Assembly: GCA_963796795.1 (NCBI GenBank)
Contig: CAWCNA010000013.1
Location: 11,571-75,570 of the forward strand
Reading direction: 5' to 3'
DNA from: Candidatus Adlerbacteria bacterium
GTDB lineage: Bacteria > Patescibacteriota > Minisyncoccia > Phycocordibacterales > SBAW01
Length of the DNA: 64,000 nt
Shown: positions 1 to 64,000 of the stretch, one piece after another
How positions within the stretch are numbered: the stretch's first letter is position 1
How the letters are laid out: every line of letters begins with the position of its first letter
Program-made: the position numbers and the translations under genes
The notes under the pieces: generated by a model
What the model was told of the DNA's origin: nothing
What the model saw: only the letters and a program-made list of their open reading frames with translations
Database searches by the model: none

Positions 1-300
1 TCATGAAAAGAGCCCGAAAAGCGTGCACCGAGTGATACTACATACTCTTGCAATTGAATGCTGGCAAGCAACATTGCTTCCCAATCCTCAGGAGCTAAAA
101 ACTCCAATGGACGAGTAAAGTACAGAAAACCCTTAGCAGGATTGTTAAGTCTACGAAATAAAGATTCGTCCGTAGACATTCCATCGTCCCGTGCCGCGCG
201 GAACCGAGAGCAGAAATCTTCCATGGAATTCCTCCGCTAGAATGTGGTGTTCTTTCTTGCGTATATATAACATATTTTCTTTGCGATATACTAAAGCCAT

Positions 301-1302
301 ATGGAATCTTCTATCGATTTTTTTGCTATTGGCGACATTGTTACCGAGCCGTTTATCCGGCTTAAAGAAGCCAACGTCCACTGCAAAATAGACAACGAGC
401 AGTGCGAGATTTGCATGCGATGGGGAGACAAAATCCCCTATGACTACTTTGTATTAGTTCCTGCTGTCGGCAACGCATCGAACGCGGCGGTTGCGGCGGC
501 ACGTTTGGGCTTAAGCTCTGCCTTGCGCGCGTACGTTGGCGAAGATAGATACGGCGAAGACTGCTTCGCGGTTTTGAAACAAGAAAAAGTTGATACGACG
601 TTTATGGTCAAAGACCCATCGCGCCCCTCCAACTATCACTATGTGTTGTGGTACGAAACTGAGCGTACTATTTTGGTAAAGCACGAGGAGTATGACTATC
701 GCCTGCCAGAAATCCCCACAGATACCAAATGGATATATCTTTCGTCACTTGCAGACAACTCGCTTCCCTACCATGTCGCAATCGGTGAATGGTTGGTAAA
801 AAATCCAAACACGAAACTCGCCTTCCAGCCCGGCACATTTCAAATGAAATTAGGTGTCGACGCACTGAAAGATATATACGCCCGCACTGAACTATTTGTC
901 TGTAACAAAGAAGAGGCTGAACGGATTTTGAAACTAGATCCAACTGAAGACATTAAATCTCTTCTAGAGAGTTTGCATGCGCTCGGTCCAAAAATAATCG
1001 TCATTACTAATGATAGAAAGGGTGCGTACGCGCGTGCCGAAGACGGCACCTATTGGTTTGTGCCGATGTATCCGGACACCAGGCCTCCGTTTGAAAGGAC
1101 CGGTGCGGGAGATGCGTTTGCATCAAGCGTTACTGCGGCACTGGCACTCGGCAAACCGCTCAATGAAGCACTTTTGTGGGGCCCAGTAAATGCTATGTGT
1201 GTTGTTCAAGAAGTTGGCGCGCAAAAAGGTTTGCTCACTCGCGAAAAATTGGAAGAGTATATCAAAAACGCACCCGCAGAATACGCGATTTCAAAACTCT
1301 AA
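301..1302 (+). CDS. PfkB-family carbohydrate/nucleoside kinase (ribokinase-like)
   Basis: Intact 333-aa ORF. N-terminal 'FFAIGDIVTEP' and C-terminal 'TGAGDAFASS' match the two PfkB signature motifs. Confidence 0.7.
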   Translation: MESSIDFFAIGDIVTEPFIRLKEANVHCKIDNEQCEICMRWGDKIPYDYFVLVPAVGNASNAAVAAARLGLSSALRAYVGEDRYGEDCFAVLKQEKVDTTFMVKDPSRPSNYHYVLWYETERTILVKHEEYDYRLPEIPTDTKWIYLSSLADNSLPYHVAIGEWLVKNPNTKLAFQPGTFQMKLGVDALKDIYARTELFVCNKEEAERILKLDPTEDIKSLLESLHALGPKIIVITNDRKGAYARAEDGTYWFVPMYPDTRPPFERTGAGDAFASSVTAALALGKPLNEALLWGPVNAMCVVQEVGAQKGLLTREKLEEYIKNAPAEYAISKL

Positions 1303-1511
1303 CAAATTTCTAGTTGGCAGGGAGTACCGTTTCGCGCTCTATGGCCGAGGCCATGGCGTTCGCAACTGGATTTTCGTTAAATGCAACTTTCCACACTATC
1401 AAAAACGCACCCGAAGCAAAGCTCGCAACAAAAATTAAACTAATAACCGGGTTTATCCAGGCACTGAAGATGCTCGCGCTTCGGTTGCTTATCATACGTT
1501 CAGTATACTGT

Positions 1512-2537
1512 TTAGAATTTACGAGCAAACACGTTCTTCACAGCCTCCACAATATCCTGCACGCCCAGCTTGTATTCGACAATCAGTTGAGCAGCTTCTC
1601 CCGACTGGCCAAAACGGTCATACACGCCAATAAATTCAATGGGTACCGGTGATGTGCGCGCTAATACTTCAGCAATAGCGCTCCCGAGCCCACCTGCGAT
1701 TTGATGCTCTTCCACTGTGACAACAGCACCTGCGTTTTTTGCAGCCGCCGTTATTGTTTTTTCATCAAGCGGTTTTATTGTATGTACGTTAATAACTGAA
1801 ACTGCGATTTCGCTCTCCAGTTGTTTGGCAGCAAGGAGCGCGTTGTGCAGAAGCGGCCCAGTCGCAAAAATTGCCACTTGCGGATTTTCTCCCAGCCACA
1901 ACAGTTCTGCTTTTCCAATGAGGAATGGCGACTCTTTTGTTGTAATAACCGGAGTTTTTTCGCGCGCGAGGCGTATGTACACCGGCCCATCATAGGCAGC
2001 CGCGGCAAGTGTTGCCTTACGCGCCTCCTCTTTATCGCACGGCGATATAACCGTCATATTCGGCTGCACACGCATCAACGCAATATCTTCCAAGGCCTGA
2101 TGCGTCGCACCATCGGGGCCGACTGAAAGCCCTGCATGTGAGCCAACAATTTTAACCGGTACATTATTTAAAGAAATGGTGGTGCGAATTTGTTCGTTAT
2201 TGCGGCCAGGGGAAAAGGTAGCATACGAAGCAATGAAAGGGATTTTGCCATAGTTGGCCAAGCCCGATGCGACCGTTGCCAAATTTTGTTCGGCAACACC
2301 AACCTCGATATATCGCTCTGGATATTTTTCGCGGAAGGCAAGCATGCGCGTCGACTCTGCCAAGTCGGCGCACACCGCAACAACACGCGGATCTTTCTCA
2401 CCTAACTCAAGCAAGGCATCGCCAAAACCATCACGTGTCATCGCAAGCTCGGGCTTTTCAAGGACAGTTGGGGAAATTTTTTGATTGGAGGAAAGCATAT
2501 TATTCGCTGCCGACCCAGTAATAGTTTGGGCCTCCAA
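1512..2537 (-). CDS. Transketolase, C-terminal (pyrimidine-binding) subunit
   Basis: 341-aa ORF with transketolase Pyr and C-terminal domain sequence ('GVAEQNLATVASGLA', 'GPDGATHQALEDIALMR'). It is the split-gene form typical of CPR and archaea. Confidence 0.85.
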   Translation of the reverse strand: MEAQTITGSAANNMLSSNQKISPTVLEKPELAMTRDGFGDALLELGEKDPRVVAVCADLAESTRMLAFREKYPERYIEVGVAEQNLATVASGLANYGKIPFIASYATFSPGRNNEQIRTTISLNNVPVKIVGSHAGLSVGPDGATHQALEDIALMRVQPNMTVISPCDKEEARKATLAAAAYDGPVYIRLAREKTPVITTKESPFLIGKAELLWLGENPQVAIFATGPLLHNALLAAKQLESEIAVSVINVHTIKPLDEKTITAAAKNAGAVVTVEEHQIAGGLGSAIAEVLARTSPVPIEFIGVYDRFGQSGEAAQLIVEYKLGVQDIVEAVKNVFARKF

Positions 2538-2997
2538 TAGGGCACGCCACTTGGTTGCTAAACGTGCCTGTGGGCGCGGGGTTTTCCAAGTTCACCGAAA
2601 TAATATAATTCTGGTTGTTGTTGTAGACGCAATAATGATAGACATGACAATTTGCTGTAGTGCCGCAGTTGCCGAGGTCTGTGTTCTGGGGGTCAATCGG
2701 CATTGATGGAATATATGCGGTTGGGATTAGTGTCGACCAACAGAGCGAACTGCTAAACACGTCGCCTGTGCCAACACTGCACGCAACATTAGGGTTCGGG
2801 TACGAACCATTTTGCGTATTGTAGAGCTCAAGTGCCTTCTGCATCTCTTGCAAATCGCCTTGGCGTTTGGCATCGCGGCTTTTAACACGTGCGCTTGCCA
2901 GTGATGTCAGCACGATAGACGCAAGCAGCCCCAAAATAGTAACAACGACCAATAATTCTATAAGTGTAAAGCCGCGAGATTTTTTTTGTACACTCAT
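2500..2997 (-). CDS. Type IV pilin / pseudopilin-like protein
   Basis: N-terminus 'KSRGFTLIELLVVVTILGLLASIVL' is a class III prepilin leader with the conserved G/F cleavage site, Glu+5 and a hydrophobic helix. Cys pairs near the C-terminus. The gene overlaps the flanking genes by 38 nt and 4 nt. Confidence 0.75.
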   Translation of the reverse strand: MSVQKKSRGFTLIELLVVVTILGLLASIVLTSLASARVKSRDAKRQGDLQEMQKALELYNTQNGSYPNPNVACSVGTGDVFSSSLCWSTLIPTAYIPSMPIDPQNTDLGNCGTTANCHVYHYCVYNNNQNYIISVNLENPAPTGTFSNQVACPIGGPNYYWVGSE

Positions 2998-3476
2998 AGT
3001 AGTAGATACGCGGTAATACCCACAAAGACGAAAATAGAAGCAATCATAACTATATTTGCTTGCTTCTCATTTTTTACCAGCCCTGTGTGTATCAACAAGC
3101 CGATAATTCCCTTCGGCGCGGTGCGGCTGGTTGCTTCGTTATCCAAATACCGCGACGCGGATACAAACGGCCGTATTTCTGTGTTGCCTTCCACAATAGT
3201 CGGCGGTATAAGACCGCTGCCTTCCCTGCGCCGCTTTTCCATTTCGGCAAGGAACGCGGCATCTTGTGTCTGCGCGGCACTGGGTTCTTGCCCAGCAGGA
3301 ATGCTAACCCGTTCCCTCTCGACGTTTGAAAACGCCGCGGCAATGTCGCCAACTGCCCAGCCCTGCGCCATCAGCGCCTGTGTCAGTGTTTGTTTTGGAA
3401 ATTTGGAAGCATTTTCCCGTATATATGAAACAAGCTGCTCGTTTAGCATATCTTTAGTATAGCTGACACTATTCAT
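2994..3476 (-). CDS. Hypothetical tail-anchored membrane protein
   Basis: 160-aa ORF with a soluble N-terminal domain and a single C-terminal TM helix ('IVMIASIFVFVGITAYLLL'). It overlaps both neighbours, so it is in an operon with the transketolase halves and the pilin gene. Confidence 0.4.
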   Translation of the reverse strand: MNSVSYTKDMLNEQLVSYIRENASKFPKQTLTQALMAQGWAVGDIAAAFSNVERERVSIPAGQEPSAAQTQDAAFLAEMEKRRREGSGLIPPTIVEGNTEIRPFVSASRYLDNEATSRTAPKGIIGLLIHTGLVKNEKQANIVMIASIFVFVGITAYLLL

Positions 3477-4326
3477 GCTCGCTTTGTATGGCGCCCTTTA
3501 GTGTGCGCAGTTCTTTTAAAAATTTCTCTGCCTCTTCCTTAGTAGGCGGCTTGCCATGCCAGCGATAATCAAACTCTATTTCCTTTATTCCTTTGCCCGG
3601 GATTGTATGCGCAATAATCATCGTCGGCTTCTCATAAATGGCTTTTGCTTGGTCGGTGGCGTCAATGAATTCACGAATATTGTGTCCATCAACTTCTATC
3701 ACGTGCCAGTTAAATGCCTCGTATTTCGCACGCAAGTTTTCAAGCGGCATCACCTGTTCGGTCATCCCGTTTATCTGGATATTGTTTCGGTCGATTACTG
3801 CCGTGAGGTTGGAAAGTTTATTATTGCCCGCAAACATTGCGCCCTCCCATGTGTTGCCCGCGTTCTGCTCGCCGTTCGACATCGCGCAATACACACGGAA
3901 TTTCTTGGAGTCCATGCGCGCGCCGTATGCGTAGCCTGCCGCTTGCGAAAGGCCAGAACCGAGGGGGCCCGATGTGGTTTCGAGGCCGGGCAAACGCAGG
4001 CGCTCGGGGTGGCCTTGCAAACGCGAGCCAAATTTCCGCAATGTTAAGGATTCCTCAAGCGGAAAATATCCTGCGTGCGCCATGGCGGCATATCGCACCG
4101 GTACGATGTGACCGTTGGAAAGGATCAACCTATCGCGCTCTTCCCACTCTGGGTGCTTCGAATCGTGATTCAAAATATGAAAATAGAACGCCGAAAAAAT
4201 ATCGGCCATGCCGAGCGGCCCTGCCGTGTGCCCGCTGCCCGCTGCAACAAGCATCTCAATAATAGTTTCGCGAATTGCTTCGGCTTTTAACTCCAGTTCT
4301 TTTATTTTTTGCTCGCCAACAATCAT
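3469..4326 (-). CDS. Transketolase, N-terminal (TPP-binding) subunit
   Basis: 285-aa ORF: 'GSGHTAGPLGMADIFSAFYF', 'GHPE'. Confidence 0.85.
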   Translation of the reverse strand: MIVGEQKIKELELKAEAIRETIIEMLVAAGSGHTAGPLGMADIFSAFYFHILNHDSKHPEWEERDRLILSNGHIVPVRYAAMAHAGYFPLEESLTLRKFGSRLQGHPERLRLPGLETTSGPLGSGLSQAAGYAYGARMDSKKFRVYCAMSNGEQNAGNTWEGAMFAGNNKLSNLTAVIDRNNIQINGMTEQVMPLENLRAKYEAFNWHVIEVDGHNIREFIDATDQAKAIYEKPTMIIAHTIPGKGIKEIEFDYRWHGKPPTKEEAEKFLKELRTLKGAIQSEHE

Positions 4327-4331
4327 AGAAA

Positions 4332-5018
4332 TTATTTTACCCGTTCACGAAGCTCATGGAGTGCCTCGTTCGGGTCATCTGCATTGAGGATAGCATGGCC
4401 AATAATTACTCTATTCACTCCTGCGTCTGCAATTTTTTTTATGGTGTCCATATCAACACCGCCATCCACTTGTATCACAAGTTCGGGATAAAGCGTGCGA
4501 AGTTTTTGTATCAATTCTAAACATCGCTCATCAAACGGCTGGCCTTGCACGCCGACGCGGCCAATGCCCATCACCTGCACAAAATCATATAGTCCCATAT
4601 ATGGGACTACGGCTTCGGGCGATGCGCCTGCCATTAACGCGATGCCGACTTCAACCGGCACCAACTCTGTTCCACGATACTGCTGCAAAAGATTAAGCGC
4701 AGCCAAGGCACCCTCGGCACGTGCGTGTATGACAATGCCCGACGCACCCGCCTTCACGTACTGCTCGACATGCGTTTCCGGATGCTCCGCCATCACATCA
4801 AATTGGAATTCAAATTCCTGCCAAAATGGAATGCCTTCGTCGCCGTTGGCAAACGCGTCAAACGAACCTGGCGCGTTGTACGGCCATGTTATGTTTTTTG
4901 CATATACGCCATCGACCATGTCGACCTGCACCGTGCCTCCTAAATCTTGGATATGCGAAAGCTGCACCTCCAAGTCAGTCACGCTTTTGGGAAGTATGGC
5001 CGGAATAATTTCTATCAT
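4332..5018 (-). CDS. rpe: Ribulose-phosphate 3-epimerase
   Basis: 228-aa ORF: 'VQVDMVDG', 'IALMAG', 'VQVMGIGRVG', 'DGGV'. This is the typical RPE TIM-barrel sequence. Confidence 0.85.
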   Translation of the reverse strand: MIEIIPAILPKSVTDLEVQLSHIQDLGGTVQVDMVDGVYAKNITWPYNAPGSFDAFANGDEGIPFWQEFEFQFDVMAEHPETHVEQYVKAGASGIVIHARAEGALAALNLLQQYRGTELVPVEVGIALMAGASPEAVVPYMGLYDFVQVMGIGRVGVQGQPFDERCLELIQKLRTLYPELVIQVDGGVDMDTIKKIADAGVNRVIIGHAILNADDPNEALHELRERVK

Positions 5019-5456
5019 GCGTCTAGTTTTTTTATGCGGCGTACGTGACGTTCTTCATTACTGAACGGTGTGCTCAAAAAAAGTTCTACCGCTTGTTTTG
5101 CTTCTTCCTCTGGAAATAAACCTCGCACCGAGTGAGAGAATATTTGCATTATTATGCTCCCGAGAGATTTTGATGATGTCCGTACTTCCTCCATAATATA
5201 CTGCTGCACGAACTCCTTTAATTCTATTCGCGGCCATTGCCTCACCCTGCCCCGAGCCTCCAATGGCGATACCGAAACTTCCCTTATCTGCGGCCACCTT
5301 TTCTGCCAAAGGAGTAATGGTGTCCGGATAGTCATCTCCTTCTATATATATAGAAGGGCCGAGATCATCTATTTCTCTACCCTGCGTACGCAATAGCGTG
5401 ACGAGCGCATTTTTAAGTTCGAGCCCAGCGTGGTCGGAAGCAATATAAACTTTCAT
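5015..5456 (-). CDS. rpiB: Ribose-5-phosphate isomerase B (RpiB/LacAB family), apparent frameshift
   Basis: ORF 5058..5456 gives 'MKVYIASDHAGLELK...GIAIGGSGQGEAMAANR' and then junk. The conserved C-terminus 'EEEAKQAVELFLSTPFSNEERHVRRIKKL' continues in overlapping ORF 5015..5335 in another frame. A single indel lies near 5100-5150. Confidence 0.75.
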
Positions 5457-5509
5457 ATTCTCTATATTACAACACTATTTGATTAGGTTTGTGATAGAAT
5501 CGGGCGAAT

Positions 5510-5962
5510 ATGAGCATTATTCCCCATTTATATAAAAAGTATGTCCGAGGAACGGCCAAAAAAGCTATCGTGCAGTCGGTAACAGTCCTATTGTGTCATC
5601 TTACTGCAACCGTAATGAAAGGAGTAGGATCTTCTTGCCAGAAAATCTACATCAGTACGCGTGTGTTGAAACATATTTATGACAAACGACCTGCAGAAGA
5701 ATTTGATTTTTGTCTGGAGCACGTGATGAGCACAGTCCGCTACCCCAACCGCGTATATAAAAACAAAGGTGGCAAGCGAGGGGCCTATATTTTTGTAAAA
5801 GATGTACAGAATTCTCAATGTTTGGTATCTGTGGAAACAGTGACGGATGCAAATGGAAACGCCACACATTGTGAGGTGGCTACATTCTTCCGCCCCTCTG
5901 AAGGATACCTAAATAGTTACGAACTTTTGTGGGAGTGGAAGGATGGCACCCCTTCATCGTAA
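5510..5962 (+). CDS. Hypothetical protein, 150 aa, orphan plus-strand gene
   Basis: Long ORF in an otherwise minus-strand block with no recognisable family. His- and Lys-rich core 'LKHIYDKRPAEEFDFCLEHV...KGGKRGAYIFVK'. Confidence 0.3.
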   Translation: MSIIPHLYKKYVRGTAKKAIVQSVTVLLCHLTATVMKGVGSSCQKIYISTRVLKHIYDKRPAEEFDFCLEHVMSTVRYPNRVYKNKGGKRGAYIFVKDVQNSQCLVSVETVTDANGNATHCEVATFFRPSEGYLNSYELLWEWKDGTPSS

Positions 5963-6157
5963 TGCTTTCGATTCTGGTGTAACCCAGCCTAATTGCATCC
6001 CGCAGTAGAGCCTTTCTGCTTTTCACCCCCGCAAAAGACCGCAACCTATTCCGTTATAAATATACAGTGATGGTACTTTATTTTATGCAGGTTGTCCACA
6101 CTTCTCGATGACGTATATAATACTCTTTTCTTCCCAAAGAAAACGTGAATTTAACAT

Positions 6158-7216
6158 CTATATATGTGTTGCCAGGCGCTTCACGTGCTCGACAAGCGCA
6201 TGGGTGTACCCCATTTCGTTGTCGTACCAAGCTAGTACCTTTACCAAGTTGCCGTCAATGACGCGTGTGAGTGCCAAGTCAGCGATAGACGCATGAGTAC
6301 TCCCTAAAATATCCGAAGAGACGAGCGGCTCTTCTGTAACTGAAAATACCGGTTTCCAGCGTGGGTCGTCTGCTGCTTTTTTTAATATCGAATTTACTTC
6401 TTCAACTGTAGTAGTGCGTTTTGCAATAAATGTAACGTCAGCAATAGAGCCAGCAATAATTGGTACACGGAGCGAAATGCCGTCGAACTTCCCTGCCAAA
6501 GTGGGAATTGCTTTTGTAACCGCAATTGCGGCACCGGTCGATGACGGCACGATGTTGTGTGCGCCCGCGCGGCCGTCGCGAAAATCATCTTTGCCTTTTG
6601 CTTTTTTAACTGGGCCGTCTACTAAATTTTGTGATGCGGTGTAGCCATGTACCGTCGAGAGCACTGCTTTTTCAATACCAAGCGCTTCGTCCAAAATCTG
6701 TATCAGCGGGCTCGATGCATTTGTTGTGCATGATGCATTTGACGTGATAATGCTTGTTGCAAACTTGTCGTCATTGATGCCAACTAAAATAGTTGCACCA
6801 GCAAGGCCCTCGGGTGCTTCATCCTTAACAGGCGCCGTGATAACAACTCGCTTGGCGCCAGCGTCCAAGTGGACTTTTGCTTTTTCGTAGCTTGTAAAAA
6901 AACCTGTGCTTTCAACGACGATATCAATACCTAAATCTTTCCAAGGAAGTTTGCTCGGGTCAGCTTCTGCGTAGACAGGGATTTTTTTACCGCCGACAAT
7001 AATCGCTGCTTGCCCTGAGCCGGTCGTTGGGTCTCCTGCTTCTACCAAAAACGGCGCTTGGCCGTACACACTGTCATATTTCAAAAGATAGGCCAAATTT
7101 TCGGCATCGCCTAAATCATTTATTGCGACAACCTCAAAACCCTGCTCCTCATACGCCACCCGCATAAACGCGCGACCGATGCGCCCAAACCCATTAATTG
7201 CTATTTTTGTTGCCAT
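6158..7216 (-). CDS. gap: Glyceraldehyde-3-phosphate dehydrogenase, type I
   Basis: 352-aa ORF: 'INGFGRIGR' NAD-binding motif and 'SCTTN' catalytic Cys. Confidence 0.9.
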   Translation of the reverse strand: MATKIAINGFGRIGRAFMRVAYEEQGFEVVAINDLGDAENLAYLLKYDSVYGQAPFLVEAGDPTTGSGQAAIIVGGKKIPVYAEADPSKLPWKDLGIDIVVESTGFFTSYEKAKVHLDAGAKRVVITAPVKDEAPEGLAGATILVGINDDKFATSIITSNASCTTNASSPLIQILDEALGIEKAVLSTVHGYTASQNLVDGPVKKAKGKDDFRDGRAGAHNIVPSSTGAAIAVTKAIPTLAGKFDGISLRVPIIAGSIADVTFIAKRTTTVEEVNSILKKAADDPRWKPVFSVTEEPLVSSDILGSTHASIADLALTRVIDGNLVKVLAWYDNEMGYTHALVEHVKRLATHI

Positions 7217-7305
7217 ATATGCTGCAAATTATACCAGAGGAATTCATATATCTTTATATATCTGGTTGCGTCTTGCTATCCTAAGAGAGAATAAATTTCA
7301 TTCTT

Positions 7306-7545
7306 CTACTTTAAACCTAATCTCTTGCGCACTTCTTCCAGTGGTACAACTTTCCCCTGTTTGATCTGCTCGCGCGATACGGCTATATCCTGAGCAAAGA
7401 AAAAATCTATCTCCATTTTATCGTTTACATATGCCTGAGTTGCGAGGTTAAGTACCGCGCTTAATGTCACACCTTGCTTGCGTGCTTTTTTCATGGCTGC
7501 ATCTTTAAGTTTTTTGTTTGTATTGAATATAACTTTTACGTTCAT
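7306..7545 (-). CDS. RelB/DinJ-like antitoxin-type ribbon-helix-helix protein, no partner toxin
   Basis: 79-aa ORF 'MNVKVIFNTNKKLKDAAMKKARKQGVTLSAVLNLATQ...' matches the DinJ pattern (basic N-terminal strand 'V..R.D..LK..A' followed by helices). No RelE/YafQ-like ORF is adjacent. Confidence 0.45.
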   Translation of the reverse strand: MNVKVIFNTNKKLKDAAMKKARKQGVTLSAVLNLATQAYVNDKMEIDFFFAQDIAVSREQIKQGKVVPLEEVRKRLGLK

Positions 7546-7586
7546 ACATACAGTATATACCGGGTATATACACGGTCAAGCAACTT

Positions 7587-9824
7587 TTACTGCCCAGTGC
7601 TTGTTGCCTCGCTGCTCGTTGCGTTCGGGTCCACCACAATCACTGTGCGGGTTGCAGTGCCTGTCTGGCCGTTTTGGTCGGTCGCCGAGAAGAGGATGAT
7701 GTGGGTGCCCGGCTCTGTGGTATTAACCTGCAGCTGTTCGGGCGATGTACTTGTTGCCCCGTCGAGGGAGACCGTGTATCCAATGTTTGGGCTTACCGTG
7801 CTGTTGACTGTCACGCCTGGGTCTATATATGTATCACCAACATTGAGCTGTGCTGGATCGGCACCTATCAATGTGATTGTTGGCGGTGTTGAAGATGCAT
7901 TTGAGCCGCTTCCAGAGGACTGTCCTCCGTTAGAGCCGTTTGGCGTAGATGTTGCCGTGCCATTCATCACCGCAGAGAGCTGGTCGCCTGTAACGCAGAC
8001 TTCAGTTCCGTTCGATTTCGACACGCAGAGTTTGTCGGTGTGCACTTCTTTTGCAAATACTTTGTCAAAGATACCAACACTTGCATATACAACTTTGCCA
8101 ATAACATCCACTACTCCATTTCCTACACTCTGCAGAACCGATTGCAGCCCAGTCTTCATTGCATCGCTTGCATCACTAAATGCGCCTGCCCATGCCGGAG
8201 GCGTACTTGTTGCAGTTGTTTGTGCGGATGTTGTAGCAGTTGTAAGTTCCGCAAAAGTTGTCGTGCCAAGTAAGCTGTATGCATTCTGATTTATATTTGA
8301 TGCCAAAATCTGCCCTGTGAGATTTAAATTTCCATCTTCATCGAGAGTTGCAATATTCCTGCCAAGTTGATTTTTAAATACCAAACTCTGAGGATTCCCT
8401 GCTCCTTCCGCAATTCTGAAATCGTTTGCAAACACGGCGTCACCAAAGAATTGGTTGGTTCCTGCCCCGCTTCCAGAGTTAAGAAGAATCGAAGTCCCTG
8501 AAATTGCCAGACCTAGCTTATACGTTCCTACTGTTGTTGTAGCTCCACCGTTCGGTGCCCAATAATATGTACTGCCCGCAGTAAGCCCCGAGTAACCGCT
8601 GACAACACCGTTTGATGCGACAGTCACTGTACCTCCAGCGCTCGAGGCATTGGTAGCTACACCAATTACAGTCGTGTCTTGAGTTTGAAGGAGATATGCA
8701 GCAGCGATAGAGCCTGATGGGCTATATCCTAAAATAAATAAGGAGGGAGAAACCGCCGAGAGACTATATTCTGTTCCAAGGCTTCCTGGGAACGTAGATG
8801 CAGTACCCGCCGTCAACACAGTACCTGACAAGACCGAGGTGACGACCGAGTTGGAAGAATTGGTGCTTGAATAAACCACTACATGGCTTGAGTCAGGCGA
8901 TGTTATTAAAATACTGCCGTTACCAGATGAAAGGAGCGCGGCGGTGCTCCCCGCCGTTATGGTTGTACCTGAAACAGAGGCCGCAATTTCACCGGTGACA
9001 CCATTTGTGCTATCGGAATATGCAACAACAATATGTGATGAATCAGGAGAAATTATTGAAATACCACCGGGGATAGATGGGTTTAGATTGGTCTGTGTGC
9101 CTGCCGTGATAGTCGTACCCGATACGCTCGAGACAGTTGCATCCAAGAATGTAGTGCTCGTGTTCTTATACGCCATTGCAAAGTGTGTGGAGTCGAGAGC
9201 TGTAGTTATAGGAATAGTTGCATTGGTTGTACTTATCGCTGCTGGAGTACCAGCACTAATGGTAGTCCCTGAGACAGAGGCTACCACCGCACTAACCTTA
9301 AGTGAGCTTGCATTTAGATACCCCACAACGAAATGTGTCGCGTCGAGAGCAGAAACTTTTACGGAAGATTGATTGGTGCTTACCGAGTTAAGCTGAGTCT
9401 CGCTGCCCGAACCAACGTACGTTGTGCCAGACACGTTCACTATCATTGCATTTAGGAAGCCAGTATTTGGATCCTCAAATGCAACAACAAAATGAGATGA
9501 GTCGAGTGTTGCTATAGAGAGGAAGCTCAGCGGAGTACCACTTGTACTAAATATCTGGTGGGTGGTTTGAACACTAATATTCGTACCCGAGACAGTACCA
9601 AGAGCAATGGTGATTTGGTCAGGACTGCCGTCGAAATAGGCAAACGCAAAATGTGTAGAATCCAACATGGTTGCAACGGACGAACCACTAGCCGTACTAC
9701 CGTTGATTGTTGTAGAAGCAAGTGCTGTAACCGTACCTCCAGAAACTGCGCCTGCCTCGGTGGCATTGCCGTTTGTATACGCAACTACATCACCAACATT
9801 TATATTCGCGCTGCCCGAATCCAC
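7587..9824 (-). CDS. Giant surface protein paralog B, C-terminal segment ('DSTHFVVAY' repeats, FFGDAVFANDFRI domain, DUF5011-like Ig C-terminus)
   Basis: 745-aa ORF. The same reading frame stays open upstream to a stop at 9894-9896 and encodes 'ILSIDTNGNLKAKLKNLTSDYTVDSGSANINVGD', a module that is internal in the paralogs. This ORF is therefore the 3' part of the gene starting near 14912. The C-terminus 'TPPTITLIGADP...GTATRTVIVVD' is DUF5011-like. Confidence 0.7.
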   Translation of the reverse strand: MDSGSANINVGDVVAYTNGNATEAGAVSGGTVTALASTTINGSTASGSSVATMLDSTHFAFAYFDGSPDQITIALGTVSGTNISVQTTHQIFSTSGTPLSFLSIATLDSSHFVVAFEDPNTGFLNAMIVNVSGTTYVGSGSETQLNSVSTNQSSVKVSALDATHFVVGYLNASSLKVSAVVASVSGTTISAGTPAAISTTNATIPITTALDSTHFAMAYKNTSTTFLDATVSSVSGTTITAGTQTNLNPSIPGGISIISPDSSHIVVAYSDSTNGVTGEIAASVSGTTITAGSTAALLSSGNGSILITSPDSSHVVVYSSTNSSNSVVTSVLSGTVLTAGTASTFPGSLGTEYSLSAVSPSLFILGYSPSGSIAAAYLLQTQDTTVIGVATNASSAGGTVTVASNGVVSGYSGLTAGSTYYWAPNGGATTTVGTYKLGLAISGTSILLNSGSGAGTNQFFGDAVFANDFRIAEGAGNPQSLVFKNQLGRNIATLDEDGNLNLTGQILASNINQNAYSLLGTTTFAELTTATTSAQTTATSTPPAWAGAFSDASDAMKTGLQSVLQSVGNGVVDVIGKVVYASVGIFDKVFAKEVHTDKLCVSKSNGTEVCVTGDQLSAVMNGTATSTPNGSNGGQSSGSGSNASSTPPTITLIGADPAQLNVGDTYIDPGVTVNSTVSPNIGYTVSLDGATSTSPEQLQVNTTEPGTHIILFSATDQNGQTGTATRTVIVVDPNATSSEATSTGQ

Positions 9825-9876
9825 GGTATAGTCTGACGTAAGATTTTTGAGCTTTGCTTTTAAGTTGCCGTTGGTG

Positions 9877-12800
9877 TCAATAGAAAGTATCTAGAGAAAG
9901 AGTGGTTGTTGTCGCCGACGACAGGGATTCAGTAATAATGACCGCACCATTACCTCCTGAAGTTGGAGTTGAAAGATCTTGCCTTCCGGAGCCGCCACCG
10001 CCGTAGATATTTCCGGTGGGTGATCCTACACTACCCCCACCGCCTCCTGCCGTTCCAGTACCTCCACCTGCCCCACCAGTACCTCCAGTTGCTCCCCCAG
10101 AACCAGTTCCACCCGTGCCTGTACCCGCGCCACCGCCACCGCCAGAAAAAGCTCCATTTCCAGCACCACCACCGCCGCCGCCGAGAACATTAACATCGCC
10201 ACCTGTTGCACCGCCGCCACCACCACCGCCGGTGCCACCGCCGCCGCCTGTTCCGCCACTTGCTCCACTCGTACCAGTAACGCTACCTGAGCCGCCACCA
10301 CCGGAGCCGCCACCGGAGCTAGAGCCACCAGACCCTCCATCGTTACCGCCGCCGCCGCCATATGTGCCTCCACTTCCCGCACTACCTCCTCCAGATACCC
10401 CTGCAGTTGTTCCACCGCCTCCACCGCCTCCACCGCCGATCCCGCTAGAGCCACCGCCACCGCCGCCCGCAACAACAGGAGTAGCTGCTACGAAAGCCGA
10501 TGAGCCACCGCCAGCAGCATTATAAGTACTACCAGCACCTCCCACTTGATACCCTGTACCTCCAATCACACCATTCGCTCCAGCACCAACGTATACTGCT
10601 ACTGAACTTCCAAGCGCTGTCAGGGCAGCTCCTGAGTAAGTTTTTTTAGCATACCCACCGCCACCGCCACCGCCACCGCCATTACCATTACCACCATCAA
10701 CACCACCACCACCACCACCGCCGTATACTTCAACAACAATTTGAGTAAGATTTGCCGGTGGAACCCATGTGTTACCGCCAACTGTACTGAATGTAACTAC
10801 CACAGTACTTGTCGCTGCATTAGTAGTAACTGGAGAGTAAATACTGAAGGGAGAAACCGAACTGTTAGTGTTGAGTATGGAAAGCACTGACATTGGTGAT
10901 GATGTACCGATGCCGAGGAATCCTTGGTTGGTTACGGTAAGTGCTGACACTGTTGATGTCGCATATCCATCGGTTGATGTACCGATGTAGAGATTCCCTC
11001 CCATGTTTGAGAAGAGCCAGCTCTTGAGATTGGGGCCAGCCGACATATCGAAGAGTGCAAATGTTGGGCGCGTACCGGAGACATCAAAGAGCCAATTTGG
11101 TGTTGTAGTCCCTACCCCGACATTGCCGTTCTGCGCGATAAAGAGTGACGATGTACCTATAGAGCTGTTGGTACCGTTGAAGTACGCAACCTGTCCTTGA
11201 GTACCTTGCAGTGGCGAGAGGCATGCACCGTTAGTATAGAAACATCCACCCGTGAGGCTGATGCCGTCAGCAAACGTTGATGTCGCTGTTGTCGACGTGA
11301 TATTAAGCACGTTCGCCGCAAGGCCCGTGTAGAAGGTGGAGGTCGCCGTGCTGAAGTTCGCAACATTGTTGACCGAGAATATTGTCCCCGGTGTTGTCGT
11401 GCCGATGCCCACATTCCCCGCGAAATATGCGTTCCCCGTTGTTGTCGCGCCGCCGGAGATTGTGAGCCCGGTTGCTTGTCCGCCGGCCCCGGCGGTGGAG
11501 GACGCGAGCGCTAGGAACCCGCCGGACAGTGAAGAGAGGCCGATGACACCGAATGTCGAGGTCGCGGTAATCGCGCCTCCAAAGAATGTGCTACCAGAGA
11601 TGTATCCGTTGCCTTGCACTGAAAAGAGTGTGGAGGGAGATGTCGTACCAACTCCCAAGAATCCTGCTGACGTGAAGGTGGAGGTGGCCGTGCCACCGAA
11701 GTAGCCAACTGTTGCAGAGAGTTGTGTGGTTGAGGCGTTGGCATTGAAAAGCGCAAGACCACTGACATTCAAAGTGTTGGAGAGTGTCGCTGCACCGGAA
11801 ACTGCCAACGTTCCCGTCGCTGTGATGTTTGATGCAGTCAGGGTGCCATTGAAGTAACCGCCGCCCTGTACCGAAAGTGTTTGTGAAGGTGAGGTTGTAC
11901 CGATACCAACGTTACCTGTACCTTCGCCCTGCAAGATGACATTACCCCAGGTATTTTTTCCTGAAGCGTACCCTCCTTCTAGATAAATATTGCCTGCAAC
12001 AATACCCGAGTCTGTGTTGGCGGTATCACCTCCTTGAAAATACACGTCTCCTCCAAGGCTCCCTCCTGAGGGGTTCGAGTTACCAATACCAGCATTAAAA
12101 CTGGTTCGTACGTTCGATGTATCAAGTGCGTGATTACTAGCAGGCCCCACATGCAGGGTGTCTGGTGTCTGGCCATCTCCAGCTGAGGAAGAAACGGTAA
12201 GCAAGCCTCCGATGTTCACATTACTATTTGTAAAATCTATATATGCAGTTCCTCCGGATGTTTTTGCAATTCTGTAATAATTGGTATCAAGTGGCGAAGC
12301 GCCAATACCCAAATCATTTCCCGAATCACTTCGATGAATGGTCAGCAACGCAGTCGGGTTTGTTGTGCCGACACCGACATTACCAGTTGGATCGATATAC
12401 ACTCTATCCGCATTATTTGTCCGCAATAACAATCCATGGTTGCTAGCAGTACCAAAGAAGGCGTTGGATCCGGCATTGTTCAGCGCTCCCATAAATGCTG
12501 TAACAGACCCGGATTGGAATGTCATATAGCCAGCCGTAGAATTACCTACTATGTTGAAGGCATCTCCGTTGCCGACTACTTGAGTGTTTGTGTTGATGCC
12601 AACAAAAGGTGTGCCGAAGGTGCCGTTCCCAGTCGCATAGACCAAATTGGGGTTAGCAGTATTGCCAACATTCAAGAGATTATTATTTACCCCTCCCTCC
12701 ACATCTAACAAATACCCTGGCGTTGTGGTTCCGATGCCGACGCTCCCGCCTGTTGTTGCAAAGTATGCACTTGAAGTTGCAGTGATAGCACCACCAAAGA

Positions 12801-13626
12801 ATGCCGAGCCGCTGGTGTATTCGTTGCCTTGCACCGCGAGCGTTGTTGAGGGCGATGTTGTGCCGATGCCAATGTTGCCGTTGTCGGCGATGGTCATGCG
12901 TTGGAGATTGTTTGTAAAGAAGTTCAGGAAGTTGCCGTCAGTCGCGTTGATGTATGTTGTCTGGGCCGCATTCACCACGCCGCCGAGGCCCTGCCATATG
13001 TTGTTGTCGCCGAAACCTTCAAACTGATGTGTTGTCGTGTTGTAACGGACTTGGCCTGTCAGATCTTCCAACGGGCGCTGGCCTGTTGTACCCACTGGCA
13101 GGTGCAAGGCATCAGTTGCAAAAATATCTACCGACGATGCTGGCGTCGATGTGCCGATGCCGATGCGGCCGCCGGCTGCGACTTCCAAGTAGGAGGCACC
13201 TGTCGAAGATGCAACTCGCAACAAATCGGCTGTCTGGCCCGTCAAACCTTTCAAATCCAACGTTACAACATTGCCGCCGTTTGATGATGCATTTTGGATA
13301 AACAATGGCTGATTGAAGGCAAACGTTTTTGCGGTCGAGTTCCAGCCCAGCAACGCGTTGGGGACTACGTTGCCGCGGAAGAAGATGATGTTTGCATCTT
13401 CGGCATCCGACGATACGTTGTCGGAATTGATCGTAAAGTTTGCCGACTGTGTCCCGCCTATTTGCGTATTGTTGGCGACGATGTTGTTGGCAGTAATGGT
13501 GCCCACGTATGCGTTGTTCCAGAAAAACGATGGTGAACCAAGATTGTACGTAATGTTTCTGATCCGGGACGATGTCGGAGTGGATTGATGAGTTAATAAC
13601 AAGCGTATTTGAGCTGCTGTTACCAA
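9877..13626 (-). CDS. Giant surface protein paralog B, middle segment (includes Gly-rich domain)
   Basis: 1249-aa ORF. Its N-part 'YNLGSPSFFWNNAYVGTITANNIVANNTQIGGTQS...' aligns to residues ~560-900 of the intact 3594-aa paralog. It has long Gly runs ('YGGGGGGGVDGGNGNGGGGGGGGG'). Confidence 0.7.
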   Translation of the reverse strand: MVTAAQIRLLLTHQSTPTSSRIRNITYNLGSPSFFWNNAYVGTITANNIVANNTQIGGTQSANFTINSDNVSSDAEDANIIFFRGNVVPNALLGWNSTAKTFAFNQPLFIQNASSNGGNVVTLDLKGLTGQTADLLRVASSTGASYLEVAAGGRIGIGTSTPASSVDIFATDALHLPVGTTGQRPLEDLTGQVRYNTTTHQFEGFGDNNIWQGLGGVVNAAQTTYINATDGNFLNFFTNNLQRMTIADNGNIGIGTTSPSTTLAVQGNEYTSGSAFFGGAITATSSAYFATTGGSVGIGTTTPGYLLDVEGGVNNNLLNVGNTANPNLVYATGNGTFGTPFVGINTNTQVVGNGDAFNIVGNSTAGYMTFQSGSVTAFMGALNNAGSNAFFGTASNHGLLLRTNNADRVYIDPTGNVGVGTTNPTALLTIHRSDSGNDLGIGASPLDTNYYRIAKTSGGTAYIDFTNSNVNIGGLLTVSSSAGDGQTPDTLHVGPASNHALDTSNVRTSFNAGIGNSNPSGGSLGGDVYFQGGDTANTDSGIVAGNIYLEGGYASGKNTWGNVILQGEGTGNVGIGTTSPSQTLSVQGGGYFNGTLTASNITATGTLAVSGAATLSNTLNVSGLALFNANASTTQLSATVGYFGGTATSTFTSAGFLGVGTTSPSTLFSVQGNGYISGSTFFGGAITATSTFGVIGLSSLSGGFLALASSTAGAGGQATGLTISGGATTTGNAYFAGNVGIGTTTPGTIFSVNNVANFSTATSTFYTGLAANVLNITSTTATSTFADGISLTGGCFYTNGACLSPLQGTQGQVAYFNGTNSSIGTSSLFIAQNGNVGVGTTTPNWLFDVSGTRPTFALFDMSAGPNLKSWLFSNMGGNLYIGTSTDGYATSTVSALTVTNQGFLGIGTSSPMSVLSILNTNSSVSPFSIYSPVTTNAATSTVVVTFSTVGGNTWVPPANLTQIVVEVYGGGGGGGVDGGNGNGGGGGGGGGYAKKTYSGAALTALGSSVAVYVGAGANGVIGGTGYQVGGAGSTYNAAGGGSSAFVAATPVVAGGGGGGSSGIGGGGGGGGGTTAGVSGGGSAGSGGTYGGGGGNDGGSGGSSSGGGSGGGGSGSVTGTSGASGGTGGGGGTGGGGGGGATGGDVNVLGGGGGGAGNGAFSGGGGGAGTGTGGTGSGGATGGTGGAGGGTGTAGGGGGSVGSPTGNIYGGGGSGRQDLSTPTSGGNGAVIITESLSSATTTTLSLDTFY

Positions 13627-14587
13627 GCGTTGTCGAGTTCCCTGCTACAAACAGGTTGCCGCCGATGTAGGCGTCACTTGCTGTCTGGAGCACACCCGGG
13701 GCAGATGTTGCGACACCAACGCCCAAACCAACCGCAAAGTAACCACTGCCTGTCGTGCTTGCATTGCCGTTAACGATACTGTCGCCATGTGTATTGAAAC
13801 TGCCCACGTTCAATGCTCCGCTTATGGATGCATTGGTTGCAAATAAATTTGTCGTTGACGCCACCTGCGCAAAGAAGTTTGTCGTTGTTGCGTTGGAAAG
13901 AAGTGTATTGCCCGAGACTGAAAGTGTTCCGAGTGTTGTGGTTGCGGCGTTAAACGTGCCTCCAACGTTCGTGTTGCCTAGGACATCAAGGCTGCCAACG
14001 CTCCCATATGTTGCAAAAATGTTATCAGCCTTCGTATCACCGTTAAGTGTTGTGTTTGAAAGGTTATTTATAAGCTCAGGAAGAACAAAGTTCTGCAACG
14101 GGCTTTCGCGGCCGGGGTTTTCAAGGTTCGAAATCTGGATGGCAAACTTGTTGGAAAGGTCCCCGAGGCGCGCTGTGAGTTCGTCTTCAGAGATTCCACC
14201 AGACCCTACAGCCTGTTGCACAACCGTACGTTCAATGACCGGATAATTATTTACGATGGTAGGCGGTGGAGTCACAACGGGAACCGTTGGTACCGAAGCA
14301 GAACTGTTTCTGAGGAGAAGTCTGGCCGACCGAAGGGAGGAGATCCGAGGACTTCTCTGAAGAATTGTTCTGTGGAGGTACATCAGCAACTTTTGAAGTA
14401 TGTCCAAACAACGTTGCGAATATTCCTGACAAAAAGTTTGAAGTGCCTGTGACAGCTGGTGCGGTTGTGCCGAAGAAAGGTGTTTCAGCTGCAGAGACCG
14501 CAGCAAATGATGGTCCGCCAGCTGGCGGATTTGTATTAGGTACAAGCGTCGAAGCAAACACAAGCGAGCCGAGCAGCAGGATCGCAC
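13112..14587 (-). CDS. Giant surface protein paralog B, segment (real frame only about 13620-14320)
   Basis: 'SEDELTARLGDLSNKFAIQISNLENPGRESPLQNFVLPELINNLSN...' matches 'TEDELTTRLADLQNKFAVQISNLENPGRESPLENFALPELINNLSN' of the intact paralog. The ORF's own N- and C-terminal parts are out-of-frame junk. It is joined to the flanking ORFs by frameshifts. Confidence 0.55.
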   Translation of the reverse strand: MRSCCSARLCLLRRLYLIQIRQLADHHLLRSLQLKHLSSAQPHQLSQALQTFCQEYSQRCLDILQKLLMYLHRTILQRSPRISSLRSARLLLRNSSASVPTVPVVTPPPTIVNNYPVIERTVVQQAVGSGGISEDELTARLGDLSNKFAIQISNLENPGRESPLQNFVLPELINNLSNTTLNGDTKADNIFATYGSVGSLDVLGNTNVGGTFNAATTTLGTLSVSGNTLLSNATTTNFFAQVASTTNLFATNASISGALNVGSFNTHGDSIVNGNASTTGSGYFAVGLGVGVATSAPGVLQTASDAYIGGNLFVAGNSTTLGNSSSNTLVINSSIHSDIVPDQKHYVQSWFTIVFLEQRIRGHHYCQQHRRQQYANRRDTVGKLYDQFRQRIVGCRRCKHHLLPRQRSPQRVAGLELDRKNVCLQSAIVYPKCIIKRRQCCNVGFERFDGPDSRFVASCIFDRCLLLGSRSRRPHRHRHIDASIVGRYFCN

Positions 14588-14912
14588 CTGCCACCAGTCC
14601 TATAGGCGCACCGACAGAGACCTCCTTCGCGCGCAAAAAAATATTCTGCAAGGCAGTTTGCTGCTCACGCACGTTTTCGCGATATTCACTCGAAAGAGAT
14701 TTTGAAAGTTCAAGTCTGCGCGCCTCGCGCTCTGTTGCTTTTTGCTCAAGGTATGAAGAAAGCGATGTTGGGTCGACATACCACACGCCATCAACAAGTT
14801 TTCCTTGCACTGCCTGTCTGCGACAAAGCAACGCAACGTAGTCGTTGGTCTTTTTAAAATCGCGGGCTGCCGCGACAGAAGAAATATATGTTTTTGGAAT
14901 TTTCTCGCTCAT
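14247..14912 (-). CDS. Giant surface protein paralog B, N-terminal segment (cytoplasmic HTH-like domain plus TM anchor)
   Basis: Start placed at 'MSEKIPKTYISS' by analogy with 'MSPQKKIFS' of paralog A. 'DYVALLCRRQAVQGKLVDGVWYVDPTSL' is followed by TM 'VGAPIGLVAGAILLLGSLVFASTL' and 'TPFFGTTAPAV...NFLSGIFATLFG', all conserved with paralog A. The upstream part of ORF 14247..15089 looks non-coding. Confidence 0.65.
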   Translation of the reverse strand: MSEKIPKTYISSVAAARDFKKTNDYVALLCRRQAVQGKLVDGVWYVDPTSLSSYLEQKATEREARRLELSKSLSSEYRENVREQQTALQNIFLRAKEVSVGAPIGLVAGAILLLGSLVFASTLVPNTNPPAGGPSFAAVSAAETPFFGTTAPAVTGTSNFLSGIFATLFGHTSKVADVPPQNNSSEKSSDLLPSVGQTSPQKQFCFGTNGSRCDSTAYHRK

Positions 14913-15300
14913 CGTTTTTACAACGAGTTGAGAAGCGAACTGTCCAAGTGCTGTATGGTCGTATCGCCGGTTTGTGCGTACCTCGGCGAAGTAACCAAAT
15001 AAAGAAAGGGCAGTCCGCCAATCGACGGATGCCCTGTTGCTATAAAGTATATCCTTGTACCTGTTTTTAATGCATATACATATATGCACTCATATGGGGA
15101 TAAGAAATTTTAATGGAGGTCGGTCCTCCGCAAATTTGAAAAAATTGTATCAATCTTGAAACCCTAAAGCTATAGTTGACACACATCTCCAATAGATGCT
15201 GAATGTGTAAAAACACTATTTTCCGCGCATTACTTCTATCCGAGATTTGTTATATATCAACATATCTCGGATAAACAGATACAGAGGACCGACCTCGGTA
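14913..15300. promoter_or_regulatory. Upstream region of paralog B with a cluster of inverted repeats
   Basis: Hairpin GGAGG-tcggt-CCTCC at 15115..15129. A perfect 9-bp inverted repeat ATCCGAGAT/ATCTCGGAT at 15238..15272 with a 17-nt AT loop. GAGG-accga-CCTC at 15284..15296, which is the near reverse complement of the 15115 element. Palindrome TGCATAT.c.ATATGCA at 15071..15089. Confidence 0.4.
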
Positions 15301-17001
15301 TTATTGCTGGGTGCTGGTTGCGGCACCTGCCTGCGCAGGCAGGGACACTATAATAGTGCGGGTTGCAGTGCCTGTGTTCCCTGCCCCGTCGGTCGCACTA
15401 AAGAGGATGATATGGGTGCCTGGGGTGCTTGTATCGAGAGTAAATTGGGCTGGAGACGTGCTTGTCGCCCCGTCCAGAGACATGCTGTAGCCGATGTTTG
15501 GGCTTGATGTGCTGGTTACAGTAACGCCCGGATCTATATATGTATCACCAACATTGAGCTGTGCTGGATCGGCACCGATGAGAGTTATTGTCGGTGGAGT
15601 TGATGTGGCGGAACCCGAGGAGTCACCTCCTCCGGAGGAAACACCTCCGGTTCCTTGAGGTGTCGAAGTAGCAGTCCCGTTCAACAAATTATTAAGTTGT
15701 GTGCGCGTGACACATGTCTTGCCTGTTGCATCTGTGATGCAGAGTTGGTCGGTATCAACTTCTTTTGCAAATACTTTATCGAATACGCCGACGCTCGCGT
15801 ATATTGCCTTGCCCATCACTTCTACAACTTCGTTACCTATACTTTGTAGTACGGTTTTCAATCCATCACTTGCATTAGCAAATACTCCGGCCCATTCAGG
15901 AGTTGAGGTTGCGTTTGTCGAGGTAGCAGTCGTTAACTCAACAACAGAAGTCGTGCCGAGCAAGTTAAATGTATTTTGATTTATATTTGATGCCAAAATT
16001 TGGCCCGTGAGATTCAAGTTGCCATCTTCATCCAGCACTGCAATATTCTTGCCCAACTGGTTTTTAAATGTCAGCCCTTGTGGAGTATCAGGAGATTCTG
16101 CAATTCTGAAGTTGTTTGCAAACACTGCGTCACCAAAGAACTGGTCGCCTGTTGCGTTGTTATTAGAATTGAGGAGCATTGACGACGATGTAAGGGCGAG
16201 ACCAACCTGATACGCGGAGGTCGATGTGGAGAGTCCACCTGCTGGACTCCAGAAATACGTGTTCCCTGCTGTCAGCCCTGACAACCCTCCGACAATGCCA
16301 GTTGATGCAACTGTCACTGTGCCATTTGCACTTGCTGCATTTGTTGCCATACCAAGGACGGTAGGATTTGTAACAACACCAACAGACGCGTTTGGATAAT
16401 TATTGCCGTCGACAAACCCATAGACATAGTGTGTCGAGTCGAGATCTGCAATTGTTATGTAATTGTAATTACTAAGGGTGCTCGAAATAATATAAGAATT
16501 GTTCGGTGTGATGGTCGTGCCGGAGACCGTGGACGCCGAAGCTCGAACTTGTTTTAGCGATGGATCTAAGTACCCGACAATAAAGTTGGTGGAACTTAAC
16601 ACTGAAAGTGAAACGTAGGAGCCTGCGTTAATGTCGCTAGAAGTAGTGGTATTACCGGCAATTGTGGAAGGGCTTCCGCAGGAAACAGAAGTTCCCGAAA
16701 TTGTGCAGGCTGTTGCCCTAACTGCATATGGTATAGGAGGAGGACTGACATTGCTGTACGCCTGCAGATAGGCGACAACCAAAGCACTCGAAGAGAGAGA
16801 TGAAATAGAGAAGTAAGCCGGGGCATACCCGCCGCCACCGGCGTTCGTGGGAGTACCGCATGTAGGGGTAGTCCCCGAGACCGTACATGCAACGACTTTT
16901 GCTTGGTTGAGGGTGCCATCCCCGAAGGTCTCAGCGAAGCTCGATGAAGAGAGAGCCGTAACGGCAACGTTAGCGTCGGTGTTCTGAATTCGCGTCGACA
17001 T
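15301..17001 (-). CDS. Giant surface protein, 3'-most segment of the gene A array (FFGDAVFANNFRI domain and DUF5011-like C-terminus)
   Basis: 566-aa ORF ending 'TPPTITLIGADPAQLNVGDTYIDPGVTV...GTATRTIIV'. It continues ORF 16970..19156 across an apparent frameshift at ~16970-17001. Confidence 0.65.
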   Translation of the reverse strand: MSTRIQNTDANVAVTALSSSSFAETFGDGTLNQAKVVACTVSGTTPTCGTPTNAGGGGYAPAYFSISSLSSSALVVAYLQAYSNVSPPPIPYAVRATACTISGTSVSCGSPSTIAGNTTTSSDINAGSYVSLSVLSSTNFIVGYLDPSLKQVRASASTVSGTTITPNNSYIISSTLSNYNYITIADLDSTHYVYGFVDGNNYPNASVGVVTNPTVLGMATNAASANGTVTVASTGIVGGLSGLTAGNTYFWSPAGGLSTSTSAYQVGLALTSSSMLLNSNNNATGDQFFGDAVFANNFRIAESPDTPQGLTFKNQLGKNIAVLDEDGNLNLTGQILASNINQNTFNLLGTTSVVELTTATSTNATSTPEWAGVFANASDGLKTVLQSIGNEVVEVMGKAIYASVGVFDKVFAKEVDTDQLCITDATGKTCVTRTQLNNLLNGTATSTPQGTGGVSSGGGDSSGSATSTPPTITLIGADPAQLNVGDTYIDPGVTVTSTSSPNIGYSMSLDGATSTSPAQFTLDTSTPGTHIILFSATDGAGNTGTATRTIIVSLPAQAGAATSTQQ

Positions 17002-19156
17002 TTACCGTGCTACCCGCGGTAATCGTGGTGCCCGAGAGGGTACCCACCGTGGCATACGTACTATTAATCCCACCTGGGGTGTATCCGACAACAAACTTTG
17101 TGGCACTGAGCGCGGCCACAGAAACAATATCCTGTCCTGAAGATACCGTGCCCCCCATGCTTTGAGCGCTCCCGCACGTCGGAGTAGTCCCAGATATGGT
17201 GCACGCGAGGCTCGAGACCGTACCGCTTCCGCTGGCAGTATTGTTGTATGCAACTACGAAGCTCGTAGAGGATAGTGCTGCGAGAGAAACATCGGAGGAA
17301 GCGGAGGAGAGAAGAACTGTGGGAGTGCCGCAGACTACACTATTTGCCAATACATTACATACGGCCGCAGTAAGGAAATTAGAATTATTACTATCTCTGT
17401 ATGCCTCAACAAAACTTGTTGCAGAGAGCGCTGTCGCAGATGTGTATGCTGCGGATGCCGAATATGACAAGACGGTCGAAGAACCGACACCAGTGACCGT
17501 TCCGCCCGCGAGCGCATCATCTTTCCGAACTTTCCCATTAATGTACGCAACGATGTCACCAACATTAATCTGTGAACTCCCCGAATCCACCGTGTAATCC
17601 GCAGTCAAATTCTTGAGCTTGGCAGTCAACGCACCACTTGCATCAACCCTCAATACATTCGCACCAGTTGATGATGCGATGGCGAAGATATCACCAGAGC
17701 CAGGCGTGCCCTGAATGGAAAGTGCTGCAAGAGGTGAACTTGTCCCAACCCCAAAGAGCCCTGCCGCCGTGAGTGTGAGAGTAGAAGTTCCGACAGCATT
17801 GTTAGTACCAGAGAAGTATGTGAGTTGGCCCGTTGAGCCAATTGGGTTTGTGAGGCAGACGTTGTTGTAGAGCAAGCATCCGCCATTGAGTTGGATACCA
17901 TTCGCAAACGTCGATGTTGCAGTACCCGTAACATTGAGTGCAAATGCTTGCAGCCCTCCGGCGAACGTACTCGTCGAAAGATTCGTAACAATGAGATTCG
18001 TGAGAGTCGAAGTACCTGCACTGAGTGTACCTGCACCAACAATGTTGCCGAGGGAATCGATGGTGGTGGTAGCAGTTGCACCGAAGTAGGCTTTTTGAAC
18101 AACCGCAAACTGTGAAGTAGATGCAGTAGCGAAGTTAAAGGCACCGCCGACAGAGAAGCCTCCTGCGATGGTGAGCTGGCCACTGTTGCTGACACTAAAC
18201 ACCGACGCATAGCTTTGTGTACCTGTAGGTGAGCGCTTGAGCGAGAACGCATCACTCTGTCCACCAAGCTGGAAGTCCCATGCAGGGTAGGAGTTGTTGA
18301 TGAGTGAGCCAGTACCGGTGTCGTTTGAGGCAATGTTTAAGTCACCTGTGTTGGACGGTATATAGAAGGAGTATGGAATGGCAGCATTACCGTTTGCACC
18401 AGAGAGGTTCGCTAAGGTGAGGAGTGATGAATTACCAGAGGCATAGTTCCCTTCTACATCAAGTTTAGCCTTCGGTGCAGTAGTAGATGCAATACCAAGG
18501 CCAAGAGAACCACTGGTATTAAGGAAGATGTTGTTACTCCCCCAGTTGTTGGTGTTGAGTGCGGTGTTTAAGCTCACCGGTACCGTACAGGTGCCACTCT
18601 GGCCTGCCGTACATGCACCACCTGTGGACTTTACATACAAGAGGTCGAAGTCGCCTGCGTTGATTGGTGCACCCGAGACTGCAGAGTTTGTTTCAGCGAA
18701 GCCAAGGTCTCCCGCAATGACCTTGTTTGCATATATAGCAGAGAGGCGGTCGGTGGAGGAGCCGATTGCGAAGAGGTTGTCGCTGGTTGGGAAGATGTTG
18801 CCTGCGAGCGTACCTCCTGCAAGCAGTGTTCCATTTGAACTTGCAGATATGATTGAGGAAAGTGCTGATGCAAGTTGTGTATTTGTGATGTAGGTGCTGA
18901 GGGTACTGGTGGAGACAAACTGCGTGAAGTCAGGCAAGTCACTAAAGAGTGATGATGTTGAAACAAGGCCGGAGATATCTCCGAGTGTTGCGTAGTTGGA
19001 AAGGTCTGGAGTGGTTGAAGTTGGAAGTGCGGCGAGGGCAGAGGCAAGTGTTGAACTAGAGACAAGGCCTGAGATATCAGAAAAGGGTTGCGTAGCCTGA
19101 AAGATCCGGAGCAGTAAACACTGGTGTCGAGGTAGGTGCAATCTGGCTCCAGTCAC
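16970..19156 (-). CDS. Giant surface protein, tandem unit 1 ('LYVKSTGGACTAGQSGTC...FSLKRS' cassette and DSTHFVVAY-type repeats)
   Basis: 728-aa ORF. Its N-part 'FSDLPDFTQFVSTSTLSTYITNTQLASALSSI...' repeats the module that is read in frame inside ORF 22678..33462. Confidence 0.65.
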   Translation of the reverse strand: MTGARLHLPRHQCLLLRIFQATQPFSDISGLVSSSTLASALAALPTSTTPDLSNYATLGDISGLVSTSSLFSDLPDFTQFVSTSTLSTYITNTQLASALSSIISASSNGTLLAGGTLAGNIFPTSDNLFAIGSSTDRLSAIYANKVIAGDLGFAETNSAVSGAPINAGDFDLLYVKSTGGACTAGQSGTCTVPVSLNTALNTNNWGSNNIFLNTSGSLGLGIASTTAPKAKLDVEGNYASGNSSLLTLANLSGANGNAAIPYSFYIPSNTGDLNIASNDTGTGSLINNSYPAWDFQLGGQSDAFSLKRSPTGTQSYASVFSVSNSGQLTIAGGFSVGGAFNFATASTSQFAVVQKAYFGATATTTIDSLGNIVGAGTLSAGTSTLTNLIVTNLSTSTFAGGLQAFALNVTGTATSTFANGIQLNGGCLLYNNVCLTNPIGSTGQLTYFSGTNNAVGTSTLTLTAAGLFGVGTSSPLAALSIQGTPGSGDIFAIASSTGANVLRVDASGALTAKLKNLTADYTVDSGSSQINVGDIVAYINGKVRKDDALAGGTVTGVGSSTVLSYSASAAYTSATALSATSFVEAYRDSNNSNFLTAAVCNVLANSVVCGTPTVLLSSASSDVSLAALSSTSFVVAYNNTASGSGTVSSLACTISGTTPTCGSAQSMGGTVSSGQDIVSVAALSATKFVVGYTPGGINSTYATVGTLSGTTITAGSTVNVDANSEHRR

Positions 19157-20321
19157 TGATGCAGTTGTCTGTTCCTAAGCAAAGTACATTAGTACTCGTA
19201 GTGGAAGCGGTGAGCAGATCAGTAACAGTTGACGTTGCATTGATTTGATTAACGTTGGTGTTGTTGATGGTTGTTGTACCAGTCAAGAAAACATTTTGTG
19301 CAGAGATGTTCCCTCCTACGTTGAGATTACCGTCTTCATCAATGCTCATAATCTGCCTTCCCAACTGATTTTCAAAGTTGAGTGCGTTTGGAACCCCAGG
19401 GTTTTCAGTAATCCTGAAGTTGTTTGCAAACACTGCGTCACCGAAGAACTGATCACTCCCTGCTCCGTTGCTGGAGTTCAAGAGCATTGAAGTCGAAGTC
19501 AGCGCAATACCAACTTTATATGTTGATGAGGTAGTGGTGAGGCTGTTGCCGTTGAAATAATACGTCGAGCCGGCAGTGAGACCGGAAAGACCAGAAACAA
19601 TACCGTTCGACGCAACCGTCACGATGCCATTCGCGCTCGCGGCATTCGTGGCCATGCCAAGGTTGTTGGAGGAAGGAGTTTGAGAAGTGGAGACAACGGC
19701 GGCGGCGTAGTTTGTGCTGTCGCCCTGATACGCCACGACGAATGAGGTGGAGGAGAGGACGGCGACGGAGGTAAAGGCGGAGCTGACGGCGTTGAGAGCA
19801 GCGGGGGTGCCGGCGGTGATGGTGGTGCCAGAGACGGTGGCGACGACGGCGTTGGCGTAGCCTGTGTTGTTGCTCTCGATACCCCACCACGAATGAGGTG
19901 GAGGAGAGGGCAGCGACGGAGGTGTAGATGCCGGGGGCGTTGGTGAGGTCGACGAGGGAACCATGACCAGTGACGGAGGTGCCGGAGACGGTGGCGACGA
20001 CGGCGGTGACATGGGTACTGCCGTCCCTATACGCCACAACGAAGTGTGTGGAGTCGAGGGCGGCAACGGAGTCGTAGTTGGAGGTTTGCGAAGAGTTGAC
20101 GGTGGCAAAAGTGCCGGCAGTGATGGTGGTGCCGGAGACGGTGGCGACAACGGCGTCCGCGTAGAGGTTGCTATCCTGGTACGCCACCACGAACGACGTG
20201 GATGATAAGGCGGAGACGGAGGTGTAGGTGGAGGCGAGAGAGTTGAGGACGACTGGAGTGCCGGCGGTGATGGTGGTGCCAGAGACGGTGGCGACGACGG
20301 CGTTGGCGAAGCCTGAGGCAC
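19077..20321 (-). CDS. Giant surface protein, unit 2 3' segment (FFGDAVFANNFRITENPG domain; 5' half of the ORF is out of frame)
   Basis: C-terminal ~250 aa 'GYANAVVATVSGTTITAGTPAALNAV...FFGDAVFANNFRITENPGVPNALNFENQLGRQIMSIDEDGNLNVGG...FTAPDLSGYATLF' is real. The Pro-rich N-terminal part is alternate-frame junk. Confidence 0.5.
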   Translation of the reverse strand: MPQASPTPSSPPSLAPPSPPALQSSSTLSPPPTPPSPPYHPRRSWWRTRIATSTRTPLSPPSPAPPSLPALLPPSTLRKPPTTTPLPPSTPHTSLWRIGTAVPMSPPSSPPSPAPPSLVMVPSSTSPTPPASTPPSLPSPPPHSWWGIESNNTGYANAVVATVSGTTITAGTPAALNAVSSAFTSVAVLSSTSFVVAYQGDSTNYAAAVVSTSQTPSSNNLGMATNAASANGIVTVASNGIVSGLSGLTAGSTYYFNGNSLTTTSSTYKVGIALTSTSMLLNSSNGAGSDQFFGDAVFANNFRITENPGVPNALNFENQLGRQIMSIDEDGNLNVGGNISAQNVFLTGTTTINNTNVNQINATSTVTDLLTASTTSTNVLCLGTDNCISDWSQIAPTSTPVFTAPDLSGYATLF

Positions 20322-22227
20322 CCCGATACGCTACCACAAAGTGCGTGGAGTCGAGTGCGGCGGCGGATTCGTAGCCGGCGGTGACAGCATTGAGAGCAAC
20401 GGGGGTGCCGGCGGTGATGGTGGTGCCAGAGACGGTGGCGACGACGGCGTTGGCGAAATTTGAAGCACCCGCGTAGGCCACCACAAAGTGCGTGGAGTCG
20501 AGTGCGGCGACGGAGGTGTAGGAGGAGCTGACGGCGTTGATGGCGACGGGGGTGCCGTAGGTGATGGTGGTGCCAGAGACGGTGGCGACGACGGCTTCAG
20601 CAAAGCCTGTGCTTCTGTTCACATATGCCACGACGAATGAGGTGGAGGAGAGGGCGGCGGCGGAGGTGTAGTCGGAAGCAACGGCATTGGCGACGACGGG
20701 GGTGCCGGTGGTGATGGCGTTTTGCGCCTTCGTGGCTTTTCCGTTGATAAACGCCACGATGTTCCCGACATTGATCGCACTGCTCCCCGAATCCACCGTG
20801 TAGTCGGCGGTGAGTTGTTTCAGTTTTGCGGTGAGTGCACCTGTCGAATCAACTTTCAATACGTTCGCACCAGTTGATGACGCGACGTCAAAGATGTCAG
20901 TTGAGCCAGGTGTCCCCTGAATGGAGAGTGCTGCAAGTGGCGACGAGGTGCCGATGCCAAAGAATCCAGTAGCACTAAGTGTGAGCGTCGAAGTGCCAAC
21001 TTCATTGTTAGTGCTGGAGAAATATGGGATTTGGCCGGTTGTACCTACCGAAGGCGTAAGGCATTTGTTGTTGTAGAGCAAACACCCAGCATTGAGTTGG
21101 ATACCATTTGAGAAGGTTGATGTTGCAGTGCCGGTGACATTGAGTGCAAATGCTTGGAGCCCCCCAGCAAACGTACTCGTCGAGAGATTGGAGACAATGA
21201 GATTTGTGAGAGTTGAGGTGCCTGCACTAAGTGTTCCTGCACCAATGATATTACCTGCCGCGTCGATGGTGGTGGTTGCAGTGGCACCGAAGTAGGCGTT
21301 GTTGAAGACAGAGAATTGTGAGGTAGAAGCGTTGGTGAATTGCAACTGACCCGTTGCGAATGTCCCTCCGATTGAAAGGTTGCCTGGGATTGAAAGGTTG
21401 CCTGTATTACTAATGTTGAAGACTGACGTGTAAGCCTGCGTACCAGGAGCACTGCGCTTGAGCGAGAACGCATCACTCTGTCCACCAAGCTGGAAGTCCC
21501 ATGCTGGGTAGGAGTTGTTGATGAGTGAGCCAGTACCGGTGTCGTTTGAGGCAATGTTTAAGTCACCTGTGTTGGACGGTATATAGAAGGAGTATGGAAT
21601 GGCAGCATTACCGTTTGCACCAGAGAGGTTCGCTAAGGTGAGGAGTGATGAATTACCAGAGGCATAGTTCCCTTCTACATCAAGTTTAGCCTTCGGTGCA
21701 GTAGTAGATGCAATACCAAGGCCAAGAGAACCACTGGTATTAAGGAAGATGTTGTTACTCCCCCAGTTGTTGGTGTTGAGTGCGGTGTTTAAGCTCACCG
21801 GTACCGTACAGGTGCCACTCTGGCCTGCCGTACATGCACCACCTGTGGACTTTACATACAAGAGGTCGAAGTCGCCTGCGTTGATTGGTGCACCCGAGAC
21901 TGCAGAGTTTGTTTCAGCGAAGCCAAGGTCTCCCGCAATGACCTTGTTGGCGTAGATTGCTGAAAGGCGCTCTGTTGGAGTACCGAGTGTAAAGAGGTTG
22001 TCTCCTGCTGGGATGAGGTTACCTGAGAGTGTTCCTCCTGCAAGGAGTGTTCCGTTTGCACTTGATGATGCGATTGCAGAGAGTGCTGAGGCGAGTTGTG
22101 TGTTTGTGATGTAGGTGGAGAGGGTTGAGGTGGAGACGAAGCCAGCAAGTGATGGAAGGTCAGAAAAGCTTTGCGTATGCAGAGAGGTCAGGTGCAGTAA
22201 AAGGTGTTGATGTCGGGATTGCTGCAA
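19516..22227 (-). CDS. Giant surface protein, tandem unit 2 (cassette plus ~40-aa 'DSTHFVVAY' repeats; 3' end out of frame)
   Basis: 903-aa ORF. 'ALDSTHFVVAYRGASGFANAVVATVSGTTITAGTPV.LN' is repeated at least 6 times. The last ~130 codons (His/Arg-rich) are frameshift junk. Confidence 0.6.
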   Translation of the reverse strand: MQQSRHQHLLLHLTSLHTQSFSDLPSLAGFVSTSTLSTYITNTQLASALSAIASSSANGTLLAGGTLSGNLIPAGDNLFTLGTPTERLSAIYANKVIAGDLGFAETNSAVSGAPINAGDFDLLYVKSTGGACTAGQSGTCTVPVSLNTALNTNNWGSNNIFLNTSGSLGLGIASTTAPKAKLDVEGNYASGNSSLLTLANLSGANGNAAIPYSFYIPSNTGDLNIASNDTGTGSLINNSYPAWDFQLGGQSDAFSLKRSAPGTQAYTSVFNISNTGNLSIPGNLSIGGTFATGQLQFTNASTSQFSVFNNAYFGATATTTIDAAGNIIGAGTLSAGTSTLTNLIVSNLSTSTFAGGLQAFALNVTGTATSTFSNGIQLNAGCLLYNNKCLTPSVGTTGQIPYFSSTNNEVGTSTLTLSATGFFGIGTSSPLAALSIQGTPGSTDIFDVASSTGANVLKVDSTGALTAKLKQLTADYTVDSGSSAINVGNIVAFINGKATKAQNAITTGTPVVANAVASDYTSAAALSSTSFVVAYVNRSTGFAEAVVATVSGTTITYGTPVAINAVSSSYTSVAALDSTHFVVAYAGASNFANAVVATVSGTTITAGTPVALNAVTAGYESAAALDSTHFVVAYRGASGFANAVVATVSGTTITAGTPVVLNSLASTYTSVSALSSTSFVVAYQDSNLYADAVVATVSGTTITAGTFATVNSSQTSNYDSVAALDSTHFVVAYRDGSTHVTAVVATVSGTSVTGHGSLVDLTNAPGIYTSVAALSSTSFVVGYREQQHRLRQRRRRHRLWHHHHRRHPRCSQRRQLRLYLRRRPLLHLIRRGVSGRQHKLRRRRCLHFSNSFLQQPWHGHECREREWHRDGCVERYCFWSFRSHCRLDVLFQRQQPHHYLINI

Positions 22228-22708
22228 GTGCCGCAGTCAGTTGTGCGGTGAAGTTTGCTGTAAGGGATGCTGTCGCAGAAGCAAGCGCAGTATTTAATGT
22301 ACTTGTTGAGACGAACGAAGAAAGATCAGGGAATGTAACCGGAGTAGTAGTTGCCATAGTTGGCCATGCATTTCGGCAATCACCGTTCAAGCACAGTGTG
22401 CTTGTAGTTGTGGTCCCTGCAGTGAGCAGATCAGTAACAGTTGACGTTGCGTTGATTTGATCAATATTGGTGTTGCTGATGGTTGTCGTTCCAGTTAGAA
22501 AGACATTTTGTGCAGAGATGTTCCCTCCCACATTAAGATTGCCATCTTCATCGATGCTCAAGATCTGCCTGCCGAGCTGGTTTTCAAAGTTGAGTGCATT
22601 CGGCAACCCCGGATTTTCTGTAATTCTGAAGTTGTTGGCGAAGACCGCGTCACCGAAGAATTGGTCTGTGGCAGAACTTACTCCCCCATTGCCCGAGTTG
22701 AGAAGCAT
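22160..22708 (-). CDS. FFGDAVFANNFRITENPG-domain segment, probable continuation of ORF 22678..33462 via frameshift
   Basis: 182-aa ORF overlapping the stop of the 3594-aa ORF by 31 nt. It encodes the domain that follows the repeat region in every paralog and ends 'FTAPDLSAYAKLF'. Confidence 0.5.
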   Translation of the reverse strand: MLLNSGNGGVSSATDQFFGDAVFANNFRITENPGLPNALNFENQLGRQILSIDEDGNLNVGGNISAQNVFLTGTTTISNTNIDQINATSTVTDLLTAGTTTTSTLCLNGDCRNAWPTMATTTPVTFPDLSSFVSTSTLNTALASATASLTANFTAQLTAALAAIPTSTPFTAPDLSAYAKLF

Positions 22709-25700
22709 CGAAGTGGTGGTGAGGGCGATGCCGACTTTGTAGGACTGTACGGTAGTAGTGAGGCCAGTTGTGCCGAAGTAGTACGTACTTCCCCTGTGAG
22801 ACCAGACAATCCAGTCACAATACCGTTTGATGCAACGGTCACTGTGTTGTTGGTGGTCGTCGTGGCATTCGTTGCCATGCCGAGGATGTTGGGGGAAGTG
22901 ACGAGTGGTAACGTGCCGACGACGGCGGTGGCCGCGAAGGGCGCATTAGTAACGTTCTGATACGCCACCGCGAAGTGAGTGGAGTCGAAGGCGGCGACGG
23001 AGGTGTAGAGGGAGCCAACGCCGTTGAGGATGACAGGCGTACTTGCGGTAATAGTAGTGCCGGAGACCGAAGAGACAACGGCGCCGATAAAATTACTGCT
23101 GCTGATATTTTTATACGCCACCGCGAAGTGAGTGGAGTCGAGGGCGGCGACGGAGACGTTGCTGGTGCCGATAGAGTTAAGGGCAGTGGGTGTTCCAGCA
23201 GTGATGGTAGTACCGGAGACGGTGCTGACGACGGCGGCGTCGCCACCATTGGTACCATCTCCATACGCAACGACGAAGTGAGTGGAGTCGAGTTTGGCGG
23301 CGGAGTCGTAGTTGGAGAGGACAGCATTGAGGACGATGGGGGTGCCGACAGTGATGGTGGTGCCGGAGACGGAGGAGGCAACGGCGTTGGCAAAAGTTGT
23401 AGAAGAATTCCGATACCCCACCACGAAGTGCGTGGAGTCGAGGGCGGCGACGGATTCGTAGTCGGAAGGGACAGCATTGAGGGCGATGGGGGTGCCGGCA
23501 GTGATGGTGGTGCCAGAGACGGAGGAGGCAACGGCGTTGGCAAAAGTTGTAACAGAATTTTGATATGCCACCACGAAGTGCGTGGAGTCGAGGGCGGCGG
23601 CAGAGATCGGGTAACCAGCGGAGTAGGTGGCGTTTACGGTAACGGCCGAGCCGGGGGTAATGGTGGTGCCTCCCGAAACGGTGCTGACAACTGCGGAGAC
23701 GTAGTAAGGCGTGGCTTCAATATACGCCACCACAAAGTGGGTAGAGTCGAGCGCGGCGACGGATACCTCGTTAAGAGCGTTGGAGGTGATAAGAACAGGA
23801 GTGCCGGGAGTAATTGTGCTACCAGATACGGAGGAAACGACCGAGTAGACGTAGCCGGTACTGCCATCATTATACGCCGTTACGAAATGTGTGGAGTCTA
23901 GGGCAGCGGCGGAGATGTTTGTGGAGTTGGTAGAATTGAGAGCAACAGGAGTTCCCGCGCTAGGAATAGTGCCAGTTGTATTAACAACTTTCGTTGCCTT
24001 CCCATTGATGTAAGAAACAATATCACCAACATTAATCTGTGCACTCCCTGAATCAACAACATAGTCAGCAGTCAAATTCTTGAGCTTTGCAGTGAGTGCA
24101 CCAGTAGCATCAACTTTGAGAACGTTTGCACCTGTTGATGAAGCAAGGTCGAAGATATCAGTTGAGCCAGGTGTTCCCTGTATAGAGAGAGTTGCAAGTG
24201 GTGAAGTCGTACCGATGCCAAAGAATCCAGCAGCGCTGAGTGTAAGAGTGGATGTACCAACTGCAGTGTTCGTACCAGAGAAGTATGTGAGTTGGCCAGT
24301 TGTGCCTTGCGGAGTAGTGAGGCAGGTGCCGTTGTACTGGAAGCAACCACCAGTAATGGAGATACCGCTTGCAAACGTACTCGTTGAAAGATTCGTGACA
24401 ATGAGATTTGAGAGGGTTGAGGTGCCTGCACTAAGCGTACCTGCACCAACAATGTTGCCTGCCGCGTCGATGGTGGTGGTTGCAGTTGCACCGAAGTAGG
24501 CTTTCTGGAAGATGGAGAGCTGTGAGGTAGAAGCGTTGGTGAATTGCAACTGACCCGTTGCGAATGTCCCTCCGATTGAAAGGTTGCCTGGGATTGAAAG
24601 GTTGCCTGTATTACTAATGTTGAAGACTGACGCATAGCTCTGCGTACCAGGAGCACTGCGCTTGAGTGAGAACGCATCACTCTGCCCACCAAGCTGGAAG
24701 TCCCATGCAGAGTAGGAGTTGTTGATGAGTGAACCAGTACCTGTGTCGTTTGAGGCAATGTTTAAGTCGCCTGTGTTGGACGGTATATAGAAGGAGTATG
24801 GAATGGCGGCATTGCCGTTTGCACCAGAGAGGTTAGCTAAGGTGAGGAGTGATGAATTACCAGACGCATAGTTCCCTTCTACATCAAGCTTTGCCTTAGG
24901 TGCAGTTGTTGATGCAATACCAAGGCCAAGTGAACCTGATGTATTGAGGTAGATGTTGTTACTTCCCCAGTTGTTGGAGTTGAGGGCGGTGTTGAGGTTG
25001 ATTGGAACAGTGTGAGTAGTACCGCCAGTTGAGGTGACATACAAAGAGACAACATCACCGGGTACAAGTGGTGCACCCGATACTGCAGAGTTTGTTTCAG
25101 TAAAGGTGAGGTCGCCTGCATTAACATTTTTTGCAAATACATCAGTGAAGCGGTTTGTTGCAGTACCAAGCGTAAAGAGATTGTCGCCTGCTGGCACTAG
25201 GCTACCGTCCAGAGTGCCGCCTGCAAGAAGTGTTCCATTTGCACTTGATGATGCAATTGCAGAGAGTGCTGATGCAAGCTGAGTGCCCGTGATGTAGGTG
25301 GAGAGGGTTGAACTTGAAACAAACTGGGTGAAGTCAGGGAGAGAAGCGAAGAATGAGGAGGTTGCGAGGGCGAGTGCGTTGTTAAATGTGCTTGTGGAAA
25401 CAAAACCCGAAAGATCGATGGGTTGGCTCGATGATGCTGTGGTGGTACCGAGCTGATCAAAACTATTAATGCAGGTGCCGCCAAGGCACAGTGCAGTAGT
25501 GGTTGTGGTCGCTGCGGTGAGAGTGCCGGTTGTTGTTGTTGAAGCAGTGAGTGTATCTGCCACTACCCCATTAAAGAGCCCTGTCGTTGCGTATAGTGCA
25601 TGGTCGAATACGTGGACTATTGGGTCGGTCAGTGATGCGAGCGCACCTCGGACAAGGCCACTCGATGCTGCAAATGCGCCCGACCATGGTGTTGCAGGCG

Positions 25701-28700
25701 TCGATGTTGCCGAGGTGGAAGTGGTAAGGTCATTTACACTCGTTGTTGCGAGTAACGAATCAATGTGTGTCGAGAGCACATTAACTTGTGCAATAAAACT
25801 GGTGAACAAATTCGAAATTGTATCACTCACTGAAGGCGTCGAGCTTGCATCACTTTGTGTGCTGCTTGCCGATGAGCCGTTTAAGAAACGATTTGTTATT
25901 GCTTGAATAAGGCCGCCAACAAAATCGAACGCATCTGTCGTTGTTGCAGTCGGCTGCGCGAGCAATTGCTGTCCCACCGCCGAGGCATTCGTCCCTTTTT
26001 GAAGATTCAAAAATACTTCTATCGTTGTGCCGGTTGAACTTGCCGTAAATGCCTCAAGCGCATTTCCAATTGACGGGTCGAGCGGGCCCGCTTTCATACC
26101 AACACCCGGCACTGACGAAATAGTTATTGGGTCGCCAATTGCGATGGGGCCGTTTTCAAGCGAGACCTTTGTTGGCACACGGCCCGACAGCGCCACTTCC
26201 CGCTGCCCGCTTGTGTCGGTAGGTTGTGCAAGCACAAGCCCTGGGTCTGTTGAGATAACACCTGCGAGGATATTTGCCTCTCCTTCCGTAGCGCGCGTTA
26301 CATTCACCGGAGTTGATGTATCAAACGCGACGATATCGCCGGCCGCTATAGAAGAGTCGAGTACTGGGTAGTATTCGGCGAGGTCGGCACCGCCGTTTGT
26401 GAGATAGCGCACAATAACAATACCCGAACCGCCCGTACCCGAGCCGGTATTCCATCCGCCATTTGGAGCCCAGTACGAACATCCGCCGCCGCCGCCGCCG
26501 GTGTTTGCTATCGCATTCGGAACTGCACTTCCTTGCGTGGTTCCGTTAACCCCAGCGGAGTATGAAGAATAGCTGTAATAGGATGTTGTGCCGCAGCCAC
26601 GGCCGCCGCCGGCAAATCCATCGCCTGCGCGCTCGCTCGAGTTACCGCTACCGCCGCCGCCGCCTGCGTATGCAACCGACGAACCGGTGATGGAACTCAC
26701 GTATCCCGCACCGCCGTTGCCACCTGTCGCACCACTACTGCCGCTAATACCCTGGCCGCCTGCACCTCCGCCGCCTGCACCAGTCCAACTTACGGTGCTA
26801 GCGCCGCCGGCATTTCCATACCCATTTGTTTGCGTAGATGCACCTGCAGCACCGCCGCCTTGTGCCGCGCCGCCGCCCGAACCGCCGCTACCTGCGGCGG
26901 TTGCACTCCCAGTCGAGGCGCCGCCGCCGCCGCCAAGTGCTGTGTAGGTACCGAAGACGGAACTTTGGCCATTATTACCAACGCCAATGGTGACACTTGG
27001 AACGGCAGCACCGCCGTTACCAACAGTAACCGTATAGGCGCCGGGAGTTACGGGAACAATGGTGTCAATAACGCCGCCGCCGCCGCCGCCGCCGTTTGCG
27101 TTTGTCGTATTGTTATTGCCGCCCGAGCCACCGCCGCCGACAACGAGCACTTCCACGTTTGCACCCGTTGCGGCAGAAGAAACGGTAAATGTGCCACTTG
27201 TTGTGAAAGTCTGGATAGTATAGAGACCGCTCGTTGTCACCGTGCCACCGGATGCACTCACCTGGCCGGTTGGAGTTGGAGTTATATCTGCGACACTTGT
27301 CGAAGGATACGAGCGACCCGGACCCCACATTATGCGCACCGCGCCCGAGCCACCATTGCCACCGCCAAACGATGTGCCGCCACCGCCACCGCCACCGCCG
27401 TATGCACCACCATATATAGTACCGTTTGCACTTTGGCTACTACTTGGCTCGCCGAAGGCACCGTTCTGGCCGCCCGAACCACCACCACCGCCACCACCGG
27501 TCCCTAATGTACAGCCACTCACACCGTCAGAGCCTTGCCCCAAAATGCCAACGCCGCCGCCGCCGCCCGAACCGTACGTAGAAGAATATGAGCACGGGCC
27601 GCCGCCGCCGCCCGACCCAGTTTGTGCTGCAACACTGTTACCATCTGCACCGTGGCCTGCATATCCGCCTGCGCCACCCGCATCATAGGTGGTGCTTGTA
27701 TTACCACCGCGGCCGCCGCCGTCGCCGGTAAAACCGCCACCCGAATTTACAGTTGATGCCGTTGACCCCGAACCTCCTTGCCCCGCACCATAGCCAGCAA
27801 CAGTAGCCGTGCTTACGAAATAAGAATTGTTACCGTTCGTGGGCGAAGTACTGTACGTGCCGCCCGCACCGACCACCACGGTATAGGTCTGGCCCGGTAC
27901 CACGGTAATATTATTTTTATATCCGAGGCCGCCGCCCGCACCGCCATGGTTCGACCAGGACGACGAACCGCCGCCGCCGCCGCCGACTGCAACCACGCTG
28001 ATGCTTGTGACGCCCGCTGGTGCCGTCCACGAATAGGTGCCGGGGGCAGTGTAGGCTTGCTGGCCTGGTGCGGGAATAGTTGTAAGGCTAAATGTTGCGA
28101 TGGTCGGGCCTACTGTTAGTGTTGAAGTTAAGGTAACGGAATAAATACTCGAGGACGTCATACTCACTCGCACATATTGATTATTGAGTACAGTACCCGG
28201 CGAACTGGTCCAATTTTGGACGACAGACGCACACGCGCTGTCACTGCACACTTGGTATTGGGGCGATCCAGAGCCACTCACCGAAATTGCTACAGGAATG
28301 TTTATGCCCGTAATCTGCTGAGTCGTCGACGTTGCAACGCTAGACAATTGAACAAGGCTGCCTGCGGTTTGATCGGTTGTGAGTGTAGAAGGAAATGAGC
28401 GCCCACTGCCCCATATAATGCGCACGGCACCCGAGCCGCCTGCGCCGCCGCCAACAGTTGTACCAGGGCCACCGCCACCGCCACCGTATGCGCCGCCTGT
28501 GATTGTTCCGTTCGTACTTTGGTTACTATTTGGCTCTCCATCAGCTCCATTTGCACCACCCGAACCTCCGCGGCCGCCTTCCAAACCGGCACCTGAGGTA
28601 CCTGCCACCCCACTTGTACCTTGGCCCAAAATACCAACACCGCCGCCGGCAGAAGTGCCGTAAGTGCTCGAATAGTAATACCCGCCGCCGCCACCACCAC

Positions 28701-31700
28701 CTGAGCCGTTGAATCCGCTGCCTACACCGGCTCCGTTGCCACCATTTCCGGCGTAGCCGCCTGCGCCGCCGCCGCTTTGGTAGTTGGGAGCATTACCTCC
28801 TGCGCCGCCGCCGTCGCCGACATAGCCGCCGCCGGATGAGTTGTTATTCGCACAACCAGTTGTGCCTGTCCCAGCGTTACCTCCGCCGCATCCTTCAACT
28901 GTTGCTGTCGAATTAAAATATGAACTGCCTCCAATACCCCCCACAGATGCTGTGGTACCTCCTGCACCAACCACAACGGTATACGTCTGGCCCGGTACCA
29001 CAGTAATATTATTTTTATATCCGAGGCCGCCGCCTGAACCTGCTGGATTCGCCCATGTTTGCGAACCGCCGCCACCGCCGCCGACTGCAACCACACTCAC
29101 GCTTGTCACGCCGGCTGGTGCTGTCCAGCTATAGGTGCCGGGGGCAGTGTAGGCTTGCTGGCCTGTAACAGCTGAATTACTAAATGAGAGAGGGTTAGGC
29201 GTTCCAAGGCCTGTGCCAACTTGCCATGTTGCACTGCCATCGCCTGCCCACACCGTCACGGTGCTTGTTGCAAGGTTGGTTGCAAACGTTGTAGTGCGTA
29301 ACTGCAATGTCTGGCCGCTTGAGATATATCCTGCCGTCTCCCATGCGCTACCATTAATGCTGAACTGCGGATCGCCGTCGCCAATAATACGAACAGGAAC
29401 GGCGCCATCAAAGTTGGTGAGCGTATCGATAGCCGACGATGTTGCGGCACTCAACTGCGCTTGTGTCGTAGACGCAAAGGTAAACGTAGCAGGAATAATT
29501 GTCGGATTATTTATCGGCGCCCATGTCGTGGTGCCGCCCGTATTTGTGCATCCTTCAAAATTAGATGTTGCTTGATTGAATCTAAAAATACCGAGTTGCG
29601 CCGTAGTGCACGTTGCGGAAGAATTTCCTACTCGTATATTTCCGGCAACATCGAGCGTTGTCACTGCTGTTGTTGTTCCAACACCAACATTTCCGTTTGG
29701 CGATATAAACAATGTTGAAGTGCCTAACGCTTTGTTAGTTCCTGAAAGATATGCGACTTGGCCTTGAGTACCCGAAAGGCTTCCTAAACACTGGCCCTGA
29801 ACGGAGACACAGCCAGTTGTTACATTAATCGCACTGGCTTGTATGCCCGCAGAAAAGGTTGAGGTCGCGTTGTCTATCAAGTAGATGGAATTTGTTCCAA
29901 CATGGAGTTGGCCTTTTATATCGACGTTGCCAGTGAAGGTCGATGAGGCAGCACCACTGTTTGCTACGTAGAGCGGTCCATTAACAGCGAGGGTCGCTGA
30001 TGGAGTGGATGTGCCGATGCCGACCGAACCCGTACTCGTTACAACAAATGAAGGATAGGTAAGCGGCCCTGTCGAGGTTGCGATAAAGAAATTATTGCCG
30101 CCGTTTTGCAACACATCCGTTCCCGCAAACCAATTGCCGAGGGCGGCTGCAGTATTTCCTCCCCCCGCAAATGCAATGGCAGTCGCAAATGAATTAAGGT
30201 CGGTATTATCGATTTGCAAACCATAGCGCAAGTCCCCAGTAGCGCGCCCGTTGCCAAGTACCACAAGCGGGCCGCCAGGGGTCGACGTTCCGATACCTAT
30301 GCGGCCGCTCAACAGGAACGAATTGCCGAGGTTCGTATTAAGCGTGGTGTACCCGAGCCCCACAGGGCCCGACGCGGACACGTACAACCCAGATGAGTTG
30401 CCCGGCGCTATCTGGATGTCATGGAAGTTTCCACCCAGAGGCGCTGTCGTGGTGAGTTTTAATATATTTGATATGAACGAGAGATTTCCATCTTCATACG
30501 TAGACGGGCTTCCAACATTCCAAATATTTATACCTGCGGGGCCAAAGTTGCCTGAAAGGAAGCGCGACGTAGAAGAGCCAAGGAGCGAGGTGTTGTCGGA
30601 CGCCGGCGTAATACTTCCGCCTACGTTAATACTGCCGTTTGTATTTATAAAAAGCGACGACGTGCCCATTGCCGTGTTCGTGCCAGAGAAATATGCAACT
30701 TGTCCCGGCGTGCCAATAAGTGCCGGACTCGACGTTGCAATAAGTTTTCCGCTTGCATCAACTGCAATAAACGAGCCTGCGGGAAGCCCGAGCGATGAAA
30801 GTGTCAGTGTGCTCGTTGCTGTGATGGCTCCGCCGAAGAATGCAGAACCACTCGTGTATTGATTGCCTTCCACTGCAAGCGTTGTTGATGGCGATGTCGT
30901 ACCAATCCCAACATTGCCATTGTCTGCAATGGTCATGCGCTGGAGGCTATTTGTAAAAAAATTGAGGAAGTTACCGTCAGTTGCCGTAATGTACGTTGTC
31001 TGTGCAGCGTTGATAACACCCCCCAGGCCTTGCCATACGCTATTGTCACCAAAACCTTCAAACTGATGCGTGGTTGTGTTGTAGCGAATTTGTCCCGTTA
31101 AATCTTCTGCGGGGCGCTGTGCTGATGTACCAACCGGCAAGTGCAGCGCGTCAGTTGCAAAAATATCAAGAGAAGATGCTGGGGTTGAAGTGCCTATACC
31201 AATCCTTCCACCCGACCCAACTTCCAAATAACTCGCCCCTGTTGACGACGCAATGCGGAGAAGATCTGCAGTTTGTCCTGCCAAACCTTTCAAATCGAGT
31301 GTCACAACATTGCCGGTATTGTTCGACGCATTTTGTATAAATACAGGTTGGTTGAATGAGAAGTTCTTTGTGGAAGAATTCCATCCGAGTACGGCATTCG
31401 GTACTACGTTGCCGCGGAAGAAGATGAGGTTGGCGTCTTCTGCATCTGCACTTACGTTGTCAGAGTTGATTGTGAAGTCGGAGCTTTGTGTGCCTCCAAT
31501 CTGGGTGTTGCTTGCAACGATGTTGTTGGCGTTAATGGTGCCGACGTAGACATTTCGCCAGAAGAACGAGGGCGAACCGAGATCATATTGGATATTTTGA
31601 TCAGGCACGATGCTCGAATTTATTGATGAGTTGATAGTGAGAGTGTTTGAAGATGAGTTGCCAAGCGTTGTTGAGTTTCCGGCTACGAATAAGTTTCCAC

Positions 31701-33462
31701 CGATGTAGGCATTGCTTGATGTTTGGAGCACGCCCGGTGCTGATGTTGCGATGCCAACGCCAAGGCCGCCAGCAAAATATGCATTACCGGTGGTTGTTGA
31801 ATTACCTGAAATGTTTAATGAAAGAAGTGTCGTTGAGGCGGCAGTGAATGAACCGAAGCTGGCCGTTTGAGCAAAGAGGTTGGTAGAAGATGCGGTGGTT
31901 GCAAAAAATGCACTTGAAGTTGCGTTAGCGAGTGTAGTACCTGCCTGCGCAGTCAGGTTGCCAGTAACCACCAATGCTCCCAGCGTCGAAGAGGTTGCAG
32001 TGAATGTTCCCACAGATGCAGTCTGTGCGAAAAGATTTGTTGTAGAGGCAAGAGTTGAAAAGAAATTGGTAGATGTTGCGTTTGCCAGCGTCGTATCCCC
32101 CAAGACAGTAAGTTTGTTAAGTGTAGTCGTGCCAAGTGATGTCAGATCCGCGCTGAAATAACCCGCACCTTGCGAAAAGATACTTGCTGCGGCAAGCGTT
32201 CCTGCAAATGTCGACGTGGATGTGTTTTGGACAATGAGGTTTGAAACGGTCGTTGTGCCCGCAAACGCCGTGCCTGGGGTTCCGTTGTTGTTCTCGACCG
32301 TGAGGTTGCCTGCAATGGTGGTATTTCCATCAACATTCACATCGCTGTTGAAGTACGCGATGCCTGTTGTCGTTGCATTGCCGTTTACGGTGAGGTTGGC
32401 GGTTGTTGTTGTTGCGGTGTTCAGTACGCCACTGATGTTGGTGTCGGAGAGGTTTGTGGTGCCGGTGACACCGAGCACGCTTGTTTGCAAATACTGTACT
32501 GCAATATTGTCCGCAACCGTATCACCATTGAGGCGTACGTTCGAAAGATTGTTGATGAGCTCCGGCAATGCAAAGTTCTCTAGTGGGCTTTCGCGGCCTG
32601 GGTTTTCAAGGTTAGAGATCTGAACTGCAAATTTGTTTTGTAGATCTGCGAGGCGCGTTGTGAGTTCGTCTTCGGTGACGCCGGAAACTACGTAGGCAAT
32701 TGGAGTCGAAGCAGCCGAAGCAGAATTGTTCTGCGAAGGCGTCGCAAGAGTCTGCGAAGAAACAGATGGGTATGTGGCCTGTGCAGAACTTACAGCACTG
32801 CTCGCTGATTCCGGGTACGCAGATTCCCTGCTAGGAATCTGCTCAGTCCGGGGGTCCACGGAGTGGACGACGCTCTGCGGAGCCCCTGCATCAGCAACAG
32901 TGCTTCCACTCTTTCCAAACAACGTTGCAAACATTCCAGACAAAAAGTTTGATGCACCTGCAAAGGCATTTCCTGTGTGGGGCAATACAACTGCCGGTGG
33001 CGTTGTGCCAAAGAATGGAGTTTCTGATTGTGATACTGCTGCTGTAAGTGCCTCGCCCGCGGCCGGGCTATGGCCGAGGGTTGATGCAAACACGAGCGAG
33101 CCTACCAAAAGTATTGCACCCGCAGCAAGACCTATAGGAGCACCGATAGTTGCCGTATGAAATGCAAGAACACTTTTCTGTACAAATGTGCCGTGTTGTT
33201 TTTGATACGCAAGCGTTTCATTGCGGCGTTGCTGCCCAAGAGATTCTGCACGCTCCTGCTTTGCAAACATTCGCGCTTGCTCAAATACAGCAATAGATGC
33301 CGGGTCGACGTACCACTGGCCTTCAAGCAATTGGCCAACAAGTTTACCTTCGCGGCACAGCTTCGAAACATAATCCTGTGCGCACTTCAAACGCGCCGCC
33401 GCTTTTCGAGCTGATAGCAGCGGTCGGCCGTCGTTTGAAAATATTTTTTTCTGAGGAGACAT
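22678..33462 (-). CDS. Giant surface protein paralog A, intact 3594-aa ORF (N-terminal excisionase-like HTH, TM anchor, β-rich extracellular region)
   Basis: Uninterrupted 10.8-kb ORF. N-terminus 'SARKAAARLKCAQDYVSKLCREGKLVGQLLEGQWYVDPASIAVF', then TM 'IGAPIGLAAGAILLVGSLVFASTL'. Three Gly-rich domains begin 'YTAPGTYSWTAPAGVTS.SVVAVGGGGGGS' and end 'GAVRI.WG'. The 'LYVTSTGG...FSLKRS' cassette is present. There are 'AALDSTHFVVAY' repeats of about 40 aa, at least 8 copies. Confidence 0.8.
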   Translation of the reverse strand: MSPQKKIFSNDGRPLLSARKAAARLKCAQDYVSKLCREGKLVGQLLEGQWYVDPASIAVFEQARMFAKQERAESLGQQRRNETLAYQKQHGTFVQKSVLAFHTATIGAPIGLAAGAILLVGSLVFASTLGHSPAAGEALTAAVSQSETPFFGTTPPAVVLPHTGNAFAGASNFLSGMFATLFGKSGSTVADAGAPQSVVHSVDPRTEQIPSRESAYPESASSAVSSAQATYPSVSSQTLATPSQNNSASAASTPIAYVVSGVTEDELTTRLADLQNKFAVQISNLENPGRESPLENFALPELINNLSNVRLNGDTVADNIAVQYLQTSVLGVTGTTNLSDTNISGVLNTATTTTANLTVNGNATTTGIAYFNSDVNVDGNTTIAGNLTVENNNGTPGTAFAGTTTVSNLIVQNTSTSTFAGTLAAASIFSQGAGYFSADLTSLGTTTLNKLTVLGDTTLANATSTNFFSTLASTTNLFAQTASVGTFTATSSTLGALVVTGNLTAQAGTTLANATSSAFFATTASSTNLFAQTASFGSFTAASTTLLSLNISGNSTTTGNAYFAGGLGVGIATSAPGVLQTSSNAYIGGNLFVAGNSTTLGNSSSNTLTINSSINSSIVPDQNIQYDLGSPSFFWRNVYVGTINANNIVASNTQIGGTQSSDFTINSDNVSADAEDANLIFFRGNVVPNAVLGWNSSTKNFSFNQPVFIQNASNNTGNVVTLDLKGLAGQTADLLRIASSTGASYLEVGSGGRIGIGTSTPASSLDIFATDALHLPVGTSAQRPAEDLTGQIRYNTTTHQFEGFGDNSVWQGLGGVINAAQTTYITATDGNFLNFFTNSLQRMTIADNGNVGIGTTSPSTTLAVEGNQYTSGSAFFGGAITATSTLTLSSLGLPAGSFIAVDASGKLIATSSPALIGTPGQVAYFSGTNTAMGTSSLFINTNGSINVGGSITPASDNTSLLGSSTSRFLSGNFGPAGINIWNVGSPSTYEDGNLSFISNILKLTTTAPLGGNFHDIQIAPGNSSGLYVSASGPVGLGYTTLNTNLGNSFLLSGRIGIGTSTPGGPLVVLGNGRATGDLRYGLQIDNTDLNSFATAIAFAGGGNTAAALGNWFAGTDVLQNGGNNFFIATSTGPLTYPSFVVTSTGSVGIGTSTPSATLAVNGPLYVANSGAASSTFTGNVDIKGQLHVGTNSIYLIDNATSTFSAGIQASAINVTTGCVSVQGQCLGSLSGTQGQVAYLSGTNKALGTSTLFISPNGNVGVGTTTAVTTLDVAGNIRVGNSSATCTTAQLGIFRFNQATSNFEGCTNTGGTTTWAPINNPTIIPATFTFASTTQAQLSAATSSAIDTLTNFDGAVPVRIIGDGDPQFSINGSAWETAGYISSGQTLQLRTTTFATNLATSTVTVWAGDGSATWQVGTGLGTPNPLSFSNSAVTGQQAYTAPGTYSWTAPAGVTSVSVVAVGGGGGGSQTWANPAGSGGGLGYKNNITVVPGQTYTVVVGAGGTTASVGGIGGSSYFNSTATVEGCGGGNAGTGTTGCANNNSSGGGYVGDGGGAGGNAPNYQSGGGAGGYAGNGGNGAGVGSGFNGSGGGGGGGYYYSSTYGTSAGGGVGILGQGTSGVAGTSGAGLEGGRGGSGGANGADGEPNSNQSTNGTITGGAYGGGGGGPGTTVGGGAGGSGAVRIIWGSGRSFPSTLTTDQTAGSLVQLSSVATSTTQQITGINIPVAISVSGSGSPQYQVCSDSACASVVQNWTSSPGTVLNNQYVRVSMTSSSIYSVTLTSTLTVGPTIATFSLTTIPAPGQQAYTAPGTYSWTAPAGVTSISVVAVGGGGGGSSSWSNHGGAGGGLGYKNNITVVPGQTYTVVVGAGGTYSTSPTNGNNSYFVSTATVAGYGAGQGGSGSTASTVNSGGGFTGDGGGRGGNTSTTYDAGGAGGYAGHGADGNSVAAQTGSGGGGGPCSYSSTYGSGGGGGVGILGQGSDGVSGCTLGTGGGGGGGSGGQNGAFGEPSSSQSANGTIYGGAYGGGGGGGGTSFGGGNGGSGAVRIMWGPGRSYPSTSVADITPTPTGQVSASGGTVTTSGLYTIQTFTTSGTFTVSSAATGANVEVLVVGGGGSGGNNNTTNANGGGGGGGVIDTIVPVTPGAYTVTVGNGGAAVPSVTIGVGNNGQSSVFGTYTALGGGGGASTGSATAAGSGGSGGGAAQGGGAAGASTQTNGYGNAGGASTVSWTGAGGGGAGGQGISGSSGATGGNGGAGYVSSITGSSVAYAGGGGGSGNSSERAGDGFAGGGRGCGTTSYYSYSSYSAGVNGTTQGSAVPNAIANTGGGGGGCSYWAPNGGWNTGSGTGGSGIVIVRYLTNGGADLAEYYPVLDSSIAAGDIVAFDTSTPVNVTRATEGEANILAGVISTDPGLVLAQPTDTSGQREVALSGRVPTKVSLENGPIAIGDPITISSVPGVGMKAGPLDPSIGNALEAFTASSTGTTIEVFLNLQKGTNASAVGQQLLAQPTATTTDAFDFVGGLIQAITNRFLNGSSASSTQSDASSTPSVSDTISNLFTSFIAQVNVLSTHIDSLLATTSVNDLTTSTSATSTPATPWSGAFAASSGLVRGALASLTDPIVHVFDHALYATTGLFNGVVADTLTASTTTTGTLTAATTTTTALCLGGTCINSFDQLGTTTASSSQPIDLSGFVSTSTFNNALALATSSFFASLPDFTQFVSSSTLSTYITGTQLASALSAIASSSANGTLLAGGTLDGSLVPAGDNLFTLGTATNRFTDVFAKNVNAGDLTFTETNSAVSGAPLVPGDVVSLYVTSTGGTTHTVPINLNTALNSNNWGSNNIYLNTSGSLGLGIASTTAPKAKLDVEGNYASGNSSLLTLANLSGANGNAAIPYSFYIPSNTGDLNIASNDTGTGSLINNSYSAWDFQLGGQSDAFSLKRSAPGTQSYASVFNISNTGNLSIPGNLSIGGTFATGQLQFTNASTSQLSIFQKAYFGATATTTIDAAGNIVGAGTLSAGTSTLSNLIVTNLSTSTFASGISITGGCFQYNGTCLTTPQGTTGQLTYFSGTNTAVGTSTLTLSAAGFFGIGTTSPLATLSIQGTPGSTDIFDLASSTGANVLKVDATGALTAKLKNLTADYVVDSGSAQINVGDIVSYINGKATKVVNTTGTIPSAGTPVALNSTNSTNISAAALDSTHFVTAYNDGSTGYVYSVVSSVSGSTITPGTPVLITSNALNEVSVAALDSTHFVVAYIEATPYYVSAVVSTVSGGTTITPGSAVTVNATYSAGYPISAAALDSTHFVVAYQNSVTTFANAVASSVSGTTITAGTPIALNAVPSDYESVAALDSTHFVVGYRNSSTTFANAVASSVSGTTITVGTPIVLNAVLSNYDSAAKLDSTHFVVAYGDGTNGGDAAVVSTVSGTTITAGTPTALNSIGTSNVSVAALDSTHFAVAYKNISSSNFIGAVVSSVSGTTITASTPVILNGVGSLYTSVAAFDSTHFAVAYQNVTNAPFAATAVVGTLPLVTSPNILGMATNATTTTNNTVTVASNGIVTGLSGLTGEVRTTSAQLASLLPYSPTKSASPSPPLRCFSTRAMGE

Positions 33463-33881
33463 TAGTCCGATATAGCTTTTATTTATGCAGTGATTTCGGA
33501 GGGAGCACTACGTTTATTGTACGCGGTGTTGCGAATATTCTTCAGAGAATTTTCATAAAAAACTGTGGATAGAATATATAAAAAATTATATTAAAAACAA
33601 TTTCTAGAATGCCTTATAACAAGAGTTAGGTATTACTTTTGATATAAAAATCATTTTTTTATATTACGTTCGTATATCGAGAAAACTCTTATTGCATAAA
33701 AATAACTTTTATTTATAAATCTCGTGTAAACGTTTTACAAAGAAGAATAAAGATTTATCGTCTTGCCGTACCCATATCTCGGCTAGAAGAGTTCGTATAT
33801 AAAAAGAAAAATACTCCTAAAAATCTAATTTCTAGAAGTATTTTGTGCCGCCACTAGGGCGTTATCTAGCTCGCTGGTTTC
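33463..33881. promoter_or_regulatory. AT-rich 420-bp upstream region of giant gene A
   Basis: Sharp drop in GC between two minus-strand genes. Two identical 11-mers AATTTCTAGAA (TTCTAGAA palindrome) at 33599..33609 and 33827..33837. Several TATA-like tracts. Confidence 0.45.
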
Positions 33882-34664
33882 TTACTGTTGGCCGTTTTGA
33901 CAGTTTCCAAAAATGAAGCACAGTGTCTTTTCTTGCGAATATGAGACGCTTGCCGTCTGCCCTTTCTGCACCGTTACCGTTGTATCCAAGCCCAATGACC
34001 CGAAAAAGGTAAATGCCAAAACTACGGCTCCTAAAGCCGTTACTCCTGTAACTGCTAGCGCCGTTACAAAAGGATTTCTTTTTTGTACGCGTCTTTCTTC
34101 TACTATCACTACCGGCTTCTCTGCGGGCGCAACATATATCGCCGCCGCAGGCACCGTTCTCGGTATATCGTTTGTTCGTTTTTGTATAGCAGGAAACAAC
34201 GGGCCCGAATCCGAGATATAGGTAAGCCCCGTTTTTTTTATCGGCACACTCCGAACAGGCTCTGAAATAAATACTTCTTCTTTTCGAATCGGGACAACAT
34301 ACTCGGTCGGAGCAGGAACAGGCTTGGCCGAAACGTTGGTAGGCACGACGGTGCCGGACATAGGAGAATTTTCAACAGGAAATTCTCCGCGTTGAGGCGA
34401 GCTTGGTTCCTGCGCAGGTACATATGTTTTTGCGACTATCTGTACTGGGGTAGCCGAGGGAGCAGGCGATATGTAGGTCTTGCTCTCCTTGTTGAGGTAG
34501 TCGGCAAACGAGCGTTCTTCCACGTACCATGCCCGGCCCACCTTGGTACCCAAAATCTTGCCTCCACGGATAAGCTGGCCGATATAATCCGAATGGTACT
34601 TGTTTTCCTTGGCAATACGTTTAGACGAGATGTATCGCTTCCCCGAGATTTCTAGTTCATCCAT
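33882..34664 (-). CDS. Small paralog of the giant-protein N-terminal module (excisionase-like HTH plus single TM), 260 aa
   Basis: Start placed at 'MDELEISGKRYISSKRIAKENKYHSDYIGQLIRGGKILGTKVGRAWYVEERSFADYL', which shares the motif with both giant genes. Pro/Val-rich linker, then TM 'FVTALAVTGVTALGAVVLAFTFFGSLGL' and a ~40-aa tail. Confidence 0.6.
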   Translation of the reverse strand: MDELEISGKRYISSKRIAKENKYHSDYIGQLIRGGKILGTKVGRAWYVEERSFADYLNKESKTYISPAPSATPVQIVAKTYVPAQEPSSPQRGEFPVENSPMSGTVVPTNVSAKPVPAPTEYVVPIRKEEVFISEPVRSVPIKKTGLTYISDSGPLFPAIQKRTNDIPRTVPAAAIYVAPAEKPVVIVEERRVQKRNPFVTALAVTGVTALGAVVLAFTFFGSLGLDTTVTVQKGQTASVSYSQEKTLCFIFGNCQNGQQ

Positions 34665-34741
34665 TTGCCTACAGTATATACATATAATAAAAACCCCGCT
34701 AAGCGGGGTGTGCAAAACTATGCAAGGCTAAGCCTTGCATG

Positions 34742-36142
34742 TTATCCAAGCAATTTTTTAAATTGCTCAGCAAGCGTCCCTGGGTTTGCCGAACCCTTAC
34801 TTTCCTTCATCCCCTGCCCAACCAAAAACTGAAGCACTGTTGTCTTCCCTGCTTTGTATTCAGCAGCGACACTCGGGTTGGCATCGATTATTTTCTGCAC
34901 AAGCGCGGGCAATGCATCATCGCTCGCTGCTTCAACAAGCACGCCAGAAAGTAGCGAGCTCTTTGCTTGGGGCGATGCTATCTTCCCTGCTGCATACAAC
35001 TCAACAACTTCGGCAAGCAAGTTGGCCGTCGGCAGCCATGTTGCACCGTGCCCGCCGGCAGGCAGGTCTTTTTTTCGCTGTCCTGCAATATCGTTCAAAA
35101 TAAAATTTGCAGCAATTTTAATCAGTTCAGGTTTTGTGAGTTTTGTTTCCATTTCGCTGAAAAATGCAGCGAGTTCGGCATCACCAACAAGCTGCTCGAT
35201 GTCCTGTGCTTGTAGAAGACCTAACTCGGCCAAGCGAGCGCGCTTTTGCCATGGGAGTTCGGGCAACGCAAAGTCTTTAAATTCAGCGATCTCGGAAAGC
35301 CGTAGTTTTGGCAAGTCGGGGTCAGGGAAATAACGGTAGTCGTGGCTCGATTCTTTTTTACGCTGAGAGAACGTGCTTTGAGTATTCTCGTTCCAGCCGC
35401 GCGTCTCCTGGACAACCTCGCCGCCTTTCTCAAGCAACTCGATTTGTCGAGCCACTTCATACGCAATGGCGCGTTCAACACTGCGGAATGAGTTAAGATT
35501 TTTAACCTCAACCTTTGTACCTAGAGGGCGAGGTTCAACCTCGCCACTTCCGGCGAGGTTGAACCTCGCCACGGAGATATTCGCCTCAACGCGCATCTCA
35601 CCTTTCTCCATGTTTGCCTCCCCCGCATCTAAATAACGCAGCACAAGCTGGAGCTCTCGGGCAAACGCACCGGCATCTTCAGCAGTGTGCAGTACCGGCT
35701 CGGTAACAAGCTCCATCAAGGGCACGCCTGCGCGATTGTAATCAACTAAACTTGTATCTCCTGTGTGTTGCGAGCGGGCAGTGTCTTCTTCCAAATGGAT
35801 GCGTGTGATATCTATCCCTCTCAAGTTTCCGCCGCTCACAAGCGGGTATGCGTACTGGCTTATTTGATAACCCTTCGGGATGTCGGGGTAAAAATAGCTC
35901 TTTCTATCAAATTCGGTATAGTCGGCCAGTTTGGCGCCGAGCGCTGTACCCATGCGGAGCACGTGCCGCACCGCCTCTTTGTTTATAACGGGCAAGGAGC
36001 CTGGGTGCGCCATACAGACCGGGCAAATATTCTGGTTAGGGCGCTTTTCGTCGGCATCGTTTAAACACGCACAAAACATCTTGGTGCGGGTCTTCAATTC
36101 TGCGTGGATTTCCAAGCCGATAGTAGGCCGATATTCGCTCAT
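34742..36142 (-). CDS. gatB: Asp-tRNA(Asn)/Glu-tRNA(Gln) amidotransferase subunit B
   Basis: 466-aa ORF: 'GLEIHAELKTRTKMFC', 'CPVCMAHPGSLPV', 'KNLNSFRSVERAIAYE', C-terminal GatB/YqeY domain. Confidence 0.9.
   Translation of the reverse strand: MSEYRPTIGLEIHAELKTRTKMFCACLNDADEKRPNQNICPVCMAHPGSLPVINKEAVRHVLRMGTALGAKLADYTEFDRKSYFYPDIPKGYQISQYAYPLVSGGNLRGIDITRIHLEEDTARSQHTGDTSLVDYNRAGVPLMELVTEPVLHTAEDAGAFARELQLVLRYLDAGEANMEKGEMRVEANISVARFNLAGSGEVEPRPLGTKVEVKNLNSFRSVERAIAYEVARQIELLEKGGEVVQETRGWNENTQSTFSQRKKESSHDYRYFPDPDLPKLRLSEIAEFKDFALPELPWQKRARLAELGLLQAQDIEQLVGDAELAAFFSEMETKLTKPELIKIAANFILNDIAGQRKKDLPAGGHGATWLPTANLLAEVVELYAAGKIASPQAKSSLLSGVLVEAASDDALPALVQKIIDANPSVAAEYKAGKTTVLQFLVGQGMKESKGSANPGTLAEQFKKLLG
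35526..35569. repeat. Perfect 19-bp inverted repeat with 6-nt spacer inside gatB
   Basis: GGCGAGGTTCAACCTCGCC acttcc GGCGAGGTTGAACCTCGCC. The second arm is the exact reverse complement of the first, and each arm is itself a 9+9 palindrome. It is in frame and encodes 'ARFNLAGSGEVEPR'. Confidence 0.8.
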
Positions 36143-36153
36143 GTGTACCTATA

Positions 36154-37125
36154 TTACCGCAATGCGGCGATAAGTGTATCGCGCAGTTCTTTGACCGCCG
36201 CGTCGTCTAAGACTGAGACAACAACTGCTTCCTTCCCCTCTTGTTCAAACTTCTTCTTTATTTCTTCTATATATAGAGAGTCTCGGGTATCCGACTTCGT
36301 CAGCACGAGCAATTCTGGCTTGGCCGACAATACACCATTTTCAAACTGGGCCAGCTCGGCTCGGATAAGTTTATACTCGGCAAGCGGATCTTCCGACTCC
36401 AAGGAGACGCAGTGCACTAATAGATGTGTGCGCGAGATATGGCGCAAAAACTGCGAGCCGAGGCCCTTTCCCGCTGAAGCACCTTCGATAAGCCCAGGGA
36501 TATCGGCAAGTATAAAACCATACAGCGCCCCGAGATTTGGGTCGAGCGTGGTAAACGCGTATGCACCAACTTTGGCAGTTGCCCCCGTGAGCGTATTTAA
36601 GAGGGACGATTTGCCGGCGTTAGGCAAACCTATCAACCCCGCATCCGCAATAAGGCGCAGTTCGATATGCAGCATGGCCGTCTCGCCACGCGCCCCCGGG
36701 GTGCACTCCATGGGGCTCTGGTTCGTGGACGATTTAAATGCAGTGTTCCCGGCCCCGCCGCGGCCACCCTTCAACACCATCATCTCCTGCCCCTCCTGTA
36801 TCAATTCAAATTCCTCGCCCGTGTTTTGATTGCGGACAATGGAGCCGACAGGCAGGTCGAGAAAATAATCTTCTCCCGCCCTGCCGCCCCTGTTTTGATT
36901 TTCTCCATCGTTGCCATCCTCGGCTTGGAATTTTTTCTCGCCTCGGTAGCGCGAGAGCAGGTTAATGTCCCGCACGCCGCGTATGTAAAAATCACCGCCG
37001 TTGCCGCCGTTGCCGCCCGAAGGGCCGGAATATTCCTTGCCCTTCTCGTGCAGCCAGCGCACGACGCCATCGCCGCCCTTGCCAGCACGTGCGGCAACGT
37101 CTAATTCATCAACGAAAGATGCCAT
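36154..37125 (-). CDS. obg: GTPase Obg/CgtA
   Basis: Gly-rich Obg fold 'GGDGVVRWLHEKGKEYSGPSGGNGGNGG'. G motifs 'GLIGLPNAGKSSLL' and 'DIPGLIEGA'. Start at 'MASFVDE'. Confidence 0.9.
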   Translation of the reverse strand: MASFVDELDVAARAGKGGDGVVRWLHEKGKEYSGPSGGNGGNGGDFYIRGVRDINLLSRYRGEKKFQAEDGNDGENQNRGGRAGEDYFLDLPVGSIVRNQNTGEEFELIQEGQEMMVLKGGRGGAGNTAFKSSTNQSPMECTPGARGETAMLHIELRLIADAGLIGLPNAGKSSLLNTLTGATAKVGAYAFTTLDPNLGALYGFILADIPGLIEGASAGKGLGSQFLRHISRTHLLVHCVSLESEDPLAEYKLIRAELAQFENGVLSAKPELLVLTKSDTRDSLYIEEIKKKFEQEGKEAVVVSVLDDAAVKELRDTLIAALR

Positions 37126-37278
37126 ACTAAAAACCCTTAAATAGCCACCACACAATGAGCGCCAGTATCACAAGCGCCACAACCTTAAACAAGGGCTTTA
37201 CAATAAATTTGAGAAGCAGCAACGCTACAACTATAACAATCACAATAGTGAGCCAATTCATAATCGTATCCTAGCAGG

Positions 37279-38039
37279 CTATAAGTGGTTGAGCAATGAG
37301 TTGTACCCGAGGTGTGTAAAGACGTCGCTTGCCCACTGCACAAAAAATCCCATGTATCCAAACATCATATAAAGGCCAAAAATCACCAAGATTCCGCCTG
37401 CGACTTTTGAAAGCAGCGAGACTGCCCCCTGCATGCGCGCAAAAAATTTACCGGCACTCCCTATCAGATAGGCCGTTAGCAAAAACGGAAGCCCGAGCCC
37501 GAGCGAAAACACAAACAATAATAATGCGCCCTGCACTGCTGTAGCAGAAGTTGATGCAAATAAAAGTACCGTGCCCAGAATGGGGCCAATGCAGGGTGTC
37601 CACCCGAGGGCGAACAACATGCCGATGAGGAATGAACTTTCAGGCCGGCCTATAACGATAAAGTGAGGGGCGCGGATGCGCTTTTTCAGAAAAGCAGCAC
37701 GGGGATCTTTATCCATCCAAGCATCGTCAGGCCAAATAAAATAATGATGAGACCCGCCGCTCGGCTTATAAACGGCCTCCATGGCCCGAGCAGGCCGCCG
37801 ATACTCGCCGCAAACAACCCGAGTGCAATAAATACGAAGGAGAAACCGATGACAAAACACAGCGCGTTTTTCATCACACGCCGCTTGGCTTCACGCGCAC
37901 CTGTTTTAGCAACTTGCGCTTCAGGCACGCCGGCAATAAACGCCAAATACCCAGGTACTATTGGCAAAGTGCAAGGGGCAAGAAACATCAACACTCCAGC
38001 AAGAAATGCGGCAGGTATGAGGGAAAGCGCGTCAGGCAT
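37279..38039 (-). CDS. ccdA: Cytochrome c-type biogenesis / thiol-disulfide transporter CcdA (DsbD family), apparent frameshift
   Basis: ORF 37686..38039 carries TM1 'FLAPCTLPIVPGYL'. ORF 37279..37860 carries the second Cys motif 'GWTPCIGPILG'. The two ORFs overlap in different frames. Confidence 0.6.
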
Positions 38040-38455
38040 TACTCTTCTATTGTATCGCGAACAGATACAAAAAACTCCTTGTCTTTTTCGTGGGTAAGTA
38101 GTTCGGCTGCTTCATCGAGGCTAACGTAACGGGCTTCTGTGACTTCATCATCTTTCGGGTGGAGTGCATGCTGCATCGTTGTAAATAAAAATAGCGTGCG
38201 TTTCTTCATTCCCCATTCCGGATACTCCCCTGTGCCATCTTTACCAATAGAATATCGCTCATACGAGCCGAGTTCTTTCACCAATTGCAGCTGGGTGATG
38301 CCAGTTTCTTCTTCAATTTCGCGAATAGCTGCTTGCAGCAGCGTCTCCCCTTCTTCCACACCACCCTTGGGGAACGACCACGAGTTCCCGTGCTGGCACA
38401 CGAGGACAATCCGGCCGTCGGGACCTTTGATTATTCCTCCTGCAGATTCTTTCAT
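38039..38455 (-). CDS. NUDIX hydrolase
   Basis: Nudix box 'GGVEEGETLLQAAIREIEEETG'. Confidence 0.8.
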   Translation of the reverse strand: MKESAGGIIKGPDGRIVLVCQHGNSWSFPKGGVEEGETLLQAAIREIEEETGITQLQLVKELGSYERYSIGKDGTGEYPEWGMKKRTLFLFTTMQHALHPKDDEVTEARYVSLDEAAELLTHEKDKEFFVSVRDTIEE

Positions 38456-38836
38456 TTATTTTTTAGCGCCAAAAACTGAAACGTACAGAAGTGCCGCTGC
38501 GAGGCCGAGGTGGCTCACAAAAAGTCCGAAGTCCAGCTGGGTTGACCAATTGTGATAGAAAAGCACCGCGAGCAACAGTACATAGAGAACGAGCAGAAGT
38601 GCGACCGGGCGAATCTTCCATCCTGTAAGAAGCGCAATAACACCAACTACTTCCAAGATAAGTGCGAGCCCGACCGCAACCCTTGCAAACGGCACGCCGA
38701 CGCCTGCCGTCATTGCCGCCTCGCCCGAAAACCCAACAATCTTGAAGAATGCCGCGATACCAAACTGAATCGCTAAAAATAACCGGGCAACCATAATTGC
38801 GCCTTTTTCATATCCGCGACTATGCATAAATTGCAT
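38456..38836 (-). CDS. DoxX-family membrane protein
   Basis: 126 aa with 4 TM helices and a DoxX-like pattern. The assignment is moderate. Confidence 0.6.
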   Translation of the reverse strand: MQFMHSRGYEKGAIMVARLFLAIQFGIAAFFKIVGFSGEAAMTAGVGVPFARVAVGLALILEVVGVIALLTGWKIRPVALLLVLYVLLLAVLFYHNWSTQLDFGLFVSHLGLAAALLYVSVFGAKK

Positions 38837-38918
38837 GATGTTCTAAAAAATACTAATTAATACACCTAGAGTATATCAAAGAAAAAACGCGGCCTTTCGG
38901 TCGCGCTCTTGGAGAAAT

Positions 38919-39818
38919 CTACGCTTGCTTGCGATGCACTTGCGCCGCCAATGTCTTGGTACGTGCTGGGAGCTCTTCGAGCCTCTTCTTCTGTTCTTCG
39001 CTGAACAGATGCGCCGACGGAGAGTCGAGCAAGTCCTTCACATATCCACTTGTGGTACGAATGGCATAACGGTACGCGGGCTCAAGAAGCAACTTTCGCT
39101 CCTCAAGCGCCAGAACGGGGTATTGTTTTGGCCGGTCAATGTAATACTCCCCCTTCTTACCCTCCCAGGCAACAAAGTCGTGCGCCTGGTGCCAATTGTT
39201 GGCGAGAATGCCGATAAAAAGCGTGCGCTCCTCATCCGTATACTTCCCACCTTCGGGAAGATAGCGCTCCGGCTTAAGCATTGGCCAATACGCTTCGTTC
39301 AAATACCCAAAGACACGCAAACGCTGTTCTAAATTCAGCTGAAGTTCGCCCTTCTTATTAAGTGTAAGGATGGTTTTTGCCCTGTCACTCAGTCGGGCTT
39401 TGGAATCGAGAGCTCCGGCGAGTAGGAGATGAAACTCCTTCTCGTTCAACGCGAGCTCTTTTGTGCGCCCAAGCGCCCGATACGCCCATGCATCATTAGC
39501 GATGATGCGCGCAAGCGCCTTTTCGCGGATCTCGGCGCTCGTATCGTGCTTAAGCACTTCTTCGACACGGCTGAAGTACTTTTCGTCGAGCAAACGCGCA
39601 GCGAGCCGTGACACCAAGTCAACATGGCGTTCGAGCCCTTCGTAGTATCTACCGCGCAACGCGAGGTAGATATATTCGACGTTTTCAGCACCCACTAAAT
39701 ATTCGAGGATGCTGCGCTTGGACATGCTGTTGAGCCCGCGCACGGACGACAAGATATCGTACGTGACCTTCTCGTTGTGGGGCCGGACAAGTGGCAGAAT
39801 GCGTGTGACGTCAACCAT
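38919..39818 (-). CDS. Hypothetical protein, 299 aa, helical
   Basis: Clean ORF with no recognisable motif. Confidence 0.4.
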   Translation of the reverse strand: MVDVTRILPLVRPHNEKVTYDILSSVRGLNSMSKRSILEYLVGAENVEYIYLALRGRYYEGLERHVDLVSRLAARLLDEKYFSRVEEVLKHDTSAEIREKALARIIANDAWAYRALGRTKELALNEKEFHLLLAGALDSKARLSDRAKTILTLNKKGELQLNLEQRLRVFGYLNEAYWPMLKPERYLPEGGKYTDEERTLFIGILANNWHQAHDFVAWEGKKGEYYIDRPKQYPVLALEERKLLLEPAYRYAIRTTSGYVKDLLDSPSAHLFSEEQKKRLEELPARTKTLAAQVHRKQA

Positions 39819-39910
39819 TACTTCTCTCCTCTTGTTGTGATTGTTCAGCTTGAAATGTACGCAGCTAAAAAATACTCTACATTATTTTTACAAAATAGCA
39901 AGTTTTTCAA

Positions 39911-42426
39911 TTACTCCTTAACAATACTCCACCCCTGTTTCAAAAGCGGCTCGGCTTTTTTGAATTTCATCTCACGGGTTTCCGTGCCGTTGGTGATTTT
40001 CACTTTATCGTTACGACCAACGTCGGCAAAAGCCGAAGCAGAACCGGCCTCGCCTTGCGCATGCATGCCGAGCGCGTTCTGCGCAGGCACTACACTAACT
40101 GTTGGCTGCACTGCATTTTTTGTGAGATTATCCAAAATTTCAAACACGCGTGCCGCAAACATAAATTCCATGTCTTTGTAGATACGGGTACCCTCTTTAC
40201 GATATTCCGTAAGTGGGTCGCGCTGGCCATAGGCGCGCAAGTTAACACTGCCGCGGAGGTACTCCATCGACTCCAGATGTTCAACCCAGAGCATGTCCAA
40301 AGTTTGCAGCATGAGCGTACGTGCGGCACCGAGGAATTCTTCGCGGCCAAACTCAGCTTCTTTTTTACTAATAACTTGAAGTGCCTCTGCACTCTCTCCT
40401 GCCAGCTCTTTAAGTACCTGCTCAACCTCGTCGAATGAACCGGTTAGCGCTTTATAACGGGTGCCATAAATAGCCTTGCGCTGCCTGTCGAGCACGTTGT
40501 CGAATTCGAGCACGTGCTTGCGGGCAGTCGAAGTTAAATCCTTCTATTTTTGTCTGCGCACTCTCAAGCGCGCGCGTACACCATGCCGTTTTCTATCGGC
40601 TCGTCTTCGGGGATGCCAAAACGCCCCATCAAATTTTTTATAGTGTCGGGTGCAAACACGCGCATTAAGGTTGTCCTCGAGCGACACAAAAAACTGCGTC
40701 TCCCCTGGGTCGCCTTGGCGGCCCGAGCGGCCGCGCAACTGGTTGTCGATGCGGCGCGCTTCGTGGCGCTCGGTGCCAAGCACAAACAACCGCCCATATG
40801 CTTTTATTTCCTCCTGCTCTTCATTTGTGGCAAGCGCGCCGCCAAGCTTGATGTCGACGCCGCGGCCCGCCATGTTGGTGGCAACGGTTACCTTTGCCTT
40901 TTTTGCCCGCAGCTGCGACAATTTCGCCCTCGCGTTCGTGGTTTTTGGCATTCAAAATTTCGTGCGGCACGCCTTCGCGTTTTAGATATGCAGAAAGCAG
41001 TTCGTTCTTTTCAATCGAGACAGTACCGACAAGTACCGGCTGGCCTTTTTGGTGCAGCTCTTTAACTTTGCGTGCAAGTGCGGCAAACTTGCCCTTCTTC
41101 CGTTTGGAAGATAAGGTCGTTGTCGTCGTTGCGGACAACAGTGCGGTTGGTAGGAATCTCCACCACTTCAAGCCCATACACTTTATAAAACTCCTCGGCC
41201 GAGGTTTTGGCCGTGCCCGTCATGCCTGCAAGCTTGTCGTAGAGGCGAAAATAATTTTGGTAGGTAATCGACGCAAATGTGCGGCTTCTTTTTGCACCGT
41301 GACACCCTCTTTTGCCTCAATAGCCTGATGCAGGCCCTCGCTCCAGCGGCGCCCCGGCTGCATACGGCCGGTAAACTCGTCGACAATAATAACCTCGCTC
41401 CTCTTTAACCACATACTCCTTATCTTTGCTGAACAAGCGCTTTGGCGCGCACGGCAGTCTCCAAGTGGTGCACATACTTGATGCCCTTTTCGGTATAAAT
41501 ATTCTCAATGCCGAGCAGTTTTTCGGCATGCTCGATGCCTGCGTCGGTCAAGCTGTATGGCTTTTTGCTTTTCGTCCACCGTATAATCCGTCTTCCTGAG
41601 TTAGCTTTGCTGCAATGCTCGGCAAAGGTGCGGTACAGATCTTCGGACTCGGCGGCAGGCGCCGAGATAATAAGCGGCGTGCGCGCCTCGTCTATTAATA
41701 TAGAGTCAATTTCGTCGACAATGGCGTAGGAGTGGCCGCGTTGGCGCAGCTCATCGCGCTTGTAGGAAATATTGTCGCGCAAATAGTCGAAGCCAAACTC
41801 AGAGTTGGTGCCGTAGGTAATGTCGGCTTCGTAGGCCTCGCGGACGCGTACAAGGCCGCAAGAAATCGTAGAAAACTCTAAAGCTGCCCTCTTCGTCGCG
41901 CATGGCGTCCTCTTCTTTATGGCCGGCGTCGTATAGGTACGAAGCATCAGTGTTAATGATACCGACCGACATGCCGAGTGCTGCATATACCTGCCCCATC
42001 CACGCGGCGTCGCGGCGCGCCAAGTAATCGTTAACAGTAATCACATGCACGCCTTTGCCCATGAGCGCATTGAGGTATGCGGGCAATGTTGCTACCAAGG
42101 TTTTACCTTCGCCGGTTTTCATCTCGGCAATGCCGCGGTTGTTAAGCACGATGCCGCCGATGAGTTGCACATCAAAGGGACGCAAGCTTGAGTGTGCGCT
42201 GCGCGCTTTCGCGCACGGCCGCAAATGCTTCGGGCAACAGTGAGTCGACAGTGGCGCCGCCCTCCAATCGCAGGCGAAATTCTTCTGTTTTTGCACGAAG
42301 CGCATCGTCCGAAAGTGCCTGATATTCAGGCTCGAGGCTGTTTATAGTCGCAATAACTTTAGCGTTATCTGCCATCACCCGGGTGCCCGTACTCCCAAAG
42401 AGGTTTTTTAGCGAAAACATGTCCAC
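39911..42426 (-). CDS. secA: Preprotein translocase ATPase SecA, interrupted by at least 5 apparent frameshifts
   Basis: Colinear SecA pieces in ORFs 42172..42426 (N-terminus 'KNLFGS'), 41799..42305 ('[20 protein letters not shown]'), 41420..41986, 41220..41414 ('IIVDEFTGR'), 40821..41177, 40544..40951 ('[14 protein letters not shown]', '[25 protein letters not shown]'), 40564..40797 and 39911..40513 (C-terminal wing). SecA is essential, so these are indel artefacts. Confidence 0.8.
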
Positions 42427-42506
42427 AGACTACCATAAATCACCTGTTTTTACCCGAAAAATGACCCTACAATGCTCGCGCCACGGAGGTGACGGAAAAG
42501 AAAAAT

Positions 42507-42538
42507 CCCCACCGAGGTGGAGATTTTTCTTTCGAGAG
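42507..42538. terminator. Bidirectional rho-independent-type terminator hairpin between murB and secA
   Basis: GAAAAATCCCCACC-ga-GGTGGAGATTTTTC: an ~11-bp stem flanked by A-run and T-run, so it reads as stem plus U-tract in both orientations. Confidence 0.45.
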
Positions 42539-42806
42539 GATGGTAATTCAAACGCGAGTCTAAATCACCGACGCAATTATTTGCGCTTCTTCTTTGCTGC
42601 TTTCTTTTTCTTTGCTGCCATATAATTTTGGCGACTTGCGTCGCAAATTGTCTGGACATCGACCGACCTTGTTCAAAGTTTGTCCGCGGACAACGCAATG
42701 AGCAATCTCGATGCTCTACATGTAAGTATCCGGTAAATAAAATATAGTTACAATGAATTTTAATTTCAGTATGTGGATAACTTTTTATTTTAAAAAGAAA
42801 AATAAT

Positions 42807-43805
42807 TTAAATTATTTTTACTTCGGGCTCTATTTTTATTTGTAGTTGGTCAAAAACTTTTTTTTGTACAAGTGATGCAAGCTCTTTTACATCGGTTGCA
42901 GATGCGTTTCTGCTTGCAACAATAACGAGTATTTGTTTTTCAAATACGCGGGCGCCGCCTACACGGGTGCCGTGCAACGACAATGCCTTATCCATAAGCC
43001 AGGCAATGGGTATCTTAACTTGGGATGTTTCCGGCGTCGGAAAGAATGGCATTTCTGGATATTTTAGAGAAAGCGCCTCTGCCTCCGTCTTGGAAAGAAG
43101 TGGGTTTTTAAAGAACGAACCAGCCGTTCCCTCTACCGAAATATCAGGAAATTTGCCTTTTCTAATTTCCAAAACCGCGGCGCGAATAGCTGCTAGATCT
43201 TCTGAAGAGTCTGCGAACCGCGCAGAGAGATCTTTATACGAGAGTTTCGGATTTGGCGTATGGGATAGTTTAAGTGTGGCGCGAAGAACGATATATCTCC
43301 CCTCTTCTGTTTTAAAGATACTTCCACGATACCCGAAATTGCACATCTCTTTGCTGAGCGTTCGTATCTCTTGTTCGTGAGTATCGAATACTTCTACGGA
43401 TCCTAATACTTCCGAAAGTGCCGCGCCGTATGCGCCGATGTTCTGCACAACCGCACCTCCAACCGTGCCCGGGATTCCTGAAAGATTTTCTATGCCCCAC
43501 AGATTCTTCTCCACGGCATACGCAACAAGCTCATCCCAGTTCTCGCCCGCTCCAGCGGTGATCATATTTCCCTCTTGCTCAACCCCGCTTACTTCAATTT
43601 TTATAACTACTCCGGCAAATCCCTCATCTCCAACTAATACATTAGAACCACCGCCAAGGATAAATACGGGCAGGCTTTTCTCTTTCGCAAAAGAAATTGC
43701 CTCACTGATATCATCAATATTTTTTACCGTCACGAAAAATCGCGCCTTCCCTCCTAACCGAAACGTGGTGTAGGGGGCGAGCGCGATATTTTCCTGCATC
43801 TGCAT
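42807..43805 (-). CDS. murB: UDP-N-acetylenolpyruvoylglucosamine reductase
   Basis: 332-aa ORF: FAD-binding 'TTFRLGG...LPVFILGGGSNVL', 'GIENLSGIPGTVGGA'. Confidence 0.9.
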   Translation of the reverse strand: MQMQENIALAPYTTFRLGGKARFFVTVKNIDDISEAISFAKEKSLPVFILGGGSNVLVGDEGFAGVVIKIEVSGVEQEGNMITAGAGENWDELVAYAVEKNLWGIENLSGIPGTVGGAVVQNIGAYGAALSEVLGSVEVFDTHEQEIRTLSKEMCNFGYRGSIFKTEEGRYIVLRATLKLSHTPNPKLSYKDLSARFADSSEDLAAIRAAVLEIRKGKFPDISVEGTAGSFFKNPLLSKTEAEALSLKYPEMPFFPTPETSQVKIPIAWLMDKALSLHGTRVGGARVFEKQILVIVASRNASATDVKELASLVQKKVFDQLQIKIEPEVKII

Positions 43806-43809
43806 GTAA

Positions 43810-46122
43810 CTACTGCGAGGTCGTCAATGTGCCGTTTTTGATTTGAGTTATCACCGTTTGGATTTGTGTCGCAAGCGCCGGGTCAAGCTGGGCCGCGCGG
43901 TTGAGCGCCACGATAGCATCTGCTTTGTCACCCGCAGTGTAGTAGGCGGCTGCCAACCCCAATTCATCCTGCGTGTTTTCCGGGTCGTTCTTTACACGCA
44001 ACTGCCAGATCTGCACAACGCGGTCGTACTGCTTTGTATTGACATACACCTGCAGCAAACGCGAGTCATCAACAATAGTTGAACCGAAACCTTGTATGAG
44101 AAGCGCGTCCGCGTCAGTTTTGTCGCCGCTGTAGAAGAGTGCTGACGCGTAGAGTATACGCGCATCGGTATAGTCAGGGGCTTCGTCAAACGCAGTTTTC
44201 AACACCGGCAATGCATCTTTTGTATCGTTTGCGTTCAAGTACACAACTCCTATCTCGAACATAATTTGCTGCTTCTTGGGCGAATCAGCAAGCGCTTCGG
44301 AAAGCACTTGCAGCGCCTGCGGATATTGGCTAAAGCTATCGAGGAATGCGCCGTCAAAGAGTTCTATGCGTGCATCATGCTGGCGTTGTGCGAGCAGCGC
44401 GGCTGCAGCATTTTGTGCAGCGTTGGCAGTATCCTGCTTTACCGACGGGTCAATTGATGTAGACGCTGCGAGGCCGGACGCATACTGGAGTAGCTGCTCC
44501 GTCACTTCCTGGCGACCCATCGGCGTACCCGGCCATATACCCTCCCCCAGCGCCGTCTCGAAATTCTGCAGCAGCACTTTCGGATCTTTTGGTTGCCCGG
44601 TTATATTTCCACTTGCATCTTTGACGGCTACTTGTGTTGTCAATGCAGCAATAATATTTTGTGCGCGGACAATGCCAGGCATATTTGCTGTCCATACAAC
44701 AAGCAATGTAACAACAACCACAATAGGTGCTGCAACTGCAAGCCCTTTTTCTCCCATTGGACGCGAGAGGAACATCCATCGCGGCGGCATCTTTTTCGAC
44801 AACGAGTGTGCGAATGCCAGTACAAGGAAAAAGTAGACCGAACTCATCAGGTCGTCGAACACGAACAGGTTATTAAAGGCATACGCAGCAAGAAGGCCAA
44901 GTAACACTGCCTGTTCAGGTACCTCAAGGTCCGAGCGGAAGATGTACCACACCGCAAGTACAAAGAAGGATACATAGAGAAGGAATGCGGGCAGGCCGCC
45001 ATCTACAAGCCAATCGAGAAACTGGTCGTGTGCGCGGTCAAACCACTGTTCCTGGCTGTACATCTGCGGCACGTAATATTTATTGAAGACGAAGTTAAAG
45101 TTTTCCTGACCCCAACCTGCAATAATAGTCTTCGGCGATTGTACAAAGCCCTGGAGCGCCATGTGCCAGATCTGGAAACGCGCCGCCGTTGTCGGGTCGG
45201 TGAGCGAGATAGATGCAATGCGGCCCAAAGTTGAAGAGTGCTGCACAAACGGTGTCGAGCGCAGCGCGAAGAACGCAACAACAAGAACGACAATTGCACC
45301 AAGGCCCCAGAGGGAAACACGGCGCAGCGTGCGCCACTCGTGTCCCGCGCCTTTCCATCCAACATATATCGCGGCAATCACGAGGCCGCCGATTACGCCA
45401 AGTACAGCACCTCGCGTCTCGGTGTAATAGAGCACTATCACTTGCAGCACGAGCGCAATGCCGTAGAGCACTTGCGCCACAGTGGACTTACGCTGACGCA
45501 CGAGCATAAACAACGTAATGAAGAGGTTGAAGAGCATAAACACCGCCAAGTAGGTGGCATTACCGAACGTGCCGTCCAAACGCGCACCGCTCTGGCTGCT
45601 GATCGGGATCTTGTGTGCCAGCTGCAATAGGCCGTAAAAAGCCATCACTACTGAGGCCACAATAGAGCACTGGAACAACTTCTTCCACCATTCTTCCGCA
45701 GCAACAACTGCACCCACCATCAAGAAATATGCAAAGAGGTGGAGCAAGGCGATGTACCCTTCCATGCGCTCGAAGTTGCTCCAGAAGCTTTTTGTTGGGT
45801 CAACGCTCACAATTGTGGCAACAGCAATCCATGCAACAAAAATCCCAACTGCCCACATGATGAGTGATGCACGCGGGCGGTACTTTGGCTCGCGGAGCGC
45901 CAAGAGTACGTACACACCAACGAGCACTTCTATCAAAATACGGAAGACAAAGTTCTTACCGGTGATAAACGGGAAGAACATCGCAAAGAATGGAATGTAG
46001 AGATTCCCCATTCCCGATGCCTGTTGATACCCCACCCCGCCGTCGGCGATAATAAACGGAATAATAAACACAGCGGCCAGGCCGACAAGCAGCGTCCACC
46101 GCAGAAATTTTGTATACGACAT
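43810..46122 (-). CDS. O-antigen ligase (Wzy_C)-like polytopic membrane protein with C-terminal TPR-like repeats
   Basis: 770 aa. About 10 TM helices in the first ~430 aa, then a periplasmic TPR-like helical repeat region. Confidence 0.65.
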   Translation of the reverse strand: MSYTKFLRWTLLVGLAAVFIIPFIIADGGVGYQQASGMGNLYIPFFAMFFPFITGKNFVFRILIEVLVGVYVLLALREPKYRPRASLIMWAVGIFVAWIAVATIVSVDPTKSFWSNFERMEGYIALLHLFAYFLMVGAVVAAEEWWKKLFQCSIVASVVMAFYGLLQLAHKIPISSQSGARLDGTFGNATYLAVFMLFNLFITLFMLVRQRKSTVAQVLYGIALVLQVIVLYYTETRGAVLGVIGGLVIAAIYVGWKGAGHEWRTLRRVSLWGLGAIVVLVVAFFALRSTPFVQHSSTLGRIASISLTDPTTAARFQIWHMALQGFVQSPKTIIAGWGQENFNFVFNKYYVPQMYSQEQWFDRAHDQFLDWLVDGGLPAFLLYVSFFVLAVWYIFRSDLEVPEQAVLLGLLAAYAFNNLFVFDDLMSSVYFFLVLAFAHSLSKKMPPRWMFLSRPMGEKGLAVAAPIVVVVTLLVVWTANMPGIVRAQNIIAALTTQVAVKDASGNITGQPKDPKVLLQNFETALGEGIWPGTPMGRQEVTEQLLQYASGLAASTSIDPSVKQDTANAAQNAAAALLAQRQHDARIELFDGAFLDSFSQYPQALQVLSEALADSPKKQQIMFEIGVVYLNANDTKDALPVLKTAFDEAPDYTDARILYASALFYSGDKTDADALLIQGFGSTIVDDSRLLQVYVNTKQYDRVVQIWQLRVKNDPENTQDELGLAAAYYTAGDKADAIVALNRAAQLDPALATQIQTVITQIKNGTLTTSQ

Positions 46123-46183
46123 ATAGGGAGCATTGTAGCAGAAGTGCCTTTTTGCACCAAAGAACAGGTATACTCCTCTATAT

Positions 46184-46840
46184 ATGAAAACCGTCCTTAT
46201 AACCGGAACGAGTAGAGGTATAGGTAAAGCCCTTGCACATACATTTCTGGAAAAAGGCTATTTTGTCATTGGAACTTCCAGAGAAGAAAAAGCGCTACAC
46301 GAACACCCCAATTTTCTCCTTCTGCAGCTTGATTTGTTTGATCCAAAAAGTATTGAGCGATGTGTTTCTGACATAGAACGGAGCGGGAAAAAGCTTGAAA
46401 TACTGGTTAATAACGCAGCCGTTGGTTCAAACGAACAGGACGACTCGGTCATGCACCCCGACGCCCTACGCAGAACGCTTGAAGTGAACGTTATTGGAAC
46501 GGCAGATTTTACCGAGCAAATTCTTCCCTTTATAGAAGAAGGTGGTCATATCGTAAATGTTTCTTCTCGCGGAGGCTCATTAGGAAATCTTCATAACACA
46601 AATCATGCGGAATATAGAATTTCCAAAGCCGCACTCAACATGATTACAAGATTGTTGGCCGTGCGCCTCGCGGGGAAAATTACCGTCTCATCAATACATC
46701 CAGGTTGGGTCCGAACTGACATGGGAGGAAACGATGCGGATCTATTACCCGAAGATGCAGCGGAATCTTTGTTCACGTTTGCAACATCCCACGTCGAATC
46801 AGGGCAGTTCTGGTATAACGGAGAAAAAATTCCTTGGTAA
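46184..46840 (+). CDS. Short-chain dehydrogenase/reductase (SDR)
   Basis: 'ITGTSRGIGKA' Rossmann motif, 'NNAA', and catalytic 'YRISKAAL'. Confidence 0.8.
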   Translation: MKTVLITGTSRGIGKALAHTFLEKGYFVIGTSREEKALHEHPNFLLLQLDLFDPKSIERCVSDIERSGKKLEILVNNAAVGSNEQDDSVMHPDALRRTLEVNVIGTADFTEQILPFIEEGGHIVNVSSRGGSLGNLHNTNHAEYRISKAALNMITRLLAVRLAGKITVSSIHPGWVRTDMGGNDADLLPEDAAESLFTFATSHVESGQFWYNGEKIPW

Positions 46841-46845
46841 AAGAA

Positions 46846-46880
46846 AAGCCGTCCACACTCCAGTTGGAGAGGGACGGCTT
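46846..46880 (-). terminator. Rho-independent terminator for the minus-strand ORFs at 46886..47453
   Basis: AAGCCGTCC-(17 nt loop)-GGACGGCTT gives a 9-10 bp stem. On the minus strand the stem is followed by TTTTCTTTT. Confidence 0.5.
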
Positions 46881-46885
46881 CAAGT

Positions 46886-47453
46886 CTAATCCCTTGGGAT
46901 ATCCACGAACACCACCTTGCGAAGGAGCGTGTCGTGCGGCAGATAGAATGCCCAGGGCTTCAAGTAGTCCGGGGCGGGAGCATAGGTCTCCTTGACCATC
47001 CGCAGCCGCTGTGGGCCAGCCTGTTCGGTCTGCAGCCACGCATCCCAGAATGGAAAGAGGCTTGGACTGAGGTCCGCGGGAGCGTCGCCCGGCTTCTGGC
47101 ACAGCCCGTCGCTTCTGTTCCAGCGGCAAACCCCCCAGGCCTTCCGTTCGGTGTCGGCGAACTCGAGAATCATTTCCTGGATGGTAAACAAGTTGTAAGC
47201 CACCAGGCCATGGACTGCGCGCCTTTGCCAAGTCGGGTGTCCCACTGCGGGATTGATTGCCGACTCAGCCGCAGTCTTTCAGAGGAACGCCCACATCAGA
47301 AAATTCGAAGGAGATAGGCGTGTAGGGATCGGGGGGTACCCGTACCTGTTCGATGGTTTTCGTCCAGTCCTCCTCCTTGCCGTGACGGCGGATGAGAAAC
47401 GTCCCACCAAGGGCATCTTGCTCAGCTTGAATCGTGTCTCGAAGGTCGGCCAT
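46886..47453 (-). CDS. Two small hypothetical ORFs (62 aa and 119 aa), possibly one gene, in a GC-rich islet
   Basis: ORFs 47265..47453 and 46886..47245, 19 nt apart. Their GC (~57-60 %) is clearly higher than the flanking glycan genes (~40-48 %). No recognisable domain. Confidence 0.3.
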
Positions 47454-47593
47454 GGGCGTCCCCCTGTTCTATCGCTACAAACCCTGTAGCTGGGTACTTA
47501 ATCTACTTGCAGGCTACAACATATCTTAACTTTTGTCTGTATGGTCATCAAAGAACCCTTTCACCATAGAGAACGGTTATACTTCCTATACAC

Positions 47594-48851
47594 ATGTTTA
47601 CCGCTGCAAAACAACGCCTATACGATTTTTTACGTTGGACAGAGAGATATACCAAGACAGATATGGTGCATTTTGTATGGAGCAATATATGGATGAATCT
47701 TGGCAGGATTATCGCGCTGGCTACAGGCCTGATACTAACCACTGCGTTCGCTAACCTTCTTTCGCCACAATTGTTCGGTACCTACCAATACGTCATTGCC
47801 GCAGCAAGCGTCGTTGGTGCATTCACTCTTAACAACATGAGCGGGGCGGTCATGCGCGCCGTAGCGCAGGGCAAACAACATGTGGTGCCCGCAGTCGTCC
47901 GTGCCATGATGCGCTGGAGCGTGCCGGCAAGTATCGTGAGCGCCGGCATAGGCGTTTATTACTTATTCCATGGCAATACGACGCTCGGCTACGGCTTCCT
48001 GTTTATTGCGGTGTTCAATGTCACCGCCAACGGGTATGGCCTGTCAAAATCGGTCATCATTGCAAAACAAGATTTTAAAAATTCCTTTGTCGTCGGCACT
48101 ATACGGAGTATGTTCCCTATCGTTGTCATAGTGGCAACTTTATTTTCTGACCAAAAATCTTGTTTGGATATTGTTCGCATACTTTTTCTCCAACGCATTT
48201 GGGGCGTGGGCACAATATATTTGGGCCCTCCGTCACTTTAAGATTAAAGGATCAAACGAGGATGTTAAAGAAACTGTTACGTTCGGCAAACATTTGAGTA
48301 TCATCGGTTTTTTCCTTATCGCGAGCGGACAGATAGACCAGATACTACTCTTCCATTTTTCAGGTGGCGCACAATTGGCAATTTATGCACTTGCCCTCAC
48401 GCCCGTGATGGAGGCACGAAATTTGCTGGACAATTTTCTTTCCATTCTCTTTCCAAAAATGGCAGCAAAGGATAAAGAGACAGCTCGTAAAACCATATCC
48501 TTACGCCTCAAACAACTTACCGTACTTGCAATCGTATTGACGCTTGCCTATATTCTGCTCGTTCCCATCCTATTTCACGTTTTGTTTCCTAAATACATAC
48601 CATCGATCTTAATCAGCCAAGTTCTTGCGCTTGTCATTCTTTTCGAGCCGCGCGGCGTTATTGATACCTACATAGTCGCACACGGAGAAATAAAGAAGCG
48701 CTACGTTGCAGTGCTCTCAAGCCAAGCAGTCGAGTTCGCGCTCTTCTGCGTCCTTATCCCTCTTTTTGGGCTCTGGGGAGCTGTGTGGGCTACAATACTT
48801 TCCGAAGCCGGCGCGTCCCTTTCGCTCTATTTGATTTATAAAACCTTATAG
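47594..48851 (+). CDS. wzx: Polysaccharide biosynthesis flippase (Wzx-like), apparent frameshift near 48171-48241
   Basis: Two overlapping ORFs, 47594..48241 and 48171..48851. Together they give about 420 aa with about 12 TM helices, typical of PF01943. Confidence 0.65.
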
Positions 48852-48852
48852 T

Positions 48853-49754
48853 ATGAGAAAAAATATTGTTATATCAAAACTCATCGGAGGCTTAGGTAAT
48901 CAAATGTTTCAATACGCATTCGCACGCGCTCTTGCGGAAAAAAATGCAGCGACATTGGCATTAGATATTTCTTGTTACGGCACAACATTTAATGCCTACG
49001 GTTTTCATCTATCCAACTTTGACATACAGGCAGAATATGCGTTCGAAAAAGAGATTACGTCCTTACGGAAACACAAAAGAAGAAATGGTACTCTGGGTAA
49101 ATTTCTCAATCTTTTTTTTGCTGATCCAAAAAAATATGTAGTGGAAAGAATGCAGACGTACGATCCTCATATGCTCGAACTCACACCTCCATGCTACGTC
49201 GAAGGCTATTGGCTCTCAGAAAAATATTTCATCGATAGTGCAGAAACCATACGGAGTGAATTTTCTCTCCAAACACCCTTGGGTGATTATTCAAAAATAA
49301 TAGCCGCACAGATTACATCGTCTCCTGAATCTATCGCGATCCATATCCGCCAAGGATTTGCGAAAGATATTGAACGCACGAAACAAAAAGACATCTCCCA
49401 CGTTTCCTGCTCCGTTGACTATTACACGGAAGCCATACGCATCATGAACGAACGAGTTCCCGGAGCATCTTATTTTATTTTTTTCCTGATGATGTCGAAT
49501 GGGCGAAACAACATATACAAACGGGCCGGCCGACAGTGTTCATTGGGCAAGGCTCAAGTAAGGATTATGAGGACCTTGAGCTGATGCGCCTCTGTACCCA
49601 CCATATTATTTCAAACAGTACGTTTGGCTGGTGGGCGGCATGGCTCTCCAAGCATGAAAAGGAATCGGTTACGATTGCCCCTAAAAAATGGACTACAAAA
49701 CCCTTTGATACCAAAGATCTTATTCCTGAACGCTGGATAACCCTTCCATATTAA
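48853..49754 (+). CDS. GT11 alpha-1,2-fucosyltransferase-like glycosyltransferase, frameshift at a T7 tract (~49476)
   Basis: N-terminal 'KLIGGLGNQMFQYAFARAL' is the GT11 motif I. The C-terminal part continues in ORF 49536..49754 ('HHIISNSTFGWWAAWL', GT11 motif). The break is at 'tttatttttttcc'. Confidence 0.7.
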
Positions 49755-49763
49755 TAGCCAGCG

Positions 49764-50516
49764 CTATTTCTTTTTTCCAAGAATTTTATTCCCAAGTTTT
49801 ATCAATGGAAGTGGAATCTTCCATATGAGCGGCACAATTTTATTCCATCGGCTTTCATAGTAAGTGTATATCTGCGGATGTACGAGTGCCAAAGCTTTGT
49901 CGTGGCCTATTTTAATTTCTTCTGCAAGTTTTGGATAGTTTGAAAGCTCACTTTCCTTTACATAAAACATAACGTTCTGCGCGTAGAAAAACGCAACGCG
50001 TGCGTCGCTCCATACGCGATGGCGCAGGCAATCGACAGGCACGTATCCTTGCTCCTTAAATCTCTCTTCCCAGTATGCCGGCCATTGCTCATTTATATGA
50101 TGCACTCCTTGTTGGCCAGGTATCGCCGCAGAAAATAAAATAACGGGTGCGGCATCTGTGAGATTTTTTACAAACGTTCGTGATGCCACATCCGAGAGAT
50201 GCTCCCCCACTTCGAGTGAAACTACGAGGTCGAATGTTCTTCCAAAAGTTAGTGGCTGTTCCAAATTAGCGCCGATAAATTTTTCCTTCGGGATAGAAAG
50301 TTTCTCTTTATCGACATACTCGCCGTCGTACCCGACAACATCTTCAATGCCGGTTTCCATAAAGGCCTTGAGCCACAGCCCCTGCCCGCATCCAATATCG
50401 AGTACTGATTTTGCTTGCACAAACTGCAGAGCAAGCGGAGCGACTACGCGGGCAGAGGAAAGATTGGCATCCTCCATGCCTGCAAAAAACGAGCCTGAAT
50501 AAAATGCTTCTGCCAT
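49764..50516 (-). CDS. Class I SAM-dependent methyltransferase
   Basis: 'VLDIGCGQGLW' motif I. 250 aa. Confidence 0.7.
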   Translation of the reverse strand: MAEAFYSGSFFAGMEDANLSSARVVAPLALQFVQAKSVLDIGCGQGLWLKAFMETGIEDVVGYDGEYVDKEKLSIPKEKFIGANLEQPLTFGRTFDLVVSLEVGEHLSDVASRTFVKNLTDAAPVILFSAAIPGQQGVHHINEQWPAYWEERFKEQGYVPVDCLRHRVWSDARVAFFYAQNVMFYVKESELSNYPKLAEEIKIGHDKALALVHPQIYTYYESRWNKIVPLIWKIPLPLIKLGNKILGKKK

Positions 50517-50576
50517 AGATGTATTCCGCAGTATACCAGTGCCGCCTCCAAGAAGGTATACTGGCCCAAAAGATAT

Positions 50577-52037
50577 ATGAGTTTTGTCGAACTGCGATTC
50601 CTTATTTTCTTCCCGACCGTCGTTGCATTGTTTTTACTGCTTCCCTACCGCTTCCGTTGGATTTTGTTGCTTATTTCAAGCTACATCTTTTATATGGCCT
50701 TCAAGCCGTCGTATGGCTTGTTACTTGCCGCAATAACGCTCATCGACTTCTTTGCAGGCTTAGCGATGAAAAATGAAATGAGGCCCCAGTATCGCAAGCT
50801 CTATCTTCTTTTAAGCCTTACGGCAAATCTCGGAATACTTTTTGTATTTAAATATTTCAACTTTTTCTTCGACTCGCTTGAGCATGTACTCCAGTTTGTA
50901 GGACATCCACAAACATTTCCAGCACTCTCAATCCTTTTACCTATCGGTATTTCATTCCACGTATTTCAAAGTTTAAGTTACACGATAGAGGTGTACAGGA
51001 AAAAATACGAACCGGTAACGCACCTGGGCAAGTTCGCTTTGTACGTAAGTTTCTTCCCACAATTAGCGGCGGGCCCCATTGAGCGACCACAAGGGCTGCT
51101 GACACAAATAATGGAAGGCCGCCCGTTCAATCTCGAACAGGCACAGAGCGGCCTGCGGCTCATGATGTGGGGATATTTTAAAAAACTTATGATTGCGGAC
51201 ACGCTGGCACCATTCATAAATAATGTGTATGGAAACCCAGGCGCGTATCCCGGGCCGACGTACATACTCGCGACCATGATGTTTGCGTACCAAATTTACT
51301 GCGACTTCTCGGGATATACCGATATCGCGCGAGGTGCCGCCCGCGTGTTCGGATATGAACTTGTTCTTAACTTCAACCGCCCCTTCCACGCCACATCAAT
51401 GGCAGACTTCTGGCGACGCTGGCATATCTCACTTTCGAGCTGGCTACGCGACTATCTCTATACACCGCTCGTATTTTCTGGAAAACGCATCACACAGACC
51501 CGCATATATTGGAGCCTGTTCATCACATTCGTATTAATAGGACTGTGGCACGGTGCCAACTGGACGTATGTACTCTTTGGCGCACTCCATGGAATATATC
51601 TCGTTGGAGAATTAGTGCTTACCGGTCCCGCACGCAAGTTCCCGCTTGCTGTCCCTCTATTTATAAAACGCATCACAGTATTTCTGCTCGTTTGTTTTTC
51701 ATATATCTTTTTCCGCGCTCCAACTGTTAGCGAAGCGTTTTCTATCGTCAAAGGACTCGGTAGTGAATGGCAGATATTTGTATCCAATCTCGCATCCAAT
51801 GCCGGACGCTTGCATGTACTCGCAATGGATATCGGGTGGAAGGGTTTGGCAATAGGACTTTCTTCAGTGTGCGTACTTGAAGTGGTGGAAGTGCTACACG
51901 AACGCGTGCCATTTGGTGAGAGGTTTGCATATACACCGGCCGTGGTTCGCGCAGTTTTGTATGCAGGCATCATTTCGATAATTTTACTGTTTGGAGCACT
52001 CGGCAACAGCCAGCAATTTATCTATTTCCAGTTCTAG
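50577..52037 (+). CDS. MBOAT-family membrane-bound O-acyltransferase (AlgI/DltB-like)
   Basis: 486 aa, multipass. Conserved His region 'FWRRWHISLSSWLRDYLYTPL'. Confidence 0.85.
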   Translation: MSFVELRFLIFFPTVVALFLLLPYRFRWILLLISSYIFYMAFKPSYGLLLAAITLIDFFAGLAMKNEMRPQYRKLYLLLSLTANLGILFVFKYFNFFFDSLEHVLQFVGHPQTFPALSILLPIGISFHVFQSLSYTIEVYRKKYEPVTHLGKFALYVSFFPQLAAGPIERPQGLLTQIMEGRPFNLEQAQSGLRLMMWGYFKKLMIADTLAPFINNVYGNPGAYPGPTYILATMMFAYQIYCDFSGYTDIARGAARVFGYELVLNFNRPFHATSMADFWRRWHISLSSWLRDYLYTPLVFSGKRITQTRIYWSLFITFVLIGLWHGANWTYVLFGALHGIYLVGELVLTGPARKFPLAVPLFIKRITVFLLVCFSYIFFRAPTVSEAFSIVKGLGSEWQIFVSNLASNAGRLHVLAMDIGWKGLAIGLSSVCVLEVVEVLHERVPFGERFAYTPAVVRAVLYAGIISIILLFGALGNSQQFIYFQF

Positions 52038-52059
52038 GACAACACACTATACTGGCAGC

Positions 52060-52389
52060 ATGCGCGGCATCGGTATAGACATGACACCCGTGGCTCGTAT
52101 GGAAGCCGCCCTCACTAATACCCAGTTTATGGCTAATACATTTACGGATATTGAACAAACCTACTGCAATTCATACAAAGATGCCGCGGTGCATTTTGCG
52201 GGGACATTTGCCGCAAAAGAAGCGGTGAGGAAAGCGACCAGCCTCTATCCAAAACTCAACGAAGTGGAAATACGGCGCACGGCTGAAGGCAAACCTGAGG
52301 TATGGATACAGGGCGCGCTGGAGTCATCACTGCTGATTTCTATAACACACACAGCAACTGATGCATGTGCTATAGCAATAGCGCAATAG
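52060..52389 (+). CDS. acpS: Holo-ACP synthase (4'-phosphopantetheinyl transferase, AcpS type)
   Basis: 'MRGIGIDMTPVARMEAAL...FTDIEQTYC...HFAGTFAAKEAVRKA...EVEIRRTAEGKPEV' follows the AcpS pattern. Confidence 0.7.
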   Translation: MRGIGIDMTPVARMEAALTNTQFMANTFTDIEQTYCNSYKDAAVHFAGTFAAKEAVRKATSLYPKLNEVEIRRTAEGKPEVWIQGALESSLLISITHTATDACAIAIAQ

Positions 52390-52440
52390 TTCGATATGAC
52401 TCACTACAAGTAATTATGTCTGAAATTAAAAAAATGTATC

Positions 52441-53460
52441 GTGCTCGACCTCGACAACACCCTTTGGGGCGGTGTTGTAGGAGAAGATGGTAAGGACGGA
52501 ATTTTGCTTTCCATTGATGAAAAAGGAGAAGCGTTTATTGCATTCCAACAAGCACTGCGCGACCTGTACGACCGCGGCATCATACTCGCGATAAACAGCA
52601 AAAATAATCCGGAGGATGCACTGGAGGTTATCCGCACACACCCAAACATGCTTTTGAAGGAGCCTCATTTCGCAGCAATGCGCATCAACTGGAATGACAA
52701 GGTGGACAATATGCGCGAACTCGCCGAAGAGTTAAATATTGGTCTCGACTCGATGGTGTTTCTCGACGACAGTGCGCTGCAGCGCGAGGCAGTAAAATCG
52801 GCACTTCCTGAAGTTGCAGTGCCGGACATGCCACAGGACCCCCGCGATTATACGCAGATGCTCTTGTCGCTCCCCTACTTCAATTCCAATACCCTGACCG
52901 ATGAGGACAAGATGCGCGGGAATTTTTATGTAACCGAACGCCTTCGTGCAAAAGCTGAAGGCCGCTTTGAAAACCGCGAGGCCTTTTTGGAAAGCCTTGG
53001 CCTACAGGTACGGGTAGTTCGCAATGACACGAATGCCATTTCGCGTATTTCACAACTGACTGGAAAAACAAATCAATTTAATACAAATAAAATTCCAAAA
53101 ACTGAAGAGGAAATTGCCGCATATATGGAGAGTGAGAATACGGACGTGTGGTATGCACAAGCCTCAGACCGCTTTGGCGACCACGGGATTATCGCGGTTG
53201 CCCTTCTACAAAAGAGCGGCGCCGTTTGGAATATAGAAACACTGCTGATGAGCTGCCGCGTGTTCGAGCGTGGTATTGAAGATGCATTTATATATGCCAT
53301 TGCAGAGGCAGCACAGGAGGAAGATGTGAGATCTATTGCATTTGATTTTGCACCGACCGAGAAAAACGATCCTGCTAAAACATTCTTAGACAACAAGACT
53401 ACAAATGGCATACTACAGGTACGGGACCAGAACCTGCCCCGCTGGATAACTCTTGTATAA
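52441..53460 (+). CDS. FkbH-like HAD-superfamily (subfamily IIIC) phosphatase / carrier-protein loading enzyme
   Basis: 'VLDLDNTLWGGVVGEDG' (HAD motif I, DxDxT) and 'ISQLTGKTNQFN' (FkbH hallmark). The likely true start is ATG 52416 ('MSEIKK'). An A7 tract at 52430-52436 causes a -1 frame offset relative to the expected 'MSEIKKCIVLDLDNT'. Confidence 0.75.
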   Translation: MLDLDNTLWGGVVGEDGKDGILLSIDEKGEAFIAFQQALRDLYDRGIILAINSKNNPEDALEVIRTHPNMLLKEPHFAAMRINWNDKVDNMRELAEELNIGLDSMVFLDDSALQREAVKSALPEVAVPDMPQDPRDYTQMLLSLPYFNSNTLTDEDKMRGNFYVTERLRAKAEGRFENREAFLESLGLQVRVVRNDTNAISRISQLTGKTNQFNTNKIPKTEEEIAAYMESENTDVWYAQASDRFGDHGIIAVALLQKSGAVWNIETLLMSCRVFERGIEDAFIYAIAEAAQEEDVRSIAFDFAPTEKNDPAKTFLDNKTTNGILQVRDQNLPRWITLV

Positions 53461-53463
53461 AAT

Positions 53464-53694
53464 ATGAAACAATTTGACGACATTGTGTACGAAATGCTGC
53501 GCATCGAGAAAGGTCCGAATATTGACGCCCTAACACCCAAGGATGTCCCGCACTGGGACTCCATGAACTACCTACTCTTTATTGCGGAGCTCGAAAAAGA
53601 ATACGGCGTTTCCTTCACCATGGACGAAGTACTCTCGGCTCAAAGCTTAGGCGATGTGCGTACGGCACTGCGAAACAAAGGCGCGAACGTATGA
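53464..53694 (+). CDS. Acyl/peptidyl carrier protein
   Basis: 76 aa. 'VPHWDSMNYLLFI' has the phosphopantetheine-attachment Ser in a D-S-L/M context. Confidence 0.75.
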   Translation: MKQFDDIVYEMLRIEKGPNIDALTPKDVPHWDSMNYLLFIAELEKEYGVSFTMDEVLSAQSLGDVRTALRNKGANV

Positions 53695-54131
53695 GTGACA
53701 TTCCAAAAGCTGCCGACCGAACATTTGAATCTATCCAGGTTGGCGAAACCTGCGTGCGGGAACGGATAATAACTGCCGAAGATATTGAAACGTTCGCCAA
53801 ACTCTCGGGCGATCATAATCCGCTGCATGTTGATGCAGCCTATGCGGCACAAACGCAATTTAAAAAACCCGTCGTACATGGCATGTTTCTCGGGGCGTTG
53901 GTTTCTGAACTAATCGGAATGCATCTGCCGGGGATGCGATGCCTGCTTGTAAAAGAAGCTCTTGAATTTAAATTGCCAGTTTTTGCCGGCGACACAGTCC
54001 GCATTGAGGGTGTCATCGTGCACAAAAGCGAAGCGGCAAAACTTCTTGAAATAAAAATAACAATTACTCGCGAGTTCGATACGGTTGTAGAAGGAGTGGT
54101 TCATACAAAAGTTTTACACCATGACGCCTAA
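53691..54131 (+). CDS. MaoC-like (R)-specific hot-dog dehydratase
   Basis: 'SGDHNPLHVD' and 'HGMFLGALVSELIG' are MaoC dehydratase motifs. Confidence 0.75.
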   Translation: MSDIPKAADRTFESIQVGETCVRERIITAEDIETFAKLSGDHNPLHVDAAYAAQTQFKKPVVHGMFLGALVSELIGMHLPGMRCLLVKEALEFKLPVFAGDTVRIEGVIVHKSEAAKLLEIKITITREFDTVVEGVVHTKVLHHDA

Positions 54132-54741
54132 TAAATACGCGCTTACAACTGGCGGTACAGGATATGTTGGTACTGCGGTCGTAGCAATGCTGATCAAAAA
54201 CGGTTTTGAGGTTGTTAACCTCGGCAGGAAGGAATGTAACCTGGCCGATCTAAAAAACGTATCTATCGTGGCAGAGAAAATTTTGAAGGAACGAGGCGCT
54301 CCCCAAGTTATTATCCATATGGCGTGCCCACCAACCACGCGTAAGGCGCTGGAAGATACAACTGAGGAAGAAAAAGCTACTGAATTTACAATTGCAGTAG
54401 ATATAGCGCGAGTGCTTGGTGAAATATTTTTGCCACATATGGCACCCGGTTCGAGCTTTATTGGGATTACAACCGCCTCGCTCGACAAGGCAGAACCGGA
54501 AAAAAACATCGGTGCATATATCCCAGCAAAGGCCGCATTGCGTTCACTTCAAAAAAAGCTCGCGGAAGATTGGGGCGACAAAGGCATACATGTGTATGAT
54601 GTCGCCCCAACGTTCTTGCCTGGCGGGTTAAATAAGGACCTACCAGAAGGCGTCCTCAACCTCCTTGCACGCCAGAAAGACGGTACCGTGCCCACCGCAG
54701 AAAGTGTGGCAAATACAATAGAAAAGCTTATTACGGGGTAA
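54121..54741 (+). CDS. SDR-family oxidoreductase (ketoreductase-like)
   Basis: 'TGGTGYVGTAV' Rossmann motif and 'YIPAKAAL' catalytic YxxxK. Confidence 0.7.
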   Translation: MTPNKYALTTGGTGYVGTAVVAMLIKNGFEVVNLGRKECNLADLKNVSIVAEKILKERGAPQVIIHMACPPTTRKALEDTTEEEKATEFTIAVDIARVLGEIFLPHMAPGSSFIGITTASLDKAEPEKNIGAYIPAKAALRSLQKKLAEDWGDKGIHVYDVAPTFLPGGLNKDLPEGVLNLLARQKDGTVPTAESVANTIEKLITG

Positions 54742-54781
54742 CTTTTATACTCCGCCTCGAGTCATATATACTGAAACCACA

Positions 54782-56533
54782 ATGTGCGGCATCATCAGTA
54801 TAATTGGAAAAGGTGCCGTAGAGGCCTCGCTTGAGGAGGCTATTGCGACACTTAAACATCGCGGGCCCGACAGCCACGGCTCCATGCAATTTGATGGCGC
54901 AGCGCTCGGACATACGCGCCTGGCTATTATCGACCTCTCGCCCTCGGGGCATCAGCCGATGCGCGATAATGCAAAAAATATTGCTATCACTTTTAATGGT
55001 GAAATCTACAACTACAAAGAGCTGCGTGCCGAACTTGAGGCAAAGGGGCACACATTTTCTACGCCTTCAGATACAGAAGTAATTTTAAAAGCGTACGAGG
55101 AGTATGGCAGCGAGTGCCCAAAAAAGTTGGACGGCATGTTCGCGTTTGTTATCTGGGATGATGAGAAAAAAGAAGCTTTTATGGCACGCGACCGCTTTGG
55201 CAAGAAACCTCTTTTCTATGCACATACGCCTGATGGAAAATTGGTTGCGGGTTCGGAGATAAAAGCGCTCAAGGCAGCTGGCGTACAACCAGAAATTGAC
55301 CCCCAAGGTATTGATGCGTATTTAACTCTTATGTATGTGCCACCGTGGCGTACGGTATATAAAAACGTGCACGTGATACTCCCCGGACACTCTGCAACGT
55401 ATAAAGACGGAAAACTTGAAACAAATATCTATTGGCAGCTTGAACGTAAACCTATTTCGATATCATATGAGGATGCAAAAAAAGAACTGCGCCGACTTTT
55501 TGCACAGTCGGTCAAAAAGCGCATGGTTGCCGATGTTGAAGTGGGCGCTTTTCTCTCCGGCGGCGTTGATTCAACCTTGGTTACTGCATACGCACAAAAG
55601 ATTTCTTCAAAACCCATACAAACATTTTCGCTCGGGTATGGAGATCTAATAAACGAGCTTCCATTCGCGCAGGAAGCCGCTGACACATTGAAAACAAATC
55701 ATCATACACTCCAGGCAAGCGGCGACCTTATCCATGAATTAGAAGCTTCACTCTCATATTTTGACGAGCCCCATGGTGACACCGCATCATTCCCCCAACA
55801 TATGCTCTCGCGGGAAACGGCAAAAAGCGTCAAGGTCGCGCTTTCAGGCGAAGGCGGCGACGAGATGTTCCTTGGCTACGGTCGATATTTTTCGTACTGG
55901 CACACCAACAAGCTGTCACGGCTTAGAAATATGCTGTTCTCAAATCAATACAAAGATTTTCTAAAACAAAGTACTGTCTTCCCTCTTTCTTTGCGGAAAG
56001 ATTTACAAAAAGACACTTCGAATCTTTGGACTGAACCCATGGATACCATGGTTCAGGGTTTCAAGGGCACGACGCTTGAGCGCATGGACCTCTTCGATCT
56101 CACGACTCATATGCCCGGGATGTTACTCACCAAAGTGGACGAAATGGGCATGATGCATGGACTCGAAATTCGCTGTCCGTTTCTGGATTATGAACTTGCG
56201 GAGTTTGCGTTCAATCTGCCCCTCGAATATAAGACCAACGGGAGTACCGGGAAAATCATTTTAAAAGATCTTCTAGCAGAAATTATGCCGCGTGAGTTCG
56301 TCGATAGAAAAAAACAGGGTTTTGGTGCGCCAGTACGAAAATGGCTGCAGGAACCCGCGCTGCGCACATATGTCGAAAAGATCTTCAAAGATGCACGAGT
56401 CTACCAGTATCTCGACGCCGCTCGTGTTCAGGCATTTATCAAAAAAACCTACGCAAGCCAAAAACCAAAAGCCTACTATCAGCTCTGGACCTTGCTGTGC
56501 CTCGAGATTTGGCTAAAGAAACATGACTATTAG
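54782..56533 (+). CDS. Asparagine synthetase B-type glutamine amidotransferase
   Basis: N-terminal nucleophile 'MCGIISI'. PP-loop 'GAFLSGGVDSTLV'. 583 aa. Confidence 0.9.
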   Translation: MCGIISIIGKGAVEASLEEAIATLKHRGPDSHGSMQFDGAALGHTRLAIIDLSPSGHQPMRDNAKNIAITFNGEIYNYKELRAELEAKGHTFSTPSDTEVILKAYEEYGSECPKKLDGMFAFVIWDDEKKEAFMARDRFGKKPLFYAHTPDGKLVAGSEIKALKAAGVQPEIDPQGIDAYLTLMYVPPWRTVYKNVHVILPGHSATYKDGKLETNIYWQLERKPISISYEDAKKELRRLFAQSVKKRMVADVEVGAFLSGGVDSTLVTAYAQKISSKPIQTFSLGYGDLINELPFAQEAADTLKTNHHTLQASGDLIHELEASLSYFDEPHGDTASFPQHMLSRETAKSVKVALSGEGGDEMFLGYGRYFSYWHTNKLSRLRNMLFSNQYKDFLKQSTVFPLSLRKDLQKDTSNLWTEPMDTMVQGFKGTTLERMDLFDLTTHMPGMLLTKVDEMGMMHGLEIRCPFLDYELAEFAFNLPLEYKTNGSTGKIILKDLLAEIMPREFVDRKKQGFGAPVRKWLQEPALRTYVEKIFKDARVYQYLDAARVQAFIKKTYASQKPKAYYQLWTLLCLEIWLKKHDY

Positions 56534-57659
56534 GGAATTTTTTAACCGTTTACTTTTCCGCCTGCAAGGAAGGGTAATACATCTCAAACCTAAGGGGCCA
56601 GTGAAAGGCCGAGTGCTTTTTTCCTATATCACACACTCATTCTTGCGGCCAGGGCCATGGGATAGCCATACCAATTACTGGGAAGGGCGGAACATGGTTG
56701 AAGCATTTGTCGAGCGTGGATATGCCGTTGATGTTATTGACTCAACAAATCAAACATTCCTTCCAAAAAAACACTATGATTTTTTTATCGATAACGCGGT
56801 AAACATGGAAAGGCTCACTCCCCTGCTAAACCAAGACTGCATAAAGATATTTCATATTACAAACGCTGAACCGCGCTTCCAAAACGCTGCAGAGAGAACA
56901 CGTGCTGAGGATCTAAAAAAACGTCGCGGTATTGTACTTGCCCCTGACCGCACAATCGCGGAAGTCCGTACGGTGAAGCTTGCCGAGTATACAACGGCAC
57001 TTGGTAACAAATTTACTATTGATACCTATGCGTACGCACACAAGCCTATGACGCGCATTCCAATATCTTCAACCCATACTTTTCCCTCTCCAGAACATAA
57101 AAATTTTGATGCCGTACAAAAACAGTTTGTATGGATAGGCGGCGCAGGTCCCCTCCACAAAGGTTTGGATCTCGTACTGGAAGCATTCGCCACTATGCCG
57201 GACTATAAACTTGTTGTATGCGTCAAATTGGGGGCTGATACAGCATTCGCTCGCGCATTCGCGACAGAGTTATATCAAACACCCAATATTAAAACTTTGG
57301 GGTTTATCGACCATGGAAGTGAGCAGTTCAAAAAACTCTGCAATGAATCACTTGGTATTATCTCTGTCTCGTGTGCAGAAGGCGGAGGCGGTAGTACCAT
57401 CCTTGGAATGCACGCGGGGCTTATACCGATTGTTAATTACGAAACATCCGTGGATGTCGAAGACTTCGGCCTTTTGCTGCCCGACTCACACATCGAGACG
57501 ATACAACGCTCCATCCGTGAAGTTTCTTCATTACCAAAAGAAGCATTACAGTCGAAGGCGGTTGCCGCATGGAACTATGCACGCGAGAACCATACCCGCG
57601 AGCGATTTGCAAAGCACTACAGACTATTCTTAGATACACTTTTAGAACACCATGACTGA
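56523..57659 (+). CDS. Glycosyltransferase (GT-B fold, GT4-like)
   Basis: 378 aa. The C-terminal half 'VWIGGAGPLHKGLDLVLEAF...EGGGGSTILGMHAGLIPIV' is a retaining GT-B C-domain. Confidence 0.55.
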   Translation: MTIREFFNRLLFRLQGRVIHLKPKGPVKGRVLFSYITHSFLRPGPWDSHTNYWEGRNMVEAFVERGYAVDVIDSTNQTFLPKKHYDFFIDNAVNMERLTPLLNQDCIKIFHITNAEPRFQNAAERTRAEDLKKRRGIVLAPDRTIAEVRTVKLAEYTTALGNKFTIDTYAYAHKPMTRIPISSTHTFPSPEHKNFDAVQKQFVWIGGAGPLHKGLDLVLEAFATMPDYKLVVCVKLGADTAFARAFATELYQTPNIKTLGFIDHGSEQFKKLCNESLGIISVSCAEGGGGSTILGMHAGLIPIVNYETSVDVEDFGLLLPDSHIETIQRSIREVSSLPKEALQSKAVAAWNYARENHTRERFAKHYRLFLDTLLEHHD

Positions 57660-58509
57660 ACAGGAACTTATATCCGTCGTCATACCCGTTTGGAATGAAA
57701 AGGATCGTATCGCGCGGGCGATTGAATCAATGCAGAATCAAACATGGAGAAACCTAGAGATTATTGTTGTGGACGATGGCTCGACCGACGGTACGCAGGA
57801 AATCGTCAAAGGAATTGCAAAGCAAGACCAGCGGGTTTCTTTTTATGACAATCCTCACAAAGTACCCCGCACCAACTGGCGCGGATACGATATCAACGCA
57901 GGATATGCTGCCCGCAATTATGGGTTCAGTATCGCCGAAGGTCAGTGGATAACGACCCAGGACGCGGATGATGCGTCTTTGTTAAATCGTATCGAGGTGC
58001 AGTACCAGCTGGCAAAAAAATACAACGCCACAATGGTAACTGTTAGCTATCAACGCCTGCGTCCGGAGATTTTGGATAAAAAACTTGATATTGGGAGAAT
58101 TTTTAAAGAAAAAGGAGAGGAACATGTCGTGATACGACCGGAAACTATTGTGACATTCACTAAAAAACAGCGAGGTATTTTGATGATCGAGCCCTTACAC
58201 AGATTTATCCCTTTCCCCATCAAATGGTTTCCATATACACGGAAGCTTTTCTATAGACATACCGATCCGTTTTTGGGCGCTGACAACTGTATGATGTTCA
58301 ATAGGAAGGTCATAGACGCGGGCGTTTATTTTAGAACTCGTAACCAGCGTACATGGGGCACGCCAAACGGCCGCGGCACCGGGCGTGATTTTGCCTACAA
58401 TGTAAGCATGAAATTTAAAAATAGCTGGTCATTCCGTCTGCCGCTGTATCTGTGGAACGCCAACTTGGAAAACCCAGACTATATAGGCTACGAAAAATAT
58501 TTGATATGA
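57652..58509 (+). CDS. Family 2 glycosyltransferase
   Basis: 'ISVVIPVWNEKDRIARAIESMQNQTWRNLEIIVVDDGSTDGT', 'QDADD'. Confidence 0.8.
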   Translation: MTEQELISVVIPVWNEKDRIARAIESMQNQTWRNLEIIVVDDGSTDGTQEIVKGIAKQDQRVSFYDNPHKVPRTNWRGYDINAGYAARNYGFSIAEGQWITTQDADDASLLNRIEVQYQLAKKYNATMVTVSYQRLRPEILDKKLDIGRIFKEKGEEHVVIRPETIVTFTKKQRGILMIEPLHRFIPFPIKWFPYTRKLFYRHTDPFLGADNCMMFNRKVIDAGVYFRTRNQRTWGTPNGRGTGRDFAYNVSMKFKNSWSFRLPLYLWNANLENPDYIGYEKYLI

Positions 58510-59405
58510 AATTTTCTATCATCACACCCGCATACGACATAGCAAAGTGGCTACCCACGACGATAGAGAGCGTGCTCGATCAAGCAGGAGATTTTTCTAT
58601 TGAATATATTTTGGTTATCAATGACTCACTGGACGACACTCTCAAAATCGCACAAACATATAAGCAAAGGGTTGAATCTAGTGAATATCCAATACACTGC
58701 AAAAATATTTCGATGCAGATTATTGAAGCCGAAAAGCCACAGGGCATGTATGTCGCTATCAATGAAGGGTTTGCAAAAGCGACTGGTGATATTTTTGCAT
58801 GGATTGCAGGAGACGATATCTATAGGCCGGGCGCGTTTCAAGTAATGAACGAGGCATTTAGAGAATACCCTGATATCGGCTGGCTCAAAGGTATCACTAC
58901 CACTATCGGGGAACACGGCGAGCTTATACGAGGAAGCACCTCGAGCATCTATCATCAAGACTGGTTACGTTTGGGGGTATATGGGATGGAGTCATACCAT
59001 GTCGAGCAAGACAGTAATTTTTGGCGTGCGAGTGTATGGAAAAAGGTGGGCAATTTCCCCTCCTATTTCAAGAGCGCGGGCGACTACTGGCTCTGGATAC
59101 AGATGGCAAAATATGCCCGTTTATGGAGCATAAACGCCTCTATAAGCGCTTTTCGCAAGCGCGAAGGCCAAGATAGCCGTGCAAATCACAGCAGGCTAAT
59201 TGCGCAGAAAAAGGCGGCTCGGCCAAAACGCCCCCTTCGCGCATGGATTCCCCGCCTGTTCTTTTACCCCTACTTCAATCTGCCGGCCCTTCAACCATCG
59301 TTACGGAAACTCTATCCGTATATCTTTTTCTATAAGTCGCGGACGTACCTTGAGAAAGAAAACGGTGTGTGGGTCAAAAAAACAATGCCGACCTTTTCTC
59401 TTTAG
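58506..59405 (+). CDS. Family 2 glycosyltransferase
   Basis: 'MKFSIITPAYDIAKWLPTTIESVLDQ', 'AGDD'. The start overlaps the previous stop (ATGA). Confidence 0.7.
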   Translation: MKFSIITPAYDIAKWLPTTIESVLDQAGDFSIEYILVINDSLDDTLKIAQTYKQRVESSEYPIHCKNISMQIIEAEKPQGMYVAINEGFAKATGDIFAWIAGDDIYRPGAFQVMNEAFREYPDIGWLKGITTTIGEHGELIRGSTSSIYHQDWLRLGVYGMESYHVEQDSNFWRASVWKKVGNFPSYFKSAGDYWLWIQMAKYARLWSINASISAFRKREGQDSRANHSRLIAQKKAARPKRPLRAWIPRLFFYPYFNLPALQPSLRKLYPYIFFYKSRTYLEKENGVWVKKTMPTFSL

Positions 59406-60047
59406 GATTTCTTCCGTGCCGCGACAAATACTCCCGCGGCTAACAATACGGGTACTACTTCGCTGCGCTTGATATCTCCGTATCGCTCAACGATAAGCGG
59501 GTCAAGTTTGTTTAAAATCAGAGCAAGTACGTACACCAAACCTTTTGTAAATTTTCCACCACGTAATTTTGTTTGAAACATAATACGCTGTAACAGTATG
59601 GCTATCGTGCTGAAGGCATCCCCTTCAACCCCCTCTTCGACGATATCGAAATCTTTAAGTACTGTCCTCAAACCATAAGGTGTGTATCTCCAATAGTCGT
59701 GTGGGGCATCGTGTACGGGAAAGTTAAAGCGCGTCGTAATAAGTAACAGTCCTCCAGGTTTCAAGATGCGGGCAATCTTCTGATGCGGCAAGAAATGGAT
59801 TATGGAAGTGCTCGAACGATTCCGCACATATCACAATATCAAATGAGGAATCCTCAAGTGGTAATGCATGTACGTCACCAACCACGTCAGGCTTCTTCTC
59901 CGCCGCAATATCAAGCGTTGTCACGTGAGGGAAAAAATCCTTCCACACACTTCGCGCACCAGCGCCAATATCGAGGACATACTTCGCGTCCGCATCCTTG
60001 TACGTTGTAAGAAATTTTTTTGCCTGCCAGTCGTTAAGTTTTCTCAT
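59402..60047 (-). CDS. Class I SAM-dependent methyltransferase, apparent frameshift near 59780
   Basis: ORF 59724..60047 has motif I 'VLDIGAGARS' and 'DIVICAESFEHF'. ORF 59402..59827 carries the rest ('ILKPGGLLLITT'). Confidence 0.6.
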
Positions 60048-60050
60048 ATA

Positions 60051-61112
60051 TTATTTTGAGGTAATTTTCTTAAAAAAATTAGCTAGGTTTTCGGTGCATC
60101 GGTCGGGGTTTAGATGCTCTTCAGCAAATTTCCGGGCATTGGCACCCAAACGTGCTCGGAGCTCGCGGTCGTCAAGAAGGCGTTTAATGGCTGCATGCAT
60201 GGCATGCACATCATGTTGCGGCACCAGCAATCCATTCACACCATCTTCGATATATGCCTCCATCCCCTGTGAGCGCGATGCGACTATTGCCTTTCCCATC
60301 GAGAGCGATTCATACAGTGCTGAAATGCCCATCTCGTTATTTAAGCCCGTTGAGGTATCGAGCGGGATGACAACAATAGATGCATCGTCATAGGCATCTT
60401 TAAGTTCTGGGACTGAAAAAGTTTTATGTACGATGTGGCCGGGCAACGGTGCCAAGGATTTGAGACGGGATTCTCGCGTGGTAATGATAAGCTCTTTGCC
60501 GAGGCCCTCTGTTGCCGCAAACAAAAGTTTTAAGTCTCTGTCCGGGTCTCGGCCGGGTGAGAAAATCGCGCCTTCGCCCAAGATGCCGGATGGTTTGAAA
60601 TATTCTAAGTCAACACCGTACGGGATAAATTCAATGCGACCGCGCAAATTCGAAAAACGCTGCTCCAAAAGCTGTTTCTCTTTTTTACTTATGGTTACTA
60701 TCCCGGCTGCACGCGAAACCATCCACGCAAATACTTTTTGTTTTACTGTTGTTTCATTGGCAATGGTGCCCATAATGCTAAAGTCGTGCATGACCCATTT
60801 TGGTTTTTTAATATGCAGGAGAGTATGCACAAGTTGCGTGCCATACCCCGTTGAGGAAAATACGATGTCGTAGGAAAAGAACGCGAGGTATGTCGGCAGA
60901 TGAATCCAATTGACGCTTATGTGTTTTCGGAGAAATTTTGAAACCGAGCGCGGATAGACTTCCTCGACCCCCACATGGGAAGCATCAATACCAAATTTGT
61001 GGAGATGGAGCATGCCCCAAAAGCCGTTACCCTGCTCTGTGCCAGCCTTCACTTGTGCCAAATGGGGCCCGCGATCCCCCGTAAAAAGATACAGCACCTT
61101 CAATTGCATGGA
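60051..61112 (-). CDS. GT4-family glycosyltransferase (glycosyl transferase group 1)
   Basis: 'EGAIFSPGRDPDRDLKLL...MEAYIEDGVNGLLVP' with E..E of the GT4 C-domain. Start taken at 'MQLKVLYLF'. Confidence 0.75.
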   Translation of the reverse strand, partial: SMQLKVLYLFTGDRGPHLAQVKAGTEQGNGFWGMLHLHKFGIDASHVGVEEVYPRSVSKFLRKHISVNWIHLPTYLAFFSYDIVFSSTGYGTQLVHTLLHIKKPKWVMHDFSIMGTIANETTVKQKVFAWMVSRAAGIVTISKKEKQLLEQRFSNLRGRIEFIPYGVDLEYFKPSGILGEGAIFSPGRDPDRDLKLLFAATEGLGKELIITTRESRLKSLAPLPGHIVHKTFSVPELKDAYDDASIVVIPLDTSTGLNNEMGISALYESLSMGKAIVASRSQGMEAYIEDGVNGLLVPQHDVHAMHAAIKRLLDDRELRARLGANARKFAEEHLNPDRCTENLANFFKKITSK

Positions 61113-61175
61113 GCTATTGTGGCGGCTGGGCGACCTTTTTGCAATGAAGAAAAAAGGGCATAATAGCGACACAAT

Positions 61176-62276
61176 ATGAAGGGTAAGTTCATACGGGCAG
61201 GGCTTTCTGCGCTCGCAATATGTCTATTAGTATTAATCTTTGGAGAAATATATGCGCGTATATTCCAGATAGAGCCGGACTCTCTTATCACCCTCGACTC
61301 ATGTACCGGTTATAAATCAATTCCGAATGCAGTGGGAGTAGTGAGAAATCCGGGGGGCCTTATACCTGTGGCCACCAATAGTGCGGGTTTCCGTGATGTT
61401 GAGCACACAACATCAAAACCTGCAGGTACCTATAGAGTCCTCTTTCTTGGTGACTCCTTTACTGAAAGCTTGCAGGTGCCGCTGCAGGATACCTTCTGGC
61501 GCCAGATGCAGGCGAAAGCCGATGCGGCACACCTGCCGCTCGAAATTATGACGATGGGCGTCTCAAGCTTTGATACGGCGCAGGAGATGCTTGCGTATGA
61601 ATGTTATGGTGAACAATATCATCCAGACCTTGTTGTGCTGGATTACAACGGGTTTGACCTGTTGGAAAATTATTTTTATACCGACCAGTTCACTCCAAAA
61701 TTTTCCCTTACGAACGGCGCCCTGACGCTCGACGAAAGTTACAAAGCAAACATTACAAAACGTCTGGAGCAAAAAGATACTCTATTCCCGGGCAGCCTCT
61801 ATTTTGTTAAAGATCATTCAATGTTTTTACGGCACCTCTTTTTTGAGATGCAAAATGCTTTAGTTGGCCAAACGCTTGCAAATAAGACAAATACGAGTGA
61901 CCCGGTCGCCGCAGAATTTGCAATAACATATACGGAGCAGATTGAAGATGCGTGGACACTTACAGGAGGTTTACTTACACGGCTTAATAGTGACGTTATA
62001 AAAAACGGTGGGCAGCTGCTTATGGTCAACTTCCCTATTATCCAGCAGTACGCACTGGACACTGACCCAACGCTCGACTTAGACAAACCTGATATGCGCC
62101 TCGCTGGTATCGCAAAAAATATTGGCGTCCCGTTTGTGGATTTATATCAGCCTCTCCTTACAGCCCAAAAGGCCGGCGTGGTGCATTTTGATGGAGACTC
62201 TCATCTGACACCGTACGGGCATACGGTTGTTGCCGGACTTTTGTACAATGAAGTGCTATATTTACGCAACAAATAA
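61176..62276 (+). CDS. SGNH/GDSL-like hydrolase (AlgX/AlgJ-type candidate O-acyl transfer partner), with N-terminal TM
   Basis: 'RVLFLGDSFTESL' (block I, GDS) and 'HFDGDSHLTPYGH' (block V, DxxH). N-terminal signal anchor. Confidence 0.6.
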   Translation: MKGKFIRAGLSALAICLLVLIFGEIYARIFQIEPDSLITLDSCTGYKSIPNAVGVVRNPGGLIPVATNSAGFRDVEHTTSKPAGTYRVLFLGDSFTESLQVPLQDTFWRQMQAKADAAHLPLEIMTMGVSSFDTAQEMLAYECYGEQYHPDLVVLDYNGFDLLENYFYTDQFTPKFSLTNGALTLDESYKANITKRLEQKDTLFPGSLYFVKDHSMFLRHLFFEMQNALVGQTLANKTNTSDPVAAEFAITYTEQIEDAWTLTGGLLTRLNSDVIKNGGQLLMVNFPIIQQYALDTDPTLDLDKPDMRLAGIAKNIGVPFVDLYQPLLTAQKAGVVHFDGDSHLTPYGHTVVAGLLYNEVLYLRNK

Positions 62277-62277
62277 C

Positions 62278-63177
62278 ATGGAGAAGTACCCGAAAATCAG
62301 CGTTATCATTCCCTGCCACAACCGCGCGCCATATATCAGGCAGGCCCTTGAGTCGGTACTTTCGCAAGAATACCCAAACCTCGAACTCATAGTAATTGAC
62401 GATAATTCAACCGATGGGAGCTGGGAAATAATCGAACGCTACAAAGAGAAGCTTGGCTACTACGAAAATATCAATATCAAGGCAACCTCTCCCCATCCGC
62501 AACTTCAATATGGATTTGATCGTTCAAGCGGTGAAATAATAGGCCACATCACCGACAAGGGCTTGTTGCTCCCTGGTAGCCTCTTTACCATTGGCCGCGT
62601 GTTTTCCGAGTTCCCCGATGTGGAATGGATAACCGCCATGACAACAGTGGTCAATGGCGATGGCTCTATCATCTCAGTCGTACCGCTGCGGAAAGATTTA
62701 CACGAACACTTGATCCACGTGCCGTGGAACATGCAGGCCGAGTCGACGTTTTGGCGCCGCTCATTGTGGGAGCGCTCGCATTCGACGTGGGACAACGGGC
62801 TTGGATGGGCAGCCGATTTTGGCATATGGAGTTACTTTTTTGCGGCAGGTGCAAAACTATATCATCTCAATACGATACTCGGTGCATATCGCAAAATTCC
62901 GAGTGCACAAGGCGTGAAGAACCCGAAACAATATTACGACAGCGCTGCACGATACACACAGTGGCTGCGAGCGCGCGTTCCAAAAAAAGAACTCGTCTAC
63001 GCATCACTCTATAAAGTACTTCGATATGCAAAACCAATACTCCGAAATATTCCCGACTCAATCTATCAACATATCCCTGTGCTAAATCACTTCTGCAATG
63101 AGGCAATTGCGTTTAAAGACATGCATACCCTTAAGCGATACAAGCGCAACCCGTTCCGCACTATCTATCCTTGGTAA
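62278..63177 (+). CDS. Family 2 glycosyltransferase
   Basis: 'MEKYPKISVIIPCHNRAPYIRQALESVLSQEYPNLELIVIDDNSTDGS'. Confidence 0.8.
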   Translation: MEKYPKISVIIPCHNRAPYIRQALESVLSQEYPNLELIVIDDNSTDGSWEIIERYKEKLGYYENINIKATSPHPQLQYGFDRSSGEIIGHITDKGLLLPGSLFTIGRVFSEFPDVEWITAMTTVVNGDGSIISVVPLRKDLHEHLIHVPWNMQAESTFWRRSLWERSHSTWDNGLGWAADFGIWSYFFAAGAKLYHLNTILGAYRKIPSAQGVKNPKQYYDSAARYTQWLRARVPKKELVYASLYKVLRYAKPILRNIPDSIYQHIPVLNHFCNEAIAFKDMHTLKRYKRNPFRTIYPW

Positions 63178-63181
63178 TTTA

Positions 63182-63895
63182 TTAGATGCCAAACTCAGCG
63201 TGTAGCTGATTGTTTACCTTATCAAGCCCTGTAGTATTATGCTTTTGTTCAAACATATATTGCGCGACCAGTAACCCAAACAGGTGATTTCCTTCCGGAT
63301 TGAAATGCAGGTCGTCCTGCCAGTAGAGTGGTGAGGATGTTGCCGCGGCAGCCGCGCGGAATTGTGAGAGCGGGTCAAAATATGTAATCCCCTGTTTCTG
63401 CATAAATGCTTCTTCGGCCGCATATGTCGTGCTGGTTGTTGTCGCGTAGGTATCTTCTTTTGGCGGGATGAAGACGAAGAGAAGCTTGGAGCCTTCTTTT
63501 TGTGCCAGATTTTTTAAACCTGCAATGTTTGCAAGATGTGCCGCAAAACTTGCGTCGGTCGTCGGGACGGAGGCGGGCTCTTGGTTCACAATACCAACAT
63601 CTTGGAGAAGCTGTTTCGGGGCGATATCTTTTATTGCACTCTGCGCAAGGAGATACAAAATGGAATGGTTGCGCAGGTAGCACTTAACTGCTTGCAGTGC
63701 TGGATGTACGGGCATGTTCCACATGCAATATTCCTGTGCCCACTGTGCGTATTGCGGCAATTTTTGTTGCAATTGATCGTAGGTAAGTGTTGGGTCATTG
63801 CTTAGGTTTTTTATGAGCTGCCCTTGGTAGACAAGGCTGTTTGGAAATGCCGCATCATCGTTCGGGTCATTGGCAAAATAACTCACGATAATCAT
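63182..63895 (-). CDS. SGNH-like hydrolase, 3' part (gene may extend beyond the listed ORF start)
   Basis: C-terminal 'WQDDLHFNPEGNHLFG' matches SGNH block V. No N-terminal GDS block is visible in this ORF. Confidence 0.4.
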   Translation of the reverse strand: MIIVSYFANDPNDDAAFPNSLVYQGQLIKNLSNDPTLTYDQLQQKLPQYAQWAQEYCMWNMPVHPALQAVKCYLRNHSILYLLAQSAIKDIAPKQLLQDVGIVNQEPASVPTTDASFAAHLANIAGLKNLAQKEGSKLLFVFIPPKEDTYATTTSTTYAAEEAFMQKQGITYFDPLSQFRAAAAATSSPLYWQDDLHFNPEGNHLFGLLVAQYMFEQKHNTTGLDKVNNQLHAEFGI

Positions 63896-64000
63896 CGTGG
63901 GCTTGGGTAATGTGGCGAGAGTCTTTGTCGTCTTCGCCAGCTCCTGTTTGGTGCCATAGCCGGGGACTCCACACTTTACTATGCGCGCACCTAGTAGTGT

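Follow-up and report, generated by a model that had tools for sequence, protein, structure and literature searches.

Two genes for giant attachment fibres, anchored in the membrane at their N-termini and split into ten ORFs by assembly indels, probably make up the locus at 7.6-33.5 kb of the window, the 64,000-nt stretch of a Candidatus Adlerbacteria contig (CAWCNA010000013.1) analysed here. Its look of many small mosaic genes most likely comes from assembly frameshifts together with an internal threefold repeat. The first-pass annotation had read the locus as several paralogous genes recombined from a few modules. We found that the stop-to-stop frames chain into two genes with eight breaks of a kind seen also in SecA and rpiB of the same window, and we read the locus as two split genes rather than a family of many recombined ones. 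We recovered the motifs and modules listed in that annotation, and their repetition greatly exceeded chance (tblastn between copies, E = 0 to 1e-30); all real coding in the interval was on the minus strand, as it had stated for the large ORFs.

The ten large minus-strand frames overlap and were joined by ORF analysis into genes A and B (Table 1), which took frame switches alone, with no stop codon read through. Homology was unbroken over all eight breaks when the joined genes were aligned to intact proteins of other genomes. The five breaks of gene A were spanned by P0130, P0004, P0123 and P0124, J6 and J7 by P0128 and P0130, and J8 by P0045. Intact relatives of 2,047–5,777 aa had both the N-terminal module and the C-terminal block in common with the locus genes, and the start codon of gene B agreed with the N-terminus of the intact homologue P0206 (N-terminal alignment). 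Start codons can be found for the ORFs, and the public record annotates distinct proteins (P0001, P0002, P0121, P0122), as expected if about ten separate paralogous genes (280–3,594 aa) had arisen by module shuffling and were each expressed alone. We regard such an arrangement as very improbable. The HTH–TM head was observed on only two of the ten pieces, so that the others would lack an export signal, while neighbouring pieces lie in different, overlapping frames, alignments with intact single proteins run on through their boundaries, and the N-termini proposed for internal ORFs are out-of-frame junk (e.g. MQQSRHQHLLLHLTS, MPQASPTPSSPPS). Two ORFs quoted in the first-pass annotation as examples of paralogy do encode a common peptide, but both are plus-strand antisense shadows of the real genes.

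Table 1. Features of the two-gene locus, in window coordinates.
Feature	Position	Strand	Remarks
277-aa paralogue of N-terminal module only	33882..34715	-	directly upstream of gene A
Gene A	15301..33462	-	~6,058 aa; 5 frame breaks; six overlapping frames joined
Gene A open frames	33462-22681, 22945-22163, 22236-19519, 20330-19080, 19174-16973, 17001-15304	-	
HTH_17-like domain (A)	33277..33420	-	aa 15-62; PF12728, E = 5e-4 (20.6 bits, under the cut-off of 27)
Single TM helix (A)	33073..33147	-	aa ~103-130; hydrophobicity; kept in homologues
TPFFGTT...FATLFG motif (A)	32914-33021	-	conserved; after TM helix
Stalk (A)	30811..32637	-	NKFA..LINNLSN motif, Asn/Thr/Ser fibre, conserved NIQYDLGSPSFFW... 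block
Three Gly_rich_2 domains with Ig-like spacers (A)	26392..29595	-	aa ~1290-2357; PF21722, E = 4e-30
ADLAEYY domain (A)	25993..26391	-	aa 2358-2490; PHROG 6427, 19602 (tail fibre protein C-terminus)
Tandem unit 3, proximal (A)	22300..25236	-	cassette 24655-25236, fibre 24055-24654, propeller 22870-24054, FFGDAVF 22532-22660
J1 (A)	22791..22794	-	G4 run, GLSGLT/GSTYYF; 1 base short vs in-frame paralogues
J2 (A)	22160..22168	-	context CTT TTC TGA
Tandem unit 2 (A)	19090..22160	-	cassette 21451-22053, propeller 19873-20793 on past J3, FFGDAVF 19320-19448
J3 (A)	19872..19878	-	at CGAGAGC, FVVGYRE/SNNTGYANAVV
J4 (A)	19077..19085	-	context CTT TTC TGA; position homologous to J2
Tandem unit 1, distal (A)	15904..19080	-	cassette 18230-18832, propeller 16342-17587 (across J5), FFGDAVF 16012-16140
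J5 (A)	16981..17001	-	within propeller blade, …NVDANSE/NTDANVAV…
C-terminal block (A)	15676-15903	-	also terminates P0126, P0149, P0159
Ig-like domain (A)	15343-15597	-	PF16403, E = 2e-10, 40.9 bits vs cut-off 27
Gene B	7587..14912	-	~2,429 aa; 3 frame breaks; four overlapping frames joined
Gene B open frames	15089-14250, 14599-13115, 13644-9880, 9890-7590	-	
HTH-like domain (B)	14742-14888	-	family alignment
TM helix (B)	14541-14615	-	family alignment, hydrophobicity
J6 (B)	14197..14370	-	placed only to low-complexity linker after TM helix
J7 (B)	13556..13558	-	A3 run, IVPDQ/NITYNLGSPSFFW; 1 base extra vs gene A
Gly-rich low-complexity region (B)	9922..10794	-	weak PHROG 863 match, E = 0.0017
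J8 (B)	9875..9900	-	imperfect 13-nt tandem duplication, CTTTCTCTAGATA and CTTTCTATTGACA
Distal end (B)	7632..9821	-	propeller 8652-9821, β-domain, FFGDAVF 8322-8450, C-block 7959-8201, Ig-like 7632-7886

Judged from the sequence, the eight breaks are most likely insertion/deletion errors of assembly and not biology, because three other genes of the window, SecA, rpiB and one for a flippase, show breaks of the same kind. SecA was broken at least nine times within 2.5 kb and rpiB once, and the fragments of all three remain highly conserved. Less in keeping with error, the breaks are clumped, with none in the 10.8 kb of ORF A1 versus the at least nine in SecA. The duplication at J8 makes the stop that terminates a 1249-aa ORF, and homology runs on past it (LSIDTNGNLKAKLKNLTSDY vs VDASGALTAKLKNLTADY). 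Were the breaks real, the locus would hold two giant genes inactivated recently, or would represent the consensus of a population with broken alleles, and at most gene A would yield a product, its N-terminal 3,594 aa. The identical contexts of J2 and J4 at homologous sites, and the diverged duplication at J8, do resemble genuine mutations more than chance errors; some breaks fall outside homopolymers, and giant surface genes are often lost. Inactivation nevertheless appears unlikely, as the damage to the essential SecA and to rpiB fits error better than decay, the eight breaks leave no stop codon to read through, the downstream frames are open for 200–900 aa, and the fragments keep 49–57% identity to intact homologues.

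The breaks at J2 and J4, both +1 and each followed by an in-frame GAC or GAT, were also considered as programmed recoding or phase-variable sites that would govern the number of distal propeller units (one, two or three) on display. Their 9-mer is identical in two units whose flanks are only ~55–65% identical, the frames downstream are intact, and the stop codon immediately after the shift codon formally resembles the prfB frameshift site, CUU UGA C. However, no Shine-Dalgarno-like stimulator was found upstream of either site, re-pairing of tRNA-Phe from UUC to UCU would be poor, the remaining six breaks lie in unrelated contexts, the relatives P0123 and P0124 stay in frame through the site, and many other indels occur across the window, all of which make recoding very unlikely. 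With one T fewer, the J2/J4 sequence reads CTTTCTGA.

Taken as two genes interrupted by assembly errors, the locus encodes two proteins whose N-termini have the same plan: a basic HTH_17-like domain (~100 aa) and, after it, one TM helix. HTH_17 was matched in 17 of 22 homologous N-termini (best E = 1.2e-8). The helix is the sole hydrophobic 19-mer with a mean Kyte-Doolittle value >1.7 in the 6,058 aa of gene A, and the first 100 aa contain 17 Lys/Arg, so that the positive-inside rule predicts a cytoplasmic N-terminus; the helix would then serve as an uncleaved signal-anchor. The ectodomains (2,300 and 5,900 residues) are rich in Gly, Ser, Thr, Ala and Asn and nearly without Lys, Arg or Glu. 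The 277-aa paralogue has an HTH-like domain, a long linker and a C-terminal TM helix (family alignment), with a weak HTH_17 match (E = 0.0075), and relatives of the module include many proteins of ~300 aa. The same module starts hundreds of cellular proteins, many of them intact at 2–5.8 kaa, and those with names all belong to Paceibacterota or Minisyncoccia. RodZ and ToxR/CadC, which are bitopic proteins of the envelope, have the same topology (N-terminal cytoplasmic helix-turn-helix, one TM helix, large external part), but their HTH is of the Xre or OmpR type rather than HTH_17 (excisionase/MerR-like), and their external part does not run to thousands of fibre residues.

Beyond the head, the conserved stalk block of gene A was 84% identical to gene B (12772-13557) over 271 aa (tblastn). 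At the DNA level we measured 74.6% identity across a 996-nt stretch and 77% across one of 156 nt, lower than the 85–90% first reported, and the similarity did not cover the whole of 29.5-33.4 and 11.2-15.0 kb as had been proposed. The stalk matched PHROG tail-fibre families 9942, 18345 and 1417, as well as a T4-like cyanophage virion structural protein and gp7. All three Gly_rich_2 matches in gene A were full-length (profile 1-225 of 226), and these domains also matched PHROG 2295 (1e-46), 4474 (1e-49), 863, 11737 and 356 (tail proteins). The Gly-rich domains first annotated were thus recovered as PF21722 in gene A, a family that includes Gly-rich phage minor tail proteins, but the gene B stretch gave no Pfam match and no BLASTP similarity to the gene A domain; its PHROG 863 match covers the same profile region as gene A domain 3. 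The ADLAEYY domain had no match in Pfam or PDB sequence searches. It aligned with P0149 5387-5531, P0159 4289-4407 and P0126 2909-3072, and in intact relatives it lies immediately ahead of the C-terminal block. The DUF5011-like Ig C-terminus of both proteins proved to be PF16403 (formerly DUF5011; 37–41 bits vs cut-off 27).

The repetition at 15.9-25.5 kb, taken earlier for separate paralogues, is a tandem triplication of a 3.2-kb unit within the distal part of gene A. Each unit combines four parts (conserved cassette, fibre, 7-bladed β-propeller, FFGDAVF module), while gene B ends in a single such propeller. Cassettes and FFGDAVF modules were 70–95% identical between units (99-100% for 18246-18700 vs 21467-21920), and the propellers only 30–56%. 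The blade repeat, first given as ~40 aa, has a period of 147–150 nt (49–50 aa), with 6.6 copies at 147 nt in unit 2. Structure modelling gave the propeller with high confidence; confidence was low for the FFGDAVF module and most linkers, and module 4, with only three homologues outside the locus, yielded no usable model (pLDDT 35). No Pfam model and no solved relative by sequence was found for the propeller family (ALDSTHFVVAY…VSGTTI). The best structural matches of the propeller were uncharacterised tailed-phage proteins (E = 6e-25, 20–25% identity), followed by lectin- and integrin-type propellers. Identity to seven-bladed lectins (Photorhabdus PLL/PHL, Burkholderia BP39L) and integrin α-type propellers was only 9–11%, and many non-lectin propellers (CylK, WD40, YncE) score as well. 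The module set, first judged unassignable, therefore maps in part to PHROG tail-fibre, Gly_rich_2 and cyanophage virion families, the phage tail-fibre assignment that the first-pass annotation had named as evidence against its reading, while module 4 and FFGDAVF remained without a family.

The closest relatives were Ca. Kaiserbacteria and Paceibacterota proteins, some named "tail fiber domain-containing protein" and some carrying Peptidase_S74, Gp34_trimer or C1q. Two of them, P0004 and P0123, have the propeller, FFGDAVF, module 4 and C-block in common with the locus and carry Peptidase_S74 (PF13884), which Pfam scans did not detect in gene A or B. GxxGIGTxxP-type fibre repeats and LGsxxxRFxxxY motifs are common to the locus, these Paceibacterota proteins and phage tail fibres with a Peptidase_S74 chaperone (endosialidase or T5 pb1 type). 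In contrast to tail fibres, which attach to a baseplate, the locus proteins use the N-terminal TM helix as their cell anchor, are 3 to 10 times longer, and concatenate several fibre units in one polypeptide. The PHROG tail-fibre matches, the phage proteins leading the structural matches of the propeller, and a Y1 transposase adjoining the homologue in L001 would fit a prophage or tailocin remnant with true tail fibres, a reading we find extremely unlikely. The immediate flanks are housekeeping genes (GAPDH, rpiB; GatB, Obg), scans of other ORFs in the window showed genes for housekeeping or glycan synthesis, and no capsid, terminase, baseplate or integrase match was found among any of these. 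Each protein carries the TM anchor, its N-terminal module is that of hundreds of cellular proteins, and the placement adjoining GAPDH and rpiB is kept in a Kaiserbacteria genome. The type IV pilin-like gene reported near the locus was confirmed at 2500-2997 (motif GFTLIELLVV).

Some S-layer proteins are likewise large, acidic, Cys-poor and rich in Thr, Ser, Gly and Asn, and a large glycosylation gene cluster lies near the locus. An S-layer or envelope lattice in place of discrete fibres is still quite improbable, given that no SLH or S-layer family was matched (Pfam; large ORFs and most of gene A in segments) and that the architecture is one of elongated fibre modules with heads at their ends. 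The earlier idea of giant adhesin- or S-layer-like surface proteins of CPR bacteria is thus partly supported: modular surface proteins with one TM anchor were found, and the S-layer likeness gained no support in our tests. Giant proteins of host-dependent ultrasmall bacteria, among them adhesins needed for epibiotic growth of Saccharibacteria (PMC10633639) and Omnitrophota proteins above 30 kaa (bioRxiv 10.1101/2023.11.21.568195), are similarly very large, mostly extracellular and modular, and come from reduced-genome lineages. The locus proteins differ in size (~6 kaa) and in their domain sets, which lack SecA-DEAD, dockerin and multiple TM segments; the proposed role, attachment, is the same.

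Most likely, each protein serves as an attachment fibre, probably a trimer, that is anchored to the cell and bears variable binding heads. The ectodomain would be exported and fold into a long fibre, probably trimeric because trimer-specific modules (Peptidase_S74, Gp34_trimer, C1q) occur in relatives, and we infer trimerisation and binding for both fibres. The divergent propellers, Gly-rich domains and Ig-like tip may form the binding heads, through which this bacterium, with its small genome, would attach to a host cell or to a glycan on a surface, much as a phage does with its tail fibres.

Every substantial coding frame between 7.6 and 33.5 kb lies on the minus strand, as the first-pass annotation had stated, and the locus is bounded by GAPDH on one side and by a 277-aa HTH/TM protein followed by GatB on the other. 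In the stop-to-stop map of this strand, large frames overlap in different phases and form two chains, referred to here as gene A (frame breaks J1 to J5) and gene B (J6 to J8; see table). At all eight junctions, similarity to an in-frame paralogue ran on from one frame to the next, with uninterrupted examples (a slash marking the junction) at GLSGLT/GSTYYF, IVPDQ/NITYNLGSPSFFW and YATL/SDISGLV. When the frames were joined, gene A encoded a protein of approximately 6,058 aa and gene B one of approximately 2,429 aa. Gene calls in the public record (an 85,530-bp contig) are fragmented ORFs. The many mosaic genes, which are part of what was remarked on earlier, are very probably an assembly artefact.

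Coordinates of features in the window (amino acid lengths in the remarks refer to single ORFs or proteins)
Feature	Coordinates	Strand	Remarks
Gene A	15301-33462	-	probable giant surface-fibre gene
Gene A frame chain	33462-22681, 22945-22163, 22236-19519, 20330-19080, 19174-16973, 17001-15304	-	six frames, in order of translation
Gene A unit 1	15904-19080	-	distal
Gene A unit 2	19090-22160	-
Gene A unit 3	22300-25236	-	proximal
Module 4 core, unit 1	18246-18700	-	~450 nt
Module 4 core, unit 2	21467-21920	-	~450 nt
Module 4 core, unit 3	24671-25100	-	~450 nt
J2	22160-22168	-	9-mer CTTTTCTGA
J4	19077-19085	-	same 9-mer
Gene B	7587-14912	-	probable giant surface-fibre gene
Gene B frame chain	15089-14250, 14599-13115, 13644-9880, 9890-7590	-	four frames, in order of translation
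J8	9875-9900	-	imperfect 13-nt tandem duplication
Antisense ORF	22975-23901	+	308 aa
Antisense ORF	7474-8289	+	271 aa
Type IV pilin-like gene	2500-2997	-	165 aa
rpiB	5015-5456	-	one frameshift near 5100
GAPDH	6158-7216
277-aa protein	33882-34715	-	directly upstream of gene A
277-aa protein and GatB	33882-36142
DsbD/CcdA-like gene	37279-38039	-	looks truncated or split
SecA	39914-42429	-	at least 9 overlapping open frames
Surface-glycan gene cluster	43810-63177
Polysaccharide flippase (Polysacc_synt)	47594-48851	+	appears split, two overlapping ORFs

Intact relatives from other genomes aligned continuously over each of the eight junctions: P0130 (2,047 aa, 49–54% identity) over J1, J3 and J5, P0128 and P0130 over J6 and J7, P0123 and P0124 over J2 and J4, and P0045 over J8. 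Intact relatives with lengths of 2,047–5,777 aa carry both the N-terminal head and the conserved C-terminal block. Joining the frames of genes A and B required frame switches alone, with no stop codon read through, and beyond each break the new frame runs on without a stop for 200–900 aa. The window's housekeeping genes were split likewise. The open frames of SecA each carry well-conserved SecA sequence, and the frameshift density of approximately 1 per 250 nt is far above that of the rest of the window; this stretch is most likely a poorly polished part of the assembly. The break in rpiB, placed by alignment to the Kaiserbacteria RpiB in locus L001, has the context TCCAGAGG, which is not a homopolymer. 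The flippase gene appears to be divided between two ORFs, and only profile positions 123-192 were matched by the DsbD/CcdA-like gene. Because intact relatives span the junctions, the ends match, housekeeping genes are split in the same way and no stop is read through, we consider it very probable that the breaks are insertion or deletion errors of the assembly.

The errors are clumped, with none in the 10.8-kb ORF of gene A versus at least nine in the 2.5 kb of SecA. J2 and J4 share an identical 9-mer (context CTT TTC TGA) at homologous positions of two repeat units in which the flanking sequence is only approximately 55–65% identical; the shared 9-mer may reflect either a consensus error specific to this context or a real +1 shift that was inherited. 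A +1 recoding at these shared sites, which would set the length of the fibre, is an unusual and very unlikely reading. J8 contains a tandem duplication (CTTTCTCTAGATA / CTTTCTATTGACA, 10/13 identical) that creates the stop between ORFs of 1249 aa and 745 aa. Real pseudogenes, separate genes and recoding at J2/J4, as well as a prophage fibre or an S-layer protein, were weighed as explanations of the locus and none fits as well as two giant fibre genes broken by assembly indels. Since such indels make gene boundaries on this contig unreliable, counts of paralogous surface genes from assemblies of this kind are inflated.

Several figures of the first-pass annotation were revised. DNA identity between genes A and B, put at 85–90%, was measured as 74.6% in a 996-nt stretch and 77% in one of 156 nt, and protein identity ranged from 47% (N-terminus) up to 84% (stalk block). 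The short repeat reported as ~40 aa has a period of 147–150 nt, i.e. 49–50 aa. The peptide quoted from two example ORFs is indeed common to both, but these ORFs are on the plus strand, antisense to the real genes. Two further antisense 'shadow' ORFs were observed opposite propeller- and Ig-coding DNA (see table), and these are a by-product of biased, repetitive codon content and not genes. Repetition between 15.9 and 25.5 kb represents a tandem triplication of 3.2 kb (spacing 3,204–3,221 nt), in which units 1 and 2 share a 450-nt core of module 4 (the 'LYVxSTGG…FSLKRS' cassette) at 99–100% identity, with unit 3 matching them at 90–96%. The propeller DNA beside this core is only 40–70% identical between units. 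Such near-identity of the core points to a recent gene conversion event or, possibly, to a local collapse of the assembly.

Both proteins begin with a K/R-rich segment of approximately 100 aa that resembles HTH_17 (PF12728), followed by a single hydrophobic helix (residues 103-130 in gene A and 97-125 in gene B) and a conserved TPFFGTT…FATLFG motif. The match of gene A was below the 27-bit cut-off (20.5–20.6 bits, E = 5e-4), while the homologue P0126 was above it (31.2 bits), and 17 of the 22 aligned homologous N-termini matched HTH_17 at E < 0.01. The remainder of the proteins after the TM helix consists of 59% Gly/Ser/Thr/Ala/Asn, with Lys, Arg and Glu at approximately 1% each. In gene A this remainder starts with a stalk matching PHROG tail-fibre families 9942, 18345 and 1417, including approximately 100 aa similar to a T4-like cyanophage virion structural protein and gp7. 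Three Gly_rich_2 domains follow (PF21722, E = 4e-30; PHROG 2295 at 1e-46 and PHROG 4474 at 1e-49); PF21722 scored 105.9 bits over three stretches (gathering cut-off 24.3; best profile coverage 1-225 of 226), and 38–43 bits when gene A segments were scanned singly. Next are an 'ADLAEYY' domain, which matches the C-termini of phage tail-fibre PHROGs and in intact relatives lies immediately N-terminal to the C-terminal block, and then a copy of that block. The three tandem units come after this, each with module 4, fibre, propeller, a small β-domain (G.SGLT) and the FFGDAVF…DEDGNLN module, and the protein ends with the C-terminal block and an Ig-like domain. This last domain matched PF16403 (Bact_surface_Ig-like, formerly DUF5011) over the full profile (1-71 of 71) at 40.9 bits in gene A and 37.2 bits in gene B (cut-off 27), and the model of the gene B end shows it as a β-sandwich with pLDDT 74–85. 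In gene B the head and stalk are followed by a low-complexity, Gly-rich region whose relationship is uncertain and in which the Pfam scan found no PF21722 match, and then by one propeller end. Gene A in effect resembles a concatenation of several complete fibre proteins. No NCBIfam match was found for 10 segments, and no significant PDB sequence match was obtained with the Gly-rich domain, the ADLAEYY domain or the profiles of the propeller and the N-terminus. Scans for Rfam families and tRNAs returned nothing, and promoter and terminator scans performed no better than shuffles.

The 745-aa distal end of gene B was modelled with AlphaFold2 from a 78-sequence alignment (mean pLDDT 75). The model contains a seven-bladed β-propeller (residues ~50-370, pLDDT mostly >85) and a β-domain (375-450), as well as an Ig-like sandwich; the FFGDAVF module and linkers were poorly modelled. 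Its best structural matches were uncharacterised tailed-phage proteins (Foldseek E = 6e-25; 20–25% identity over ~470–500 columns), and next were generic propellers including Photorhabdus PLL/PHL and Burkholderia lectins, integrin α, CylK, YncE and WD40. The predicted seven-bladed propeller is shared with PLL/PHL-type lectins, although identity to these is only 9–12% and the likeness is at the level of the fold. Among the four copies in the two genes, amino acid identity was 30–56% for the propeller, 57–68% for the β-domain, 70–76% for the fibre, 70–95% for the FFGDAVF module and 79–95% for the module 4 cassette, which at the sequence level is the pattern of conserved scaffolds bearing diversified heads. 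Outside the contig only three homologues of module 4 were found, all in Paceibacterota-type fibre proteins, and its AlphaFold2 model (6-sequence alignment, pLDDT 34.6) was unusable.

The genomic context is chromosomal, and housekeeping genes flank the locus in place of phage structural genes: GAPDH, rpiB and transketolase lie at one end, and GatB, Obg, DsbD and SecA at the other. A Kaiserbacteria locus has the same synteny. In a tblastn search of phage genomes neither the propeller nor the Gly-rich domain had a match. The housekeeping flanks and the TM anchor led us to reject a prophage fibre. The Peptidase_S74 chaperone (PF13884) had no match in any ORF or segment of gene A or B scanned, and is present in the relatives P0004, P0013, P0036 and P0123, the last of which is named 'tail fiber domain-containing protein'. 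The fibre is probably homotrimeric, with indirect support from the trimer-type domains Gp34_trimer and C1q in the relative P0126; fibre segments were of low confidence when predicted as monomers. Another relative (P0215) is called a trimeric autotransporter adhesin by JGI. This class was rejected for genes A and B since the YadA anchor is absent: no YadA family was matched by Pfam in the ORFs and segments scanned, and the proteins have an N-terminal TM anchor and a C-terminal Ig-like domain instead of a YadA-type β-barrel. A polymorphic toxin was likewise rejected, as an Ig-like domain forms the C-terminus and a search for toxin domains came back empty. No reverse transcriptase of a diversity-generating retroelement was detected among the ORFs scanned in the window, which is part of the 85.5-kb contig, and the repeats found were coding paralogues only.

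A full HMMER scan with the N-terminal head matched 991 cluster representatives (E ≤ 1e-3), of which 102 reached ≤ 1e-10, many being 2–5.8 kaa long; a word-indexed search gave only 3 matches. All of those bearing a name were Paceibacterota or Minisyncoccia. Their middles vary, from the trimer-type domains of P0126 to LVIVD propellers in P0156. The nearest relative with an organism name was P0004 from Ca. Kaiserbacteria, with 47% identity over 59% of the 745-aa query and 58% identity to unit 3 of gene A. In addition to Peptidase_S74 this protein has propeller and FFGD modules and an Ig-like domain, and its gene adjoins GAPDH and rpiB as in the window. In the syntenic Kaiserbacteria locus L001 a Y1 (IS200-type) transposase (6810-7484 of that locus) was observed between the fibre gene and GAPDH, and the fibre gene is interrupted by N-runs (scaffold gaps). 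Scanning genome contigs with the C-terminal half gave three loci, all distant; a 3,605-aa ORF in a second Kaiserbacteria locus (L003), found through the C-terminal end, combines LVIVD propellers with an Ig-like domain. No description of a giant fibre family with an HTH–TM head was found in the literature.

We infer an N-in/C-out signal-anchor topology for both proteins, in which a long, probably trimeric fibre would be exported, with the propellers, Gly-rich domains and Ig tip as putative binding heads for host or surface attachment; three heads in series in gene A may provide multivalency or breadth. The HTH may serve in anchoring, partner binding or signalling. Upstream of gene A, the 277-aa protein combines an HTH-like head with a long linker rich in Pro, Ser and Val and a TM helix at the C-terminus, and by its sequence looks like a stand-alone version of the N-terminal module of the giant proteins; many relatives of this module of ~300 aa exist. 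A reading in which the conserved, predicted cytoplasmic HTH_17-like domain is functional and the family consists of single-polypeptide contact sensors is, in our estimate, very unlikely. The single TM helix, or release of the N-terminal domain, would then transmit binding to or pulling on the 2,000–6,000-residue external fibre, and the signal, acting on DNA or on a partner in the cytoplasm, would report host touch to the episymbiont; the neighbouring 277-aa paralogue could be a partner or decoy.

A large surface-glycan gene cluster was also observed in the window. It encodes a 770-aa Wzy_C O-antigen-ligase-like protein fused to TPR repeats, glycosyltransferases (at least three GT2, one GT1/GT4 and one GT11), an MBOAT acyltransferase, an asparagine synthase, an SDR, a methyltransferase and a GDSL-like protein, and could glycosylate the Ser/Thr-rich fibres or pili. 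The type IV pilin-like gene noted nearby was confirmed (N-terminus MSVQKKSRGFTLIELLVVV) at 4.6 kb from the locus, where it sits among pentose-phosphate genes.

The fibre family is best filed among the giant, modular proteins resembling adhesins in ultrasmall, host-dependent bacteria, as a variant in which parts of the phage receptor-binding type are joined to an HTH–TM head; this kind of protein is already known and the family is not categorically new. It is large and apparently undescribed, with a conserved HTH–TM head and interchangeable modules that include propellers of at least two kinds, Gly-rich domains, C1q and Ig. How Parcubacteria-type CPR bacteria recognize and hold their hosts is largely unknown outside Saccharibacteria. 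The mix of modules suggests phage-style, rapidly diversifying binding heads on cell-anchored fibres, and offers concrete candidates for determinants of host specificity.

Follow-up and report, generated by a model that had tools for sequence, protein, structure and literature searches.

A tandem array of three large modules, as assembled, forms the 3′ half of what appears to be one very large gene for a membrane-anchored, fiber-like cell-surface protein. The array probably arose through an old triplication of the module that was followed by gene conversion between the copies, with the frame changes that now interrupt the gene being most likely consensus errors. The window (the whole stretch of 64,000 nucleotides that was analyzed) comes from an uncultured, ultrasmall Patescibacteria (Paceibacteria-like) bacterium. 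In the assembly, the gene is divided into six open segments; bridging five 1-nt frame changes yields a protein of ~6,050 aa that comprises an N-terminal hydrophobic helix (aa 106–127, window 33082–33147, visible in the sequence), three Gly_rich_2 domains, three units of ~1,070 aa and a C-terminal domain that Pfam identifies as bacterial-surface Ig-like. Based on domain resemblance alone, the protein may be located at the cell surface and may have an adhesin-like role.

The initial annotation had described a three-unit tandem array of ~3.2 kb units within a giant gene, each unit encoding a cassette, DSTHFVVAY repeats, and an FFGDAVFAN-type domain. Self-BLAST and MAFFT alignment confirmed this array on the minus strand at roughly 15.7–25.5 kb (~3.2 kb or ~1,070 codons per unit), with register offsets of 3206–3221 nt between units 1 and 2 and 3204 nt between units 2 and 3, and all three elements were found in each of the three units. 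The gene and its parts are as follows:

15301–33462, minus strand: giant surface-fiber gene, as predicted from ORF tiling, corrected translation, and Pfam (PF21722 and PF16403)
15301–15729, minus strand: Ig-like tail, after unit 1 (Pfam PF16403)
15730–19078, minus strand: unit 1, most 3′ in the gene (alignment, corrected translation)
16114–16140, minus strand: FFGDAVFAN of unit 1
about 16357–17575, minus strand: degenerate seven-blade array of unit 1
18230–18727, minus strand: cassette core of unit 1
19079–22161, minus strand: unit 2 (alignment, corrected translation)
about 19173–19661, minus strand: head/FFGDAVFAN domain of unit 2 (motif at 19422–19448)
about 19662–20781, minus strand: propeller array of unit 2
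21451–21948, minus strand: cassette core of unit 2
22162–25479, minus strand: unit 3, most 5′ in the gene (alignment, corrected translation, structure model)
about 22385–22884, minus strand: head/FFGDAVFAN domain of unit 3 (motif at 22634–22660)
about 22885–24042, minus strand: predicted β-propeller array of unit 3 (structure model of 22798–24090)
24655–25131, minus strand: cassette core of unit 3

Each module consists, in order, of an S/T-rich linker, a conserved tail-fiber-like cassette, fibrous GIGT-type segments, a predicted seven-bladed β-propeller, a head domain with FFGDAVFANNFRI, and a Cys motif. The cassette motif NNWGSNNI is found at corrected aa 2830, 3897, and 4970, and FFGDAVFAN at corrected aa 3601, 4671, and 5772. 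In unit 3, an S/T-rich DLSxY linker extends to the junction at 22160–22163, and the C-terminal part of unit 1 is closer to the tail of a neighboring paralogous gene than to units 2 and 3.

The propeller is built from the DSTHFVVAY repeats, which are ~50 aa long, and an AlphaFold model of 22798–24090 shows seven four-stranded blades (pLDDT 85.2, pTM 0.82). A Foldseek search with this model returned 441 PDB chains at E ≤ 1e-3; the matches listed were mostly β-propellers, many of them sialidases, at 9–16% identity, that is, at fold level only, and those with the top TM-scores were seven-bladed lectins from Photorhabdus and Sec12. The model matches β-propellers in general. The DSTHF-type repeat is widespread (2,759 clusters at 50% identity, E ≤ 1e-10) and corresponds to no Pfam family. 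The conserved cassette, with 165 aa per unit, gave a poor structure model (pLDDT 35) and had no match in Pfam, PHROG, or the PDB.

The initial annotation regarded the triplication as recent, which is contradicted by the divergence of the units. Outside a patch of 495 nt, these are 70–86% identical, and whole-unit pS/pN values are 0.525/0.186 (units 1 and 2), 0.579/0.213 (units 1 and 3), and 0.458/0.171 (units 2 and 3). Between units, dS is 0.7–1.1 and dN/dS about 0.25, with synonymous sites near saturation. For units 1 and 2, a pair that lies wholly downstream of frame breaks, dN/dS is ~0.24, and both downstream units have kept open frames of 697–763 codons. Because the units are only 70–86% identical overall, with a dS of 0.7–1.1, the duplication is old; it has been under purifying selection and carries gene-conversion tracts, which are located as follows:

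18233–18727, minus strand: gene-conversion tract in unit 1 (differs from 21454–21948 at one of 495 nt)
21454–21948, minus strand: gene-conversion tract, unit 2 copy (self-BLAST, alignment)
24658–25131, minus strand: unit 3 counterpart of the tract (alignment)
21167–21730, minus strand: older conversion patch, unit 2 with unit 3 (counterpart 24371–24934; 90–96% identity, pS 0.215)

The near-identical tract spans 165 codons, from NKVIAGDLGFAET to SDAFSLKRS. Its sole mismatch (A at 18284 versus T at 21505) is synonymous (CCT/CCA) and adjoins a perfect run of 443 nt at 18285–18727. Within the tract pS is 0.008, compared with 0.62 in the flanks, and identity drops sharply at both borders. The unit 3 counterpart differs mainly at third codon positions (pS 0.37–0.38, pN 0.078); its identity is ~94% for the initial ~280 nt and ~85% for the tract as a whole, so the earlier estimate of about 90% for a third copy near 24667 was fair. 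Identity by chance is excluded: given a reference pS of 0.374 (unit 3) or 0.62 (flanks), 122 synonymous sites would show no more than one such difference with a probability of 2e-23 to 3e-49. A difference of about 1 nt had been reported between 18241–18740 and 21461–21960; the tract is real, but the second coordinate was off by one. As written (offset 3220), the two 500-nt stretches have 379 mismatches, whereas at offset 3221 (18241–18740 versus 21462–21961) they have six, five of which fall in the last 13 nt.

The tract is flanked by diverged sequence on both sides, which argues for conversion rather than a single unequal crossover; of duplication and gene conversion, both offered by the initial annotation, the latter is the correct alternative. 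The nearest pair varies along the unit, being units 1 and 2 in the tract and units 2 and 3 at 21167–21730, in part of which unit 1 is 48–80% identical to unit 2. The initial annotation had seen such conversion as a substrate for rapid surface variation, a suggestion that finds no support here; the tract homogenizes the most conserved domain and does not diversify it. No template/variable repeat pair differing at adenines, as in the target of a diversity-generating retroelement, was seen in either region: a single site separates the tract copies, and the patch shared by units 2 and 3 has a mixed substitution spectrum.

A search of genome and metagenome collections for a close relative returned none, the best matches having 53–57% aa identity. 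The closest relatives are uninterrupted giant ORFs of 4,063, 2,918, and 4,577 aa that carry two to three copies of the 165-aa cassette, and their modules show mosaic identity like that of the window's units. An exact repeat of 866 nt runs across the cassette in a Saccharibacteria MAG (L002), ending at ...DAFSIQRS, the same domain border as in the window, and one of 766 nt runs across it in a Portnoybacteria MAG (L003). In L001 and L004, the modules resemble each other most in a stretch that overlaps a cassette copy and the matched cassette, respectively. In independent Patescibacteria lineages, the ~165-aa cassette is the part of the modules that is most alike (495, 866, and 766 nt, and two further loci).

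It is unlikely that the tract is an artifact of assembly or polishing, in which copies that are merely similar were equalized by bubble-merging or multi-mapped polishing, or in which units were collapsed so that their true number is not three. The assembly demonstrably contains frame errors (about nine splits in SecA and one in a flippase-like gene), the frame breaks of the giant genes are located in repeated parts, the 443-nt exact repeat exceeds short-read length, and the exact patches of 766–866 nt in other short-read MAG assemblies could be a shared artifact. However, a repeat present twice, in the arrangement A-R-B-R-C, can be traversed in a single way, so that no mis-join is expected, and merging needs copies that are already far closer than their flanks, so that the mosaic signal of conversion survives. 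Moreover, the mosaic recurs in four further genome or metagenome records that were deposited independently, and one real difference, at 18284, was kept. Bubble-merging or polishing could have exaggerated the exactness of the identity.

The continuity of the ORF had aptly been called uncertain, as the reading frame shifts at five points from 22.8 to 16.98 kb:

22795–22797, minus strand: frame break (−1); ACAGGGGAAGT has G4, and the GLTAGSTYY reading of the paralogues implies G5
22160–22168, minus strand: frame break (+1) at the unit 3/unit 2 junction, CTT TTC TGA
19871–19873, minus strand: frame break (+1) in a propeller blade of unit 2, TATCGAGAGC; not homopolymeric
19077–19085, minus strand: frame break (+1) at the unit 2/unit 1 junction, identical 9-mer CTT TTC TGA
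16983–16987, minus strand: frame break (+1) in the blade array of unit 1, …AATTCAGAACACC…

Three of these breaks lie within short homopolymer runs (G4, and T4 twice) and two (19872 and 16985) outside homopolymers. The neighboring paralogue also has a frame break (A3 versus A2 in its counterpart). At the 22160–22168 junction, homologues are in frame (...YALLSNIPD...), implying CTTTCT plus one extra T. When two +1 shifts are removed, the period of the tract becomes divisible by three (3221 − 2 = 3 × 1073, that is, a spacing of 3,219 nt or 1,073 codons), and 3204 equals 3 × 1068. Elsewhere in the window, SecA is broken about nine times into ~10 frame segments, with one Pfam domain running across successive frames and a homopolymer of at least 4 nt in each frame-overlap zone, and the flippase-like gene is split once. 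Since three breaks fall in homopolymer runs and SecA is likewise broken, the five frame changes most likely stem from indel errors in the consensus, with very recent mutation as the alternative, and are not a designed feature. A simple error model accounts only partly for the uneven density of breaks, as 10.8 kb of the giant gene (22.8–33.5 kb) is free of them while SecA is dense in them. Because the 9-mer CTTTTCTGA is identical at both unit junctions, a real, inherited frameshift is possible there.

If the gene were truly truncated, only the first ~3,770 aa would be made, and units 2 and 1 would be silent donor cassettes in the style of pilE/pilS, vlsE, or MgPa. The stops that follow the identical 9-mer at both junctions, the separate proteins of 903 and 728 aa in the deposited annotation, and the existence of inter-unit conversion tracts would all fit, but we consider this quite improbable. 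The dN/dS of ~0.24 between units 1 and 2 and their open frames of 697–763 codons are unexpected for long-silent DNA, and the latest conversion joins two supposedly silent units and homogenizes a conserved rather than a variable domain. In addition, the homologues are continuous ORFs, and SecA is broken in the same manner.

Concerted evolution by gene conversion is general among tandem paralogues, and antigenic variation from silent cassettes is a specialized case of it. The array shares with concerted evolution the non-reciprocal transfer of tracts bounded by diverged sequence and the mosaic tree topologies along the unit. Unlike in pilE/pilS, vlsE, and MgPa, all copies in the window are apparently translated in one ORF under purifying selection, and the converted segment is the conserved one; neither an expression site nor directional diversification is evident at the locus. 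Silent-cassette systems have unconstrained donor copies, whereas the downstream units here are constrained, and assignment to this class was rejected.

Two further explanations are very improbable. Programmed +1 frameshifting or stop-restart at the CUU UUC UGA junctions would give nested proteins with one, two, or three modules. The +1 frameshift site of prfB is CUU UGA, which the junction site resembles; at both junctions the 9-mer is identical with differing neighboring bases, a stop directly follows a U-rich, slippery-looking site, and the downstream units are under purifying selection. Against this, L002 and P0003 read in frame through the homologous junctions, where a single residue separates L from D/N/E, as CTTTCT lacking the extra T would predict, three more breaks lie inside domains in unrelated sequences, many other frameshifts occur in the window, and tRNA-Phe would probably pair poorly with UCU after slipping from UUC. 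A prfB-type shift was rejected, as the homologous junctions (L002 twice, P0003, P0005, and P0019) are in frame with no stop, so that site and in-frame stop are not conserved. Finally, a recent tandem triplication with the near-identical stretch as a remnant of original identity would account for the tandem units, the shared domain order, and one stretch of 99.8% identity, but not for pS values of 0.46–0.62, near saturation, outside the patch in units 70–86% identical, for the abrupt fall of identity at both tract edges, or for a nearest pair that differs by segment, which a single recent duplication cannot yield.

Previous work on Periscope proteins and other repeat-bearing surface proteins (SasG/Aap, Rib/alpha C, Sgo_0707, Esp, and CdrA) has led to the proposal that high inter-repeat DNA identity allows intragenic recombination and repeat loss or gain (PMC8201768). 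Like these, the predicted protein is large, would be exposed at the cell surface, and contains folded units repeated in tandem, and its 443-nt perfect repeat is spaced by whole codons after correction. It differs in that its units are multi-domain modules of ~1,070 aa and not single stalk domains of ~80–130 aa, in having just three units, 70–86% identical overall, in its predicted anchor, an N-terminal hydrophobic helix, and in its organism, a Patescibacteria MAG. The high DNA identity across repeats that marks Periscope proteins is confined here to 495 nt (units 1 and 2) and ~560 nt (units 2 and 3, 90–96%), and the locus was not assigned to them.

Endosialidase-type phage tail spikes and fibers combine a β-propeller, an End_tail_spike stalk (PF12219), and a Peptidase_S74 chaperone (PF13884). 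The units of the window hold a predicted β-propeller, sialidases being among the propellers that its fold search retrieved, and some cassette-bearing relatives have Peptidase_S74 (P0003, P0012, and L011) or an End_tail_spike motif (P0018). In P0003, named "tail fiber domain-containing protein" at its source, Peptidase_S74 (E 3.4e-9) precedes the linker and cassette shared with the window; in L011, a syntenic relative, the giant gene is built differently; P0018 is the only homologue above the Pfam cut-off for End_tail_spike, owing to a 31-aa motif where its cassette begins, and the window cassette gave no End_tail_spike match at E ≤ 10. Proteins described as "tail fiber domain-containing" are annotated in Candidatus Paceibacterota. 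In contrast, none of the window pieces searched against Pfam contains Peptidase_S74. The place of Peptidase_S74 is taken by the FFGDAVFAN domain, which has no detectable homology to it; in an hhalign comparison with S74 regions, only the trailing Cys motif, behind the chaperone position in both, is matched (probability 92%). The propeller match is generic (9–16% identity), and the window protein is predicted to be cellular and membrane-anchored, not part of a virion.

From these patterns, we infer the following mechanism. The ~1,070-aa module was triplicated in tandem long ago, and purifying selection has acted on all three copies since then, which implies that each was translated. Recombination between the homologous copies then probably moved short tracts and left copy number unchanged (gene conversion), an older event tying units 2 and 3 and the latest making a 495-nt piece of the cassette identical between units 1 and 2. 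Conversion recurs in the cassette, probably because no other part of the module is as conserved or offers identity runs as long for strand invasion. The 443-nt perfect repeat, at a spacing of 3,219 nt, would also readily allow whole modules to be lost or gained in frame.

A giant gene with ancient modules and a recently copied patch represents ordinary evolution of repetitive surface-protein genes, and the locus adds a new example to an already known kind. We rate the practical lesson as larger than any locus-specific meaning: annotation-based surveys would miss this ~6,050-aa protein, because the deposited assembly splits its gene into six ORFs, probably through consensus errors.

To our knowledge, the giant surface proteins of Patescibacteria are almost entirely uncharacterized. 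The group is believed to live attached to other microbes, and its one genetically tractable member needs adhesins for epibiotic growth (PMC10633639). We regard it as doubtful, though conceivable, that the exact-identity patches are more than incidental, reflecting selection for identical cassettes or built-in recombination handles. If selection acts, identical cassettes might bind one partner or register together in a multimeric fiber; if the patches are handles, whole propeller-bearing modules of 1,073 aa might be added or dropped, giving variation in length and valency far above the known Periscope scale. The locus appears to encode a protein of very large multi-domain modules, with a propeller in each, that evolve in concert through gene conversion centered on one conserved cassette, which makes the cassette a candidate region for function and the locus a candidate for variation in module number.

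Self-comparison of the region between 9 and 35 kb showed three tandem copies of approximately 3.2 kb on the minus strand, which confirms the tandem triplication that the initial annotation had placed within the giant gene. Unit 3 is the most 5' in the gene and unit 1 the most 3'.

15730..19078, minus strand: unit 1
19079..22161, minus strand: unit 2
22162..25479, minus strand: unit 3

In this self-comparison, identity was 82% for units 1 and 2 (over 1.4 kb), 84% for units 2 and 3 (over 0.96 kb), and 74% for units 1 and 3. The cassette (a conserved segment of 165 aa), DSTHF-type repeats, and the FFGDAVFAN domain are present in all three units, in agreement with the content first ascribed to each of them. 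The near-identical part of the cassette in units 1 and 2, referred to as the tract, extends over 18233-18727 and 21454-21948 and contains one mismatch in 495 nt (CCT/CCA, synonymous) and a perfect run of 443 nt. The claimed difference of about 1 nt per 500 nt thus holds for the tract, but the coordinates originally paired were off by one: at their offset of 3220, the two 500-nt stretches have 379 mismatches, and at an offset of 3221, they differ at six positions, five of which lie within the final 13 nt. The unit 3 counterpart (24658-25131), described initially as about 90% identical, is approximately 94% identical in the first ~280 nt and approximately 85% identical across the entire tract.

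Divergence between the units was assessed by codon-based counts.

Units 1-2: pS 0.525, pN 0.186
Units 1-3: pS 0.579, pN 0.213
Units 2-3: pS 0.458, pN 0.171

These counts correspond to dS values of 0.7-1.1 and a dN/dS of approximately 0.25 for the unit pairs. Hence, the intragenic triplication of this ~1,070-aa module is old, not recent as first proposed, and all three copies have evolved under purifying selection. The three-way alignment of the units is a mosaic. Units 1 and 2 are ~100% identical in the tract, but the value falls to 70-86% in the neighbouring cassette and fibre regions and to 40-55% in the repeat arrays. At 21167-21730, units 2 and 3 share 88-96% identity, whereas unit 1 matches unit 2 at only 48-80%. 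Upstream of the tract, codon-by-codon inspection found the usual mixture of changes. Over the 122 synonymous sites of the tract, units 1 and 2 show a single synonymous difference, and the chance of so few is 2e-23 to 3e-49; compared with unit 3, tract codons have a pS of 0.374 and a pN of 0.078, and the flanks have a pS of 0.62. Since the patch is flanked on both sides by diverged sequence, it appears to carry the signature of gene conversion, an alternative already offered in the initial annotation, and not that of recent duplication or of a single unequal crossover. DGR-like mutagenesis was ruled out by the substitution spectrum. The feature is real and was correctly spotted, and we relabel it as an old triplication with conversion tracts in a putative surface-fibre gene of a patescibacterium, with three units as assembled; the putative tracts, one recent and one older, are centred on the single conserved cassette.

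The caution expressed initially about ORF continuity was justified. The giant gene is not continuous in the assembly, and five frame changes occur along the coding path.

~22795, minus strand: -1 (G4 where G5 is implied)
22161, minus strand: +1, at the unit junction 9-mer CTT TTC TGA
19872, minus strand: +1
19078, minus strand: +1, at the unit junction 9-mer CTT TTC TGA
16985, minus strand: +1

At both unit junctions, which share the 9-mer, the protein goes on in the +1 frame. The junctions of relatives are in frame, reading PDLSGYALLSNIPDVSSFVSTS in L002 (a Saccharibacteria MAG) and DLSGYATLGELSS in P0003 (a related protein sharing the cassette), with exactly one residue at the place where CTTTCT would give Ser; on this basis, the junction sequence of the window reads as though a T had been added to CTTTCT. 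With the two +1 shifts that separate the tracts of units 1 and 2 taken out, the period drops from 3221 to 3219 (3 x 1073), and the period from unit 2 to unit 3, which contains one +1 and one -1 shift, is 3204 (3 x 1068).

Other genes of the window are broken as well. SecA (39911-42429, minus strand) is divided over ~10 frame segments by ~9 frame changes, seven of the +1 type; one ORF matches the SecA_DEAD model up to position 156 and the match resumes at position 161 in the following frame, and homopolymers of 4 nt or more occur in all of the overlap zones. Either the consensus is locally poor or SecA is a pseudogene, and its breakage bears on the reliability of every ORF of the contig. At 47594-48851 (plus strand), there are two overlapping ORFs, the second of which matches Polysacc_synt (flippase) profiles in the C-terminal part only, which suggests a further frameshift-split, flippase-like gene. 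Relatives have intact giant ORFs (4,063, 2,918, and 4,577 aa), and beyond the breaks dN/dS stays well under 1. Taken together with the broken SecA and the apparently split flippase-like gene, these observations indicate that the frame breaks are most likely indel errors of the consensus or, failing that, mutations of very recent origin, although two of the five lie outside homopolymers. The breaks are also unevenly spread, with none within 10.8 kb of the giant gene, a pattern that a simple error model does not fully explain. Programmed frameshifting of the prfB type is contradicted by the in-frame homologous junctions, and the idea that the unit junctions separate distinct genes was ruled out because homologues read through in frame. 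Bridging the breaks yields a protein of about 6,050 aa.

Directly downstream of the giant gene lies a second, shorter paralogous giant gene (7587-15089, minus strand), which has an N-terminus of the same kind, a stretch with 75% identity to 30815-31806, a single DSTHF array, FFGDAVFANDFRI, and an Ig-like tail as in the giant gene. Its own reading frame changes three times, at about 14300, 13555, and 9880; at one paralogue break, AAA stands against AA in the counterpart. A similar N-terminal segment of ~60 aa (…SSKRIAKEN…YIGQLIRGGKI.G.KVGR.WYV…), followed by a hydrophobic helix, opens three neighbouring genes (33882-34715, 33150-33462, and 14700-14960, minus) and is probably a shared cytoplasmic leader and anchor; a Pfam search with the leader of the giant ORF, the only one of the three searched, gave no match.

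In the giant protein, Pfam detects three Gly_rich_2 domains upstream of the units, a bacterial-surface Ig-like domain at the C-terminus, and nothing else; a hydrophobic helix is found at aa 106-127. The Gly_rich_2 (PF21722) domains are arranged in tandem (26790-29170, minus strand) with a period of ~1,090 nt, and 27857-28067 and 28955-29165 are 86% identical. Neither the cassette nor the whole unit matched anything in Pfam, NCBIfam, PHROGs, or a PDB profile search; the AlphaFold model of the cassette, based on a shallow 6-sequence alignment, had a pLDDT of 35, and the cassette profile retrieved four proteins only from a word-indexed database. Relatives of the cassette are few and patescibacterial. 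One of these, named "tail fiber domain-containing protein," has a Peptidase_S74 domain immediately before the same linker and cassette, and another has an End_tail_spike motif where the cassette begins. The FFGDAVFAN domain sits at the position of the S74 chaperone; that it is a divergent Peptidase_S74 was ruled out by hhalign, the alignment being limited to the following Cys motif.

Arrays of the DSTHFVVAY repeat (~50 aa) occur at four places in the window.

19662-20781: DSTHFVVAY repeat array
22885-24042: DSTHFVVAY repeat array
16357-17575: DSTHFVVAY repeat array
8700-9800: DSTHFVVAY repeat array

At E<=1e-3, the repeat family numbers 4,503 clusters; tightening the cut-off to E<=1e-10 leaves 2,759 50%-identity clusters. 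It matched no Pfam family; this widespread, unannotated repeat is a candidate new repeat family. The model of the unit 3 array (34-sequence alignment; pLDDT 85.2, pTM 0.82) has seven four-stranded blades, and the repeats are confidently predicted to form a 7-bladed β-propeller. A fold search with this array returned generic β-propellers, sialidases and fucose lectins among them; by TM-score, the top matches were 7-bladed Photorhabdus lectins and Sec12. Identity was 9-16% throughout. Based on domain content and propeller fold, each unit would be a large multi-domain module with one predicted propeller on a fibre-like scaffold, and we infer an adhesin or lectin-like role for the giant protein.

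Among known systems, the Periscope proteins come closest: the tandem repeats of these surface proteins are so alike at the DNA level that recombination within the gene, and with it variation in length, becomes possible (PMC8201768). The whole-repeat identity that defines this class is lacking in the window, and the likeness is in part only. Endosialidase-type tail fibres are similar in the propeller of the units and the S74 domains of relatives, but the units of the window lack S74. The selection data and the continuity of homologues both contradict a system of silent-cassette antigenic variation.

Scans of genome collections and metagenomes with the cassette profile found no close strains, and relatives had at most 57% aa identity; in protein cluster tables, the ORFs of the window are singletons only. 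Giant ORFs in four other Patescibacteria records carry two to three cassette-bearing modules. Exact direct repeats occur within intact giant ORFs in L002 (866 nt, 4257-5122 and 6327-7192, period 2070 nt) and in L003, a Portnoybacteria MAG (766 nt, 6471-7236 and 10089-10854, period 3618 nt). Both exact patches cover the cassette, and the surrounding module flanks are only about 68-80% identical. The L002 patch ends (...DAFSIQRS) at the same domain border as the tract of the window (...DAFSLKRS). In the related loci L001 and L004, the stretch most alike between modules overlaps a cassette copy and the matched cassette, respectively. Because the records are mostly short-read MAGs, bubble-merging during assembly may have exaggerated the exactness of the patches; the mosaic would persist regardless.

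Given where the exact patches of L002 and L003 and the most similar stretches of L001 and L004 fall, cassette-focused conversion appears to be a trait of the family. Most simply, conversion would favour the cassette because recombination finds its longest stretches of identity in the most conserved segment; selection keeping the cassettes identical is a possible alternative. In L011, a GAPDH-linked ENA metagenome scaffold that is syntenic with the window but represents a more distant relative, the giant gene beside GAPDH has a different composition: its C-terminus (2-4525) encodes a PA14-like segment, FSxDGTKMYV repeats, and a Peptidase_S74 chaperone, and only the Ig-like tail is shared with the window. 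This difference in composition shows rapid turnover of the locus from one lineage to another.

Follow-up and report, generated by a model that had tools for sequence, protein, structure and literature searches.

A divergent excisionase/MerR-type winged helix-turn-helix domain at the predicted cytoplasmic end of giant surface proteins and their small partners in Parcubacteria

Introduction

Parcubacteria/Paceibacteria are ultra-small bacteria with a presumed dependence on other cells. If a contact apparatus serves this dependence, their giant surface proteins are the foremost candidates for it. Our literature search found no description of how such giant proteins are anchored or controlled, and no paper on the architecture reported here. 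In the 64,000-nucleotide stretch of DNA analysed (the window), three minus-strand genes, the giants A and B and the small gene C, start with the same N-terminal motif of about 45 residues. A preliminary description had read this motif as an excisionase-type helix-turn-helix (HTH) followed by a single transmembrane (TM) helix, and all three peptides that it quoted were found in place. What, then, is a domain of DNA-binding type doing at the start of giant surface proteins and of their small neighbor?

Results

The domain common to A, B and C comprises about 50 N-terminal residues and is a divergent excisionase/MerR-type winged HTH (wHTH; Pfam HTH_17). A profile built from the three copies retrieves only these from the six-frame translation of the window (102-109 bits; next match E=0.46), and BLASTP aligns A with C over 49 residues (33% identity, E=2e-7). 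Against PF12728 (HTH_17), A scores 19.6 bits (E=0.0011) and C 17.1 bits (E=0.0067), both below the gathering cut-off of 27 bits, which is a curated score threshold and not a biological feature; B had no match to this model in the Pfam scan. Relatives found by profile lie above the cut-off (30.7-61.3 bits), among them six that were recovered with the A1 profile at E<=1e-25 (P0004, 57.2 bits; P0006, 41.1; P0031, 41.1; P0012, 37.7; P0014, 61.3; P0122, 37.9), and some database relatives carry a precomputed PF12728 annotation. Since their close relatives are members, A, B and C are by transitivity members of HTH_17, as judged from sequence. The AF2 model of the domain (pLDDT 91.3) has wHTH topology with a strand, helix-turn-helix, beta-hairpin wing and C-terminal helix, and its neighbors in fold comparison are DNA-binding domains almost throughout, of the Xis/MerR and not the OmpR class. 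These matches came from fold comparison alone, as PDB sequence searches with profiles A1 and A2 gave nothing significant, and an NCBIfam scan of A, B and C returned no matching model. The sub-threshold Pfam matches of A and C, the relatives above the cut-off and the modelled fold bear out the excisionase-type assignment.

In A the elements are a strand (residues 14-17), a helix (18-25), the recognition helix (29-38, DYVSKLCR) and the hairpin (43-52, WYV). Near-invariant in all three sub-classes of the family are D30, Y31, L35, R37, G39 and W50, of which D30, Y31 and R37 are exposed on the recognition helix. The net charge of the domain is +2 to +3.6, and the wing of A and B contains Glu/Asp and no Arg or Lys. 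In contrast to the HTH_17 proteins Xis, AlpA and RdfS, the domain is predicted to be membrane-tethered and is chromosomal, away from any integrase; an invariant Asp-Tyr opens its recognition helix, the basic residues around the wing Trp are absent and the window proteins fall short of the Pfam cut-off.

Hydropathy places one hydrophobic helix after each HTH copy in A, B and C, and none before. The same holds in the family, where, of 154 sequences, none shows a hydrophobic helix ahead of the domain and a helix that can be scored follows it in 121. Of the K+R in the 15 residues flanking this helix, 3.60 are N-terminal and 1.47 C-terminal of it; in 98 of the 121 the N side has the larger count. 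Because of this excess, and because there is no earlier hydrophobic segment, the N-terminus is predicted to be inside. The HTH would then lie in the cytoplasm and everything past the TM helix outside, a portion of 43 residues for C and of thousands for A and for B. The positive-inside rule thus favors the orientation that had been proposed at the outset, with one helix, a cytoplasmic HTH and an extracellular remainder.

Gene A runs from the wHTH through a charged helix and the TM helix into a giant, predicted extracellular part that is rich in Thr, Ser, Gly and Asn and carries three Gly_rich_2 domains (Table 1). A-type relatives keep the pattern R..A(K/R)..R(S/A).EL...R(R/K).E in the charged helix, and in A-type giants the juxtamembrane module reads AAxLA-Q(L/V)xSPFFG ... 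FxxLFG ... NTYPVIER. B ends in a Bact_surface_Ig-like domain. Its earlier description as a giant surface gene holds for the HTH, the TM helix and its rank as giant paralog; as it stands here, B is not intact and occupies four reading frames. The linker motif of C is kept in the family as LTYISDSxPLFP. An exact-sequence look-up found no identical records for C, a TTG-extended C or the B fragment.

Table 1. Features of the three genes and their upstream regions (positions in the window)
Feature	Residues	Position	Strand	Remark
Gene A (ATG 33462)		22678-33462	-	3,594-aa ORF as it stands
A wHTH	12-63	33274-33429	-	
A Arg/Glu-rich long helix	54-90	33193-33303	-	linker from HTH to membrane
A TM helix core, single	108-126	33085-33141	-	hydropathy 2.15 and flank charges
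A juxtamembrane module, conserved, predicted extracellular		32914-33021	-	AAVS-QSE-TPFFG (148-152), then FATLFG (178-183)
Gene B (ATG 14912), second giant paralog		7590-14912	-	~2,440 aa with four frames joined
B wHTH	6-54	14751-14897	-	
B TM helix	106-124	14541-14597	-	
B TPFFG		14469-14483	-	
B FATLFG		14403-14420	-	
Gene C (ATG 34664), small partner		33882-34664	-	260 aa
C wHTH	8-56	34497-34643	-	
C YISDSGPLFP, conserved		34191-34220	-	inside variable Pro-rich linker
C TM helix	199-217	34014-34070	-	
C KTLCFIFGNC, conserved		33900-33920	-	inside 43-aa tail, predicted outside
C-A spacer, AT-rich		33463-33881	-	30% GC; blocks conserved in orthologous loci
Terminator-like hairpin of C, in C-A spacer		33808-33844	-	
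CCGAGATAT in C-A spacer		33774-33782	-	
TATCCACA(G) in C-A spacer		33563-33571	-	invariant
-10-like TACAAT		33516-33521	-	42 nt downstream of TATCCACA(G)
B upstream region		14913-15303	-	
Inverted repeat TATCCGAGAT.../...ATCTCGGATA, upstream of B		15237-15273	-	15-nt arms
CCGAGATAT within this inverted repeat		15262-15270	-	
TATCCCCA upstream of B		15095-15102	-	TATACT follows after 43 nt

The domain belongs to a very large family that has so far been seen in Parcubacteria/Paceibacteria only. A profile search yields 3,055 cluster representatives at E<=1e-10 and 7,642 at E<=1e-3, and the named members are all from these bacteria and all called 'hypothetical protein'. Among the best 150 of the matches there is one architecture, with one or two HTH copies at the extreme N-terminus, one TM helix and then 50 to >5,000 residues. 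Two tandem copies were present in 118 of 154 sequences examined, among small members. A tandem-HTH relative has the same structural matches as the single domain; its model (pTM 0.54) gave no TraN-like two-domain match, single domains alone being aligned. Pfam detected no informative fused domains in mid-size members. A scan of the genome collection with the single A sequence found no relative; the scan with the narrow A-type alignment did find relatives and samples close ones only.

The core unit of the family is a conserved pair of a small and a giant HTH-TM gene. In each of the 12 distinct loci recovered, the giant gene has the small one as its immediate upstream neighbor, at a distance of 384-688 bp in 11 of 11 genome loci. 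This conserved synteny strongly supports the idea, voiced in the preliminary description, that C is a dedicated partner of A. The pair occupies a syntenic chromosomal site across genera with housekeeping surroundings (obg-gatB, secA): gatB precedes it at every locus with annotated upstream genes, obg-gatB lies upstream in locus L001 as it does in the window, several lineages show linkage to secA, and a distant lineage has the order secA-gatB-small(2xHTH)-giant(1xHTH). The gatB of the window shares 78% identity with the gatB of a Ca. Adlerbacteria MAG. Window neighbors with a Pfam match are gatB, obg, GAPDH, rpe, transketolase, DsbD-like, secA, murB and Wzy_C/TPR; the neighbor at 38919-39818 has none.

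In orthologous loci the blocks kept in the C-A spacer also include a conserved 5' leader. Upstream of both A and B, TATCC(A/C)CA keeps a constant distance to a -10-like hexamer, and CCGAGATAT was counted three times against 0.2 expected. The TATCCACA box, which is identical to a DnaA box, precedes at the same spacing also a tiny Lys-rich ORF adjoining secA. We considered the C-A spacer as an oriC and rejected this, as there is one box per spacer, and this box is invariably on the strand of the gene and at a fixed distance to the -10s in two classes of promoter. The AATTTCTAGAA sites that had been put forward upstream of the genes did not hold up as operator: there are two copies only, both between C and A, one of them inside the terminator-like hairpin after C, and none is found upstream of B. 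Rfam returned nothing meaningful for the spacer or the whole window, and there are no tRNAs in the window.

Discussion

The module defined here is abundant and concrete, and it has neither a Pfam or NCBIfam model of its own nor an informative annotation. Thousands of giants have in common a domain of DNA-binding type that is predicted to be cytoplasmic, and a dedicated small partner is encoded alongside. Our best guess, a tentative one that falls somewhat short of an even chance, is that the HTH is a membrane-tethered DNA-binding module; protein docking is nearly as likely. Through the HTH, the giant surface protein would be held on the chromosome by its cytoplasmic end, as would its small partner, and such tethering might serve regulation of the giant gene, or coupling of envelope to nucleoid in very small cells. 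The structural neighbors, the net basic charge and the conserved boxes upstream of A and B argue for DNA binding. Against it counts that TATCCACA, the leading operator candidate, lacks specificity for A, B and C. D30, Y31 and R37 are nearly invariant, and therefore all members should have one common ligand and not many different operators. If the domain binds DNA, it would represent a new class of DNA binder, tethered to the membrane and forming a direct link between envelope and chromosome.

The comparison with BldC of Streptomyces is instructive in both directions. BldC is a minimal wHTH, MerR-like, and assembles head-to-tail into multimers on direct repeats (PMC5859096; PDB 6amk). It contacts phosphates through T27, T29, W31 and K33 and bases through R30 and K26, while R47 and R48 of the wing reach into the minor groove (PMC5859096). 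The domain described here superposes on BldC with 51 of 52 residues at 1.5 A, and the tandem copies of the small partners recall the head-to-tail multimers. In contrast, BldC is a free 68-residue protein whose wing residues H46, R47 and R48 enter the minor groove, whereas the present domain continues into a TM helix and large C-terminal parts and has W50, Y/F51 and V52 in the wing, so that neither the free protein of about 70 residues nor the H46/R47/R48 wing of the BldC family is found. The recognition helices align position for position (KTVTRWAKAGKL vs DYVSKLCREGKL), and the phosphate contacts T27, T29, W31 and K33 and the base contact R30 presumably correspond to Y31, S/G33, L35, R37 and K/Q34. 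By the same alignment, the wing residues R47 and R48 are presumably replaced by Y/F51 and V52, and the base contact K26 by the near-invariant Asp (D30), both of which count against DNA binding. The BldC sequence in this alignment was compared with PMC5859096 by residue numbers only.

That thousands of proteins have kept the recognition surface invariant would be expected for a conserved protein partner no less than for a DNA site common to all. The wHTH might be a protein-protein docking module that has lost DNA binding and attaches instead to some conserved protein of the cytoplasm or to the neighboring HTH (C with A), a possibility that we regard as real if doubtful. By analogy with the HTH of RodZ and MreB, the small and the giant protein could assemble into one membrane complex. 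The set of near-invariant residues from D30 to W50 is what one fixed partner would demand, the basic wing residues are lost, an acidic residue occupies the position of a BldC base contact, and the two genes that carry the domain are strictly adjacent. The conserved linker motif and outside tail of C suggest several partner contacts, and protein-binding members of the fold exist (CbpM, DafA, RppC, TorI). However, most structural neighbors bind DNA, the domain is still net basic with Y31, S33, K/Q34 and R37 kept on the recognition helix, and tandem copies are a usual trait of DNA binders whose target sites are repeated (TraN, BldC multimers). If it binds protein, the domain would mark a cytoplasmic hub for the assembly of surface structures. 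The domains are small and soluble, so that in vitro work is possible without cultivating the organism.

Membrane-tethered HTH proteins have been described before. RodZ, which binds MreB, has an Xre-type HTH (HTH_25) and a C-terminal DUF4115. The likeness to RodZ proposed initially is one of topology, as RodZ and, by prediction, the present proteins begin with an HTH in the cytoplasm, cross the membrane once and end outside; it does not extend to homology, and Pfam and NCBIfam scans of A, B and C found no Xre-type HTH, DUF4115 or RodZ model. ToxR, CadC and TcpP bind DNA at the membrane through an OmpR/PhoB-type (Trans_reg_C) domain and have a compact outside sensor. Their layout, in which an N-terminal winged helix in the cytoplasm is joined to an outside domain by a single TM helix, is also predicted here; however, the domain is of HTH_17 type, the Pfam scan of A, B and C gave no Trans_reg_C match, and what lies outside would be either a tiny tail or a surface protein of several thousand residues. 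The chromosome-anchoring RacA of Bacillus (PDB 5i41) differs in being soluble, reaching the membrane via DivIVA and having neither TM helix nor extracellular part.

It is unlikely that HTH and TM helix form an over-long N-terminal signal region that paces or targets Sec-dependent export, a position comparable to that of ESPR/YSIRK, which extend the signal peptides of very large adhesins and are likewise conserved extra N-terminal elements before the hydrophobic segment of giant surface proteins. The giant part may then be cut at a small-x-small site before Q-x-x-SPFFG, leaving an HTH-TM stub. Indeed, A-type giants carry (A/S)A(A/S)(L/V/I)A-Q(L/V)x-SPFFG 10-30 residues past the TM helix, in accordance with the -3/-1 rule of signal peptidase I; the secA linkage and the invariable position of the module at the extreme N-terminus would fit as well. 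However, the candidate site is too distant from the helix for canonical signal peptidase, and a hydrophobic core of ~19-23 residues or longer is typical of an uncleaved anchor. Small partners like C have the same HTH-TM part and export only ~40-50 residues, therefore the module is not merely there for exporting a giant. ESPR and YSIRK are short linear motifs with a cleaved signal peptide, in contrast to the folded 50-residue domain and 35-residue helix found here, and we know of no signal extension that is a folded 50-residue domain of DNA-binding type.

Decidedly unlikely, too, is an export-coupled genetic switch made up of the giant surface protein and its small partner. The HTH, translated first from a gene of more than 11 kb, would bind boxes that are conserved around the promoter of the locus encoding it, and as the next segment inserts into the membrane, the gene would be tied to the envelope by a form of transertion that has its own dedicated DNA clamp. 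In another version, the ectodomain might be cut at AxA-Q-x-x-SPFFG and the HTH-TM stub freed by intramembrane proteolysis to act as transcription factor, a bacterial Notch/SREBP-like circuit within a signal anchor. Finally, an origin of the HTH as a mobile-element remnant, with an excisionase (recombination directionality factor) fused to its neighbors by chance or mis-assembly, is suggested by its closest likeness in sequence and fold, the excisionases of phages and ICEs, but is already contradicted and most improbable: no tyrosine or serine recombinase or other mobile-element gene adjoins it among the window neighbors, those with a Pfam match being all housekeeping, and the fusion is kept with the same architecture in thousands of clusters and at a syntenic site in different genera.

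The frames of the giant genes deserve a comment. B is spread over four frames (15089 to 14250, 14599 to 13115, 13644 to 9880 and 9890 to 7590) with three frame changes, the frame of A appears to continue beyond 22678 via further changes, and secA in the window is broken in the same way. Recoding or programmed frameshifting in A and B is unlikely, as the frame after UGA misfits UGA=Gly, secA is broken too and one of the breaks is a G4/G5 run. Two other frame junctions share CTTTTCTGA. Overall, the frame changes in A and B have the look of indels that arose in the assembly at short homopolymers.

The shared N-terminal domain is a divergent winged helix

The preliminary description had proposed an excisionase/MerR-like HTH at the start of three minus-strand genes, the giant surface-protein genes A and B and the small gene C directly upstream of A, and the three peptides that it quoted are found in the window letter for letter. 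When every stop-to-stop segment in the six frames of the window is searched with a profile of the three copies, it finds only those in A, B and C (102-109 bits; next match E=0.46), and BLASTP aligns A with C at E=2e-7; therefore, the similarity of the module is real and not a composition effect. In the Pfam scan HTH_17 matches A residues 15-63 on model positions 1-49 of 51 with 19.6 bits and C with 17.1 bits, both under the cut-off of 27 bits, and it does not match B. An NCBIfam scan of the window proteins gave no match, and neither database was found to have a model for the HTH-TM module in particular. All of the ten best relatives scanned match HTH_17, seven of them above cut-off (30.7-57.2 bits), and the family member P0014, from a second relative set, reaches 61.3 bits. 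The AlphaFold2 model of A residues 1-91, run on a 65-sequence alignment, has a mean pLDDT of 91.3 and predicts a strand (14-17), two helices (18-25 and 29-38), a hairpin (43-46/49-52) and a long helix (54-90). With relatives that pass the HTH_17 cut-off and winged-helix elements in the predicted fold of A, the proposed HTH assignment is right, and the A/B/C domain represents a diverged branch among winged helices of the excisionase/MerR type. Judged by homology, it falls in the HTH_17/excisionase-MerR winged-helix superfamily.

A large family of membrane-anchored proteins

A six-sequence profile searched against 1.84 billion cluster representatives retrieves 7,642 proteins at E<=1e-3, of which 3,055 remain at E<=1e-10. 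The layout is uniform in a sample of 154 sequences, made up of the best matches and the three window proteins: HTH, linker, one TM helix and then a remainder that ranges from about 50 to over 5,000 residues. The HTH is single in 36 of the 154 and present as two tandem copies in 118, a count that is skewed upward because tandem proteins score twice. Among the giants that carry the module are P0005 (3,277 aa), P0010 (5,279 aa), P0037 (5,533 aa) and P0088 (4,660 aa). Members are named 'hypothetical protein', 'immunoglobulin-like domain-containing protein' or 'trimeric autotransporter adhesin' in their sources, and the named host organisms are Candidatus Paceibacterota, Parcubacteria, Minisyncoccota, Yanofskybacteria and Taylorbacteria. 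The topology resembles that of RodZ and ToxR/CadC, but the family belongs to neither; the resemblance to RacA is one of concept, and the family is not a RacA member either. A literature search that covered subscription journals in part found no paper on the HTH-TM module. What we class as new here is the context of a known DNA-binding fold, namely a very abundant module anchored in the membrane and encoded in gene pairs.

A single strongly hydrophobic stretch follows each window copy (A residues 108-126, B 106-124, C 199-217) and none lies ahead of it in A, B or C; likewise, no hydrophobic helix precedes the domain in any of the 154 sequences. The helix after the domain could be scored in 121, the remainder being mostly short fragments. 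In these, the 15 flanking residues carry on average 3.60 Lys+Arg on the N side vs 1.47 on the C side; 98 sequences have more of them N-terminally, 14 the same number and 9 fewer. The window values are 2 vs 0 for A, 2 vs 0 for B and 5 vs 1 for C. Because of these flank charges, the lack of a signal peptide and an N-terminus occupied by a basic folded domain, the proteins are predicted, by rule rather than by a dedicated predictor, to be N-in, C-out.

Small and giant genes occur as pairs

Gene order is the most telling of the results. At 11 of 11 loci from species-representative genomes a small HTH-TM gene (243-330 aa, stop to stop) precedes a giant HTH-TM gene on the same strand, across an AT-rich gap of 384-688 bp. 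The order obg-gatB-small-giant at locus L001 is exactly that of the window, and L004 agrees with it in the order and sizes of its ORFs. The distant small protein P0031, with two HTH copies, lies in the order secA-gatB-small-giant, and the giant there has one HTH at its start. Another small member, P0026, has a different genomic context and therefore the family is wider than the small-giant pair. A terminator hairpin of their own closes several small genes; the giant gene therefore has a separate promoter. No recombinase gene lies near A, B or C, where all neighbours with a Pfam match are housekeeping genes; the window gatB is 78% identical to gatB of a Ca. Adlerbacteria MAG. The whole 64 kb contains no tRNA genes and no Rfam families at gathering threshold.

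C is 47% identical overall to its Adlerbacteria ortholog, and the HTH, the linker motif LTYISDSxPLFP and the TM helix with the Cys-containing outside tail KTLCFIFGxCQN are nearly unchanged. In A-type giants the TM helix is followed by (A/S)A(A/S)(L/V/I)A-Q(L/V)x-SPFFG, then by an FxxLFG segment, a spacer rich in Pro and finally NTYPVIER. The residues ahead of the Gln, of small-x-small type, look like a signal peptidase I site, yet lie 10-30 residues past the TM helix. C starts about 28 nt past the gatB terminator hairpin, with TATACT about 7 nt ahead of its ATG and no Shine-Dalgarno sequence seen there; translation of its mRNA may be leaderless or near-leaderless.

Coordinates of the features discussed (window positions unless a locus is named)
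Feature	Position	Strand	Remark
Gene A	22678..33462	-	ORF, 3,594 aa
Gene B	ATG 14912	-	same N-terminal module as A and C
Gene C	ATG 34664, end 33882	-	260 aa
Region of frame breaks in A and B	7590-33462	-	
secA	39911-42426	-	
C start and gatB terminator hairpin	34664-34710	-	hairpin 34693-34709
Gly_rich_2 region of A	25000-28500	-	
Extracellular juxtamembrane module	32914-33021 (A), 14403-14483 (B)	-	TPFFG and FATLFG in both
TATCCGAGAT/ATCTCGGATA element	15237-15273, 33774-33782; L006 9681-9700		far upstream of giant-gene promoters
TATCC(A/C)CA box	33564-33571, 42772-42779, 15095-15102	-	also L001-L012
Lys-rich ORF	~42577-42621, in region 42430-42780	-	13-18 aa, between murB and secA

What the domain may bind

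Our leading, still tentative, reading of the HTH-TM module is a membrane-tethered DNA-binding role, and nearly all structural neighbours of the domain are DNA-binding domains. The recognition helix of BldC aligns position for position with that of the A/B/C family at an offset of four residues; the BldC sequence used for this agrees with the residue numbers in the BldC paper. In the BldC-DNA structure K26 and R30 touch bases, T27, T29, K33 and W31 touch phosphates and the wing residues H46, R47 and R48 enter the minor groove (PMC5859096). The equivalents of K26, R30, T27, T29, K33 and W31 here are D30, K/Q34, Y31, S/G33, R37 and L35, and those of the wing are W50, Y/F51 and V52; therefore, one base-contact and the phosphate-contact positions are still compatible with DNA binding. 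The domain carries a net charge of +2.0 to +3.6. However, the family lacks the basic wing of BldC and has an invariant Asp in place of its base-contact Lys, and both differences count against DNA binding. The HTH might instead be a protein-docking module, which we rank second and consider somewhat less likely. Conservation of D30, Y31, L35, R37, G39 and W50 reaches 97-100% in two of the sub-classes and 81-100% in the remaining one, a pattern that points to one common ligand for the family; this could be DNA, through its backbone or a shared element, or else a conserved protein. An export or sorting device, ranked third, is improbable, since C and other small partners carry this module as well and export only about 40 residues, and the hydrophobic core has the length of an anchor.

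Candidate DNA elements

In an alignment of ten small-giant spacers, conserved blocks, among them CCGAGATATCGG...GACGATAAA, stand inside AT-rich DNA that is unalignable elsewhere. CCGAGATAT occurs three times in the window vs 0.2 expected, once upstream of A, once upstream of B and once as reverse complement inside C. The TATCCGAGAT/ATCTCGGATA element is present before B as an inverted repeat whose arms measure 15 nt (including CCGAGATAT), before A as a half copy and at locus L006 as a perfect 20-bp palindrome; its arm spacing differs between loci, and it may be either a protein site or a hairpin. The octamer TATCCACA is invariant in 13 of 13 spacers examined and on the gene strand in every copy, mostly 40-43 nt (commonest 42 nt) upstream of a -10-like hexamer; the B promoter region has TATCCCCA, 43 nt and then TATACT. 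The TTCTAGAAAT sites that the preliminary description had singled out are not conserved elements like the CCGAGATAT or TATCCACA blocks.

The TATCC(A/C)CA box is found at equal spacing, across distant Paceibacteria, in the promoters of giant genes and of a tiny Lys-rich ORF, the latter adjoining secA, and its best copies are identical to the DnaA box. Because of this second promoter and the DnaA identity we treat the box as an operator lead and not as operator evidence; it is probably the site of some activator, or of DnaA as transcription factor.

The Lys-rich ORF reads MA(A)KKKKAAKKKR(K/R) and is conserved in L001 (1300-1700), L002, L004, L005, L007-L009, L011 and L012. It has a promoter of its own (-35 TTGTAT, -10 GATACT), a leader with conserved, complementary segments AGAGCATCGAGAT ... 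TGTCCGCGGACAA ... GGTCGGTCGATG, and a conserved ATCCTCTCGAAAGAAAA and a terminator downstream; the region has no Rfam match. The ORF could encode a secA leader peptide or a very small basic protein.

Frame breaks and minor features of the giant genes

B is broken across four frames, A goes on past its stop in other frames, and the essential gene secA is broken into at least four. Two junctions (22168 and 19085) lie in the common context CTTTTCTGA, whose repeat unit is restored when one T is removed, and a third at ~22795 would be repaired by a fifth G in its GGGG run. Such breaks are most likely assembly indel errors at short homopolymers and not a sign of pseudogenes. Joining the frames could extend A over 33462 to 15304, about 6,050 aa. 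P0139, a 280-aa product in the public protein collection, is identical to the first B fragment, so the public record has the same break. Within A lie three tandem Gly_rich_2 (PF21722) domains, each preceded by a near-identical stretch (QQAYTAPGTYSWTAPAGVTS...), and near its C-terminal end a series of repeats of about 60 residues, each closing with AALDSTHF(V/A)VAY; the C-terminus of B is a Bact_surface_Ig-like domain. The minus strand carries nearly all window genes at 1.5-46 kb, the plus strand those at 46-59 kb.
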